NCBI GenBank assembly: GCA_965287045.1 | Contig: OZ336885.1 | Coordinates: 64,294,001 to 64,358,000, forward strand | DNA: 64,000 nt | From: Carcharhinus amblyrhynchos | Lineage: Eukaryota | Direction: 5' to 3' | In this document: in pieces, positions 1 to 64,000 of the stretch | Position numbering within the stretch: the stretch's first letter is position 1 | Layout of the letters: each line of letters begins with the position of its first letter | The notes under the pieces: generated by a model | What the model was told of the DNA's origin: nothing | The model's input: the letters and a program-made list of their open reading frames with translations, nothing else | The model's database searches: none | Translations under genes and position numbers: made by a program

Positions 1-1439
1 TGCATTTGTGTTCTGTCCTTCATCACATTCAAAAATAATTGGGGGCAATTTCCACCCCTCTCAAAAAAAGGGCCAAAATCACCTTTTGTGTCTTAAGCGC
101 TGGGCCTACTTGAAACTGGGAGTATTTCAGATCCGTTTTTCTGGTCCGTTTGAGGCGCCCATCTGCCTGCATAAATGTATGTGAATAAGAATCGCGGTGC
201 GGAAGACTGCGGGGAAAACTGTGGAGGAATTCGAAACCCTGCAGCTCTTGGCAGAACCTCCAAATTTACATGTGCAAAAACAAGGTGGAACACTCCTCCC
301 CTGCCACAGCACATCAGGACGAGATAATGTCTCCCCCACACGCCATTCCATTGTGGCCCAAACATCGCTGTCTCACTTATTCCACAAACTCCTCCACCCA
401 GATGACCGACTTCCCTTCAATGACCTCAGCCAGAATGAAGAGAAGTGCCACCTTCTCTGCCATCAGTCCCACCGATCACAAGCAAAACGGCAGTGCCGCC
501 ACCAACCCGCCCCCCCCCCCCCCCCACCTGCCCACCCGATCAATCAAATGCACTGTGACAGCGCACAAATCTTGTCTCCCACCTATCTCAAAAAAGACTG
601 GCAGTCGCCGTTCTTCCCCAAAGTGCGTTGGCGCTCCCTTCACTCGACATTTTACAGACATAGTGGCATCGCCCCTCTCCCCCACCTCCCCCCCGCCCGC
701 CCACCCCACGCTTCCTCCACTGATCGTAGGCAGGCAGAGTGGCTCTCCTCCTGCACCACTCTCTGGCGGAGTGAAAGCTGTCTCCGATTTATTTCCACAT
801 TCATAGCAGGTGGAGTGTTCCCGCCCCCCTAGCTTCAGGCAGAGTGATCCCCTCATTCCCACCCACCAATACGAAATCCGCCTGCACATCTACCCCTGAC
901 TCCGATGGCTGTTTGACACATCCTTCTCTCTCCCCTGTCCCCAATTATTATAGAGGCACAGAACACCACCCCATCAACGCACTTGCAATGCTCAGCTGCC
1001 TTCTCTCCAATGCTAACAAGCAAATTACATGTAAATTGCTCTCACTTTCTTCAAAAAAGCGCCTGCAGACAATGTATCATAACTAAAAGCAGATCTGCTA
1101 AAAAAAAATGGACAGGCATCCAGAGCAGGAAACAAATGCGCAAACGTCCAGTCCCCAGATCCACTGAAGTTAACACTAGAGGAAGATGGAACACTAAATC
1201 GGCTTCAGCGTGACGCAGAACCAACAAGTCACCCCCGTGACTTGCCTGGGTTTGCAAAACCTCACTTACTGTACTGCCTGGAGACAATACACATCTCTTT
1301 AACCTGTGATCAGTGCTCCTTCCACTCACATTATCAGCCACTTCAGGTCTTGAGCAGCAGGTTAGGTGTAAGGATTCGCATTCTTATCAGTAATCTCTAA
1401 ACTGTCTGTGCTTTATATGCTCTGTCTGAGGCCAGAACT

Positions 1440-1560
1440 CTCCATTCATCTGACAAAGGGGCTAACCCCGAAAGCTTGAGTATATTATCAAATAAATAGG
1501 TTGGACTAAAACCTGGTGTTGCAGACTTTTTTGCTGGGCTAGGTGACGCCAGAGCATCTG
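1440..1560 (+). mobile_element. Penelope-derived short element with degenerate hammerhead motif
   Basis: CTGACAA(1450-1456)-A-GGGG-ctaa-CCCC-GAAA-gctt followed by the aaataaataggttggactaaaacctggtgttg tail shared with the other copies. G8 of the core is mutated. Confidence 0.7.
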
Positions 1561-2559
1561 GAATTCAGCACAAGCACCAACATCCAATGGAGAGACAAAC
1601 AGGCCCACAAGAACCACGAGGGAGCAGAATGGGCTTGAGCCCATGACGGGTCTTCCTGCCAGTAGATTGCCGTTGTGTCTATACATTCTGGCATCCCCCT
1701 TCCAGAAACCGGGACATCTCAGGGGCAGCGGGATAAGGAGAATGTTATGAAAACGCGCCAGAAACCTGGAAACCGTAGGGCGCTCCAAAGGACGCCTGCC
1801 AAGCGTATCACAGACAACATGCGCGGGAGACAGCTGGTCCTCGATACGGACAATGCACTTTCTGGAGACATACGTCAGCGTAGTGGTAGGCCAGGTTAGG
1901 TTAGAGAGTTTTAATTGCGGTAAGTTGGCAACGTGTAGAAATGCAGAAGTTAAATAATGCATAAACTCCTGACTGCTTTCCGTTCAGAAACTTTCATGTT
2001 TGAAATTATTAGTTAAAAAATCTTTGTTGTCACCATTAAATGTTGCCTTTTCATCAGTCACCTGTGACTAATTCACAACAGATTTATTATATTCTAGTAC
2101 GGGAATCATCTTCCATAGACGGTCGCCCGAGGTATGCTTCATGTTGATGTTCCTTATGGAGGCCCTTCAACGCTGTGTCATAAAAAATTGGCCATTATTT
2201 CCCCGAGAATTCACAGACGACTCCCTCTCCCCTGCCTCAAAACACGGGTCCCGGGGACCTGCAAGGGACTTTTCAGATCGCTTAGCCAATACACAGTCGT
2301 GGGCCCAGGTGAAAGCGTGTGCGCAGAGCTCAGTTAAGTGTCAGACTAGTTTGCATAAGGACATGATCATAATGGTGCATTGTAAATCGTTCATTAGCCT
2401 CGAACCTGTCAGCGAATCTCGCTAACACTGGGTATCCCAACCCACTACTCTCGTGCAACGATGTTGCAGGAGATAGAAGGGCGTTGGGCGATATGGGCGG
2501 GGTGGGGTGCTGTGGGGGTAAGGGCGGGGATGCAACAGACGTGCACAGTTTCAGGTTCC

Positions 2560-3235
2560 TTGTAGAGAAGTGTCTGATGTTCAGATCCACCTTGGTCATC
2601 CTCGTTCGCCTAATTCCGACTCCCAGCCCAGCGACGCCTGGACAGTGATTCGCAGACACCTCCTTGTCCTCTTGCTCTTTAATTTCGTTCGTTTCCCTCC
2701 CTAGCGACGCCTGCCTCAACAGCCCCACAGATATTTTCCTCCTGCAAAATATCACCTTTCTGCTTTGTCAGCATTCACAGGGAACAGTACATCACCACGT
2801 TGCAAGAGAAAATTAGAGGGTTGTACTGCAGGGATCTGCCAGAGCAGCATAACCAGAGGAACCGCATTTTCAGGAGCCCTATGCACTTCTCCACAATGGA
2901 GCTTGGCTATATGAGGCTCATTATAGTGTGTTAACAGTGATGTCCGAAGCGGGAAACTCATTCACGAGCCACCCTTGCAGCCTGAGCTCCTCCTTAGAGA
3001 CCTCCGGTATGCTACAGCTCCTCAGAATGAAGTTACCAAGTAGATTGATAACTGCTTCCCTGAAACGTGCATAATTTTTGTACTGCTGTTACAAACCTAC
3101 TGGATATTTTGCGAGTGGAACCTTTTCGGGCAGTCATAGATGTTGCATCAGGGCCTTGAGGACGTCATTGATGCAGACTCTGCCCCTCTGCATATTAGGT
3201 ATCCCTGTAATGGCCGCGGTAGCATTGCATAGTAG
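2560..3235 (-). pseudogene. HARBI1-like (Harbinger) DDE transposase fragment, disrupted
   Basis: Minus-strand translation gives GIPNMQ..., KIMH, FILRSCSIPE...LQGWL, YNEPH, IVEKCIGLLKMRF...SGRSLQY. These match Harbinger transposase motifs (E.CIG.LK.RF); stops and frameshifts present. Confidence 0.75.
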
Positions 3236-3325
3236 TTCTTGCTGCCTCACAGCACCAGGAACACATTTTCAATTCTGGCACTGGCATGTTGTCTGTGTGG
3301 AGATTGCACATTATGAGCATTTTTT
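3235..3325 (+). mobile_element. HE1-type SINE 5' fragment
   Basis: tgctgcctcacagcaccagg...gtctgtgtggagattgcacatt matches the head of the full SINE at 42142-42460. Confidence 0.7.
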
Positions 3326-3649
3326 TATGGTTTACACGAATTGGCTGGTTTCCTAAAAAAAAACGAAATCGATACAGATAAGGTTGATTCGCCATGTCAA
3401 GTTGCAGTTTATTGTCAGGGGGCAATGCGAAATAGAGGTTACGGGGGCATGTCCGATTGGGACAGTCGTTAGCGAAAGTTTGATTGGCGAAATTGACTCA
3501 TGCAGCACTGTGGGTGTCGTACAATTCCATATGACTGAGGACTTCCTGAAACGGTGATGAATCAACATACTTGCATAAAGCTGGAACGACCGTGTTAAAA
3601 AAAAATGGCGGCATGATGCAGAAATACGGGTACTGGAACAGGGTAAACA

Positions 3650-3750
3650 CGGTAAGTAGGCTCACAGCACCAGGTCAAAATCCAACCAGTTTATTTGATA
3701 GTAATTCCACAAGCTTTCGGAAACGATGTTCCTTCGTCAGGTGCGTGGAA
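3650..3750 (-). mobile_element. Penelope-derived short element
   Basis: Reverse complement reads cacctgacgaaggaacatcgtttccgaaagcttgtgg...aaataaactggttggattttgacctggtgctgtgag, same family as 1440, 9340, 23531 and 35990. Confidence 0.75.
3705..3750 (-). ncRNA. Minimal type-I hammerhead ribozyme motif (Penelope-type)
   Basis: CAC-CUGACGA(3740-3734)-A-GGAA[CAUCGU]UUCC-GAAA(3718-3715)-GC-UU-GUG. Intact CUGANGA/GAAA core, 4-bp stem II, CAC/GUG stem I and palindromic AGCU stem III. Confidence 0.65.
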
Positions 3751-4199
3751 GGTTCTGATTGGAGAAGGGACATTTGGGACGGGATAATTGGACGGACCAA
3801 CGTACGAGAATGCAATTGCTTTAGATAAACCCTCTTGGTCAGATGATTATGCGCAGACCATTGAAAAACATAATTGCAAAGACAATAGTTGGATTTCTGT
3901 ATGTCATTCAAAACTAAAGAGAAAATAGATTTATAATCTGAAAGTTGCAAATTTAAACAAACTGCATATGAGGAGGGAACGATAAATAATACGCATGGTA
4001 AGTATCGACAATCGATCGAATTATGCTCATTTGATTTTTGAAATCTAAACGAGAAACAGTGTTTCACACATATCTTGGAAATTTTGAGCCCACGCCTGGA
4101 AAAAAAAACTATTAAATGTGACTGTTGTATCTTCAGCTCATTCAAAAACTGTAGATGGACTGGACAAAGAACCGATTCTAAACACAATTAGCGCAAATG

Positions 4200-4520
4200 G
4201 GGGATTGAGAAGAGGTCGTTCACGGGCAAGTGTTGAGGACAGGGTACAGAAGAAAGCGTAGGAATTAAACATTTATTTTAAATGTGATAGTTTGTAACTA
4301 CAGCTATGCCTGAACAACATGTTGTGTCATCCCAACAAAACACAGAATATATCAAAGTTTATGACTTTGGGGAAGAGGTGAAATAATTTCACTTCTGTAG
4401 ATGAATCAATACTCGGAAGAAGCTTGAGGGAAGAGGAGGATGAAATGTCGCTTGAAGCAAATACATATTGACAAGGCAAGTAGGCAAAAATGTGCCAGAC
4501 AAAATACAGGAAATCGTGTC
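4200..4520 (+). mobile_element. Ancient CR1 RT fragment
   Basis: Faint colinear similarity to the RT region of the younger CR1 copies in the window. Confidence 0.4.
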
Positions 4521-4913
4521 ATTTAACTGTAATTAACTGCAGTAATACCATGTTATGACGAATTTAGCAGTGGCGTTGTGAATTGCATAAGCACGGAATG
4601 AACTGAAAAAGATACTAAAACAAACAATTTGCAGATCTCCTCCATCTACTTCAGTCGTTCTGTGTCTTTATGTTTCAATGTCGACAACTTGAAACTTCGC
4701 CAAGCATTGAAATGGACATTTTCGACATTGAGTATCTAGAGGCCGTATGATTTCGTGATGGGCGTATTTATATTCCCAGAAAATATACCTGAAACTCACT
4801 GTATATAAAAACGAGAATTTGATAGACATAAATCAAACTTTTAAGTATAATCCATTGACAAGTGTAGATGTTACTGAATGAAGATGGACAGAAGAACGCA
4901 TTAAATAGCATAC

Positions 4914-4943
4914 CTAAGATCTTTCTTAGAAACGCTAAATCAG
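4914..4943 (-). CDS. Micro-exon (30 nt, phase 1-1) of unidentified micro-exon gene: (A)DLAFLRKIL
   Basis: ttttttttttacatacccttcatccag|...ttag|gtatgc. Only the phase-1 frame is open. Confidence 0.6.
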
Positions 4944-6899
4944 CTGGATGAAGGGTATGTAAAAAAAAAAGCAATCAGATCGGCATTTATTGTTTCACAA
5001 GTGTCGTCAGGTTAAACATTGTCAACTGCTGAATTGTGCCAATGCAGCAACATCTTACTAGTTATTAAAATCAGTCTTTCTGCCACTAGATTCAAGTGTG
5101 TTTCGACGCACTGGATCAGAAAGCATGTTAACATATTCGAGATATTGCGAAGGAGTGTGAAACCTGCGAAGCTGTGTTCCAAATTATTGCTTTTTCATTC
5201 AATGCGTGATTTGTTCGCCCCATACTATGCAATTTCTAAAGGCAGGATTTTGTTTGTGTATCTTGAAAATCTATATACGTCTGTAGCTCGTGTTTTCTAC
5301 CTTCTGAATCTACACAATATGTCGAATTATGCAAGGCAAAACATTCGCTAGATAGATTATTTGTTTCAGTAATCAAAGGACGGACATATACGCAGAATGC
5401 ATGAGAGCAATAGGGTCATCGTGTTCTTGTCATTGAAGATTTGCATGGAGGGTCAACGTTGACGCCAATTATTTTGCCGCAATGATTTGAGTTCAACGGC
5501 CAAGTTGCGGAACAGTTTCTTGAAGCCACTTGATTTTGGTAGCTATGGTTATATCACTAATCAGCAATGGATGCAACAGAATAAAAGGTGTCTAATCTAA
5601 CTACTGGTTGCGTGTTCTCACTCAATCTGTTGATATTCAACATTATTTGAGCATCACTGCAAGAACAGATGAATATTACCATTACCAGTCGCGGCTGGGA
5701 ATGTGGTCGTGAGCTGTGTTATTGAAGGGATGCATAACCCGTCGTCTAAATTGAGCAAACAGTACCACCATAATTCACTTTCCTTCTGCTTAGCAGTGGC
5801 AATAGTGAATTTGGATTTTTTTTTCAAAGAAACATTATGAGTTATTGAAATGCATCCTACAGATTGTAGCAATTGCTTGAACTGCACTTGGTTGATTTGC
5901 TGTTCACCGATGAACTGTTCCGTATTGTGGAATTTCGAGTATTTTTTATTTTATTGGAGCTACAATAATCCAGGCAGCAAAACAAATATATTTCGACCAT
6001 CTATTGTTTTCTTTGTCTTGCACGTGGCACATAATATTTGGGGCATGAATTTTTGAGATGGATGCCATATATTTCCAAACGCAAGCCCTATACTTGACAC
6101 ATTGCGTACATGTCGCGATTCAATTTATAATAAGCAATAACCAAAAAAAAACTATTTAAAGTTGATAAAAAGGCGATAGAAATGTTGTAGGATGATAAGC
6201 AGCAAATGGATGGCATATCAAAGCTGCCTAGCAAATGAAGCAGCAAATGAACCTCATTACATACATGCTACCTGTACTGCCTGGAGACCGAATTTCAATT
6301 TCCAGGTATGCCCCGTCCTACAGTTTCCCCACTTTCCTGAATTCGACACAGCCATTATTCTTATGCGTCATATTGAGCATGCTGGTGGGGAGGGTGATAT
6401 CTTCCTTTGAGTCATGCTGTCTTTTGATTTGCAAGTTTGCAAGTTTGCTTCAGTCATCACAGCCTATGTACGCAACTGAATATTGTTTTTTTTACATTTC
6501 TGCAATCTTTCCTGCACAGAATAAAGGATAAAAAGAAATAGAATTCATCTTCGAGGTCGCACTCATTGGAGAGTTCCTATCATCCGTGGTCACAAGTTTG
6601 AACTGCGACTTAGTTCTGTGAAAATATTTCACAGGCAGAGTAAACATTTAATTTCCTGTCACATAAGACTTTGAATATGAAGTCCAGAATTGACTATTTT
6701 TTTTGCTGATGGCATCATGCGTGTTATTGCCCTTCCTCATTAAATCGGGAGCAACATTTTAGCGAAATAGGGCATGATGTGCTTTGCCAGCAACGAATAG
6801 CCATCTAACATGTGATTAAAGCGGCATAATCCTATTTCCTTGTAACTAGCATGTAACAGAGTGTAGCATTAGATTTATTTTTCTCATCTGAAGATTATG

Positions 6900-7880
6900 A
6901 CAATCTGTGTTCCACAGGGATCGATACAGGGACCTTTGTTGTTCGTGCATATAAATGATTTGGCGAAAATGTAGCTGGTCTGATGTGTAAGTTCGCAGAC
7001 ACACAACAATTGTTGGAGTTGTGAATAGCGAAGAGGATTGTCAGAGGACATAGCAAGAAATATAAGCCAGTTGGAAACATGGGCGGAGAAATGGCAGATG
7101 GAGTTTAATTCTGGCAAGTATGAGATAATGTAATTTGGAAGGTCCAGAGTACGTAGGAATTAAACAGTAAATGGTAGAAACCTTCGGAGTATTAACAGGC
7201 AGAGAGATCTGTGTGAACATGGCCAAAGATCACTGAAAGTGGCAACACTGTTAAATATGGAGGTCTAGAAAGCATACAGTGATCGGGGAATTGAATAAAA
7301 CTATCGGCACGTCACGCTGTAGCTGGATGGAAACTTTGGCCATGTGCAATTCTGCTCGACACCCTCCCAGAAAAATATGCTTTGGATGGATAAGGTATGA
7401 AGAGATTTACCAAGATGGTTCCAGTCAGAAGGGCAATTGATATTCGGATAGGTTGGATAAAATCGGTTTCCTCTCACTGGAGAGATGGAAATTAAGGGAT
7501 TATCCACCGATGCCTGCAAGATTCTGGGCGGCAATGGACAGCCAGATGCTCCTCCCTCGGGCAGACAGAAAAAAAAAACAAGGACTAGGGGACGTTGCAT
7601 AAAGATGAGACGGGAAAAGTTTAGGGATGCCTGAGGCAAAGTTTTCAAAACAGACCGTGGCGAATATCTAGAAATTGCTGCCTGGAGACGTGTTGGGAGT
7701 ACTTACCATAGCGACATTTAAGGGGCAACTAGACAAATGCACGAATCGCATGGGGACGGCAAAAGACGGAATCCGGAAGTACATGCGGTTTTATCTTAGG
7801 TAGGCATCATGATCGGAGCAGGTTTGGACGGATGAAGCGTCTGTTCCAATGCTAGGCTTTTCTTTGTTCTTTGTTCTTTG
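6900..7880 (+). mobile_element. CR1 LINE 3' portion (RT C-terminus plus tail), degenerate
   Basis: VPQGS..GP.LF..YINDL and KFAD-like coding remnants; ends in a ttctttgttctttgttct tail. Confidence 0.85.
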
Positions 7881-9339
7881 CACCTTGCCCTTATCTATGC
7901 GCTCTCTAACCATTCAGAAATGACGTTATAAACATCCAGAAACTGTTGTCAGATTTTCGGAGATTCTGGCATACGATACCAGCATGTTTCAAAATTCGGC
8001 GTATGATTGTAAACCCGGGGATGACATTAATGTGGAGGAGGCGCAGCCATTATCCTTCTGAATGGCGGTGCATGCTCGAAAGGCTCACTCGGTAGCTCAT
8101 ATTCCAAGCTTGAATGCTACGACGTTCCTGTGAATAAAACATTTCTGCAATAATATCGAGTGTGTCATTTGTGCCTTCAAATTGCCTTGTCTTGTTCAAT
8201 TTAAAACTCATGGAACGAGCAACCGCCGTTGATGTGTATTCATCATTTGTTTTGAATTCTCACCGTCACGATGCTTTTGAGAACTGCCTTCTGGAATGTA
8301 AGCACATTTGTCTCAAATATTTCTGTTTAAAGCAGAAGTCTCCAACATTCAATCATTAATGGGAAATAATCATGTGGTGTTCCACAAACATATATGTGTA
8401 AAGCGCATGGACAAAAATTATGCTTTTTGTTTTGCATTCCGTGGAATTTCCAGACAACCTTTTGAACATGCGGAAACTGACTCGTGATTCGTTAGATATG
8501 AACGTGAAGAAGCGTTTGCGCAACAATAGAGCAATTATTTACCCGTAAAACTTCCAATCTTCATATGTTAATTTGTACGAGTCATAATTAATTATGCACA
8601 ATTCTATTGGAACACATTTGTTTAACTAGCGTTATCCAACACTTGATGTAAATTGATGATGCGTATTTTTCACGAGGTAGAACAGTTGTTTGCCTATTCT
8701 AAACGAATACTTTGAGTATACCATGCAAGGAAGGGCCGTTCACCCTGTCCAAACGCCACACGTTCGTCTGTGCTCTGTCACTTAAATGCTTAACTGTAAC
8801 ATTTCATTCTATACCATCGTATAGTTTATGATCTTGTCAATCAAAGTATTGTGTCGATTAACCCCTTAGGACTGGAGCCCTGAATTGTCACTTTTTTTTT
8901 GCGGGATCCTTACATATTCCACTTATTTTACTTGGGATGTATTTGCAAAGCTCACATATCTGTGGCAACAGGCAGTTTCATTCTAACTGTAAACATTCTA
9001 ACAGTTTTCACCTAAACTAACATTTGTAACAGTCATGGTCTTGTCTACATGAACAGTTTATATTTATTTGTATTTCAAATTCATCAAGAATTTGCTTTAC
9101 TTCCTTTGCTTTTTTTCATATTCACACATTGCTGCCATCGTAATATCAAATCGATTCTGAAGCGTCTCGAAAATATAATGGTTGTGGTTGGATCATGGTA
9201 GTTGGATCTGCACCCAATATCTTGATAGTAGTATCTTGAAAAAAAAACTCTACAACACTATGCGTTCTAATACAGTTCTCTGGAAATACAACTCTGCTGT
9301 TTTATTCACCAGGTGGTGTTGACGGCATTGGAGTGGGGG

Positions 9340-9490
9340 TAGGCACAGTTAGTATCTCATAACAAAAGGTTAACGTTCAACAGATTTATTTGGCAGCACA
9401 AGCGTTCGGAGCGTTGCCCCTTCATCAGGCGACTCACCTGATAAAAGGACAACTCTCCGAAAGTTCTTGCTACTAAATAAACTTATTTGA
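9340..9490. mobile_element. Inverted pair of Penelope-derived hammerhead-bearing elements
   Basis: The - copy reads ctgatgaaggggcaacgctccgaacgcttgtg and the + copy reads ctgataaaaggacaactctccgaaagttc. They diverge from a centre near 9432. Confidence 0.75.
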
Positions 9491-9929
9491 TTTATTCACT
9501 AATTATCATTTTCTTATAATTTACATATGTATTATTTTCTGAATTCTGATTGACTATGACGTTTTGCAGCATTATGTCACGTGTTTGTCGACAGTATATT
9601 AACTAACCTCACTTTTCGGCGTGTTTAAATATTCATTCTCGATGGCTTTTGAAAGTGATTGTAAACTGTACTTGTTCCTTAATAGTTTATTTGGCACATG
9701 TTCAAGGAGAACTCTTCAAGTTTGATCGAGGAGTATTGTACTTCTGGAAGCCGTATTAGGATTTTTTTTTTAAATCTGTGCTGCATGTTATTCAAATATC
9801 TCCTTCAGCAAGAATCCAAATATTTTCCTGACGCAAATTCAAAGACACATTTGCATTGTTATATTAGCCTTTTCAACCTTCAGTTGCCCTGCATTTTTTT
9901 CTAAACAATTATTTGACATCTCAACAAAT

Positions 9930-10000
9930 AAAGAATTATTATATAATATAAGGATAATAAGGATTAATAATAAGGATTATTATATTATATAATAATTACA
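9930..10000. repeat. AT-rich short tandem repeat (taataagga-like)
   Basis: aataaggataataaggattaataataaggattattatattatataataat. Confidence 0.6.
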
Positions 10001-10538
10001 AATAACACCACTGTCTTCTGCCTGTTGTAATGCGAATGTTCGGGAGAATGATGGCAAGTGTGTGCTTGAGGGGTGGTTAGGGAGAAAACAGTGAATCAAT
10101 ATTCCGGAGGTCCGTTTTTTATTTTATTTTCGATACTTTTGAACTGATTTATTTATGCTAGTTCACTGATCACCCTTTTGGTCCTGTCAATGTAAGTTGC
10201 AGCAAAATTGAGAACAAGACCATTGATAGCTTGCATGGAATGGAAATGTGTTGTGTTCCGCTGTATCCATCAGTTCATTGTTATGTAGAGAAGTGGCTCT
10301 GCCCAGATGGAATCGTTGACTTTCTTAAGTTAGGTGTGAATCATCATCTGTTGTAGATCAGACATGGAAGACAGTTCCAATGAAGAAGTTCAAGAGAGAA
10401 TAAACCAATACTAGTTTATCCATTACATCAAACAGTTTTTGAAACAACATACACCACTGTCTGAATTATAAGGCACTTGCATCTTAGTTGATATTTTGCA
10501 AAAATCGTGTACAGCATGCTACATGTTTTTGTGCTCAC

Positions 10539-10565
10539 CTTCATCTTTCTTGTTATCCTTCTCAT
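10539..10565 (-). CDS. Micro-exon (27 nt, phase 1-1): (D)EKDNKKDE
   Basis: accgacag|atgagaaggataacaagaaagatgaag|gtgagc. Strong donor, weak polypyrimidine tract. Confidence 0.6.
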
Positions 10566-10949
10566 CTGTCGGTGTTATATTTGAATCAAGCATCAAATAT
10601 CTTCATGTTCTGGCTCAAGCTGTAAAGATACCTGGCTCATTACATTCAACGTGATTGGGAATTTTATTCGGCGTGTTTATCACAGTAAGATGCCAACTTT
10701 AACACCCTCATTGTTCATGGAACAATACTAAATTTATTTGCCTGATTGACAGCGTTGCATAAACATATATTACATATGACAACTCAGGTCAGATAGTGCG
10801 ATTTAGTTTTCTACAGTCTCTTTCAAACTGAATATGTGCCAAATTTCTACAATTTGGCTTGTAATTAACAATTTCTCAGGCAAGGAAAAAAAAAATGCCG
10901 ACTGAACTGTCAATTTGTCGGTTTGCAGAACCCTTCGGGGCAATAACAT

Positions 10950-11600
10950 ATAAAGTGATGTGGGGTTCCATACATTTCCCCAAATCTGTCAACACAGGTG
11001 CCCAAATTTATTAAGAAGGCATGTGACGTGATCGTTTTTATCAGCTGGAGTACTGAGTGCAAGGGTTGGAAAATTGTGTTCCACCTTTAACGATATTTAG
11101 GCCGCACTTAGAAATTCTGTGCAGTTCTGGCCACCACCATAAAAAAACTTTGGAAAGAAGGTTCACCAGAATATTGCAAGGTCTCGAGGGTGTTGGTTAT
11201 GAGAAGACGTTGAATATATTAGGAAGTTCGTTTTGTAAAACTGCGAGGCATAGAATGGGCGAATGGTCAAAAAGCTTTATTCAAAGTCTGCAAGTGTCAA
11301 TTACACGGGGGCATGATTTCAAGGCGAGAGGGGCAAGTTTAAAAAAAAGTTGTGTGGGGAGTTTTTGTTTTCACACAGAGAATGTTAGGAGCCTGGAAGT
11401 CGCTTCCATAGGAGCTACTGGAAGCAGGCGCATTCGCACCATTTAAGTAATATGTGGTTGGCAAGATGAAAATTAAGGGAATCGAGGGACACGGACAGTG
11501 TCAGGACAGATGATTATTTTTATTCGGTTAGTAGAGACATCATCAGCAGCACACACTTGGAGGGCCGAATGGCCTGTTCGTTCGCAGTTCAAATATTTCC
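10950..11600 (+). mobile_element. CR1 LINE 3' end, degenerate
   Basis: RPHLE, RRFTRILQGLEGVGYE and TRGHDFK motifs in ORF 11057-11446; gggccgaatggcctgtt 3' UTR. Confidence 0.85.
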
Positions 11601-12704
11601 TCTTTCTCATTGATTAAATAAATTAAGATATCACGTTTGTAGCAAGATGAATGATTCAAAATACTCCGATGCCAAAAGTTGTCTTAATTTCAATGGCAGC
11701 TGTGGAGTGCATTTTGCGTGTAGAAGATCCGATCAATATGCAACATAATTTCGCCGTGCTACAACAAAATATCCCCATTCATGAAATACACTTTATAAAA
11801 TATATTGTTGTATTTATTATCATATTTCCAAAAGAGAACATCTTGACAGTTCTTCCTCAAAGTAGACAGATTTTTTTTTTCAAAGCAGCAGATTCACACA
11901 CACTAAAAAAGCACTGTAAACAAAAACTGATTGGTCCTTGCAAGTTGAACATGAACTTTTACACACGAAGTGGAGGAATGAGAGAACGAATTGTTCCTCA
12001 CTGTTGTGTAACTGATGATTGCATACAGATTGTGCAGGGAGAGATGGAAATAGCCATCGTGGATTTAGAACAGTGCACTTCACGTTAACAGTTAGAAAAA
12101 TAAAATAAAATAAATCAATGTCTTGTGAAAGCAAGCAGTGAAGAGATGATTTCGGTGTTTTCTGGTCTTGGTGCTTAATGGGCGATTTGAATGATCATAC
12201 CTTTCCAATGCGTTCAGGATGACCTGGTAATATGTCATCACAACATTAAATGTGTGTTGTGTAGACTGATAGATGCGTGTAGGAACAAGCTGTCACGCCA
12301 TGGAGAGACAGAATTAAGGCAAAATGTGATAGGCAATAAAGCATATAAGTGTAATTACATCGCATAACGTTTGCCTTTGTGAAACTGGATTACATCAGTT
12401 CCCACGACGTTAGATTCGATTGTTGCAGCATCATGGAAAGTTTTAATTCTCGAGTGTTGTGTAAGTGGAAAAGAAAATCCGGCAGCCTCCATAATTATGT
12501 CAACTTAACTGATTCTGAATAAATCATCTGTGGCAATTAGTTTTGCACACTTTTCTTCTAACTGAGAAGGGCGCAGTAACGTTGGCAATGTGTTTAGGAG
12601 AACATGACTCTGAAATTGATATTATTTTGAACAGAAACTAAAATTACTTATTTTTGTATAGCTGATAATAATTGGATAATAATTGGACGTTTTTGGTCCC
12701 ATAC

Positions 12705-12731
12705 CTCTTGTGGAGTCAGGCACCTTTGCGC
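12705..12731 (-). CDS. Micro-exon (27 nt, phase 1-1): (G)AKVPDSTR
   Basis: gattctattctacgatag|gcgcaaaggtgcctgactccacaagag|gtatgg. Confidence 0.65.
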
Positions 12732-14371
12732 CTATCGTAGAATAGAATCATAATTGACCATATGGTTTACAAAATTGATTATAGATCTAATATAACAGTG
12801 CTGCGTTTCAGATTAATTCAGAACATAAGTCAACAGTCGCAGATTTTCACATTTGGCGCGGCGACTCTAAGGAAATGTTTCACCATGCTTTGTCTGAGTT
12901 TTATGAAGTATGTGCTTGCTTCGATTCAAATAGCCAATCTCGCCTTGGACAGGAAAAAAAAAGTCTCCAAGACCTTAAGTAGTCTCGAACGTGTCAAAAA
13001 GTGGATATTCATGTGGCGTGTTTGGGAAGAATCCCAGCCAATCATCACCCGGGAAACAAAAAGATGATGTTTTGGAACAATCAAAATTGGGCTCTCGAAA
13101 CACGTGGCTTTTCGTCTGTTCAACCTTATCGTTTGATACTATTTTGGCAGGACTGCAGACAAAATGAATAAACTTCTGAAAGATTAAACAAACAAAGAGA
13201 AACGTGTTTTATGTTTAATCAAGTGATCATTTACTATGGATTGCTGTTAACACTAAAAAAAATGAAATAGATGCTGAGTGAAAAACTATTAATTGCCAAA
13301 AAATGAAGCAGGCATTGGAGATGCATATCATCCATAAGAATGATTGATCTTTTCAAGGAAAAAGACGCTATCATGAGCAGTTGATAGTGTCAAATGGCAA
13401 TTGCGTCGCGCAGTTATGCTAAATGAGCGAACTTTTATAACATATTTGTGTTTTAACAGTGGAATATATTTTCTTGAAAAAAAAAAGCTGTCTTCCTCTT
13501 TTCCACTCATGATTTTTGCAGGTTGTTTAACTCTTGATTAATATAACATATATTGTTATCAGCATATTGCATTTCTTTTCTGTTAGGATGCGTTTCCACA
13601 AGTAGAGGTTGTTGTCGATATTCTTCTGATTTGGCCATTTGCTTTGACTCTCCTCGTATGTCCGATTGGAACTAGATGCATAGATATACAGAGGGTTATT
13701 TTAACTGTATTTATTTCTCTATTTGTCTGACAATTGTTAATATTTTTTGTGATGCTTCAATGCTCATTGGTTTTGACTGTCCTTCAGATCGCGGTTTAGC
13801 TTTTCATCAGTATTGTAGTTTTTTTTTTGTTTGGCCTGTCATTTAGGTTTTGTTCGTTATTCCAACAAAAGTAAAGCGTAATGTTATCACTTCTCGCATC
13901 ACGTTTGTTTTCGAACACGTCTGCCACTGAATTTCGAATTGCCACTCAATCTGCATCTCAGGAAAGGGGGTACACAGTTTGTTGCATTCCAAATTTACAT
14001 TTCCTCTTACGTAATCTCCCTATCACCATGTTAATTGCAGTACTTTAAAGTCATGCTTCATCGTCTTTAGTTGTTTCCTCCTTTTGAAATCGGATATTTA
14101 GACTGCTGTTTTTCTTCGGTTAATGGGGTCCGTTTATTTTTAATGCCAGCATTTTAAAATTATGTCTTTGGCGCGCCATGTTCATGCATCAAATGCTAAA
14201 AACAAACGGATAATTCACTATAGGTCCGTGAGTATGTTTAAACCCAAAGTTCAGGTATGCATGAGTGTAATCTCCATGCAGGTTCCATTCAAACAGTGCA
14301 TTCTATTGTAGATATATTGTAGCATTTGAGACTCTTCCAAATCACTTAGCATACGTACTGACACCCAAACA

Positions 14372-15025
14372 TGAGCGGGAACTCTCCGATCCCGAGGCGT
14401 TGTTTAGTTAACACGTCAGGCAAGGCGAATTGTGTGTGCGCTGATTTGCGAGATTTGTATATGGTTCCTGATACAGGGGAACATCTCCGATCACCTGACA
14501 TCGGTGCGGTTGGGACCATTTTAGTCGTATTTCAATGATGTTTAAATGTTAATTTCGGGTATGGGGATGACGGCTCCTGCCCCACACCCAGGCATTAAAA
14601 TTTCAATCCAGATTGGCTCAGACGCTCTGCCCACTTTCGGGGAATTGCAGGAGACAATGCAAGAAGATTTGACTAATTTGATATAGCGCCATGCAATGTC
14701 AGTGTAGTTAAAAAAAAAAGCTTCAGGTTTTAACTCGCCCACTTTCGTGAGTCTGTTCTGCCAGTGGAGGAAGCAAGCCGTGCAATAGTGATTATGACCG
14801 GCATTTTATTCAATCGTGAATCGGAGAGGAGGAAAAGGTTCTGCTTCAAGAGGTTAATTTCTGATACTATTGTCTCAATGTGGTTCCGTTCTCATATTTT
14901 GGTCAACAAGAGTTTTTCAGAGTCCATAAGGCGTCGTGTATTCTCCTTGTGTCCAGCTTCTAGGCCAACACAGTTTTTCATTCCCACCCCCCGCCCCCCT
15001 TGCTGGAATTCGTGAAAAGCGAGTA
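14372..15025. mobile_element. Degenerate Harbinger-type non-autonomous element(s)/MITE
   Basis: GC/CpG-richer island starting gagcgggaactctcc, resembling the GGGC.GGA.TT-type termini of Harbinger elements. The right end is unclear. Confidence 0.3.
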
Positions 15026-15859
15026 TCTTGATTGAACATGCCGAACTTCAATAAAGCTCAAACACAAGACTAACTATGGCAGTTTTACATCTCCGCAGAT
15101 CATGGTTGGCGCAGGGAGGCATATGTGCGGTCGGCCCTGGTTTAAAGATCAGCATGTTTAGCATTAACTTAAAGTTCCAGTGTGTTTGTGCACACACGAC
15201 TGGAACAACTGTTATATTTGACACAATACCGAAAAACATCAGGGATGGCCACTTGAAGTCGAATTTTCGAACGGTCGCAGAAACAACTCCACATCACGTT
15301 ACCACCCTTTCCCAGGGAAAATAACTCAACCAATTCAGTGCTCCTTCAGGTGCTCAGGTTGCGGAAGTCCCAAACATTGATTACAGAAAATGAAAATTGC
15401 TCCTTCAAAGCGATTGTGCCACACACTCTCCTCGGATTACAAATCAAAAGAAAAGTGTGAAGTTTTTTTTTTGCAAACTGTCTTAACAGAGTAAACTAAA
15501 TTATGAAATACCTTCGAAACTGGAATTAATAATAGCTGTGTTTTAATATTCAGCCATGGCAGTAAAGAACAAAGCTGGAAAAAATGTCACTAGCGATACT
15601 ATCAGTATTAGAATACTGGCATACTTTATAAAAGTCATGCATATCCTGCTTTTGAGCAACTAAAAACGTTGTTAATGTTGAGGAGATTTCCTTTTGGACA
15701 CATCGAAATAACTGGCCAACAATGAAAGGAGAATCGAAGGTCTTGCTGAGTAATGTGAATTACCTACGCAGTGTGAAAGAAGTTTGATTTGAGTAAACAT
15801 GGAGCATAGAAATCCGACACTGCAATAGTAGTCATTTTTCCCCCATCGAATGTGCAACG

Positions 15860-16125
15860 ACCATAATTCCTGCCATCGCATGTATTCCTACAATCCTCTA
15901 AATCCCATGTGCATCGAACATTTTCCTGCAATCCCGTGCATTTATCCTGTTCGAAGCCCTTGTAACGAATGGGTAATTTAGTACAACATTGAACTCTGAG
16001 GACCATGGGAAGGAACCACACACGAGGGAGAGCTGCATCACGACAGTGAGCCGAGGCCTGATTCGAATGCTTGATTCTGTCGCTGTGAGTGAGCATTGCT
16101 AATCAGTGTGCCGCTATGACATCCC
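15860..16125 (-). mobile_element. HE1-type SINE, degenerate
   Basis: acagtgagccgaggcctgattcgaa...gctgtgagtgagcattgctaatcagtgtgccgc is the reverse complement of the SINE tRNA head. Confidence 0.65.
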
Positions 16126-16427
16126 TCAAATTTTCAGGCAAACAAAAAAAGGAGTAGTTGGCGCTATTTCGAACAACGTTTGAGTCGGAAATCTGGCTAA
16201 AATTATTTGTACAGTCGAAGTTTAATTAGAACCATATGCATTCGCTATTGTTTCCTAAACACCTAAACTCCTTCACTAATACAGACTAAATAAAGAAGAT
16301 ATTATGCTTTTCGTGAGCAAGGCGTTGCTATTGATTGTGAGGTGATGCAGCAAATAGTAAATTTACACTTATGTTATATGTATTAAAGCTGCGTTGGTCT
16401 CGAATTTTAAATGCGAGTTTTCATTAC

Positions 16428-16454
16428 CTTCTTTGGTATCAGTGTCTTTTGCCT
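16428..16454 (-). CDS. Micro-exon (27 nt, phase 1-1): (E)AKDTDTKE
   Basis: cttcttcccttgtgtaacag|aggcaaaagacactgataccaaagaag|gtaatg. Confidence 0.7.
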
Positions 16455-17329
16455 CTGTTACACAAGGGAAGAAGTATAGGAATGGGACGTTTTCAGAATA
16501 TGCAAGAAATACAAAAACACACGTGCTGACATTCAATGAGAAGATCCTCCACAATGTGAGTCAATCGCTTAAATGCATGCAATTCTCCATGTTAACACAA
16601 ATAATTCGGTCAGTATTTTAATTTTCGTATTAAACGGTCGAAATGTTATATTGGATTTTTTTTTAACTAACGGATGTATATAAGTTAGCACATTCAAGTG
16701 CTGCAAGTCAAGCTCAATCTTGGCACACATGTTTCGGCCATTTCGGTCTGCTCTGGTTCACTATCGCTAACAGTTTCCTTTACTTCAGCTCAGTGGATTT
16801 GAATCCTGTTCAGCCATTCCAAATGCATATAAATTTCCCACCATTCAATTTCTCACCCATCGTTTTGTTCTCCCTTTCTATCCGAAAGGACCTGGCTAAA
16901 GTCTAGCCAGCTCCATTAATCCTGAGTATACAGGAGGTCAGGTCCAGCTTCTCATCAGCATGATGTTGCTCCGAATTATTCATTAAAAAAAAATGTTGAA
17001 CCAGTTTCTTAGATTTTCCAGAAGCCATGACTGCGTCATACCAGCTCAACTACTGAATGTCTTTGTTACCTGTGGAAATACGTTACAGCAAACATCCGAA
17101 AAAGCTTTAAAATGCTGTGTTTCAAGTTTACTTCTCTGCGACAGCGATCTTCTGTTTTGTCATCAATATAGCTGCATTAATCACAAATTGCGTTGATACA
17201 TCTTTATGCATTTCCATTCTTGAGATTACTTCTCCATTTGTCCGATTCTCTTGGAATCGTCCGTCCATTTTTCTTTGCTGCCACATTGCATTGGGTGATG
17301 GAGGGTGAGAAAGTAGCGATCCAAACCAG

Positions 17330-19570
17330 TCTCCTCGATTTGAACTTAGGGGAGTATGATCAGATGAGGGCGGAATTGGCTAATGTAGATAGGGGGCAAA
17401 GATTGGATGGTAGGAAAGCTGAGGAACAGTGGAGATTTTTAAGGAGATCTATTTCAGTACTCAGGTGAAATACATTCCGATGGCAATGAAGGACTGTAAG
17501 AAAAGGGATAAACAGCCGTGGTTATCGAATGAAATAATAGAGCGAATTAAATTAAAAGCCGATGCGTACAGAGCAGCTAAAAATAGTGGGGAATTAGAAG
17601 ATTGGGGAAAATTAAAAAAAAAATACAAAGAATGACTAAGGAAGCAATAAAGAAAGGGAAGACGGAGTATGGAACTAAAGTAGCTCTAAATATGTTTTAA
17701 AAATCGTAAAAGTTTTAACAAATATATAAAGAAGAGACTGGCTAGAATGAATGTTGGACAATTGGAGGACGAGAGGGGGGTTTAACGGTGGGCAACGAGG
17801 AAATGGGTTGGTCTTTGCTCAGGAGGACACAAATAGCTTACCGAATATTAAAGATAGAGGGATGGTAGGAAATGAGGTCCTTAATACAATTACTGTTACT
17901 AGAGAGGAGGTGCTTGTTAGACTAACGCGACTTAACGCAGACAAGTCCCTGGGAGCAGATGGAATGCATCCCAGCGTTCTGAAAGTAATGGCAGAAGTAA
18001 TAGCCGATGCCTTCGTAATTATTTATCAAAACTCGCTGGACTCTGGGGAAGTGCCGGAGAATTGGAAAACAGCGAATGTTATGCCGCTGTTTAAAAAACG
18101 TAGCAGACAAAAGACAGGGAATAAGAGGCCGGTTAGGTCAACGTCCAAGGGCTGGAAAAAGGTTAGAATCCATCATCAAATAACAAACAGCAGGATACCT
18201 CGAAAAGAACAGTTTGATCAAGCAGACACAGCACGGATTCGTGAAGCGGATGTCGTGTTTAACAAATTTACTGAATTTCTATGAAGATGTGACTACCGTG
18301 CAAAACAGAGGGGAACCAGTGGATGTGGTGTTTTGAGATTTCCAGAAGGTGTTTGATAAGGTGCCTCAGAAAATGTTGCTGCAGAAGGTTAGGATACACG
18401 GAGTTGGGAGTAAAGTGTTAGCGTGGATTGAAGATTGATTATCTAACAGGAAGCAGAGAATTGGAATCAATGGATGTTTTTCTGGTGGGCAGTTGGTGAC
18501 TAGTAGAGTGCCACAGGGAGAGGTGCTGGGGCCTCAGCTGTTTACCATTTACATAGATGAGCTGGAGGAGGGGGCTGAGTGTAGCGTAACAAAAGTTGCT
18601 GATTACAGGAAATGAGTGGAAGGGCGGGTTGTGTGGAGTGCGCGCGGGAGGCGGGGGAGCTGTGGAGAGGCCTGCGTGGGCTGGGTGGGTGGGCGAGGAC
18701 CTAATAGATGGAGTGTAACGTTGGTAGGTGTGAGGTTATCAAGTTTGCTGGAAACAATAGTAGGAGGGATTATTATTCAAGGGGTGAAAAGCTGCCGCAT
18801 GCTACTGTGCTGAGGGACCTAGGGGTCTTTGTGCACGAATCGCGGGGAGTCGGTCTTCACGTGCAGCGGGTGATCAGGAAGGTGAATACAGTGTTGGCCT
18901 TTGTAGAGAGGGGGTACAATATAAGGGTGGGGAGGACTTGCTGCGGCTCTGCAGGGCACTGGTGAGGCCGCGGCTGAGGTACTGTGTGCAGTTTTGGTCC
19001 ACTTATTTGCGAGGGGATGCGTTGGCCTTGGGGGGAGTGCAGCGAAGGTTCACCTACTCTCACTGATGCCGGGAGGAGGGGGTTGGTCTCTGGGGAGAGG
19101 TTGAATTGATTGGTCCTGTACTCGTTGGAGCTTGGAGGGCGGAGGGGGGATCCTGTAGAGAATTACAGGAAATTAGGGGGCGGGGAGCAGAGTGGGGTGG
19201 AGGTAGAGGAATTATTTCCGCTTAGAAGGGAAGGCAGGGCTGGAGGGCACAGCCTCAAAGTTGGGGGTGTGGTGGTGTTTGGAGCGGCGTTGAGGAGGGT
19301 CTTCTTCACTCAAAGGGTGGTGAGTCTCTGGGGTTCTCTGCCCGTTGGGGTGGTTGAGGCTGCCTCGTTGAATGTGTTTGGATCACGGGCGAATGGGTGT
19401 CTGATGGACGGGGGGATTGAGGTTTACGGGGAGAAAGCGCGGAGGGGGGTTGGGGTGGTTGGGGGTTGGGCTGATCCACTTTAGATCAGCCATGGTCTTG
19501 CTTTTTGGTGGGGCAGGCTCAAGGGGCTGGGTGGCCTATCCCAACTCCTATTTCTTATGTTCTTATGATT
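17330..19570 (+). mobile_element. 5'-truncated CR1 LINE (ORF2 RT region plus 3' tail); 3' ~950 bp is A->G hypermutated
   Basis: ORF 17751-18284 contains KSLGADGMHPSVLK and GEVPENWKTANVMPLFKK. DFQKVFDKVP and VPQG.VLGP motifs follow; tail ttcttatgttcttatg. Confidence 0.92.
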
Positions 19571-20140
19571 GGTGCATCAAAGTAATGTTTTGAGGCGTGC
19601 AGTGTGAACTAAGTGCCATGTTTGCTCATATGTAACTATGTATAGATCGAACGTAGCGGAATGCGTGAGTATTGTCTCCATGTGGACTCTTTCCAGACAC
19701 AGCAACACATCGGTTATCGTTAATCCTCTCGATCAAACTCGGAGCTGATCTTCCTCCATCCCGGGAGAAACGTTTTGCCTCCGAATCAAAAGCATATACT
19801 AGGTATTGTAGTTTCAATTAATTGGCATCATACTTCCAGATATGCTTGAAGCTCCCCTTAAAATGGTGGCTTAAATTCTATTACTCATTGAACCACAATT
19901 GGTCAAGTCGTGTGATTGAAAGAATGGTGAAAGATTTTTTTTCAATGATGGTATTGATGACTGAGAAAGAACATAATTTCAATGATGTTATTGATAGGAG
20001 TCTAATTCTATTATTTTGTATTTTGTGTGATTTATCTTGGTGAGGTCGAAATTGTGTTTGTTTTCAACTATAATATGATTCCTCTGTGTGAGGTGGTGAT
20101 GAATAACATGGGTGTCGAAGTTTCAACTTGGGAGTTTGAC

Positions 20141-20673
20141 TGTTAACAGAAATATACATTAACAAAAGATACTAGACCGTCAGATTATGCATTTATTTAC
20201 TTGCGAGCAAGGGAATGCGCTAAGCAAAACGTCAGGACATTTCTTCAGCGGAAAAAAAACATGGTTTATATAATTTTGTAGCGCTTGATCAGCGAGACGC
20301 AATACAAACAAAAGGTTTACCGACTAAATGCATTCTGCATCAATCCAATAGATTACAATAATGAACATCCCGTGCGGCAGGATCACCATTCACACTTCTG
20401 AACTGCCTTTGAGTCCTTACCTCAATCTTACCCTTAGCCGCTCACATTTATCGAATATATTTTAAGTTCGTAGAAGCCTCACAAAGCAGCTTCATTCGAA
20501 GCAACCGTACAAAGGGCTGTTTCAAGTCATAAAGTGGGCATACCAAAACCATTAGAATTTTATGGCATCGTTAATGAAGTTAACTGAATCTCTACCGAAT
20601 GTGGTAAAATCAACTTATCTTCGGAATATGCCTTGATAGAATTTCTTTCTGATCAGTCTATTCATTGTCAACA
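20141..20673 (-). mobile_element. Putative solo LTR
   Basis: Ends TGTTAACA...TGTCAACA (7/8 inverted repeat). On the - strand a TATATAAA (20272-20265) precedes AATAAA (20197-20192). No clear TSD. Confidence 0.4.
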
Positions 20674-21199
20674 TAAATGGAGCCCATGCCCATATAAGTC
20701 ACCGAACTAATTACTAATAGCAAATAATAATTGTTTCAAGATGTGAAAACATATAATCACAATTTGCAAATTTCTGTACTAACTTGCAGCTTTTACTCCA
20801 AAGCTGCTTCTCCATGAAATCATATCTAGCACTCTTTTCATAGCGATTTATTTCGTGTACATCTATTGGTGTGGTCCACTGTGTGGAAAATAAAAGTCAC
20901 CTTGTAGACATTGCATTTGTAATGGGTGCAATCGCTGCTTTGGAAATATCTATATCAAGTACACCGATGATTGATGAGATAATTTGAAGAAAATGTGATG
21001 CCCAACATGGACTGGAAAGATTCAGAAAGCCCACTCACAATCATCTTTTCCTGTTCAAATATTTATACGAAGTGATTTTTTTTGTTTTACTGGCGATGCT
21101 TACAAACCTCGTACGAATAATACAAATATATAAAATGAATCAGTTTAAATTATGTAATTTTGATTCAGTTTAACCTGTTACCTCGGAAAAGTTTAATAG

Positions 21200-22447
21200 T
21201 GAGTGTCATCATTCGATGCACAGACAGGCGTTTCGGTTGTTGCAATCCAGACTCCAGGAAGGTGTGTTGCCATGGTCAAGGACGTCTCCCAGCGACTGCA
21301 GTACGTTATGAAGGAGTAGGGTAATCAGCCAGAGGTCGTTTTCCATGTTGGTATCAGGGAAAAGAGATGAGGTCCTGAAATGTGAATTTAATGAGTTACG
21401 CAGAAGTCAAACGTGCAGGAACTCGAAGGCAGTAATTTCAGAATTACTACCGGTGCCACGTACTAGTGAGAGTAGGAGAAGGAGGATTAAGCAGATGAAT
21501 GCCAGTCTTTAGGGCTGGTGAAGGGGCGGGGATTTCGATTCTTTTTATATCATTGGGATAATTTATTGGGAAAGGTTGATCTGTTCAAAGGTTACATTGG
21601 AACTGGAGAGGGACAGACATCCTGGCGGAGAGATTTGCTCGAGCCACTCGGGAGGGGTGAACCAAGTTTGCCAGGGGGTTGTAATCCAAAGCTGTAGGGA
21701 GACAGAAGTGAGGTTTGAGGACAGCACAGAAGTTAAATAGAACACACTAACATTAAAGGCAGTGTCAGTAATCCTAGTACCTGATATATAAAGTAAAATC
21801 AGGGCAGGGAGCAAGGAAAATCCAGATTAAACTGCATTTATTTCAGTGCAGGAAGCCGGACGGGCAAGACAGCTGATTTCAGGGCATTCATGGGTTCGAC
21901 CGATTGGAATATTATAGCAATTACTGAAAAACGGTTAAGAGAGTGACAAGGCTGGTTCAATATTCCAGGGTACAGCTGCGATAGGAAAGATACAATTGCA
22001 GGTAAGAGAGGAGGGGGAGTTGCACTTTTGATTAGGGAAAGAGTCACAGCCATACTGAGAGGCGATATATCCGAGGGTTTGGCCACTGAGTCTATACGTG
22101 TTGAACTGAGAAATAAGCGGGGAAAATCATTTTGATAAAGTTGTGCTATCGGCATCCAAATAGTCACCTGGAAATTGAGGAGCCAATGTGTAAGAAGATT
22201 ACAGATAGCTCCAACAAAAACAGGGTGGAAATAGGCGGAAATTTTAATTTTCCCAATAAAGACTTGAATACCCACAGTATTAGAGGGTTGGATGGAGAGA
22301 AATTTGTTGAGTGCATTCAGGAGGAATTTATCATTCAGTCTGTGGATGGCCCGACCACAGAGAGAGAAAAATAACACTTGGCCTCCTCGTGGGAATTAAG
22401 GAATTTCAGGGGACAGAAGTGTTAATGAGGGATCACTTTGGGACCAA
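21200..22447 (+). mobile_element. CR1 LINE fragment: ORF1 esterase end plus ORF2 endonuclease
   Basis: CIYFSA...WNIIAITE, RGGGVALLIRE and GGNFNFPNKD endonuclease motifs. Confidence 0.85.
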
Positions 22448-22449
22448 GC

Positions 22450-24735
22450 AGCAAAACAAAGAACAAAAAAAAAAGCACGGGAACAGGCCCTTCGCCCCTC
22501 CAGGCCTGCACCGACCATGCTGTCTGATGTAACAAAACACTACGCTTCCGCAGACGATATCCCTCTACTCGCATCGGATTCACGTATTTGTCGAGACACC
22601 CCTTAAGAGTTACTACGCTCTACGCTTCCTCTAACTCCCCCAGCAACGATTTCCCGTCACCTACCACTCTGTGGATATACAATCTGTCTTGTACATCTCT
22701 TCTAAAACTTGCCTATCGACCATAAACCTATGCACCCTAGGAATTAACTCATCCACAATTGAAAAAAAAAAGCTTCTCACTGTCCACACTGTCCACGTCT
22801 CAAAATCTTGAAGACCTTTATCAGGTCGCCCTTCAACGTCCTTTCCTCCATTGAGGACAAATTCATTTCTTCAAATTCTCCTCGAAGCTTATGCCTTCCA
22901 TGCCAGGCAAGATCCTGGCAATTTTTTTTTTCTGTACCCTCTCCAAAGCCTCCTAGTAGAGTTGCAACCAGAATTGAAAACTATATTCCAAGTGTGGCCT
23001 CATTAAGTTCCTATAGAGCTGCAACATTACTTGCCAATTTTTCAACTCAACGCCCTGGCCGATTAAGGCACGCATGCTGTATGCCTTCTTGACTGCCTTC
23101 TGCACTTGCATTGGCACTTTCAGTGACCTGTGAACCCATACATCCAGGTCACTTTTCTTATCAATACTCCTAAGGGTTCCGCCACTTACTGTATATGACC
23201 TATCTGCATTAGAAATTCCAGAATGCATTGTCTCACATATGTCCAGATTAAACTCCATCTGCCATCTCTCTGCCCAATTCCCCAACTGATCGATGTCCTG
23301 CTGAATCCTCTGATGGTCCTCATCACTATCCGTATATCCAACAGCCTCTGTGTCTTCCGCAAACTTAGTAAACAATCCAGTTGCATGTTCCTCCAAATCA
23401 GTTTATTTATTTAATTAACTATTACGAACAGCTAAGTCCCAGCACTGATCCTTGAGGATCACCGCTTGCCATTGCCCTCCATTCAGAAAGGCACCTTTCC
23501 TCGACTACCTTCTATCTTCTTCGACCAAGTAAGAAGTCTCACAAGTCCCTTGAGGACAGCAAAGGGACAAACCCCGAAAGCTAGTGGGTTTACTATCAAA
23601 TAAACCTGTTGGACTTTAACTTGGTGTTGTGAGACTTCTTATTGTGTTTAGCCCAGTTCAACGCCTGTATCTCCATACCATGACTCCTTTGACCAAGTCA
23701 GTTTTCTATCCCCCTTGCCAGCTCACCCGTGATCCCATGCAACTTCACCTTCTGCACCAGCCTGTCATTAGGGACCATGTTAAAGACCTTACTGAAGTCC
23801 CTGTAGACATCATTCATTGCCCTACCCTCATCAACCATATTCACCACTTCCTCAAAATCTCGGTCAAGTTCGTGAGGCACGACCTCCTCTTCGCAAAACC
23901 ATGTTGCCTCTCACTAATACGTCCACTTATTTCCAAGTGGGAGTAAATCCTGTCTCGAAGAATCCTCTCCAATAATTTCCCTACCACTGATGTAAAGTTC
24001 ACCGGCCTGTAATTCGCTGAATTATCCTTCCTATCATTTATAAACAAATGAACAACGTTGGCTATTCTCCAACCCTCTAGAACTTCACCTGTAGCCAGTG
24101 AAGATACAAACATTTCTCTCAAGGCCTCAGCAATTTGCTCTCTTGCCTCTCTTAGTATTGTGGGATATATGCCATCAGGTCCTGGAGACTTGTCTACCTT
24201 ATCGTTTCTTAAGAACACCCAAACCTCTTCTTTGTTGATCTCAACATGACTCAAACTATCTACACATCTTGTCTCATATTCATCATCCATCAAGTCCTTT
24301 TCCTTGGTAAATACTGATGCCAAATATTCATTTAATACCTCGCCCATTTCTTTTGGCTCCATACATAGACTCCATCTCTCTTCATTAAGTGGGCCAAACC
24401 TTTCCCTGGTTACCCTCTTTCTTTAACATATGTATACAGAGTCTGGGAAAATCCCTTATCCAAGCTGGCCAATGTTTGTTTTTCATGACCCGTTTTAGCT
24501 CTTCTTACTCTTTGTTAAAGTTTCTTTCTAGTTTCCTTGTATTTCACACATGTGTTTCTTTTCTCTCTTTGACCAGGCTCACAATATCTCTCGTTATCCA
24601 AGGTTCCTGAAACTTGCCATATTTATCCTTCATCGTTATAGGAATGTACCCGTCCTGAATCCCTACCAATTTACACTTCAAAGCCTCCTCTATGTCAGAT
24701 GTTGATTGACCCTCAAACATCTGTTTCCAAGCAAC
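22450..24735 (-). mobile_element. CR1 LINE (ORF2 RT plus tail) nested antisense inside the + strand CR1
   Basis: ORFs 23841-24362 (KSPGPDGIYP, WRIANVV.LF, QHGF..RSCLTNL), 23698-23880 (DFSKVF.MVP) and 22953-23396 (KFAEDT, RPHLEY). Tail aacaaagaacaaa near 22455. Confidence 0.92.
23531..23683 (+). mobile_element. Penelope-derived short element with 5' inverted segment and target-site duplication
   Basis: Perfect 14-bp inverted repeat aagaagtctcacaa (23531-23544)/ttgtgagacttctt (23627-23640). Flanked by cttcttcgaccaagt (23516-23530) and ctcctttgaccaagt (23684-23698). Retains ccgaaagctagtg but lacks CTGATGA. Confidence 0.8.
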
Positions 24736-25905
24736 ATTCAGGGACCGTAACTCTGTTAGGTTAAGATGGCTATGAAAAATGATAGGTTCATCCCAAAGTT
24801 AAAATTCTAAACTGGGGCAAGACCAATCTTGATGGACTGAAACCTGGTGTTGTCAGACTTTTTACTATACTGACAGAAAACAGAAGGCGGTTGTAGAGAG
24901 CTGTTTTCAGCAGTGTGGCTCAAGGATCAATGCTGGACCTATTGTTATTTGTCATTTGCATTAATGATTTTGATGAGAGTATAGTGAAAATGGTTAATAA
25001 GTGTGCAGATGAGAGCAAGATTTGGTAGTATAGTGGACAGTGAAGAAAGTTATCCCCATTTGTAACCGATCTTCAACAATTGGTCCAACGGGCTGACGAA
25101 TGACAGATGGAGTTTAATTTAGACAATTGCGAGGTGATGCATTTTTGTAGATTGAACCACGACAGGACATACTCATTAAATATTAGCGTGGTTTGTGTGT
25201 TACAGGACAAAGAGATTTCGGGCACGTGTTCATAGCTCCTTGAAAGTGGAGTCAAAGGTGGACAGAGTTTTGAAGAAGGCATGTGGTATGCTTGGCTTCA
25301 TCGGTCAGAAATTGAATACAGGAACCGGGACGTCTTGTTAAAGTGGTACAAGACATTGGTAAGACCACACTTGGAATATTGCGTACCATTCTGTTCACCC
25401 TATTATAGAAAGGATGTCATTAAACTAGAAATAGTGCAGAAAATGTTTACGAGAATGCTACCGGGTATTGGTGGATTGAGTTATAAGGAAAGGTTGAATA
25501 GACTGAAATGTCTTTCCCGGTAGCGTAGGAGGCTGCGCGGTAACCATATAGCGGTCTAATAAATAATGAGAGGCATAGACAAGATAGATAGTCAGTATTT
25601 TTTCCCCAAAGGTAGGGGGGTCTAAAACTAGAGGACATAGATTTAAGGTGACAGTGGGGAGGTACAGAAGTGTCCAGAGGGGCAGTTTGTTTTCAGAGAG
25701 AGAGAGAGGTGAGTGTCTGGATCAAGTTGTCAGAAGCAGTAGTGCAGGCAGGAACCAGTTTATCCATTGAAAAGGCATTTAGATATTTACATAGGGTTGG
25801 ATGAGAATGGATGGATATAGGCCAAATGGGGACAGTTGGGATTAGCTTCTCTTTTTAAAGGTAGCGTGGACAAGTTGGGCCGAAGGGCGTGCTCTATGAC
25901 TCTAC
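24736..25905 (+). mobile_element. Continuation of the + strand CR1 (post-endonuclease stub, then RT C-terminus and 3' end)
   Basis: Resumes after the nested insertion (aaattctaaactggggcaag). ORF 25281-25523 reads YKTLVRPHLEYCVPFCSPYYRKD; ends ctctatgactcta. Confidence 0.85.
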
Positions 25906-26686
25906 CTGCTGTCAGATTTGGCCTATTCTCCCATGCTAATTTAGGAAGGCAGTAATGCATATGAACCTACATATTAGAATTTCAGTGTTCGCCCTCCGTC
26001 TTGTCTCGCCCTCCGTACAGCTGGTCAGCTGAAAGCAGTGATCATGATGCTTAACGTGGTGCACATAACTGAATAAATAATGACTCACCTTGTGTTTTAA
26101 TGCAGAGAAGAATGCAAATAGTTATTGTTACCTATGAAACGCAATTCTGGATTGGTGAGATATCAGGATGGAATTTGTGAATATCGAAGTGCTTCAGGGC
26201 TGACGAGGTACTCCAGGACAACAATAATTAGATAGTGGCAAATGTTATATCAGGTAAAATTGCAGTTAGCGCGTGTTTGAAGGTGTATGTGAAAAATAAA
26301 TCATTGAATTCTGCAGCACAGGAAATAATAAAAAAAAGGTTGGGTTTAGGAAACTGGGTTTAAACAGGACAGCTGAGTCTCCTCGGCTGGTCTGGATAAG
26401 ATACTACAAGTGGTCGCCTTATGTGCTGCATTTTTTTCTGTGGTTCTAGACTCCTGTGCAAGTTCAGAAAGCACTGTCTAAGGAAACTGCACATGGCGTT
26501 TAATCCTATGTAGCAACTGCCTAATCGCAATTAATGTTGTGTTCAAATGAAGAGAGCTCGGCGTATGCCACAAACTGTAACAGCATCAGTTTTGCTTCGG
26601 CTATTACTTTAACGAATGAATAGTCGAATTAATTTCAAAACTGGACGTCTAAAGTTATATACGTGGATTATGTTATTATAGCTTAC

Positions 26687-26698
26687 CTACAGATCTAA
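26687..26698 (-). CDS. Candidate 12-nt micro-exon (phase 1-1): (V)RSV
   Basis: ttatgtctcag|ttagatctgtag|gtaagc. Strong donor, 111 nt downstream of the 26810 exon. Confidence 0.35.
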   Translation of the reverse strand, partial: LDL

Positions 26699-26809
26699 CT
26701 GAGACATAATTTCAAAAGGCAATGTGTTTCAGAAGAGAATTCTGTTTTTTTTAATCAAACAATTCCTTGTCTGTTCTGGATTCTATTCGTGCATTTTACC
26801 TTTCCTTAC

Positions 26810-26836
26810 CTTTTTTGCTTTCAGCGCACTTTGCAA
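26810..26836 (-). CDS. Micro-exon (27 nt, phase 1-1): (V)AKCAESKK
   Basis: attctttgcatcatag|ttgcaaagtgcgctgaaagcaaaaaag|gtaagg. Confidence 0.7.
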
Positions 26837-27616
26837 CTATGATGCAAAGAATATTTATTTTAACTTGCATCAAATCTTTCAAATTGTACTTGAGAGTAAC
26901 AAGAGCAAAAATAACATTAACTTTACTTAAGAGCCGTCATTAGTTTTTTTTAACCCCAAGTGATTTGAGGTATTTAGATTTTTATTTGTTTTCTTGCATT
27001 ACCGAACAACCGCCACAAAAATCTGACCGAAACATCAGTTTATTTTTATCGAGAAACGTATGCACACCTCGAATTATGAGCGGAGATAGCCCGTATTAAT
27101 ACCTAAAGGAGATAATTTTATTGGAATGATGCCCAGGCAACCAAAGCCTGACAACTTGCAGCAAAGGGAATTACGCATCCGAAAAGGGCGTAATTGGATT
27201 AATGCACTCAACGCGTACGGCTCTGGGGTGCAAGGATCCTGCAGAAGAAAAATGCAACTTGGACTCCAGCAAAATGTGAAGATCCAGATAATGATTTTTT
27301 TACAATATAATCTCCAGTTGTGTCTTCATGTCTTCACTCATGGTTGAAGTGTTTCGCTAAGTAAGTACCGAAAAAAAAGTGTACATAGAGAATGTTGTGC
27401 GAGTGGAATAAACACAAAACGGGAGGGATTGGTGATGTCGAAAATTGCAAATAAAAACCAAGCATGCAACTGACCCGTTATGTAAAAGGGAATATTACTA
27501 TATGGGCAAACATTAATAAAACATTTTGAGGTGCAAAACTGTGCACATTCGTTTAATTCGTTGACAGTAAAGTTCCGATTATTATTATGTTTTAAAACTT
27601 GTATTTTCTTACTCAC

Positions 27617-27640
27617 CCTTTTCTTTCAGATCAAGTATTT
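27617..27640 (-). CDS. Micro-exon (24 nt, phase 1-1): (K/E)ILDLKEK
   Basis: aatattattttacag|aaatacttgatctgaaagaaaagg|gtgagt. Only phase 1 is open. Confidence 0.7.
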
Positions 27641-28149
27641 CTGTAAAATAATATTAATTTAATCAATTTAATGCATTCGGACTCAGGAAGCTAACGTCTG
27701 CAGGAAATCATAAACTGCAGATTCCATGGTGACACTTGCAATTCAGTGGCGGGGGTGGGGGGGGTGGGGGTGGGGGGCTTATTGCATTAGCAGAAATTGA
27801 TAACAATGTATATAGATTTAGCTGGTCGATTACGTATTGAGAAATTTCCTGGAAATTGGGACATGAAACTCAGAAGAACATGAAAGACCATGCAGTATTA
27901 TAATCATATATATTTTATTTTGACGGAAAATAACAGTTCATCATCAGGCGGATTGTAGCCCCTTATCCTGGGATCTTGATAAGAGAGAATAAACTCAAGA
28001 AAAAATCGGAATTGGAGCGAAAAGAAACAGCAATAATATACTGCCAGAGCAAGGGGTTTGCGTGTTCTATTCAGATCGCATTTTGGGCAGCCCCACATTT
28101 CATTGGCTTTAATATTCCAACATGAATAATTTGTTTTACTTTCTCTCGG

Positions 28150-31140
28150 GTGGGAATCAATGCAGTAGGGAGACAGAACAGAAGGTTGAGGTCAGCAGAG
28201 AAGTTAGAAAAGAGTACATTAAATAGTAAATACCGTTGCTGTAATCCAAGTGCTAGACAGATCAGGCAAAAGCAAGACAGCCAGGAAGGGAGGTCAAACC
28301 TTAATTATATGCCCCTCAATGCAAGAGATCTGACATGCAAGGCAGAAGGACAAAGGGCATGGATGGGTGCATGGGATTGGGATATTATAGCAATTACTGA
28401 AACATGGCTAAGGGAAGGACAGAATTGCAAACTCATTGCTCCAGGGTACAGATGCCAAAGGAAAGATGCAGCAGGAGAAAGACGGGAGTGGGAGTTGCAT
28501 TTTTAATTAAGGAAAGCATTAAGACAGTATTGAGAGCCGACGTATCCAAGAGTTGACCCATTGAGTCCATTGAGTTGAACCGAGAAATAATAGTCATATA
28601 GTCGACACGAAATTGAAGAGCAAATATGTAAGGAGATTACAGAGAATTCCACGAATAGTAGAGTGGCAATATTAGGCGGATTTAACTTTCCTAACATTGA
28701 CTGGTATAGTCATAGAATGAGAGACTTGGATGAAGAGAAATTCAGTGAGTGTATTCAGCAGGGAGTTTTCATTCTGGATGTGGATGGCAAGACTAGAGAA
28801 AGGGCAAAACTTGGCCCCTTTTTGAAAAACAGGAAGGGCTCATGACAGAAGTGTTTGTGAGGGATCGTTTTGAGACAAGTGAACACAATTACATTAGTTT
28901 TAAGATAGCTACGTAGAATGAATATTCTGGCCCATAAGTTAAATTTCTAAATTGGGGCAAGGCCAATTTTGATGATATCAAGCAGATTAATGTTCAAGAT
29001 TAATAGGTGGAGTCTGTGGGAAAGCAAAGGGATGTCTGGTAAGCGGGATGTTTTTTAAAAGTGTGCTAACCAGGTTTCAACGTAAGCACTTTTTTTTCCC
29101 CCTTAGCATGAAGGGAAAGGCTGGTAGTTTTTTAGGAGATTCAGTCCGTCGTAAAGAAGTAGGAGGAGCCACATGAAATGCATTGGCCGTTGGGATCAAG
29201 TGGATCTCTTGAAGATTATAGAGGTTGTCAGAGCAGAGTTACAAGAGAAATAGGGACGGCAAAAATCGGACACAAGATTGTTTTGCCGGATAAGGCAAAG
29301 GTGAATCCAATGAGATTCTAAAGATATGCTAAGGGCAATAAAGTAACTACAGAAAGAGTAGGAACTCGTAAGTATGAGCACATGTGGATTCACAAGACAT
29401 GGCTGAGATTCTTTTTTTTTTCCCTGTCGTTAGTTTTCAGTCTTGAGGAAAAGTGGTGATGCCTTGAGATATGTACATGTAATAGTGAAAGAAATACTGG
29501 AAGTCTTGAAGCGTATCACGGCGGTCAGATCCCCGGGACCTGATTAAATATATCCCAAAAAACTGTGGGAGGCTAGGGAAAAAAATGCCTATCTATTTTA
29601 TAGATCATGTTTTATCAATGTTTGCCCATATCATAAAGACCAAGCAGAGATAGTGGAATCATCGATTTTCACAGGTGTAGTGCCTGACGATTGGAGGGTG
29701 GCAAATGCTGTGCCTTTGCTTAAGAACAGGTGCAGGGAAAAGCCTGGAGACTACAGGCCGTTCAGCCTCACATCTGTAAGCGGTAATTTGTTAGAAGGCA
29801 TTTTGAGAGGCAGGGTCTACAGGAATTTAGAAAGGCAAGGGAAGATTAGCAACAGTGAAAATGGGTTAGTGAGTAGAAAATCATATCTCATAACTTTGAT
29901 TTTTTTGCAGGGATAGCCAGGAAGATAGACGAGGGTCATGCAGTTGATTTTGTCTGCATGCGCTTTGGCATGGCCTTTGACAAGGTTCCACATGGTAGGT
30001 TGTTGCCTAATGTTAAATCTCATGGGACCCAGGGTGAGGTAGTCAAATGAATACAAAGTTGGCTTGGTGACGGAAGACAGGTTGGTTGTCGAGTGTTGTC
30101 TTTCAAACTGGTGGTCTTTAACCAGTGGTGTGCCTCAGGGTTAGGTGTTGGGTTCACTGTTATGTTGAGCTATAATAATTATTTAGATGATAATTTAGTT
30201 GGTTTGTAAGTTTGCAGATGACACCAAGAGTTGTAGCATAGTGGACAATGAAGCAAGTTATCTCAGATACAAATGGATATTGGTCAATTGGGCCAGTGGG
30301 CTGACAAATGACAGATGGAATTTAATTTAGAAAGATCCAAGGTGATACATTTTGGTCGATCGAATCAGGACAGGACTAATTCAGTTAATGGTAGAGCATT
30401 TGGGACAGTGATGGAACAAAGAGGTTTCGGGGTACAGGTTCATAGCTCCTTAAAAGTTGAGTCACAGTGGACAGGGTGATGAAGACGGTTTTCAGCATGC
30501 TTGTGTTCATTGGCCAGAACTGTGAATACCGGAATTGGGACGTCTTGTTGAAGTTCTATAAGGCATTAGTAAGGCCACACTTGGAATACCGTGTACAGTT
30601 CCGGCCACCCTATCATAGAAAGTGTATTACTAAATTGGAAAGAATTATGAAACGACTTACTAGAATGCTACCAGGGCTTGTTGGTTTGACTTATATGGAG
30701 AGGCTCCGTAGACTGGATTTTTTTTTTTCTCTGGAGTTTGGGTAGCTTAGGGGTGATCTCATAGAGATCCGCAAAAAAAAAATGAGGGCCATAGATCAGC
30801 GAGATAATTAATATATGTTCCCAAAGGAAGGGGATTTTAAAACCATCGGGTATAGATTTAAAGTAAGTGCGGAGAGATGCAAAAGGATCTAGAGGGGCAG
30901 TTCTTAAACACAGAGGATGGTGTGTGTCTGGAACCATCTTACAGAGGCTAAGGGTAGAGGCATTTTAAACTTGGACTTTCAAAAATCGTGTGGACAGCTG
31001 TACGGTCGGATGGCTACAGAGGTATATGGGCCAAACAGGGACAACTAGGGCGAGCTTACGAGTTATGAAAAGGGACGGCATTGACAAATTATGCTGAAGG
31101 GTCTGTTTGCATGCTGTACACTTCTCTGAATCTCTGACTC
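28150..31140 (+). mobile_element. CR1 LINE, near-complete degenerate ORF2 (endonuclease plus RT) and 3' tail
   Basis: WDIIAITETWL, GGFNFPNIDW, VPDDWRVANAVPL, KFADDTK and LVRPHLEY motifs with many stops. Confidence 0.92.
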
Positions 31141-33239
31141 TCATAGAGGTAGTTTCTGTGAGGAATGCTGTGCAGTAGAATTTGCAAACTGAATGGAACA
31201 GTATTAGAGAAGAAATGCCCCTCTATGTCATCGAATGTGTGAGGTTTCCTTTGAACTCGTCCCTATGCCGAGCATTATCTGCAATAATGATAGATCGTCT
31301 GGGTGCAGACATATCGCTTATTTTAGGCATGCGAGTTGATTGACATTCTTCTTCCACTGGGATTTCAATTATCATGACCAGATATGGTGAGCTCACTTTA
31401 TGAGATAACAACTCTGACATGTCATTCCATATGTGACATCTTGAGAACCACATTTTCAAGCTACCTCGTTGTCCCTAAAACTGCGCTGATTTCACTTAAC
31501 TGCTCCGCACCATCGAGATTTGACTAGCAGAGTCCAAACAATCTCAATACACTCCTAACCGGGTAGATCTTGATCTCCCTCTTACACCGGCCTGGCAATT
31601 CCTGACTCCTACATATCTGCAAACAATCCGGAGAGCCGACATTACATTAACATACCGGCGAACCTCACCTTGTTCCCACTGCCACATCTCGAAGTATACA
31701 AAAATACCCACGAAATGACCACCCATCCAGATGCCAAGACATTTTATCCAGGCATCACTACACTTTCCCACAAGAAAGACAAACAAAACTGTACTCTCCA
31801 GCTCCATTTACAGATACCTTATGTGGAGGAATCGCCATAGAGATAATATTATTCGCAACTAAGTCTACACCCGGCTGCCCTGCTGCCAAACGAACATCTC
31901 GCGAAATGTTAGCCTTCACAGCTACCAACACCTCATTAAGCATCCTGTCTAAACAGCTCCGATCCAAACTATTATATACAATGCTGCCATGTTAATGATT
32001 TATTCCAATTCCCAGTTTAAATGCTATCCAATTTAAAGCATACCCCTGTGTTACACAAGTAGCGGCTGGCTTACAAACGTACATCTCTGTCGAATTGGCG
32101 CTCTACACAGATTTTCCTCTGTAAATATGCAACGTGCCTTCAGCCATTCGATCCCATTTTAACATTATCAGTTGCAATACAACACACATTGTCGATGATC
32201 AAACTGGCACATGACTTAGCTTTCACTCTACCCAGCCGACAAATATCATGCTAACTGGCATGTCAACTCAAACAACTGCTATGGTGCCCAATTGCCATAC
32301 ATCCACCCATCAATATATTGATATTTCCAATTTCAATTTTAGCAAGACGCACATTTTCATCTATCCGATGTTTCCAGCCATGAGCCTATTATTAGCTTCT
32401 TGTACTGTTTCCATTACAAATATGTTCAATCATAAATGAATGCTAGTTCATGAGCACACCATGTTAGCACCAGCCATGCTGCGCTGTAGCTACCGTAAAC
32501 ATATGGCAGCCGTTACATATTAATCTTAATCTTCCCTATTTACCACACTTTGCACTTTGCCTGATATAAAACTATAAACCTACGCGTCTTTGATGCAATT
32601 CTAGCTAATGATATACACATATACTACCCTGCAATTCTTTGAAAATAATACAAATGTACAAACTGTGTACTTCTTCATATATGCCCACACATGAAATACA
32701 CAGAAGTTTCTAAATCAGCCACTCACTCAGCAATTAGTGAAACATATATTTGCTATTGCGATATCTCGCTATTTGATAGTCCTGAGTCTATAATAAGAAA
32801 ATAGCAACTTGCCAGAGGCAATCTAATGTCCTAAAAATTGGAAAATGCGCGACACTTCACAGTCCCATATTGAAATGCAATATTTGAAAAGAATGCACAT
32901 CCATACTTGAGAACAATCAGGACAGGAGAATATCGAATAAAATCACCGTTTCCTGGAACTGCAACATACTAACTGACTATTAAAAACTTTGATCATTTAA
33001 GAACTCGAAACGACATTGTATTAATGTTGTGTTGCCACCTTAACAAAAGTGGGCACCAAACCTCTTGCTGAAGGAAAATAACTTAAGCCATCCCTCATTT
33101 TTGCCAGTAATGATAAAGAATGCCTTTTCCCAACCATCAACTTAAATAAAAATAAGTCGTATGCCTAAAAATAGTGCAGATAGGATTCTTTTAATAATGT
33201 CAAGAGTTTTTTAGATAGGCGTTTCATCTCCTGGTGATG

Positions 33240-33530
33240 AAATAAGCACTTGCTTTTTGTTCAGGCCCAACAGGAGGCTGACATTTATAATGTAATGACG
33301 TTATTGTAAAAATCCGCTAATCACCACACGTTGGCGCCTTTCGCGTGTACTAATGAATAATTCAGCATTGTAAATACACCTAATTTAGGAATCAGAACAG
33401 CCTGAGGAATCCGGAACAAACTGGGAGAACGATTGATCTGCAGAGGCAGTGGCCAAAGCCTGAAATGGAATGCTAGGTTTTGGAGCCGTGAGCTGACATT
33501 GCTAAAAAGTGTGACGGAGTGCCACTGGCG
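33240..33530 (-). mobile_element. HE1-type SINE, highly degenerate
   Basis: cagtggccaaagcctgaaatggaa...gagccgtgagctgacattgctaa resembles the reverse-complement SINE head. Confidence 0.5.
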
Positions 33531-35989
33531 CTAAAGCCATTAGAAAGCAATGTTTCATTCCGATGTGCCAATGTTTGGCTAGTGAAACACTAATCTCGTG
33601 TCATGATGATGATTATCCTTATTATTATTAATGTGAAGTGCTTCTTTGTGACAAACCTAAATTCAAGACCTTGTTTGAGTTGTCAAGTGTACTGAAGTTA
33701 TCATTTGAATTATATAAAAAAAAAGTAGCTTTCCTCCACATTGCCATATATACGAATGCACACCCACAGGACTAAACACATAATGTTGCTGTTATCAAAC
33801 TGTCCTTTATGCAGGAGGGTATTTCTGTGCTTGCTGCCATGACTCTGTGAGATTTGAAAAAATGCTGCCACAAATCGAGCAAGATGTTTCCAACTGTTGA
33901 CAACTTGAAAACACCCGGAACTACAGATAATTTGCAAAATCTGTTGGACTGTTTAACATATTCTGCGAGTACTTCGAGATCAATTAATATGGGTTAAAAA
34001 AATGTTGCAACGTAGTTGATGCCAGACCGTTGCGGTAATATTCTCTATGATCTGGATATCCCCAAGTTGTTGTCTGTTAATAGGGCAACACATAAGAAGG
34101 AAACCATGGATTCTGAAGGAATTGTGCGTTGTAAAATGCATGATACTTTGGAATTATGCCGTTTATTAAATAACATAATACATCTTATTTAAAAACAAAT
34201 GTCCTGCGATCGTGTGAGCTATTTGATTTCCGGTTGCTGAATTCAATTCTCCAATCATTGCGAACGTCAATGTATTTTACAGTTACATCCAAAAGATGAA
34301 TACAATAAGGTTTTTTTTTATTTGCAGGAAAATTTGAACTCCGTTGATGTCGGGGGAACAATGACTGACCTTTCTCTTTCACAAACATGGTTTTCACTTT
34401 GAAAATAAGATAGCATTCAATCAATTACTCAAGGAAACAATCATGACATTCCCGGTTAAATATGCAGTTACAATACAAAACAAACCAACTTAAACTGTAC
34501 CTCAATGTACACACTAAACATTAATTAAAATGGTCTGTGCATGCTTTAAAAGAAACAGGCAGTGATCCAATGCAACTATACAAAATACTGCAACTTATAA
34601 CATTAAATAAATCTCAACAATGTGCTGATAAAATTACTTATGGTTGCAAGGGAACATTGCATTTTAAAGAAACTCCATGTCTGAAAGTTTGTATTAGTTA
34701 ATGGAACTTAAAATATGCGCACTTCAACCATACCAGTTAAAAAAAGATGGCAGCCTGTGCGATCAGCAAATTAGTAATGCTACTACAATTTCCTTCACTA
34801 TGCTCCATTTTTGCCCATCTTCTATGGAACTGCATAGTCGTGTTCAAGGTTGCAATTGAATAAGACCAAATATGTAGAAATATACCTCTCTTCTTTTACA
34901 GCTGGACTTACTTCTCTGCCAATCCAATGTTTTACTCGACGAAATGTATTGCAAGCCTTATGTTCGCCCGTTCCCTTTGCCAGCTTCTTCTTCAACATTA
35001 AGTAGAATATATTTTTGATTCCAGTTTTGGTGACAGATCATCGAACAACAATGTTAGCTCGTTTTCTCCTCCCAAGTATGCTATGACATATTTCATGCTC
35101 GTAATGCTAAGTTGCAACAATCCATAATTTGCTGAATTCCTGACTACAAACGGCTGTATTGGATTTCTCTGACATGGGGTTCCAAAGCTTTACTCGGTGA
35201 ATTACATTTTGTAAAACACTCCTGTGTTTTCGTTCACTTTTTTACTCAGTCAATGCAAAGTTACAATTAATGTGCCACCACCAAGAAATTCCAAATGACA
35301 GAACCTTTTATTCGTTACCAGGTTTTATTTGTTCATTCATACTCGAGACGAAGGAATGTGTTTCAGCTTAACGTTGGGAATCTCTCATCATTGTCTTCAT
35401 TCCATTAACCAGTCTCAGTTTACTGGACATGGTCTCTGATCCTTTTTTCATCGTTGAGGCAAAAGCAAAATACAAAAAAAAACAACTATGGGACATAATG
35501 TGAACATTCGTGGTACGTCCTACGAAACCGGACCCCCTTCAACATTTCCAAATGCACCCTGAACCGTATTTTCCGCTGCAATCAGAGTTAGATCTTGCTT
35601 GTCTGCATCTTTCCATAAGCCAAGATGCCGGTAAGCCTCCGATTATTCAGACCCCATAAAGAATTATAGCGTTCACCCTTCTGCGCTTCAGTGCATGTTC
35701 CGGTGTATCACTTCTAAATTCTCCCTCAAAATATACCACGATGTACTGTGCACGAATTCTTTGCAGGTCGACTTGTCTTCCCAATTTTTTCACAACATTT
35801 CAAATGCTTCTCAGAGTTCTGCAGTTTGATTCGTTTTCTTTTTTAGCAAAGACGTGACAAACCTCCACATGCGAGTGTATAGTTAGTGAAACATATTTAT
35901 TTAAAATAATGTTGTTGTGCTGAACATTGTTTGGACATTGCTCCAACTTTGGGAGCATGAATTCGAAAACTAAATGTTGGTGTTGAACA

Positions 35990-36075
35990 TTGATGATGAA
36001 GGAACATGCTTCCAAAACTCGTGATTCAAAATAAATACAATGGAATTTAACCTGGTATTGTGCGAATTATTAATG
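35990..36075 (+). mobile_element. Penelope-derived short element, dead hammerhead core
   Basis: atgatgaaggaacatgcttccaaaactcgtg...aaataaa...tttaacctggtattgtg. Confidence 0.6.
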
Positions 36076-36175
36076 TTGAATACTGTTAAAGTCGAACCGA
36101 ATCCCGACAACAAATGTCCAATAAAGGCATGCGTTTCAGGTGTTCCAATGCTACGTTATATTTAGCACTACTTAC

Positions 36176-36202
36176 TTGTATTTTCTAGAAGTTCTTGAAG
36201 TT
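36176..36202 (-). CDS. Micro-exon (27 nt, phase 1-1): (E)LQELLENT
   Basis: gattgtttttag|aacttcaagaacttctagaaaatacaa|gtaagt. Confidence 0.65.
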
Positions 36203-36659
36203 CTAAAAACAATCACGCAAACATGGTTTGTCAATACAATCAGGCAAAAACATTAATTATCGCTTTGTATTGAACTGTAATTTGTGCACAACCCCTTTAA
36301 GCTAGGAGGCAGAAAATATTTGAAATGGTGGAATATACTACAATGGAGAAGCGAATTCATCTCACAGTGCCAAAAAAAACACATATTCAAAGAAACATTT
36401 GGTCGGATTTTGCATAGATTTCTTCTTCAAACTACAGCTAATCTTGCAAGATTGTACAATCGGTATACAAACAGACGTACCTCCAAATGTTGTTTTCTTT
36501 TATTTATTATTCTTGTATGTTGCACAGAAGTTTATATGTGAAGATAGATGTTTGAACGTTCCAAAAAATGGTCAGGCGAAGAAAGTTAACACAGTATAGA
36601 AAATAAACAAAATTACAGAAGCAAAATCCGACAGACGACTACAGAGGTGTATGGCTAAG

Positions 36660-37080
36660 CAGATAGAGAAATATTTTAGAAATATAGGGAGGCAGAGGGA
36701 AGGAAAAAATGATGGAAAGAAAGATCATTAGAAAGATAGAAAGTCAGATGGACAGACAAACAGAGNNNNNNNNNNNNNNNNNNNNNNNNNNNNNNNNNNN
36801 NNNNNNNNNNNNNNNNNNNNNNNNNNNNNNNNNNNNNNNNNNNNNNNNNNNNNNNNNNNNNNNNNNNNNNNNNNNNNNNNNNNNNNNNNNNNNNNNNNNN
36901 NNNNNNNNNNNNNNNNNNNNNNNNNNNNNNNNNNNNNNNNNNNNNNNNNNNNNNNNNNNNGTCTGGCTCGCTGAGTAAATAAGAAGAGAGATGGATATAT
37001 GAATGTATGCGCGGATTGTTGGAACAACGTTTGGATGTACGGATGGTATGATGGATCAATGAATGAATAGTTCGTCGTAG
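36660..37080. repeat. Degenerate GATA/GACA/GATG-type tandem repeat containing an N run (36766-36960)
   Basis: agatagaaagtcagatggacagacaaacagag...atggatatatgaatgtatg...atggatcaatgaatgaatag. Confidence 0.55.
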
Positions 37081-38247
37081 TTTATGTGTGTTTGTAGATG
37101 GCACTGTCTTAACCATTTGCCTAAATAAATTAAAACAATGAATTTATTTCTTATATCACACCTTTCAAAACGTACTTTGCCTTTGGCATTTGCGAGATAA
37201 AGTTACCAAATGTTGAAATCATGGCATGGGACGTGGAAAATGTTATAACTTTCTTCTGGAGAAAAACGTAGTTATCGTCATTGATGATATGCTTAGCTAT
37301 GACACTGCGCCAGAGATTAAAGTGTTTTCACGTGGTTTTGCTGTTTGATTGGGAAATAATTTAAGGAAATATTTCCGGTTGTTCATTGAACAGGTCATCA
37401 GTCATCTATAGCATGTTTATTGCTGCGAGGATTGAAACATTTCAAGTGTTCAAAGTAAAATCCCATTTACGCGTGTGCTTAAAATACGTGGGCAGAAAAC
37501 ATAAATGAAAGGAAATAAATGGAATTGATGAACTCCGAAGTTTATTTCAGCGCATTAATGTGCTAATTGACCTTTAACAAACTCATGGTGATAAAAACTT
37601 TTGCCGCTGTTAAGGGTTCCACCGTTTTGAAATGTCACCTAAATGAAAATCCCAGAAAGGAAACCTGGAAAACCAGCTCGTATCTCGTTGTTTTTCAATT
37701 TGATAACATATGCAGAAAGTAACAAAATATTTAACAGTTCGACAAATCTTTTGTAATTTCTTTTCAACCAATAAAAGATTAAACTATAATCGTGGTCAAG
37801 AAGGGCAACACTAGGGAATAAATAACCTGAACTACATTAATTGTGCAAGCATGATAGTGAAAAAAAAGTTACAAGTTGTTTTTTCTTAAACTGTGTGACC
37901 ATAACTCGTCAATAAAATTTCCTATCGATCGAACCATATGAATAGAATTCTGCCATAAATTCCAAGCGCAGATTGTAGAGTTATATTTTACAATTTTCTG
38001 CTGGTTTACAGTGACAAACAAGCCGATTTTCAACTGCAGTCTGCATTAATTGTTCTAGCTTTTAATTTGTTTTTTTATATTAAAAAATCCATCAGACCTT
38101 ATCGACGAACAACTCTGCCACTGTTATACCGCTAATTCGTTTGATTTTGTCTCGTCACAATACCTTTCCTAGGAAATTGTTCGCAGTAAGGTTTTGGCCG
38201 AGCTGATCCCTTCTAGGAGGTGAGAGTGACTTCTCTGGAAAACATAT

Positions 38248-38394
38248 NNNNNNNNNNNNNNNNNNNNNNNNNNNNNNNNNNNNNNNNNNNNNNNNNNNNN
38301 NNNNNNNNNNNNNNNNNNNNNNNNNNNNNNNNNNNNNNNNNNNNNNNNNNNNNNNNNNNNNNNNNNNNNNNNNNNNNNNNNNNNNNNNNNNNNN
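38248..38394. other. N run (assembly gap or masked sequence)
   Basis: Run of N directly visible. Confidence 0.95.
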
Positions 38395-38722
38395 TGATGA
38401 ACATATGTTTATCCTGTAATAAAGTAATCCGAATATCAACACATCCAAGGCAGCAGAATCTGTAGCTGTTTCCCCTTTTCAACTTAACAATCGTTTTGCT
38501 TTTATTTTCTCCAGGCTTCATAACGACTTGCGATTCATGAGGACTCATATCCTTTGGGAGTGCCAAATGGCAAACCTTTTGATTGCTTGCTGATGAGGCA
38601 ATTGTGCGTTGTCCACACCGCTCGTTAGATTTTGCTACCATTAACATTGTGAGATCAATGGCCTGCATGGTGGCCATGCAGGAATTATAATACAAAATGT
38701 TACAAACGATGGGTGTCATTAC

Positions 38723-38758
38723 CTTCCATGGTTTTGCAGCAGGCGGTCGGATCCAAAG
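38723..38758 (-). CDS. Candidate micro-exon (36 nt, phase 1-1): (A)LDPTACCKTME
   Basis: ctttgttttcaaag|ctttggatcc...ccatggaag|gtaatg. AAG acceptor; all three frames are open. Confidence 0.4.
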
Positions 38759-39774
38759 CTTTGAAAACAAAGTTTAACTCATGATTATATGGAATGTTAC
38801 ATGGGTGTGCAGGGAAAGATCCATCCAATTTTCACTTAGAACGATAGTATCAGCCCAACAAATGCGTACCACACATTCACTCCTACAGGACAATGTATGA
38901 ATTATGTGTTTGTGCATGTTGTTGTAACATTGTAAGTAGCTATCAACACCGGGGCAGCGTCCCCCACCCCCACCCTAATCAATCCACCCTCTCCCACCTC
39001 CTCGCCACACACAGGCGTCAAGAAATTGAGTTGTGTAAAAGTATGTCAAGCTTGCAACATACGATGTTAAATGATCACTTTCCTGGACATCTTTTTTAAC
39101 AAAATCTGTTTTGTGCATTGAAATGCATATTATTCCTGTCATGTTGCGAACCGAATTGGACGTCTTTCTTCATCGGATACCAGATGAGGAATGAATGCAC
39201 CAATAGTTTTGGCAAAGTTTTACGTATTTCTATTTTCGTAATGCTTCTATTCCTGTGAACAGAGATTACTTTTTTTTTAGCAATAGAATAATTCCATCAT
39301 GCAGAATTCATGTTAGCGTTTCAGATAGGACTCTGTATTTGTATTGTTTCAGAATTTTTTTTTGTATTTCTCTTTGTTTGTTGATGTCCAACCTGCTTGT
39401 TTCTTCTTTGCTCTTTCACCTGTTTTGTGTGAACAGCCATTGTACAATTTAGGTGAGATGAAGAAAATGATTTAGTTTTTTTTTTCACAATGAATCCAAA
39501 ATTCAATGGCATTAAAATGTGAAGTTTAATATTCTTTCGAACTTGCTTTGTTGAGAAATATCGCATCTGGAAAAATGTGGAGACATGAAAAGTAACCAAG
39601 TTGCATGGCGATCACGTTGTTATCATTCCTATAACCCAAATAACAGCTCACCAGGAAGTATGATCCACTGCACTCATGACTTGTCAACATTGAGAGATTT
39701 CCCAGACGATAACACACACTTGTGTTCAGTGTTAATACCCACCCACATATATGTGTGGATTACTGCAACCAGAA

Positions 39775-39825
39775 GTGTTGTTGTTGTTATTGTTATTTAG
39801 TTATTGTTATTGTTATTGTTGTTTA
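39775..39825. repeat. (GTT/ATT)n microsatellite
   Basis: gtgttgttgttgttattgttatttagttattgttattgttattgttgtt. Confidence 0.8.
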
Positions 39826-40814
39826 GTTGTCACTGAATACAACATGTATTAACACCTTTCATCATTCTGCTGATGAATGGTTGTCAACTCTGTGACTGTA
39901 ACGGCGCAGATTACAGTATGCTGCGTTTTTCTTATGGGCAACATAGTTTTTTTGGTTTTTATAATGTATGTTGTTTTTTAATTAAATATTACGTTTCTAT
40001 GATCAGACAAACTATGACACATAGGTTTTCTTTCCGAATAATTATGGGAGGGACTCAGTGACGATCATTGGTGATTAGTGTAAGTTCAAGAACCCATTTT
40101 ACTTCGTTAATAGTCCTTTATGGATTGAAGTTTATTGCATGTTCATCATTATTCTTTTTGCATTGCAGCGATGAACTCCTCCAGTTAATGATACAAAGAT
40201 TTTTTTTTCGTTTTACACAAAGTGCCAGATTTGCTGAGCAAATGTAATAGGTTGGCTAAGAAACGTTCAACTGTATCCATCGAATAGTTTTTTTGTGAAA
40301 TATCCTCCTTTATTGTGGTCTCAAGATGTCAGTACCACGTTTACACGAATTATAGTTGTTATTCCAGTCATGATTTCCACGAAAATATTTTGCTCTCAGT
40401 GTCACACTCGGCCGTTTGGTAAGGCAAACATGAGTTGTATGGTCTGCGACAAAGTTGAATATCGTTGTTGATCATTCATCAGTTTAACTCAGTCCTTGTT
40501 ATTTCCTGAACGCCTCGTATGCACGTGTTACGTTTTTGTTTACAGTAAGATTTCGTATCCACACGACTTTTATTAAGTTCATTGCTTCAAAAATTGTCAC
40601 CGCTGCATGCAATTGCGATCTCGTGACAAATGAGGACCGGATAACATTACTTTCGCCTTTTTTACTTGCTCCCTCGACAATGGCAGCACATACACACAGG
40701 CACTGGTAGCTTTCCAAATCGTTAAATCAGTCAGCAGATTCGTCACCTAGTCAGATTTGTCAAGTTACATAGATGCCACCCAAGCAAATAGCATATTTTC
40801 TGTATTTGCTACAA

Positions 40815-41130
40815 AAGAACACAAGAACATAAGAAATAGGAGGAGGAGTAGGCCACCTAGCCCTTCGAGCCTGCCCAGCCATTCAATAAGATCATGGCTG
40901 ATCTGAAGTGGCTCAGTTCCACTTTCCCGCTTTCTCCCCATAACCCTTAATTTCCTTGCCTACCAAAACCCTATCTACCCGTGTCTTAAATATATTTAGC
41001 GAGGTAGCCTCCACCACATCAACGAGCAGAGAATTCCAGAGATTCACCACCCTTTGAGTGAATAAGTTCCTCCTCAACTCCGTTCTAATCAGTTTCCCCC
41101 TTATTTTGAGGCCGTGCCCTCTAGTCCTAA
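40815..41130 (-). mobile_element. CR1 LINE 3' end
   Basis: ORF 40913-41164 reads TRGHGLKIRG...FTQRVVNLWNSL; aagaacataagaaatagg tail. Confidence 0.9.
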
Positions 41131-41265
41131 ACGTAGAGTTGGCTGAACGTAGAGTTCCTTGCAAATGAGAAAATCTCAGATGCTAATTCAACCGATTTCA
41201 CTCCATTAAGGGTTATCAGAATGTTGCATGGATAGCCAATGTTGTCGAGATCTGAAGAGTTATTT

Positions 41266-41421
41266 TCACTGGAATTCTTCCTCCTCGCCAGCTACGGAAT
41301 CGGGGCAGTGGGCGGATGGTGGAGTGGGGTCGGGGGAATGCTGGGAGAGGGAAACGAAAATGACTGTTTACCTCGGGCGGGAGTTTCCGGAATCCTTCGT
41401 GTGACGTTACAATTCCAGCCC
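41266..41421. mobile_element. Short Harbinger-type MITE
   Basis: Terminal inverted repeat ctggaatt...aattccagccc around a GC-rich core. Confidence 0.45.
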
Positions 41422-41435
41422 GATTTCGTTGATAT

Positions 41436-41905
41436 TACATAAGAACATAAGAAATAGGAGCAGGAGTAGGCCATCTAGCCCTTCGAGCCTGCCCCACCAT
41501 TCAATAAGATTATGGCTGATCTGATGTGGATCAGTTCCACTTTCCCACTTTCTCCCCATAACCCTTAGTTCCCCTGTCTGTGAAAAACCTATCTACCCGC
41601 AACTTAAATACATTTATCGACTTAAATACACTTAGCGAGGTAGCCTCCACCACCTCAACGGGCAGAGAATTCCATAGATTCACCACCCTCAGAGTGAAGA
41701 AGTTCCTCCTCAACTCTGATCGAAACTGTACCCCCCGCCCCCCCCCCCCCCCCCCCCCCCCCCGGATTATATTGAGGCTGGACCCTCTAGTCCTGCTATC
41801 CTTTCTAAGCGGGAAGAATCTCTCTACCTCCACCCTATCCATCCCTTTCATTTTCTTATACGTCTCCATAAGATCCCCCCTCATCCCTCTAAAGTCCAAC
41901 GAATT
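41436..41905 (-). mobile_element. CR1 LINE 3' end with expanded G tract
   Basis: ORF 41531-41917 reads RGDLMETYK...RNFFTLRVVNLWNSLP; C run on + strand at about 41731-41763. Confidence 0.92.
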
Positions 41906-42141
41906 TACACTGGGCACTGGGAGTGTACTAATAGAATTGTACCCTGACTATAATCAGCGCCTGACCCAGGGAAAGCGGAAGGTCACAGGGGATGATCAGG
42001 AAGGCAAGAACATATGGTGTGTTGTATCAAAGATTTGCCTTTCGAGAAGTTAAGGACCTTTGTCATGCTGGCTGAAGGAAAATTGTGCTTACATTTGTTT
42101 TGAACACTTTTTTTTCTTCATCAATGACATTGATTCTTAAT

Positions 42142-42460
42142 GGGTTAGTGCGGTAGCACAGTGGTTGGCACTGCTGCCTCACAGCGCCAGGGACCTGGGT
42201 TCGATTCCCGGCTTGGGTCACTGTCTGTGTGGAGTTTGCACATTCTCCCCGCGTCTGTGTGGGTTTCTCCGGGTGCTCTGGTTTCTTCCCACGCTCCAAA
42301 GATGTGCTGGTTAGGTTGATTGGCCATGGAAAATTACCCCTTGGTGACAAGGGGACGAGCAGGTTAAATAAGTGGTGTTATGAGGATAGGACTTGGGTGG
42401 GGTTGTGGTCATTGCAGACACGATGGGCCAAATGGCCTCTATCCGCACAGTAGGGGTTCT
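42142..42460 (+). mobile_element. HE1-type tRNA-derived SINE (V-SINE), near intact
   Basis: Pol III A box TAGCACAGTGG (42154-42164) and B box GGTTCGATTCC (42198-42208). Central gtggagtttgcacattctccccgcgtctg domain and CR1-derived tail gatgggccaaatggcct. Confidence 0.92.
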
Positions 42461-42699
42461 ATTTTCCATGACTGAAGATACTCTTTTCGCATCTTCCATT
42501 GATGGTATTCTCCAAATAATATTCCTGACCTTGGCAGGATCATGATTTAACCCAATTCCATCCACACTATATACACATCCAGTGGGACATAGGAATGGTA
42601 AAACGATATAAAATAAGGCCCTGGCTTCTTGGTTGTTTCCTCCCCAGGGGCACAAAATACCACAGTAATAGTTCTGTTCCCAGCCTAGACAAAATTAGC

Positions 42700-43250
42700 T
42701 TTCTTTATATTCTCCCACAGGATGTTTGCATCACTAGCTGGACCTGTGTTTGATGCCCCTCCCCACTTGTCCTTGTGAAGGTGGTGGTGTGCTGCTCTGA
42801 ACCCCGACATGGTTCCATATGATTCCATACACGTACACCCGTAGCGCTGTTAGGCAGTGAGTTACAAGATTCTGATCCAGCTAACTCACCACTGATTTCT
42901 CGGTTATTCCTGGCGCCTTCCTCAGGTCTACGCGCTGTTTTATGCCCCGTAACTAAACCTTCCACCTTCCAAACTCATAACCACTACTATCTCGAAGGAC
43001 AAGAGCAGCAGATACCTAAGAACACCACCACTTGGTAGATCACCTCCAAGCCATTCTCTGACTTTGGAATGTTGTGCTGTGCCGAAATCCTGAAATTCCC
43101 TCCCAAACATCGCTGTGGGTGTCCCTACACCTTGGGGACTGCAGCGGTTCAAGAGGGTAGCTTACCATTTCCTTCTCAAGGGGCAGTTAGGGATGGGCAT
43201 TGAATGCTAACCCAGCCAGCAATGTCCACATCCCATAAATTAATTTAAAA
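42700..43250. mobile_element. Second LINE family (CR1/L2-clade) 3' end, with an inverted partial copy at about 42700-42880
   Basis: The + strand has ggactgcagcggttcaag...cttctcaaggggcagttagggatgggca. The upstream ccttgtgaaggtggtggtg...ggcagtgagttacaagatt is its reverse complement. Same family as 50740-51095. Confidence 0.7.
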
Positions 43251-43949
43251 GCCAAATGACTCAGGCCAATTGAGCGTGCAATACATCTCGTTCGAATCTG
43301 ACCACGGATTCAGAAATGTAATTATTTCACACGTCTATATTTTGTTACGATCCCTCAAATCCACCCCTCCCCCCTCCCGAAATCCACATGTTTCGATGAG
43401 CATCTGTAGTCCCATAGCACACAACGCTACAGACCAAGTGCTGGAAAATGGGACTAGAATAGGTGGGTGCTTGAAGGCGAGTGCAGACATGATGGGCTGA
43501 AGGGCTTCCCTCTGTGCTGCAAAACTCTGTGACTCATTTGTTTGGTGCGTTCTGCTGAACGGGTTTTGAGCAAACTTACCTCAGTCGCCTCAAGAGGATG
43601 AGCGTGCCAGAAAACTTTGTCCTGTCATAGTTGTCTCCTCTCCTTTTGCCCTCATTAACCTCTGTCCTCTTTCTCTCTCCTATTTCAACCATTGGAGAGT
43701 GGATTTATATTTTCTAAACCCTGTGGATCCCAGTCCGCAGTTTGAAGCCAGTGTGGGGAGCAAAAGCTTAAAAGGGCCTGTAATTAATTCCAAACTCTTT
43801 AACAGTTCTGGAACACAACAAATGCTGGAAGGCATTTCTGCCTCCGAAGATCCTTAATACAACTTTGATCAAGAGCCCGTCCCAAGCCGGATCCCGGTTA
43901 GAGGTGGAGGCAACTGGTGTGTGCAAGGCAGACTGAAAGAAAGCGATGC

Positions 43950-44545
43950 CCAACAAAGAACAAGCTAAAGCACAGCACAGGAACAGACCCCTCGGCCTCC
44001 CAAGCTTCCGGTGACAGTGATGCCCGAACCAAACAAAAAAAAATCCCTCTACCCCTATTCAGTCCACATCCCTCCACTCCCCCCGCCCCCCCAATCACGC
44101 ACCCATCCAAATGCTGCCAATGTGCTCGCCTCCACATCCCACCACCGCCTCCTCCGCCTCCCCACCACCCCCCCCCCCCCCCCCCACCGCCGGCAGCGCC
44201 CTCCAGGCAGCCACTCTCTGCGTGAAAATCTTCCCCCACACACCTCCCCCAAACCCCTCCCCTCTCTCTCAACTTGAACCTGTGCCCCCCCCCCCCCCAC
44301 CCCCATCCCGCAACAGACACCTCCACCCCGGGAAAAAAGCCTCCATCCATCCACCCTCTCTATGTCTCTCATCATTTTGCAGACCAGGTCTCCCCTCAGC
44401 CTCCGTCCCTCCAGCGAAAATAACCCAGTTTATTCAATTTCTCCTCACAGCCAACACCCTCGAGACCAGCCCCAGAGTCACCCGCCGCAGATCCCCTGGC
44501 CTCCGGCCTTGCCCGCACCGCGCCCGCCGCCACAGGAACACAAAG
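43950..44545 (-). mobile_element. CR1 LINE 3' end, G-hypermutated
   Basis: GLEGVGCEEKLNKLG, FFPGVEVS..GHRFK and VEGCGLN recognisable amid G runs; aaagaacaag tail near 43955. Confidence 0.85.
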
Positions 44546-46649
44546 GACCAAAATGGCATCCGGTTGCGGCATGCGTGGTATAAATTTAGTGTATCTGCGT
44601 CTTGGCTCTTGAGATAAGTGACGGGCCTGTAGTAGGAGGAGAGAGGTTGCAGCTAGGTGGCAAAGCTGATGAATACTGGGCACAGCACCGGGACGATAGC
44701 TGAAGCAGTCCCTACTGTAAAGCTTGCAATCAGAAAGGCTCAAAGATGGCATTATGCAAATCCAAATGGCCTGAAGCTGAAGTGGAATTTATTATCCTCG
44801 CTCCATGGTGTTTTTGGCAGTAGGAGGGAATTTAGGAATATTGCATTACAGTTAGGAATCGACTTCAGCTTGCACAGAATTTTTTCACAGGATGAATGTT
44901 TGTTCTAGCTCTGCAGTTTGAAATGACACGCTCGTATGACAATCTGTCTCCGTGTTTTACACAGTGTCAATCAACGAGTAGGTTGCTGTTCCACTTCGTC
45001 ATTGGCAGTCTTTAAGATTGCTGTCAGAATGTTACCCAAATGTGCTCAATCACTCCTTGCATGTCCAATTAGAGATGATATCCGAACGGACAGTGACATA
45101 ACATGGAATTTAGATTGAGCATGTTCGCAAAATAAAAAACAAATTCACGTTTAAAAGAGCTGGCTTTTTCGCTGCGTCACTGAAGGGTGCAGGTAAGTTA
45201 CACAAACAGTCAGTTTGTTGAAAATTCATGTTGACTGTTCTAAACAACACATATTGAGAGAAAAAAGTCTATAAAGCGAACGATTTGAAAAAAAAATCAA
45301 CTGTGCAGATCACAACGCTGGAGTAAATAATCGTCAACCTAATAAAAAAAAACATACTTTAGCTGAAAGGCATTCCTACTCTGTAACATAAAATGATTCA
45401 ACCTATTTTACAATGAACCTTACCATACATTTGAAAACTTTAAAAGCGCATTCTGCACACGTGAGATGAGCTTCATCACTCAGTATTTCCAGTACCAACT
45501 TCGACAGAATGTTTTTTTTCATGTACGTATGTATCAGTACCGAAAACATCTATCATCCCCAAGAATGTTCACTCCAAACAAGATCACGAACGTGCACTTC
45601 TCTCATTCGAGTATGTAGAGTCGGGGTTGGGGTGGAGTGGAATGGGGCAAATATTCTTGCTTCCAAAATCACATGGTACAGCGTATTCTGCGATTGTAAC
45701 GCTGATAGTATCAAGCAATATCGACCAATCATATCCCACAGCCTTGCCCTACTTTTTTTGGAGATCAGTGAGGTATCAGTAACACAGAGTTTGTTCGATT
45801 TCAGAGGCCAGCATCCGCATCATGACATGTTGGAATTCATGCAAGTCGTAAACTGGGATGCACAATGGAAGAGTATTGTGTGTTCCTTCCCTGAAGATAT
45901 CCTTGTGTTGTCTGAATTATCACAAGTAGAACACAGGGATGAATCCCTTCCCACAGTTATAATCGCGTGTACATTTCTACATTCATTTGAGAACGTCGGG
46001 TCACAGGGTACTTCTTCACAACAACTCAATTCATACGCAGGAAAACAACCAAACGGTGTTCCAATAGTCCACTTCGATTTTCCAGCGCATCAATGCATGT
46101 GTTCAATTCGCAAACAGGAGTGCCTATCGTGGCAGAATTTGAGGTCCTATCACTGGAACATTCTGTCAGTAGTCTCAGCTAAATTTGAACCGTTCACTTC
46201 CAATACATTCCATTCATTCTTTGAGGCAAAACATCGATGTATGAAGCGTTGTTTCCGATCAGTTGTTGTACAATAGAATTTTGGATCTGTTCCTCAGATC
46301 ATATAAATTATTTTTCGTGAAAAACTATCATTTCCGTTTTCAGAATGTACGACTCTGTTCCAAAGCGTGAATCGTAATCTTTCTCGTTAGATTACAACAT
46401 GCAAAATAATCTGCCAATTAAGAGATCAGTGGAGACCTGTCCAGCACTAAGTGACAGACAATTCGTGGCTTTGACGTTATTCCAGTTGGCAGCAACTGGA
46501 CATGTTAAGTGGAATAAGGTTGCCTTTGAAACAGAAACAATGTCCAGAATTGTTGCTTGGAAAATAAAAACTGGGAGTATCCGTGGAACATAATGCAAGT
46601 ATATTTAACGAGGCGAGTCCTATGTTGCTCTGACTGCACAATGAGTGTT

Positions 46650-49640
46650 GCTTAAATGCGAGGAGTGTTTTTGGAACTGGATGAAAACAGAGAGTTAGGT
46701 GACACAGGCAGCAGAGTCTACAAGGAAGAGTGCTGATTGGTAAGTAAGTGTTGCCCTTGATTCTTTGAAACTGCCAGTAATTTCGAATAAAAAAAAATCT
46801 TCAAAATGACAGCACAGTAGGGCCCTGATTTGATTGACTAAAAGGGAGCTGTGCTAAATTTGAAAAAAAAAACATTGAAATGAATTGTGAGACATTGTGT
46901 TGAGGCTGCGGTAATAATTATAAGAATACTTTTGTTAAAAAAAATGAAAGCCCAAATTAAAATCTAATTAAATAATATAGAGATGGAAGGTCAGGTGATG
47001 TGTTGTTCATGTATGATGTGGGAGCTGGTGGATACAGCTCCCGCATCAAGGGGGCTGTACTCGTTGGGGTTTAGAAGGCTGAGGGGAGATCATATAGAGA
47101 CATATAAGGTAATGACGTGCTAGACAGGGGAGAGGCAGAGAGATGATTTCCACTTCGAAAGGAAACAAGAACTTGTGGTCAAAGCCTCAAACTAAGGTAG
47201 AGTCAATTTAGAACAGAGTTGAGGAGGAACTTCTCTCAGAAGGCACTGAACCTTTGGAATTCTCTGCTCATTGAAGCAGTGGAGGCTACCTCGTTAAATA
47301 TGTTTAAGTCACAAATAGATAGATTTCTGATCAATATGGGAATTAAGGTTTATGGGGAGCGGGCGGATAAGTGGAACTATCAGATCAGCCATGACCTCTT
47401 GGAATGGTAGGTCAGGTTTGATGGGCTAGATAACCTCATGCTGATTCTATTTCTTATGTCCTTTTTTTGTTGAGCTCATTGTAGTTCCCAGTGAGCATGT
47501 CTGTAATAAGTGTTGGTTGCTTGAAAAACTCCGGTTTTGGGTGTATGAGCTGGATTCTGAGCTCCGTGTGCTTCAACACATTAGGGACGGGAAGGGATAT
47601 TTGGTCACTTTGTTCCAGGAATCCTTTGTACCCCTTAGATTAAATACCTTGAATTTGGCCAGTGGACAAGGGCATGAGAGCACGTCTGTGAGAGAGGCTG
47701 ATGGAGGGATCCAGGAGATAGCGTTGCAGGAGCCTTATTCCCTGAATTTATCCAACAGGTTCGACATTCTTGTTCCTTGTGTAGACAGAAATGTGTACCG
47801 CAAGGAAGGTGAGCCAACTGACAATGACACCCTGGTACAGCCTGCTTCAAATGGGGATAGAAAAAAAAAGAAAGGTTGTCATAATTGGGTTTGTATAGTT
47901 AGGGACACTGAGACTATTCTCTTTGACCAGAAACTTGAAGGCGGTGTTGCCTGCCTAATGATCGGGTTCGGGATATCTCATCTGGGCTGAGTGGAAACTT
48001 GGAGTGGGAGGGCAAAAGTCCAGTTGTGGTGGTCCAAGTAGGTATCAATGACATAAGCACAGCAAGTACAATAGGAACAATGGTTCAGCTACAGGACCAT
48101 GAAGTTCTTGGACCAAAATAGAAAAGCAGAACCAAAAGAGTAACAATCTCTGGATTATTACTTGAGCCACGAGCGAATTGCCACAGTGCCAATAAGATTA
48201 AGGACTAAACGCGTGGCTCAAAGATTGGTATGAGAGGGAAAGGTTTGAATTCATAGGGCATTGGCAAAAGCACTGGGGAAGAGGGGACCAGTCCCATTGA
48301 GGCGGTCTTCATTTGAATCGAGCTGGGATCATAGTCCTGGCAAATCGTGTAACTGTAGGTAGGGTTTTAAACTACGCAATCGGGGCCGGAAGGGAGAGGA
48401 GTACGGAAGTGGGGGTGGGGGGTGGGGTTCAGTTATATGGACGATTATAAATTCAAAAATAAAGGAGAGGATGGATGAGAAGATTAATGAAGACCAGGGC
48501 TCAGGAGGGTTCATCAATGTTTCCAGAGCACGTAACAGAACAGAGTACAAAGGATGGCAGAAACCTAAACTCAGGCGGAGAAATAAATGTGAAAAGTATG
48601 GGAAGGAAGGTAGTCAATGCAGGATTGAATGTATTGTACCTAAATTCAGACAGTATATGGAACAAGTTAAACGAGCTTGTTGTGCACACTGTAATTGGAT
48701 GGTACAACGTTGGGGGGCATCACAGAGACATGGCTGCAAGAGTATCAGGGCTGGGATCTAAATATCCAAGGATATGTATCCTATCAGAAGACAGACAGAT
48801 GGACAATGGGTGTGGAGTTGCACTGTTCGTAAGGAATGAAGTTAAATCCATCGTAAGAAGTGATATTTGACATTTGATCAGAAGGCAAAAAAAAAATCTG
48901 TGGAGAAAGTAAAGGAATCGCAAAGAACCTGATAAGAGTTAGGTACAGGCCCCCTACCAGTCGTCAAGATGTGGGGCAAAAAATAAGTCAGGAGATTCAA
49001 AGGGTATGTATATAAAAAAAGGCAATACTACAATAATCAAGGGAGACTTCAATATGCAGGTAGACTGGGAAAATCAGATATGTAGTGGATCTCAAGAGAA
49101 GGAATTTGTGGAATTACTAAATTTTTTGGAGTAACTTGTGACAAAACATACTCGGGAATAAGCATTTCTGGATTTGATGATGTTTAATGATGCAGGATTG
49201 ATTTGGGAATTTAAGGTGAACAAACATTTAGATAGCAGCGACTACAATATGGTAGAATTTATCCTGCAGTTTGAGAGACGGAAGCTGGAATCAGATGGAA
49301 CGGTATTAAAATATAATAAATGTACCAACAAAGACGTGAGGGTGGAGACTTGATTGGAAAGGGACCGTAGCAGAGAAAGCAGTAGAAAAACAATGGCAGG
49401 AGTTATTGGAAGTTAATTAGGAGGCGCAACAGTAATTCATCCCAAAGAGGAGGAAACATGCTCAGGGGAGGATGAGACATTCATGGCTGACGAGGTTATC
49501 AAGGACAATATAAAAGCAAACGAAAAAGCATACAAAGTGGCAAGGATTAGTGGGAAGCCAGAGCATTGGGAAACATTTAAAAACAGCAGAGAACAACTAA
49601 AAAACACAGTAAGACTGGGAGAAGATAAAACTTTTTAACG
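46650..49640 (+). mobile_element. CR1 LINE 5' part: 5' UTR, ORF1 (Zn-finger/leucine zipper/esterase) and ORF2 endonuclease
   Basis: MEGQVMCCSCMMWELVD...HVCNKCWLLEKLR...ELDSEL, LSNRFDIL, VVVQVGINDI and GLHLNRAG. ORF2 has LNVLYLN.DSIWNK and GDFNMQVDWE. Confidence 0.88.
47035..47465 (+). mobile_element. CR1 3' fragment nested in CR1 ORF1
   Basis: ORF 47219-47410 reads RRNFSQKALNLWNSL; ttcttatgtc tail. It splits the ORF1 CxxC...CxxC finger. Confidence 0.85.
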
Positions 49641-49649
49641 GAAATTTAC

Positions 49650-50030
49650 ATGATACTGCGAGGGCCAGATTGAGTGGGCCTGGAGAGGATGTTTCCACTG
49701 GTAGAGAGAGAGAAAAATAAGCTGGAACCAAAAGGCACAACCTCAGGTTAAAGGGACAATCCTTTAAAACAGAGATGTGGAGCAATTTCTTCAGCCAGAG
49801 AGTTTTGAATCTGTGGAACTCGTTGCCGCAGAACGCTATCGACGCCAAGTCATGAAGTGTCTTTAAGACGGAGATCGATAGATTATTGATTTGTAAGAGG
49901 GGCAGCTTTTATAGAGAAAGGGCAGTAAAATGGGAGCGATAAAAAAAAGTCAACCATCGTTGAACGGTGGAGCAGACTTGATGGGCCGAGTGGCCTAATT
50001 CTGCTCCTGAGTCTCATGATCTTATGGTCT
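49650..50030 (+). mobile_element. CR1 3' end
   Basis: ttcttcagccagagagttttgaatctgtggaactc...gatgggccgagtggcctaattctgctcct. Confidence 0.8.
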
Positions 50031-50739
50031 TTGTAGCACTGAGCATTTAATTTTTCCGTGCAAGTTTTAATTTAATTGCGAGAGATTGTTTTTGGTGATT
50101 TGGGGAAAGCTAAGATTAAATTTCTTACTGTAATCCTCCAGTCTCTGTATATGTCTTTGTATTTCTATATTTTTAACAAAAAAGAAACAAGTACATACAT
50201 TATTGTTTCACAACACAGACGCATTAAAAAATGTTTCTCACTGCACATGATAAGTAGAGAAAAACAATCCTAAATATAATCATGAATTAGTCACATATGT
50301 TTGCGAAGTAAACAGTTAATTCAAACTGATATAGTCATAATTCTGACTGCACGGATTCAAATGAAAAATGTATTTCATGCTGTCTCTTAGCAAACGGAAG
50401 TTATTATACATGACGAACAATCGTCGTTTTGTGCTGCCATCTGCGAGGTTAAATTTAGGTTGAAATCTTTACTTTTTTGACAATAATTTCAAGAATATGG
50501 GGTGATGTTAGATTTATATTTGAAGAACAGTTGAATAAGTTTTTGTTCCAGCAGACTCACTTGTTCAACGTAGTTTGGTGCTTCGCCGCAGATCAAGGCA
50601 TTTTTTTCCCACCAAAAATCCAATTGTTTGTCACATTTCCTGCATTGCCTCTCCAACGATATTCTTCTGCCACATTTAACTATTTTCCTTTGTAATTCTT
50701 ATATCACGCACGACATATAAATATGAACTTATTTTGTGA

Positions 50740-51095
50740 TGCACTGCAGCAATTCACCAAACTTCCTCAGGCAACACATTTCAAACGCCAGAACATTTCT
50801 AACTCGAAGGACAGGAGCAGCACTTGCATGGAAACGCCAACAGCTGCAAGGTCATCTCCAATCTACTCCTCATCCTGATCTTCGAAATATATGGCCGTTC
50901 GTTCACAGTCACGAGGTTGAAATCCTGGAATTCCTTCCCTTGTAGCATTTCAGGTAAGCCCGCAACATGTAGAGTTGCAACAATTCGCAAAGCTAACCCA
51001 CCACCACCTTCACAAGGGCAAATTCGATTGGTCAATTGACATTAAGTTTGGGGCATCCAGCGATGCCCATTTCCCACGAATGAATAAAAATGTCC
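50740..51095 (+). mobile_element. CR1/L2-clade LINE 3' end
   Basis: Colinear with 42900-43250; ends atgaataaaaa. Confidence 0.7.
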
Positions 51096-51339
51096 ATACA
51101 TGAAATGTAGCTACTTTCTTATCAGAAAATTAATAGATATGACTGCAACTGCAGCATGAGTGACAGTCATTAGGGTCATGCTGTTCACAAAACAATCTGC
51201 AGAACAATCCAAGTTTTGTTGTCCGGTTTCTCAATTGACTCAGCAACGTAATTTCACTTATGAACACAACCCACTGATTATCGTATATGACCCTGTTATT
51301 CTGCATACACTGTTGTTCAAGACAGTAAGTTCGTGTTAC

Positions 51340-51366
51340 CTCCATCCTTCTCCTTCAACAAGCTGT
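51340..51366 (-). CDS. Micro-exon (27 nt, phase 1-1): (D)SLLKEKDG
   Basis: atttattgattacag|acagcttgttgaaggagaaggatggag|gtaaca. Confidence 0.65.
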
Positions 51367-53329
51367 CTGTAATCAATAAATTGCAAGGAATACATAAATC
51401 CAGATCATAGGAGAAATGACATAAATTCGAATGTGACTTTGCATCATCTGAGAATGCCCAATGGTCTAACAGCTTAAAAGAAACGTCTCTTTCAGGAATA
51501 TAAAGCAATGGAAATTGATGATCTCCAGTATAATTTTACCACTAATAACCATTACTTTTGCAGTAAAGTGAGGAGGTTCATTATATCATGAATATTGCTA
51601 CAACAGAAGTGGCAATGTCATTAACATCGATTGCAACATCTAATTCGTCAAACTTGGAACTATCAAACAAAGAAAACTTCCTCCGACAAAATCTTCAGGA
51701 TTTGGTGGCTTTTCTGTGCTAACCTGGCAATTTATGTTCAAAATATGTGCAGGATCACATGAGTAACCAATGGTAAATGCGTGGGCATGCATATGTAGCG
51801 TGGAGGAGCCGGGTGTCTTCATTTTGTATAGTTGTAATAATATTGGTTTTGCGGGCCATTTAGGTGCATTGGGAGTACTGTTTTAGACCAAATGGCCCGG
51901 CATGTGTATAGATGGATTAGCTATGACATTTATACAGGTTTTGGTAGCCCAGACGAGCGGGTTGTTTCGTAAGTTGTCCTTTTTTTTTCTGGCCGAATGT
52001 GTTCATCCTGCACTGTTCGATTTTACTTTAGTTGAGGTGCAACGGACAGAGGAATAATTCAGTCTTTTCAAAAACAAGAGAGAAAATATTATGACCAGCA
52101 TCATGAGTCGCCAACGTCACCGGTCTTTTACTGGTCATGCCAAGGACAATAATTAGGATGTCCCGAGATTCTTCAGGGGAATGAGTTTAAACAATACCTT
52201 GAGAAATGAAATGAACACCATAAAAAAAAAACATGTATTTATTCATCTGGTTAAGAAACAAACAGTTCGAAATTCGGCTATTGTCCGTCATAATCAGCTG
52301 TTTGTCCACCGTTCCCTGGGCAAACCAGCGGAGCAATTAAACGATTCAGATCATCCACTATTGCCTTGAACGATGGTGTCAATGAAGCGATGCTATTCGT
52401 TTCTATTCACAATTTGACCCGATGGCTGAAATACCACCGAAATAAAAATGAACATTCTGCTTCTACCCAGGAATGGGACGACTTAAAGATAGGTGGAGCT
52501 TCACTGGCAGATTGGAACAATATTCAAACTATCAGGCAGGGGTGCGCGGCAGAAGAAGACGCACGCGGACACTTCCGTGCAAATTATAGAGGGCATTAAC
52601 AGTGCTTGTGAAAGCAACTAATTTGAATTTGATTGGGATAGATTTCTGAAAATTACAAGAGATAATTTCAATGCAAAGTTATCCAGACATAAAAATGTGC
52701 TGTTCAGTTTTCTTGCGTTAAAGAAGAGAAAACAATACAAACGGCTTTTTTTTTGTTGTAGTATTCGACGCTCGGTATTGAAGCATACTGATGTTGCGGT
52801 AGGAAAATAGATACGTTAACAGCAATGCAAGTTCTCATGAGTATTTGTGTAAAGACTGAGCAGTCCATTCTTCGTAACGAGACATTGTCAGGTTCCATCT
52901 CGTAAATTCTTTCAGCCAACATTGTTCCAAAGTCTACTGCTGACATTTTCATGGGCTTCCATATGGAAGGGAAAACGAGGAAATGCATTATAATTTTCGA
53001 TCTATATCGCTATGCTCCATCGTCTAGCTTTCACAGCCATACATGGGAATTGCCACAAAGTAACGTAAAGAAAATCAATTTTTCGCTTTAAATGAGATGG
53101 CGCAACAATTTCAAGCATGAAGGTAGAAAGAGGAATGAAAGCAAAGAAAACAAGTGTTTTGTTTGCACTTTGGAACCAAGTACAATGCAATTCTCACAAC
53201 GCAAGAGAAGATTCATAATATGCATTGAAAAGTAACTAAGACAAAATGTTACCAATCTGGAGAAATATGAAAATCAAAGCCATTTGCTGGTGCATAAATT
53301 TGAAATGGGTGATAAACGTGGACCCTACC

Positions 53330-54400
53330 AGTGAAATTGCACATGCAACATGGGGAAATGGCATGGGTTATTCATATGGTAATTTCCGTTTCTCTTGAAG
53401 AAAGTGGGATTTGGCACATAGGCATAGACATATGAGAAGTGTTCAAAACTGATTTGGAGGATATGCTAAATAGATTATTGTTGTTCAAAGAAGACAAGAC
53501 ACTTGGGGTGGATGATTCTTATCAATTAATTTTGGTTCAGGTGAGAACCAGATTTGCAGGCAGCTGGCCACGAACTTTTTTATCTTCTGTAATATCTTGT
53601 GAAAAGACATATGGCTGAACAATTGCAAATTTAACGAACTTATTCAAATGAAAATATGTAATGCTAGCTCAGACATCTGTAGTTCTCAGATGGTATGAGA
53701 ATTGGGTGGGTGGTTCATAGTGCTGAGGATGGCCTTGGATTCAATATGGTTATACCGGGCTTCTCGCATTGGCTGAGGGTTAGTAAATATAATTCAATAC
53801 ATTTGAATGTTTGGTGATGATTTGGGCACGACACGCAAGACAAAGAATGCACAATAAATACCAGGCACCGATGAAGGGCAACGGAACAGAATATTTTGGT
53901 ATGTGTTTACAACAACTATATAAGTGAGCAATTCAACTACTCACAAGGTTCACGAGGCACATAGTATGCATAACTTTCTTGCGGATGCATAGAGCTTAAG
54001 TTCAGAGAGTTTCTTCTGCGGTTTTACCAAACTTTCTTTGGACCACGGCTAGAATTTGATGTGGTATTGTTGAAGCAAGGTTCTCTACCAGCTGTAAGGG
54101 CACTGGCCAAAGTCCAAAAATACCTCAGAGACTTAGATGTAATTTAAGGGACATAAGCATTAGATGGAATGATAGGATGAAGATATTCTCAAAATGGGGG
54201 GTGGTTCTGAGCCCGAAACCCACTGTCTGAAGTTTTGGATGTGGAAATACCCGTAATGTTTCAGAAGTATTTAAAAGTGCACTTGAGATGACTACGCAAA
54301 GAGGCCGATGTTCAAGTACTGCAAATTTGGTTTAGGATATTTGGCTGGTTATTCTTTAACTGTTTGAGCAGTGGTGCAAATATCTTTGGGGGGAGACGGG
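53330..54400 (+). mobile_element. Ancient CR1 RT/3' fragment
   Basis: Faint colinear similarity to the CR1 RT C-terminal region (gaccacggctagaa corresponds to RP.LE). Confidence 0.45.
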
Positions 54401-55544
54401 GGTGGTCATAAAAAAGGCACGTCGCTGCAATTGGCCAGCGGTTACCATCAGAGGAGGTGAGAAGGGCGTTTGCATATAAGATCAATAAAAACCGTTCAGA
54501 GTCAAGGGGAAGCAGATTCATGCTGATCGTCTGCAATACACGTGTTAGATTTTTTTTTACATCGTGTGCAGTTCTAGGCGGCAATCTATTTTAATGATGT
54601 GATTTTATGGGAAAAATGCAGAACAGATTTTTACGTGTGATTCCAAGGATATTAAACTGTAATTCTGAAACGAAGTTGGTACAGAACTCAATGGAAAGAA
54701 TAAAGCTAAAAATGTGATGTGATATCGATATTGAATGTACAGATGGAGCAACATAGAGAACGTTGCGATTTATATATATATAAACAAATCGTAAAACAAA
54801 CCAACATATAGCTAGCACAAACTTTAATAGCGATGTAAAGGAATAAAATGTGTTTTTTTTTTGCAGCCCCAGTGATTCAGATGGAGAATGAATTTGCAGT
54901 GATTGTGATGGAGGCTACTTCAATCGTGTTAACCGGTGGGGCGTTAAATGATAGTTTGAATCTATCAATCATCGGAGGCAGAGGAATGACAGAAACAAAT
55001 CCTTGAACGTGTTTGCACAGCGGATGTTGCAAACGTTATCCTTCGGTGCTCCAAAAAAAAACCAATTCACTTGAGGTGAATCATCAACTGAACGTCTGTG
55101 GCCCATGTACCGGCATTTTTTTTTTGGCAGATTCCAAATCAACCGTTATCAGTAAATCATGGTGTTTTGAACTGAAAACACGACTGTTCATGTGTTAATC
55201 GGAATATTGCAGGTCATTCCAACCACTTCAGTTGTGACTCTCGTGCCTAAGATGCATTGAATGTGGAAATAGACCAAGATCAAAATTGTGTCCCGCAGCC
55301 GCCCCTTGTGTGATTTATCAAAGTGTAGCTTTGTTTCTTGGATACAGTTTGTTACATGGCATGCATTGTTTGAACCTACTTTTTGATACCGAGACATTTA
55401 AAAATCGGGATGTGTTTGAGAGTGATAATAAATATCAACATGCTGCATGCAGTGGATAGATAGATATGCACTGTGGCAAAGTTACTTTTTTCCTCACTTC
55501 TGCACGAAATCGCAAAGGACCTAGGTTGCATTCCACACTTGGCA

Positions 55545-55925
55545 GATCATCATAGAATACCTACAGTGCAGGAGAGGCAACTCGGTCCATCAATTCGGCA
55601 CCAACTAACACCTAGTCTCTATCCCTCGATTTTCCCCTAGCGCCCCACAGTCTAATCCATTTAAACTGCAAACTTGCGACACGATGGGCAATGCAGCATG
55701 TGGATTCCATCGAAACATCATTTCCTGAACACACAGTGCCGAATCACCAAGCCCGCATTTTTTTTTAGACTATGGGAACAAAACTAACCAACCCACAGCG
55801 AAACTATTCAGACACAGGGAAAATGTGTAAAATCTACACAGATGGTTATTCAAGGCTAAAATAGAATCAGTGTCCCTGGTGCTCTGAAGCACCAATGATA
55901 ACGAATTTTCCCTCGTGCTTGCGCT
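55545..55925 (-). mobile_element. HE1-type SINE, degenerate
   Basis: catagaatacctacagtgcaggagaggc tail, and gggaaaatgtgtaaaatctacacaga...gtccctggtgctctga head in reverse. Confidence 0.7.
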
Positions 55926-57139
55926 GTACGGAGTAAGCACGAGCTTATTCTTTCAATATGGCTCTGCTGTGGCTGCTCAGAGATTCTTGCACTGATGCGC
56001 AAGTAAGTTGGATTAGTGATGGTAAATTTACGGGTTATAGGGATAGGGCTGGCAGTACCTAGTTAACATGGTCTTTCATAGAATCAGTGCAAGCCCAATG
56101 GGAGTCACAATCTTCTTCAGAACGATCGGGATTGCACGAAGTCTATGGAGAGAAAAAAAAACGTTCTACCCAGGAATTCCTCAAGTTCAAGGGGTTTGAT
56201 AATTAAGTCATATTGCCAAAACTTCAATGGCTGCAAAACATGGAGGTATAACACTTAAAAATAAATAATGCGGGGATCCGATCCAGAATCATCTGTAACC
56301 GTGTGTTTGTGTGTGAGGGAGATTTAATGATGGAAATCTAAAAAAAAGGCGATGTATCGAAGTTAAAAAGCTTAAAAAAAAGTTTCGCTGAATGGAAGAA
56401 GACGAGATGAATATGTGGACATTTGAACCGTTGCATTAAGAGATGATGCCGACCATATTGGCTGACTGCTAACCAGCTTCCACAATCAGAAAAAAAAAAC
56501 TCAATTGTGCCTTAAATTTCAAACTATGGACAACACGCAATATTTTCCCCAGCGGGCCACATCCGTCCCGGGGTGGATACTGCTTCCGCTTGGCCCCAGC
56601 AGACATTGTGAAACCTCCCAGCCCCCCACCCCCCTGCCCCAAACATTACTGACTCCATTATCCCCGCCGCTCAGATCGATCACTGACCCCTGCCCATCCC
56701 CCCACCAATCACACGGACAGTGGTAATGAACCTCACTTTCTTCCACTGATCACAGGCAGAGAGATCCACCTTTCTCTCTCCACTCCACAGATATCAGGTC
56801 GTTTGATCCCGACACCCGTACGGTGGACACTCCCGAACAAGCCTCCCCGCACCCCCTCCTCTCCTCCGGACTCCAATGAATGTGTGACACTACCGTTCTC
56901 TCCCTCTGGCCTCAATACACTGATCCACTTCAATCCCACCCCGTCAGACCCCCACTCCGCATCAGAACACCTGCGTGTAATCACTTGCCGTCCTCTCAGT
57001 GTTAACAATCAAAAGGCATGCAACTTTCTGGAGTGATAAGCCAAAGTGCCTGAAGGTGATCGGTCCTAACGAGGGACATCTCCATTAAAAACTTAAAAAT
57101 GGGCAGGCAGGCAAGCATTCCGACACGAAATGTGCGCAC

Positions 57140-59425
57140 GAGCAGTCACCCAATTTCCTGAGAGCGACCTGGAAAGGTTACTCAATGCAGCAAAGGTGAA
57201 ACAGGACGCCGTCCACCCCAAGTCCCAACCATCCTCCCTCCCCGTCCTGTCCCGGAGGGCGTAGACCTATATGGGCTGATGGAAATGTGACCTCGGAAGC
57301 AGTCGCCACCTCAGTCTGTTCCAGAGCACTGGCTCAATAACCGGGAAGCAGTGCCGGAGAGAAAAAAAACAATGACGTCACCTGTGCAGCAAAGTTGAAC
57401 GCTGTGCCCCAAATTCTATCTTCCCCCAAATCTTCCCGAGATCCTCCCATTTCCAGCAACTTGCATGCTTCCACTTCCCCATCCCCAAACAACTCATTCC
57501 TATAAAACTCCAAGACCAGTCCTGCGCTTGTCCTGTAATGACCACCATCTGTTGATCCGTCGGGCTCATGCCATCATTTCTTTCATTTTTTTTTGTCTCC
57601 ACAAGATAAGATAGACTATAACAACCGTCAGTGGCAGAAGATAAGGTTTGATCAACCAGTTCCCTTGGTTTTCAGCCCCTTTGAAGAGTGAGTGCTGGAA
57701 CTCTCAAGGAAAGGGAGATGCGGGCTGTCAGTGAGAGCGTAGTCGGGATGTTGTCAACAGGAGAGCAAATATCATTGATCCTCTCATTTTGAGGCAACGT
57801 CTCGGGCACACGAGTTTCACATGCGAAGATTACGGTTTAAGGGAGATTTGCGAGGCGTGCGTATTTGCACACGGAGGGGAGTGCGTGTCTGGAACTTGCT
57901 GTGGGGAGGGTGGGTGGAAGTCGTGGATGCAGAACCCATAGTAATTTTCAACGGGCGTCTTCAAACCTTTGCTAATTGGATGGGAATACAGACACATGTT
58001 CCCCAGAAGCGTTTCACGATATGCATCATGTGGGAAACCGGGAAACTACAGGTTTGATGTGCGGAAGGGGTTGTTGCTGTGATGCAATTTTCTTTGTGTT
58101 ATGTTCTATGTTCAATGGACAAATGCGAATTACCTGTTTCGCATCACGGATTTTTCTCCCTCTTTTGCATTTAAACGTTTGTCCTGTACTGCAGGGACAG
58201 ACCAGGGAGCCCCGGGACTTCTGGGCTGGAGTCCCGTAGTACAGTTTCACGCCCATCCTGGTACAGAAAGTTGGGGCGAGTTCTCGAAGGATGTGAGTGA
58301 AGGGTCCATTTTGGCGTCAACTTCCACCTCCCAACTTATCCCATTTATTGGAACGTCGGTGGGTTCAAATAATGCTGAGTCTCCTCGCTCATTCTCTGAT
58401 AATGTACTTCGGGGGGGCGGGGGGGGGTGAGGAGGGAACGTCCGAGGCCTCTGGCATGCGGGGCCTGCCTGAAACGAGGACTTATCGGGCCCCAGGCTAT
58501 CGGCTGGGCCTCCGTGATTACTTCTCACTCAGCTACTGGAGATGTAGCAACAGAGCCAGGGAATGCAGGAGGGGCTGACGGCTACCCTGGACCAACTGAC
58601 AAGCTGTTCGGTGGAGTTCAAAACTTTCAGGCAGCCGAGATGTTGCCTGCCTTGCGTGCTTGACAAGCCGAAACTTCAAAGGTGGCATGTGCTATGGAAA
58701 TCTTGGGGGAGGGCATCCTCATCATGAGTGGCAGGCTTCAAGTGATGGCTGACTCACAGTAGGCCACATTTGAGGGACTGAATAGGATTCTTGAGGTTCT
58801 ACGGCTCAACGTTGAGGCTCAAGAGCTTGCAGGAGACACAGCAGGGCATTGCTGAAACACGGGGGCTACAGCAGCAGCCCTTGATAATGTGCATCCTCAC
58901 AGAGTGATTGCAGAGCCCAGTTTTTCTGAGGACACTTGCTGAGGCCATTGACATGTGACTCGTGAATGAAGTAGCCGTGCCAGAGTTCACAAATGCCATG
59001 TGTAGAATGCAGGAAGCCCTCCTGGTCTGACAAGGTCACCTGACGCATAAGTTTGTGGAGTTGTGGAGCTCACTGCAGAACCACCGCTGTCCTATCGAGT
59101 GACATAGAGGCCCACAGGTGGCCAAAGGGATAAGGAAGTGTTTGAGACCTTGCTGGTGCCTTAAAGCCAAGAGACTGTGGCTTTGGCTGCACCTTCTGAT
59201 TCCCCGCCTCCTGACAGCGAATAAGCCTCTGGGGTGAAAAGGGTTTCAGGGGAAAATCCCAGACACCTGGAAACAGGTCTTAATGTCCAGGGCGCTCGAG
59301 AGCATCCACCATGCATATCACAGGCCGTGGGGCGTGGAAGGCAGTTTCCCCCCTCCACCTCCATCATACATTCTGGGGAGTCACTGAGATGTAGTTGTAG
59401 GTTACATAAGGTTAGGAAATTGTAG
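57140..59425 (+). pseudogene. Harbinger Myb/SANT-like (trihelix) DNA-binding protein gene, spliced, disrupted
   Basis: Exon 1 reads AVTQFPESDLERLLNAAKVKQDAVHP...EAVATSV...GKQCRREKNNDV. Exon 2 near 57606 reads NNRQWQK...VFSPFEE*VLEL. C-terminus HSGESLRCSCRLHKVRKL*. Confidence 0.7.
57800..58110 (+). mobile_element. CR1 3' fragment in Harbinger Myb intron
   Basis: ORF 57821-58057 reads RFKGDLRG...TRRGVRVWNLL. Confidence 0.7.
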
Positions 59426-59989
59426 TTGTACTGTGATGGCACGGGTGAAAGTGGTTTGAAAGATAATGAAACACTTTAACAATTTCTGTTCACAAGCTTT
59501 CGTGCTAGAACGTATTATTTAAACACCTTTATTGCAATTAAATTTATTTTTTTCACCAGCTACCTTTGACTGGCTTGTCTCAGGTTTGTCTCAACTTTAA
59601 TATCCTCTTCCACTGGTGATCACCGGAGGTATGCTTCATGTTGCTGTCTTTTGGGGAGGCCCTTCAAGGCTGTGACACTGACAAAGTGAAACCATTGGTT
59701 CCTCAGATCCCACAGTTGATTTTCTCCCATCGCGATTACCACCCAACCCAGGATAGTATATGAAAGTTTAAGACTATCTAAACTGATTTGTGGCCAGGTG
59801 TCGGTGTGACTGTGGACCTCAGGTATGAGTCGGAATAGTTTGCACCACGGCATCATGATGATGGTGTTTAATGAGTTGCCATCACCTCCTGCCTGTCAAA
59901 AGACTCGCTAACAGAGTAACCAGGCCAATCACAATTTCTGTGACAATATTGCAGGAGGTAAAAGAATTTCGGATTGTATTTGGGGAGGA

Positions 59990-61100
59990 TGGAATCCACA
60001 TTCACAAACCCAACGACACAACTAACTGGTGATCAGGGCCTTCCTAGCCGCACTGGCATGACTCATTTGAGCTGCAAGCCCTCCTGCGCTTGGATGTTGC
60101 TATTGAGTGTACACTTCCTCTTTTCCTCCTTTTCTGTTCCTCCTCATCCTGTTACTCAGCCTCCCCAGCGAAGCCCATCTGTTCAGCCTAAACTGCCTCC
60201 TCCCCCTCCTCCAATTTGTCACCTTTCTGTAGAGCCAGGTTATGCAAAGCACAACACTCGGCCATGTGAGAAGAGATCATAGTGCTAAATTGGAGTGCCG
60301 CATCAGTGTGTCTAGACACTGCAGTCACATTTGCAGGAGCCAATGCACCTCTTCACTTTCACTCAGGTGGTGACATGGCCTCATTATAGCCGGTGGCTAC
60401 CTCAGTCACAGGCCTCTGCAAAGACATCATCAGCGATTTCCGAAGTGGCAATTCATGTTTCCCACGAACCACCTCTGGAGCCTCGGCTATTCCTCAAATG
60501 CTTCTGGGATGTCCGAACGCCTGGCAATGAATATGTCGTGCACACTACCTGTGAGTCTTGCGCAACCATGCATAATGTTCATGTTATAGTCACGGCTGAA
60601 AGTTCAAGGAGGGCAACCCCATTCTGTTCATGGGTCTTCATGGATTCCGTAGAGGGGACTTCAGGGCGACATGGCTGCAGTCATTGCTCGCTTGCACGTA
60701 AGGCATTCCAACAAAGGCTACAAACACTGCAGCCCGGGCTTCCTGATGGGCCTGGTCCAGGTTAAACATGAGTCACTGCCCAGACGGTCACACAGGGTTT
60801 CTGTGATATGCTTGACACAGCTATGCACAGCTGACTGGGGGATGTCACAGACATCTCTACTCGCGATCTGGAAGGAGCTGGTCGCATAAAGGTTCAGAGC
60901 CGTCGTCAATTTGACACCCTCCACCCTCCCCACCTCCTTCAAACCCGCCTCCCTCCACTTCGAGGTGCAAAGTCATGCAACAGGTTGCAGGGTCTCTCTT
61001 TGGGGACGGAGAACAAGTCAATGCACGATGTCCTCCATGTCTTCAACTGACACCCGTGTTTGGAACTGCCAATGCCTCTGCTGTCTCCTTCTCCTGTGTC
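59990..61100 (-). pseudogene. HARBI1-like DDE transposase, disrupted
   Basis: ORF 60718-60942 reads VKLTTALNLYATSSFQIASRDVCDIPQSAVHSCVKHITETL. It continues GMPYVQASNDCSHVALKSP, IMHGCARLTGSVHDIFI, YNEA and CCALHNLA. Confidence 0.88.
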
Positions 61101-62074
61101 CACCCCATGGGTCAATAGTGGTCATCTCCTGCCTCTGGTTGTCATCTCCCTCTACTCCTGCAAGTGGTAAGGCCCGGCCTCCTATACCCGCAATTCTTCC
61201 TTCAGCTTCACTTCCTCATCGCCAGCAGCTAGCAAAAGAACAACAACATCAATCAGTTGCTTTGCAAAAGCCATCTCTATGCTCTGAAGAGGGGGAGTGG
61301 GTGTGGTGGGGGAGAGAGATGGAATGAAACACATGTAAAGATCAAGGAACGTTTCTTGCCCACAACATATTACCAGTCACTGCCCATACCTGCCAATTCC
61401 ACCAGCCTCATTTTCCCCACAATCACAGCCCCTGCTCTTCACCCAGCCACATGTTTCCTGCAATCACAGGTACCCCCGTCAAACTACCAGCCCCCCACCC
61501 CCCCCCGCCCCCCCACCACCCCCGCCCTACCACCACCACCCCGCATTTCTCCAGCCACTTGGTCCCACTCAGCATACCTCCAATTCAACCAGCCACAAGC
61601 TCTCCATGACCACGACCACCAATTCCTCCAGGCAAATGCTCCCCATAATCACTGGCACCCTGCCAATTCCCCAACTCGCATGCACTCCGAACTCCAGCTC
61701 CTTCAAAATTTGAGAGGCTTCAACAGCGCAGTTTGCAAGGTTTTGTGCACATCCTTGAGCTAGAAGAATGTTCAGGACGCGAGGGCCAAGCAGCACACAA
61801 TACCCGTGGTCAGTTCTGTGTCTTGGGTTAGTATTGCAAACCGGACATCGGAGACACTGCTGAGCAACAACTCTCCAAACGCCACCACCAACACACTCGA
61901 CGATCCGCCAGTCACCCAAGAAAGAAAATTACAACAAAAGGACGCCCGTAAGCAGAAGGGAGCCATCGGACGCTACGCACTTACATTCACACCATCTATT
62001 CTCACTATGGAGCATGTCTGTTTTGCTCCGATTTCGGAATGGTGAACATGGCAGTAAAGGGGCACCTAAAGCAT

Positions 62075-62830
62075 GAGAACATAAGAAGTAGATGCAGGAG
62101 TAGGCCATCTAGCCCTTCGAGCCTGCCCTGCCATTCAATAAGATCATGGTTGATCTGAAGTGGATCAGTTCCACTTTCCCGTTTTCTCCCCATAACCCTT
62201 TATTCCCTTGTCTACCAAAAACCTATCTACTCGTGACTGAAATATATTTAGTGGCGTAGCCTCCACCACTTCAACGGGCAGAGAATTCCAGAGATTCATC
62301 TCCCTTTGAGTGAAGAAGTTCCTCCTCAACTCTGATCTAAACTGACGTTCCCTGATCTTGAGGGTGTGCCCTCTCGTCCTGCTATCCTTTCTAAGCGGGA
62401 AGAATCTCTCTACCTCTTCCCTATCCACCCCTTTCATTATCTTATACGTCTCTATAAGACCCCCCCTCATCCTTCTAAACTTCAACGAGTACAGACCCTG
62501 TCTGTGTAGTCTCTCTTCATAGTCCAACCCCCTCATCTCCGGTATCAGTCTAGTGAACCTCCACTGCGCTCCCTCCAAGGCCAACATATCCTTGCGCAAT
62601 TGCGGCGACCAAAACTGCTCACAGAACTCCAGCTGAGGCCTCAGCAGTGTCCTGTACAGTTGCAGCAAGACCTCTCTGCTTTTATATTCTATCCCACTCG
62701 TTATAAACGCCAGCATTCCATTCGACTTCTTGATCACCTGCTGCACCTGCAACATGGGTTTTTGCGACTCATGCACAAGGACCCCCAGGTCTCTCTGTAC
62801 CGGAGCATGCGGCAGCTTTTTATCTGCTGG
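62075..62830 (-). mobile_element. Young 5'-truncated CR1 LINE 3' end
   Basis: Uninterrupted 203-aa ORF 62165-62776 (LYRTLLRPQLEFCEQFWSP...RNFFTQREMNLWNSLP); agaacataagaag tail. Confidence 0.95.
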
Positions 62831-64000
62831 TGAAGATATGCATGGAGCCCATTAATTCAATTTAAACACATTCAAATACATTTAAATGGCCATTACGAAC
62901 GTTTCAGGCGCGAACCCCTTCACGTCCATTTTCTGGCCTTGGTAAAGGTGAGAGCTGCGCGTAGCCGAGCTCTGATCACTCTAATGCCTCATGCCTGGCT
63001 TCACCAAGTTTTCGCGACGGTCAAATCTAACCCAATATCTCAAAGAGTTTTCGAGATTTCTTTTTCATTAATGTAACTACAACGCATTACATTTGAAAAC
63101 ATCTTTGTTTATCGTGAAACTAACTACGCTCTTATCCCAAGCCACAGAGAAACCGTAAATGAAACTCAGAAGAGTGATTCAATTCTTCGTCATGTTCGAA
63201 AACTCAAATATAGCGGATTGGAAGCTTCCTCTGCATTCTGACACGAGATGCTGCATTATTCCGAAGAGGAATCTGACATGCTTTTGAAAGGTATGTCATT
63301 CTAAATGTTACACACATACGTTTGGTGATTTCGATGCATATATGCAATTCTTACATCTCACGCATAGAACACTTTCATTGACTGTTCTATTTAATCGTTT
63401 GCAAGAAACCCATTTTATGTGAGCATTTCGTGGACAGTCTGCATTTGACTATACCGATCACATTATTGTCAATTGAACATTTTGTAATGACTTACTCCAG
63501 TGGGTCTTTGATTACATATCTCGAGCTAATCACCAGCATTCTTGCTCAAAAATAATGAATTATTCTCTATGGGGTATAAATATGAGTTTTGGTAAAACAA
63601 ATAAATTGTGTTGCAATATTTTTTGTATACTATGTCAATGTTCTACACTCTCATCTGATCAATCAATATGTCTCGATGAATCTTCAACAATGACCTACAG
63701 TGGCGAGTAATACGCTGATAACCTTTAATATGATTTGCATGGGTTTCCATCAGAGAGAAGTTATGACAATTATAGATGAAACTAACAGTTAATGTTGCAT
63801 TGTCCATTGTTGACGTTGCTGCAGTTGTTAGAATAGATACATTCCTACAGTGAATCAAAATCAATCGGCAAACTGTTTTGGTCAGTTAGAATATATATTT
63901 AACAGTCGTTGCGGAACACGGCATCAAAATGTTCATCGCTGACCTTTGAACGCCAGCTCGTCTTTCAGTCTGCGATTTTCTATAAAGCAAAATCATAGAT

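Follow-up and report, generated by a model that had tools for sequence, protein, structure and literature searches.

An array of micro-exon candidates spanning about 1.7 Mb in Carcharhinus amblyrhynchos: a putative gene for a long coiled-coil rod with a B30.2 head

Micro-exon candidates in and around the window

The window, the whole stretch of 64,000 nucleotides analysed here, forms an inner portion of an array that runs for about 1.7 Mb on the minus strand. An earlier note, made from the letters of the window, had proposed that a host gene made of symmetric phase-1 micro-exons lies hidden here, with its ends beyond the window, and this part of its reading is upheld. Coordinates, lengths, peptides, and the flanking AG (before) and GT (after) were confirmed for 10/10 of its minus-strand segments. 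Phase 1 is the sole frame open in all of them: stops occur in 0/10 segments in this phase, compared to 5/10 in phase 0 and 7/10 in phase 2. None of the ten (0/10) overlaps a repeat in a self-BLAST of 1.664 Mb, a local test rather than a genome-wide mask.

Do such segments exceed chance in the window by itself? At a strict splice score they do, with six 27-nt matches on the minus strand, none on the plus strand and a mean of 0.69 in shuffled sequence (0/100 shuffles reach six). With either of two looser scores the minus strand is only marginally ahead (7 vs 2, 3/100 shuffles; 11 vs 8, 6/100 shuffles). A splice model trained on the array passes 7/10 noted segments, a partly circular result, as some were in the training seed. 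It scores the 4914 segment low, places 12705 and 26687 under its listing floor, and also passes three plus-strand sites in the window. The segments listed earlier hold up, but the list was incomplete: it missed 63944 (36 nt) and 34370 (27 nt), and perhaps two more, the 27-nt segment at 8264 and the 33-nt one at 63534. Features on the minus strand are given below with the evidence in parentheses; signed coordinates are relative to the window.

1..64000, minus: whole window, internal slice of the array (array-wide scans)
63944..63979, minus: 36-nt phase-1 micro-exon candidate, Leu at positions 5 and 9, absent from the earlier list (trained model)
63534..63566, minus: 33-nt candidate, weak (trained model)
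51340..51366, minus: 27-nt phase-1 micro-exon (AG/GT and frame, trained model)
38723..38758, minus: 36-nt phase-1 micro-exon, likely helix break (contains Pro and a Cys-Cys pair) (AG/GT and frame, trained model)
36176..36202, minus: 27-nt phase-1 micro-exon (AG/GT and frame, trained model)
34370..34396, minus: 27-nt phase-1 micro-exon candidate, absent from the earlier list (splice score, trained model)
27617..27640, minus: 24-nt phase-1 micro-exon (AG/GT and frame, trained model)
26810..26836, minus: 27-nt phase-1 micro-exon (AG/GT and frame, trained model)
26687..26698, minus: 12-nt candidate, weak (AG/GT and frame; below the trained model's floor)
16428..16454, minus: 27-nt phase-1 micro-exon, polar, lacking heptad hydrophobics (AG/GT and frame, trained model)
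12705..12731, minus: 27-nt candidate, moderate; polar, contains Pro (accepted by the generic splice score, not by the trained model)
10539..10565, minus: 27-nt phase-1 micro-exon, highly charged, acceptor weak, donor strong (AG/GT and frame, trained model)
8264..8290, minus: 27-nt candidate, moderate, absent from the earlier list (splice score, trained model)
4914..4943, minus: 30-nt candidate, hydrophobic, moderate (AG/GT and frame; low trained-model score)
-557 kb to 0, minus: 107 exon candidates (array scan)
-558,263 to -557,743, minus: terminal B30.2/SPRY exon, intact (Pfam profile and motif scan)
+341 to +481 kb, minus: nine tandem 36+27 cassettes (array scan)
+507 to +971 kb, minus: 21-nt exon block (array scan)
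+978k to +1,134k (end +1,133,707), minus: 5'-most block (array scan)
+1,163,104 to +1,163,173, minus: candidate signal-peptide exon (within chance rate)

Over 1.664 Mb we counted 259 exon candidates on the minus strand versus 46 on the plus strand. Their lengths peak at 21, 27 and 36 nt. A count by length over the same 1.664 Mb gives an overwhelming minus-strand excess at 21 nt (68 vs 23 on the plus strand), 27 nt (86 vs 21) and 36 nt (69 vs 23), other lengths giving about 16, and the region-wide Poisson P is <1e-20 for each peak. Phase 1 is open in 64/68, 81/86 and 62/69 of the minus-strand segments, respectively. In the +507k to +971k block, 60/71 candidates are 21-nt exons; pattern hits for such heptad exons are 13/20 here, against 7 in a reversed control. 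The 5'-most block is noisier. A retrovirus-like element lies inside the array, as do recent tandem and inverted exon copies.

The exon units follow a heptad register. Across 44 adjacent 36+27 pairs, hydrophobics fall at positions 2, 5, 9, 12, 16 and 19, with a spectral peak at period 3.5, and Leu/Cys positions lock to the heptad over the pairs. In each of three blocks, two 36-nt exons stand next to each other less often than expected (P 0.007, 0.03 and 0.0002). Cysteine recurs at core positions, in 20/74 21-nt exons and at position 5 of 17/71 36-nt exons. Since 36- and 27-nt exons alternate and make three heptads only jointly, an isolated skip of either would disrupt the register. The combinatorial skipping proposed earlier thus fares unevenly: the frame is kept, and isoform models of relatives differ by 9- and 6-residue blocks, but free skipping is only partly plausible.

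A head-to-head paralogue carries an array collinear with that of the window gene (Spearman -0.64, P 0.003, 19/29 exons used); no counterpart of the 5'-most block was detected in it. In an out-of-sample test on 17 stretches of the neighbouring region, 29 exons were found on the plus strand and 0 on the minus strand. A repeat-poor 12-kb stretch between the head-to-head genes was considered as a shared promoter and set aside; by eye, part of it resembles the remnant of a retroelement.

The terminal B30.2 exon and its relatives

A single B30.2 exon closes the array precisely at its 3' end, 558 kb downstream of the window and in the strand and phase of the array; there is no second one in 1.87 Mb. 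It matches PF00622 (SPRY) with 50.7 bits (cut-off 26.3, E 2.4e-13). Compared with solved structures, the B30.2 profile is closest to the B30.2 domain of BTN3A1 (E 1.7e-30), positions 2-158 aligning to BTN3A1 and 2-156 to TRIM21 B30.2. Canonical PRY (PF13765) has no match in the terminal exon and weak ones in two relatives; the corresponding region aligns to BTN3A1. An AlphaFold model of the exon (pLDDT 42) is too poor to use. In DNA of a related organism the exon has 4 differences/518 and no indel, versus 12 and 2 indels/683 in the flanks; all four change residues (3 codons), with no sign of purifying selection. The contigs of that organism, about 97% alike, are unspliced and show no joints at exons, and are therefore uninformative on expression. 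Among the 40 of 69 rows listed for it, no difference falls in 26672-26901, which holds two exons; we give this no weight.

Other domains were sought as well. A motif scan that also covered terminal domains of the C-type lectin, fibrinogen, SRCR, TNF and C1q kinds gave only B30.2 as a convincing exon. Neither an Ig exon (tblastn with 379 proteins and a BTN ectodomain profile, which a very divergent Ig could escape) nor a RING or B-box (tblastn and a TRIM N-terminal profile) was found in 1.87 Mb. PF22705, with many matches elsewhere in the genome, has none on C16 at 60-67 Mb. Among the long symmetric exons at the locus, where first exons figure only as candidates, none convincingly encodes a transmembrane segment.

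Six B30.2 exons of this type cluster on the contig of the window. In a B30.2 tree with 15 clade rows and 25 BTN, TRIM and type II rows, with a midpoint root only, these six and misnamed models from sharks, rays and a chimaera form one clade (100/100). A 93/92 subclade with the window gene includes Leucoraja XP_055510696 and Callorhinchus XP_042192744. The clade models and their stand-in names are:

Leucoraja XP_055510696: 'TRIM69-like'
Callorhinchus XP_042192744, 1697 aa: 'nuclear-pore anchor-like'
Callorhinchus XP_042191566-8: 'TRIM58'
S. canicula XP_038668997 and XP_038672306-10: 'TRIM39-like'
Narcine XP_069775384-90 and Cetorhinus XP_078422387: 'A33-like'

All family models scanned (7/7) contain coiled coil and SPRY only, without RING, B-box or Ig. 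For three species RefSeq predicts isoforms set apart by internal blocks of 9 or 6 residues, and a stretch near the start of XP_038668997 derives from a repeat. These models are unstudied predictions, mostly of 175-460 aa; the window gene, with a predicted rod of about 2,000-2,300 residues, would be longer than any of them. In the literature, with subscription journals thinly covered, we found no published description of a coiled-coil-B30.2 family. Look-alikes in a protein-cluster atlas are generic B30.2; a 1579-aa cluster with coiled coil and SPRY, at 0.84, is no more than a lead.

Secretion, rival readings and a proposed mechanism

Judged from sequence, the array likely spells one gene for a long coiled-coil rod ending in B30.2. 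We are confident that the segments are real exons of such a gene, and consider it probable that the whole span is one transcription unit. The earlier note had expected a generally charged, low-complexity product; a heptad coiled coil with a B30.2 end is predicted instead, of which the window encodes a polar, irregular stretch.

Where would this protein act? B30.2 domains are normally cytosolic. Signal-like ends are present in 2/7 distinct family models, Leucoraja XP_055510696 and Callorhinchus XP_042192744, as judged by hydrophobicity only and without a dedicated signal-peptide predictor (most hydrophobic 11-mer at residues 3-4, no 19-mer >1.6). The N-terminus of one model, P0274, may be an ab initio artefact. 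In the paralogue, a 120-nt phase-1 exon starts with a hydrophobic run resembling the tail of a signal peptide and has no other match in the genome; the best-looking candidate for a paralogue first exon, at C16:65,484,399, is a LINE, and no other was found. The candidate signal exon of the window gene is not significant (each strand yields about 8 comparable exons in 1.66 Mb) and is unlike both the paralogue's exon and the N-termini of relatives. A short-word tblastn with those N-termini for a first exon gave only noise, and a signal-like ATG at -40,369 belongs to the retrovirus-like element. Overall we lean slightly towards a secreted product.

Could the same gene and rod instead serve inside the cell, as a scaffold or sensor of TRIM-like type but without a RING, its coiled coil dimerising and setting the distance between the B30.2 heads? 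TRIM, pyrin and BTN, the closest solved structures, have cytosolic B30.2 domains; models from Narcine, S. canicula (460 aa) and Callorhinchus (230 aa) lack a hydrophobic N-terminus, and the signal exon of the window gene is only a candidate. Against this stand the two full-looking models closest to the window gene, which start signal-like, the signal-tail-like exon of the paralogue and the cysteines recurring at core positions, and we regard a cytosolic protein as unlikely. A membrane anchor is more doubtful still, be it a giant-stalked type II receptor with its B30.2 outside the cell, or a butyrophilin/BG-like protein with missed Ig and transmembrane exons. Proteins of Amia, Albula and Paramormyrops do consist of tail, transmembrane segment, stalk and B30.2, the signal-like end could be an uncleaved signal anchor, and BG tails of chicken use 21-nt heptad exons (PMC5938342). 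However, searches for Ig exons in 1.87 Mb and for PF22705 on C16 at 60-67 Mb were negative, no long symmetric exon is a convincing transmembrane exon, and type II and BTN B30.2 domains fall outside the clade of the window gene.

Doubts may also concern the unity of the array, which could comprise shorter transcripts from internal promoters or part-decayed duplicated blocks, the exons of the window being rarely or never joined to B30.2. The span is extreme, models of relatives are mostly short, and both the exon copies and the retrovirus-like element would fit. Yet there is just one terminal domain exon, phase-1 stops are no higher than background, and exon order is preserved in the paralogue although its B30.2 is only 58% identical; we hold a divided array to be improbable. 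Hardly credible is a triadin-like low-complexity gene or a set of chance AG..GT matches. The K/E/D-rich peptides of the window and the marginal window-only statistics at loose thresholds recall this reading, but the region-wide length peaks and the collinear paralogue array contradict it. Triadin, named earlier among known genes with arrays of tiny symmetric exons, and junctin are rejected: their N-terminal domain, PF05279, is matched on C8 and C7, by chance in a LINE-like sequence on C28, and nowhere on C16.

We favour, by a narrow balance of judgement, one gene of about 1.7 Mb with >200 phase-1 micro-exon candidates, encoding a predicted secreted protein with a very long rod and a C-terminal B30.2 (PRY-SPRY) head. 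Spliced onto the B30.2 exon, the array would yield a rod of some 300 nm if continuous, behind an N-terminal signal peptide. The chains would form parallel oligomers, which core-position cysteines could cross-link, and the part encoded in the window would act as a polar hinge flanked by rod segments of greater regularity. Such a rod may keep at least two B30.2 heads together at a fixed spacing, so that an extracellular target is bound with avidity. It may have grown by duplication of register-neutral units (21 nt; 36+27 nt), the splicing of which would tune its length. As a tentative extension, cartilaginous fishes may possess an unrecognised secreted recognition family of collectin-like build, in which a disulfide-stitched coiled-coil shaft bears a B30.2 head; the present gene, with 220-270 micro-exons and its reach tuned by register-neutral splicing, would be an extreme member.

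If spliced in this way, the gene would be among the largest of vertebrates by span and exon number (dystrophin covers about 2.2 Mb; titin has about 360 exons) while being nearly invisible to ORF-based annotation. The fragments that databases of sharks, rays and chimaeras misname 'TRIM-like' would become one family of clear design, with a six-member cluster here, and a domain normally employed as a cytosolic sensor would act outside the cell on a length-tunable rod. With this array one can also test directly how the duplication and skipping of micro-exons are limited by exon length (21; 36+27) and by heptad register.

Comparison with known systems

Several proteins share single traits with the window gene. 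Ohanin and the vespryns are secreted B30.2 proteins with a signal peptide and without RING or Ig, but have no long rod; guinea-pig enterophilins carry B30.2 behind many heptads, also without RING or Ig, and are described as cytosolic. Micro-exons make up most of the short secreted MEG proteins of schistosomes, for which skipping has been shown and which have no globular domain; the array described here ends in a globular B30.2 exon and its exons keep a heptad register. Class IV TRIM proteins (TRIM39, TRIM69, A33, TRIM21) likewise have a coiled coil followed by a terminal B30.2 exon, about 30-40% identical to ours, whereas the window gene lacks a detectable RING or B-box in 1.87 Mb and has a predicted rod that is micro-exonic and >10x longer.

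Butyrophilin and BG tails, among the systems named in the earlier note, are indeed the nearest analogy. Butyrophilins have a heptad stretch and then a C-terminal B30.2 (PMC12841164). BTN/BTNL/ERMAP genes and the window gene share heptad exons before a terminal B30.2, and BTN3A1 gives the best solved match; they differ in that no IgV or IgC exon and no convincing transmembrane exon was detected at the window locus, that it has hundreds of exons rather than a few, and that its B30.2 belongs to a separate clade. Typical BTN IgC loci of the source genome lie on C46, C53 and C9. In chicken BG, a long coiled coil arises from 21-nt heptad exons of variable number that are alternatively spliced, and the 21-nt block of our array resembles it; BG has an IgV and a transmembrane segment and about 29-38 repeats, and B30.2 goes unmentioned in the text on it (PMC5938342). 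The window gene combines 21-nt exons with 36+27-nt pairs, would end in B30.2 and has no Ig that we found in 1.87 Mb. Its design is a variant of the heptad-exon/B30.2 plan that is neither butyrophilin nor TRIM, and its product is probably secreted.

Phase-1 micro-exons in the window and beyond

All ten minus-strand micro-exon segments proposed in the earlier note (4914..51366) were found, bounded by AG and GT as claimed, and phase 1 is indeed the sole frame open throughout (10 of 10). Could such segments arise by chance? With generic splice-score tables, a strict score gives six 27-nt segments on the minus strand versus none on the plus strand, and at least six in 0/100 shuffles, a clear excess; under two looser scores it is marginal, matched by 3/100 and 6/100 shuffles. 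Least secure among the ten are 4914, 12705 and 26687, and two candidates had been overlooked, at 63944 and 34370. The long ORFs of the window (17751-24422, 29548-30134, 62165-62851 and others) are, judged by their look, mostly LINE reverse-transcriptase fragments. Two N stretches lie at 36766-36960 and 38248-38394.

We tiled 63.694-65.567 Mb around the window (G000:C16:64,294,001-64,358,000, that is, assembly G000, contig C16). In the first 1.664 Mb, minus-strand AG..GT segment lengths peak at 21, 27 and 36 nt (68, 86 and 69 segments, versus 23, 21 and 23 on the plus strand; any other length gives about 16). Of the 223 segments in the three peaks, 207 are open in phase 1. An exon model trained on 148 of them returned 259 non-overlapping minus-strand candidates versus 46 on the plus strand over the same 1.664 Mb, so the expected number of real ones is about 213. 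A dozen or so noisier candidates carry the array on to +1,133,707 (signed positions are window-relative). The micro-exon array is a real observation, laid out as follows.

Blocks of the array on the minus strand
5'-most block: sparse exons of 27, 30 and 36 nt
+507 to +971 kb, minus: 21-nt block, 60 of 71 candidates of 21 nt
+341,000 to +481,000 (G000:C16:64.63-64.78 Mb): cassette block, nine recent tandem 36+27 copies, unit 12-22 kb
Between cassette block and window: mixed block
From the window's 3' edge down to -557 kb: 3' part, 107 candidates

The micro-exons cease at a 3' exon (-558,263 to -557,743), the only B30.2 exon within 1.87 Mb. It has an acceptor in phase 1, encodes a SPRY domain (E 2.4e-13) and carries a stop codon as well as AATAAA; the 258 candidates 5' of it sum to 2,328 residues. 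Compared with a relative's DNA, this exon has fewer differences than its flanks and no indel. A point against the reading is that, by hand-derived codon effects, four of four differences change a residue; numbers this small would fit relaxed as well as diversifying selection.

The tandem cassette copies are 91-94% identical around the 27-nt exon, and older, diverged copies shrink to 18 nt; cassette number is likely a copy-number polymorphism. Elsewhere, the 27-nt exon at -525,015 has two inverted plus-strand copies with splice sites, at -522,639 and -522,430 (locus stretch L118), 92-96% identical across ~200 bases. Ser/Thr/Pro-rich candidates of 27-30 nt form a run inside the array at +127,984 to +141,108 (stretches L012-L013), possibly a mucin-like hinge, which would suit an extracellular protein. 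An array intron at G000:C16 ~64,251,700-64,259,000 (-42,300 to -35,000) holds a low-copy retrovirus-like element oriented as the array is. Its four long open frames (574, 318, 851 and 635 codons) include, read by eye, dUTPase-like and envelope-signal-like segments.

Heptad register and predicted product

Hydrophobic positions follow exon class: 2 and 5 in 21-nt exons, 2, 5, 9 and 12 in 36-nt exons, 4 and 7 in 27-nt exons; position 5 is frequently Cys. Adjacent 36+27 pairs (n=44) form a continuous three-heptad pattern whose spectrum peaks at 3.5, and in all three blocks tested 36-36 neighbours are rarer than expected. Exon skipping would leave the frame intact in every case, but the register would survive it only where a 21-nt exon or a 36+27 pair is skipped. 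Heptad regularity is lower in the window than in the rest of the array; one exon there has Pro and Cys-Cys, and four polar exons lie towards its 3' end. The window may therefore encode a hinge in the rod, hence the triadin-like look of its peptides.

The sequence itself shows the array, the heptad register, the terminal exon and the paralogy; from it we infer splicing, secretion, oligomer state and function of the predicted protein as follows. As the most likely product we propose a secreted, parallel oligomer of coiled coils, ~300 nm if continuous, which would display B30.2 heads for avid binding; its role is probably in defence, because of the relatives of the B30.2 head. The rod would have grown via duplication of register-neutral units.

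Where does the gene start? A short hydrophobic run opens the models of Leucoraja (295 aa) and of Callorhinchus (1697 aa), which share a 93/92 subclade with this gene, and was not seen in three other relatives' models. The neighbouring plus-strand paralogue has a unique 120-nt exon, hydrophobic at its start, then acidic. In this gene, a unique ATG exon with 23 signal-like codons and a phase-1 donor lies 29 kb past the last well-scoring micro-exon candidate; since some 8 exons of this kind turn up on each strand per 1.66 Mb, it is a candidate only. Were it the true start, the gene would span 1,721,436 bases.

A head-to-head paralogue and relatives in cartilaginous fishes

Related intact B30.2 exons on C16 number six: that at 63.74 Mb and the following.

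C16 60.45, 61.08, 63.07, 63.15 and 66.44 Mb (loci L167-L171): five other B30.2 exons, same clade, spacing 0.08-2.7 Mb

Among these five, the 66.44-Mb gene was sampled for an array (17 of 20 8-kb stretches, 65.54-66.40 Mb, outside the training data), yielding 29 plus-strand exons versus 0 on the minus strand. The two genes are arranged head to head. Their exons are collinear (Spearman -0.64, P 0.003, n=19) over those 19 of 29 whose length is 27, 36 or 42 nt and whose BLOSUM match reaches 15, the other ten rows being dropped; this suggests selection on the exons and is its best independent sign.

Profile searches returned single-B30.2 models in S. canicula, Narcine, Leucoraja, Cetorhinus and Callorhinchus, plus unnamed assembly proteins. 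In an unrooted tree, their B30.2 domains and the six C16 exons fall together on one side of a branch supported at 100/100, opposite 25 BTN, TRIM and type II rows hand-picked out of several hundred matches; named members on that side are exclusively cartilaginous fishes. The relatives' isoform models differ by internal blocks, 9 residues long in three species and 6 residues long in one, all starting with D or A, as skipping of phase-1 micro-exons would give. Isoform models of this type are generally backed by RNA reads.

Four models from bowfin and basal teleosts (P0034, P0294, P0028, P0107), mostly misnamed TRIM39, A33 or nuclear factor 7, have a type II receptor layout: cytoplasmic tail (with Tyr motifs in two), transmembrane segment, stalk and outward-facing C-terminal B30.2, which falls in a separate clade.

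Comparison with known systems

Unlike in butyrophilin, BG and TRIM genes, no Ig, RING or B-box exon was found here, in 1.87 Mb searched with 379 proteins and with BTN-ectodomain and TRIM N-terminal profiles; remaining matches are repeat fragments within mis-annotated models. BTN IgC matches are abundant on contigs other than C16. On G000 contigs C46, C53, C9, C41 and C73, butyrophilin IgC exons of the typical kind and TRIM-type B30.2 exons form large clusters. Triadin/junctin identity was rejected, matches of that type sitting on C8 and C7.

No published description of such a gene was among the literature-search matches listed. The gene may be likened to an oversized version, ending in B30.2, of the heptad tail described in PMC5938342 (BG) and PMC12841164 (butyrophilin). 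Its new features are a scale of 1.7 Mb, a block of 21-nt exons, a head-to-head paralogue with collinear exons, and a lead towards a signal peptide.

Follow-up and report, generated by a model that had tools for sequence, protein, structure and literature searches.

The window analyzed here, a stretch of 64,000 nucleotides corresponding to C16:64294001-64358000 of a 2.92-Gb genome, contains a 5'-truncated copy of a non-LTR retrotransposon putatively of the CR1 clade rather than L2 (Table 1). Features of the CR1 clade are an ORF2 fragment with an RVT_1 domain and short tandem 3' repeats of 8 nt (two units, 19552-19567) without a poly(A) stretch, and the 5' truncation together with an end located at the 3' tail of the element are features of LINE retrocopies made by target-primed reverse transcription. 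The copy starts at 17297 and not at 17330, where an earlier note on this DNA had placed it; the sequence upstream is unique flank, and no target-site duplication of at least 7 nt was found at the ends of the copy. CR1-type elements often leave short target-site duplications or none. ORF2 is interrupted by stop codons and frameshifts, and apart from A>G changes the copy diverges from the family majority by about 8%. No host gene by which transcription could be oriented was found in the list of open reading frames of the window. On the minus strand, 60500-61900 is by eye reminiscent of a decayed Harbinger-type DNA transposon region.

Table 1. Features of the CR1-like copy and of a second copy of the same family in the window
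Feature	Position	Strand	Remarks
5'-truncated CR1-like non-LTR retrotransposon copy	17297..19567	+	~2.27 kb: 3' half of ORF2 and 3' UTR
Unedited 5' part	17297..18608	+	A>G 10/382, background level
Reverse transcriptase fragment	18331..18606	+	Pfam RVT_1, E 5.6e-9, X put at stops
A>G hypermutated tract	18609..19531	+	98/253 As; abrupt onset; adjoining 1-nt deletion at 18607
9-nt G-rich insertion in tract	18642..18650	+	
6-nt G-rich insertion in tract	19181..19186	+	
20-nt G-rich insertion in tract	19444..19463	+	GGGGTT-like expansion
Unedited 3' end	19532..19567	+	final four As retained
Unedited same-family copy, used for comparison in the earlier note	62072..62820	-	A>G 14/207

The A>G tract in DNA and in other species

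Changes in the window copy were scored against the per-column majority of an alignment with 22 long family copies, which are all those among 29 matches (L032-L060) that span it, and only columns with at least 70% agreement were used. Between 18609 and 19531, A>G (98/253) greatly exceeds T>C (10/198; Fisher p 1.4e-18), each remaining substitution class counts 3 to 15, and the A>G proportion differs sharply from the 10/382 found in 17301-18608 (p 8e-34). A>C and A>T taken together show no rise (13/253 in the tract versus 12/382 in the 5' part, p 0.22), and with G>A at 15/288 in the tract versus 20/339 in the 5' part, an APOBEC-type excess on the sense strand is absent. The maximum-likelihood change point places the onset at 18607-18622, and the last edit is found at 19531. 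The earlier note had described exactly such a pattern, A>G changes over about 950 bp which set in abruptly behind a 5' part without skew, based on a 33-mer that indeed differs from the copy at 62 kb at five sites only, all of them A>G (19324, 19332, 19333, 19348, 19349). This second copy begins some 170 nt 3' of the onset and is at most a candidate pairing partner. Among the G-rich insertions in the tract, the 9-nt insertion at 18642-18650 likely reflects slippage within a G/CG run that had just been created.

Short-read DNA contigs from two samples of one study (the best 32 of 9,681 records), one of which may come from the individual used for the assembly itself, tile the tract at the single-copy depth of the flanks with 0-1 differences; contigs of X1 cover 18562-19323, thereby crossing the onset, and 19506-19574, and a contig of X3 covers 18979-19535. 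A further contig (X1/X2, sample S1) spanning 19277-19535 shows 10 differences and extra length, and sample S2 matches the window; perhaps the 20-nt G-rich insertion has an allele of different length. In other species, organisms A, B and C show orthologous flanks and a filled site, with the 5' junction bridged by contigs of A and C and the 3' junction by contigs of A and B. The contig of organism B at 19076-19311 has 18 differences versus 26 A>G changes of the tract in this interval, and the contig of organism C at 19393-19544 (depth 2.9) has 8 versus 16. As these differences are fewer than the A>G changes of the tract itself, the orthologues in B and C carry edits, and the 20-nt insertion is apparently also present in organism C, at low depth. 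The 102 differences of the organism A contig at 19025-20735 do not separate an edited from an unedited origin, and for organism D no long contigs over the flanks were found. No empty or unedited orthologous site was seen in the flank contigs of A, B and C. Judging from these contigs, the tract is germline and older than the split of the host from at least two other sequenced species.

The Gs might still stem from GC-biased gene conversion, mark a G-rich subfamily, or be an artefact of sequencing or assembly, three possibilities which the earlier note had named as refutations. A subfamily can indeed mislead: the 15-18% A>G observed in many copies, a candidate for editing which was rejected, marks a second subfamily that mimics weak editing until its own reference is used, whereupon the signal vanishes. 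However, the 22 sister copies show only 1-10 A>G changes each over 18609-19531, each has 0-8 of the 98 Gs of the tract, and the Gs are common as a set to no other copy. In addition, neither T>C, the class that would be raised by GC-biased gene conversion, nor A>C or T>G is elevated, and independent DNA contigs carry the Gs. Since contigs of two DNA samples contain the Gs, as do the orthologues of other species, we dismiss these explanations, which retain practically no probability.

Further hypermutated loci and two traced copies

A genome scan for similar copies, as suggested in the earlier note, revealed 13 further hypermutated loci. Motif searches in which two or three Gs, or Cs, were required gave 3, 16, 195 and 41 matches. 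The first two sets were examined in full, the set of 195 through 30 matches and a further 19 chosen by hand, and the set of 41 through 30 matches and one more. Heavily edited were 1 of 3, 7 of 16, 1 of the first 30 of the 195 two-G matches and 5 of the first 30 of the 41 T>C matches; searches with two-G motifs thus return mainly background. Including the window copy there are at least 14 loci, with independent sets of edited sites, which comprise 13 sense pieces, whose edited parts show 21-67% A>G, and 6 antisense arms with 33-62% T>C. Most arms show an edited load of 50-67% within an overall range of 21-67%, and the window copy shows 39%. In all five loci where antisense pieces are edited, a CR1-type tail on the same strand forms the downstream end. 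None of 91 unselected young pieces was hypermutated. Setting the 7 heavy copies among 16 matches of one motif search against 111,186 exact occurrences of the unedited motif, and assuming that about half of the heavy copies carry both motif Gs, heavy copies amount to roughly 1 in 8,000.

For two hypermutated copies the unedited source was found. The first, C4:62393018-62403672 (10.65 kb; L082 2419 to L083 3073), is a colinear copy of C2:148509581-148497048, has foreign flanks, ends exactly at a CR1-type tail from a family different from that of the edited arms, and is free of two insertions gained later by the C2 source. Changes from C2 to C4 are A>G 330, G>A 47, T>C 39 and C>T 53. Where an arm has, within the copied RNA, an inverted partner matching it at 80% or more, A>G affects 270/475 As; the figure falls to 25/298 for weaker pairs and to 35/2111 for unpaired sequence, and in arms of both orientations the changes lie on one and the same genomic strand. 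In the sense arm only 3/78 As are edited up to family position 18800, and the partner begins at 18822; the partner in turn is edited at 1/30 opposite the deletion in the sense arm. The boundary of the partner thus explains an abrupt onset of the kind seen in the window copy. The C2 region is rich in repeats, and its C4 copy has the form of a very long tail-primed transduction. The source region has five or more paralogues at C2:148.5-149.3 Mb (L159-L170), which between them offer filled and empty CR1 insertion sites and are usable as a dating series.

The second, C200:86094-90232 (4.14 kb), is a copy of C160:281504-285643 and likewise ends at a CR1-type tail. Here A>G on the strand that ends in the tail accounts for 58 of 61 differences, with 55/88 in one arm and 3/556 outside. 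In C160, the partner of this edited arm (91%) lies beyond the priming tail, 1.7 kb 3' of it, and is absent from the copy, an example of how a copy and its partner come apart. No target-site duplications adjoin the C4 and C200 copies; both copies are known from the assembly alone, and C160 and C200 are small contigs. The C160 source (L208-L210) has few As (644 over 4.1 kb) and is embedded in GTCTC-rich sequence of short, tandem-like make-up.

For the window copy, a search with the 5' part recovered no source locus (best matches 85-88%, among the best 40 of 10,750 candidates scored), a search with the flanks was likewise negative, and of 155 private changes at most 6 are common to any of the 22 copies. 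The source could be unrecognizable by now, as the copy is old given its other divergence. In 324 kb around the copy no inverted partner starting near the onset was found. With neither source nor partner at hand, we infer the route of the window copy from its anatomy and from the two traced pairs.

A template switch near 18608, by which reverse transcription would have started on a short, edited CR1 RNA and moved to an unedited RNA to give a chimera, would account for the sharp onset and the 1-nt deletion beside it, and many edited copies elsewhere are indeed short and edited end to end. However, the sense arm of the C4 copy is split in the same way without any switch, as set by the end of its partner, and both halves of the window copy belong to the same subfamily and show similar divergence outside A>G. 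We therefore consider a template switch unlikely. Alternatively, an already existing copy might have been changed in place, either overwritten from its own edited transcript via cDNA or RNA-templated repair, or through deamination of DNA by ADAR in an RNA:DNA hybrid. In line with this, source locus, empty site and target-site duplication were not found in the searches for the window copy, and inverted family copies sit 21-57 kb away; yet of the 7 inverted copies of at least 300 nt within the 324 kb none is edited or starts near the onset, the two copies that were traced are new insertions, flanked by foreign sequence and derived from unedited sources, and every readable orthologue carries edits, which leaves a change in place with a slim chance.

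Some of the further loci deserve mention in their own right. At L086 (2287-5074), an edited copy lies 380 nt from an unedited inverted copy, which indicates that present-day proximity to an inverted copy is not in itself enough to cause editing. At L084 (4069-5031), an edited sense copy is followed by an antisense piece edited near the junction only, whose edited stretch is able to form a duplex (67%) with an older piece of the family, itself apparently edited; a single search with the junction, which is single-copy, did not find a parent. L204 (2948-3498) contains two moderately edited sense copies arranged head to tail (8/38 and 24/101), which probably represent one insertion.

Sequence context and a putative ADAR footprint

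The earlier note had predicted the neighbour bias of ADAR for the window copy. A depletion of 5' G is evident (23/89 versus 75/155, p 7e-4), but the expected enrichment of 3' G is not significant (40/91 versus 58/153, p 0.42). By 5' neighbour, the edited proportions in this copy are 0.55 for T, 0.56 for A, 0.25 for C and 0.26 for G. When 19 pieces were pooled, in which two motif sites per copy had been selected for and introduce a small bias, a graded preference for the 5' neighbour emerged with U 192/275 (0.70), A 265/403 (0.66), C 152/300 (0.51) and G 186/511 (0.36; p 1e-24), and the 3' neighbour gave G 0.58, A 0.53, U 0.50 and C 0.49 (p 0.07). The triplet UAG is edited most (0.78) and GAC least (0.27). 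Moreover, editing spares the 30 nt next to the 3' end of each edited strand, with 3/45 at sense tails, which are the same few sites in each copy, versus 130/232 just upstream. As this sparing also occurs away from the tail, at 3' truncation ends of antisense arms (3/38 edited within 30 nt), selection for an intact tail is not its whole cause. The 5' 30 nt are not spared (21/47 and 29/64).

The window copy taken alone, with A and T favoured equally as 5' neighbours and C equal to G, resembles the WA motif, the context of A>G changes of the polymerase eta type, so that polymerase error, of this type or from a dGTP/dATP imbalance during second-strand synthesis, has to be considered. Such an error would, however, neither skip the unpaired stretches of a 10-kb copy nor spare the 3' ends of arms, and the flat A>C and A>T counts of the tract also speak against it. 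A load of 40-65% is far above polymerase error rates of that kind. We regard polymerase error as very improbable.

For human ADAR1 and ADAR2, PMC3113232 gives a 5' preference of U>A>C>G with G as the best 3' neighbour, a halt of editing at 50-60% of the As, and duplex ends that are uneditable, and PMC10713624 gives strand-oriented offsets of -26/-35 nt. ADAR hyper-editing of long double-stranded RNA shares with our loci the A>G changes on one strand, the confinement to paired arms as found at C4 and C200, the order of 5' neighbours, the plateau at 50-60%, the uneditable ends and the strand-oriented effects, while a preference for 3' G is borderline in the pooled pieces. The spared 3' zone was measured in this study, and the two papers provide uneditable ends and offsets rather than the exact profile; in the spirit of the offsets in PMC10713624, the 3' sparing fits an enzyme which needs duplex 3' of its target. 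The pooled 5' context with UAG as the best triplet, the plateau of 50-65% and the spared ~30 nt at 3' arm ends match ADAR. One cell study, however, saw no editing by ADAR1 in human L1 RNA that was expressed (PMC5224506).

From these sequence comparisons, the tract would probably represent the record of an RNA duplex hyper-edited by ADAR and written into the germline by a CR1 reverse transcriptase. A long transcript would have run through the CR1 copy and a shorter inverted copy of its last ~950 nt, an arrangement for which the C4 and C200 pairs provide the example. Within this duplex, ADAR would have deaminated some 40-60% of the paired As and none in the unpaired 5' part, as suggested by the spectrum, the context, the plateau and the sparing of ends. 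The LINE machinery would then have primed at a CR1-type tail, to which the tail-ended, 5'-truncated anatomy and the parent/copy structure at C4 and C200 point; inosine would have been read as G, and copying would have halted after 2.27 kb with the partner left behind. Fixation of the copy preceded the divergence of the host from two or more other sequenced species, and the copy has decayed neutrally since. The earlier note had proposed that a hyperedited LINE transcript was retrotransposed, and the A>G spectrum and the traced pairs support the retrotransposition of an edited RNA. However, at C4 and C200 this RNA is a long host-type transcript containing inverted CR1 copies and primed at an embedded CR1-type tail, rather than just mRNA from an active LINE, and the same presumably holds for the window copy.

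Relation to known systems

In LINE-mediated transduction and retrocopying, a longer transcript gives rise to a copy elsewhere in the genome that is tail-primed and truncated at its 5' end. Whereas LINE transduction primes at poly(A), priming here would occur at an embedded CR1-type tail, with a cargo that carries RNA edits. ADAR hyper-editing is normally seen in RNA only, in contrast to the changes described here, which sit in heritable genomic DNA. Comparable is the ADAR-type A>G hypermutation of avian retroviruses (Felder 1994; Hajjar and Linial 1995, as cited in PMC8586724), in which edited RNA is likewise fixed as DNA by a reverse transcriptase. Those cases concern exogenous retroviruses in culture or infection, whereas our loci are non-LTR elements fixed in the germline and shared between species, with passenger host transcripts of up to 10.65 kb. 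Deaminase scars on retroelement copies with traced pairs of source and edited copy are also known for LTR retrotransposons, in which G>A editing by APOBEC became fixed in vertebrate genomes (PMC4866542, PMC2873906). APOBEC acts as G>A on the cDNA of LTR elements and has no pairing requirement, unlike the A>G changes here, and the screen covered LTR elements and DNA transposons and was filtered for G>A. PMC12548423 describes an excess of A>G in one endogenous mouse virus, in which the ADAR context is lacking. No report of germline-fixed, ADAR-hypermutated LINE retrocopies was found in the full-text literature searched, from which most subscription papers and supplements are excluded. Unedited source loci, duplex dependence and strand-polar sparing of ends are the distinguishing features of the copies described here.

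A-to-I editing is treated as non-heritable, and the deaminase scars catalogued in genomes so far are those of APOBEC, seen as G>A in LTR elements. We are inclined to think, with some reservation, that in this lineage the CR1 reverse transcriptase copies unspliced host RNAs of several kb from any embedded tail, and that it has thereby left a datable archive of single ADAR-edited germline RNAs including duplex boundaries and enzyme footprint, with heavy copies in the tens and light ones perhaps in the hundreds or more; RNA editing might then be a recurrent source of heritable DNA mutation. Each edited copy would stand for one germline RNA molecule and would report which inverted repeats paired, how far ADAR acted and where it stopped. 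The action of ADAR on retrotransposon-bearing RNA in the germline, the access of LINEs to edited nuclear RNA, and the share of the A>G strand bias of repeats that stems from RNA thereby become testable. Repeat annotators and users of RNA-editing pipelines should be aware that edited copies mimic hyper-edited reads.

A larger class of lightly edited copies is suggested by small A>G clusters in the last ~150 nt of many otherwise unedited copies among L093-L122 and L185-L204 (e.g. L099, L110, L096, L098, L200), whose terminal position is biased because the search motif sits there. In these clusters 5-9 of ~32 As are changed, with T>C at 0-1.
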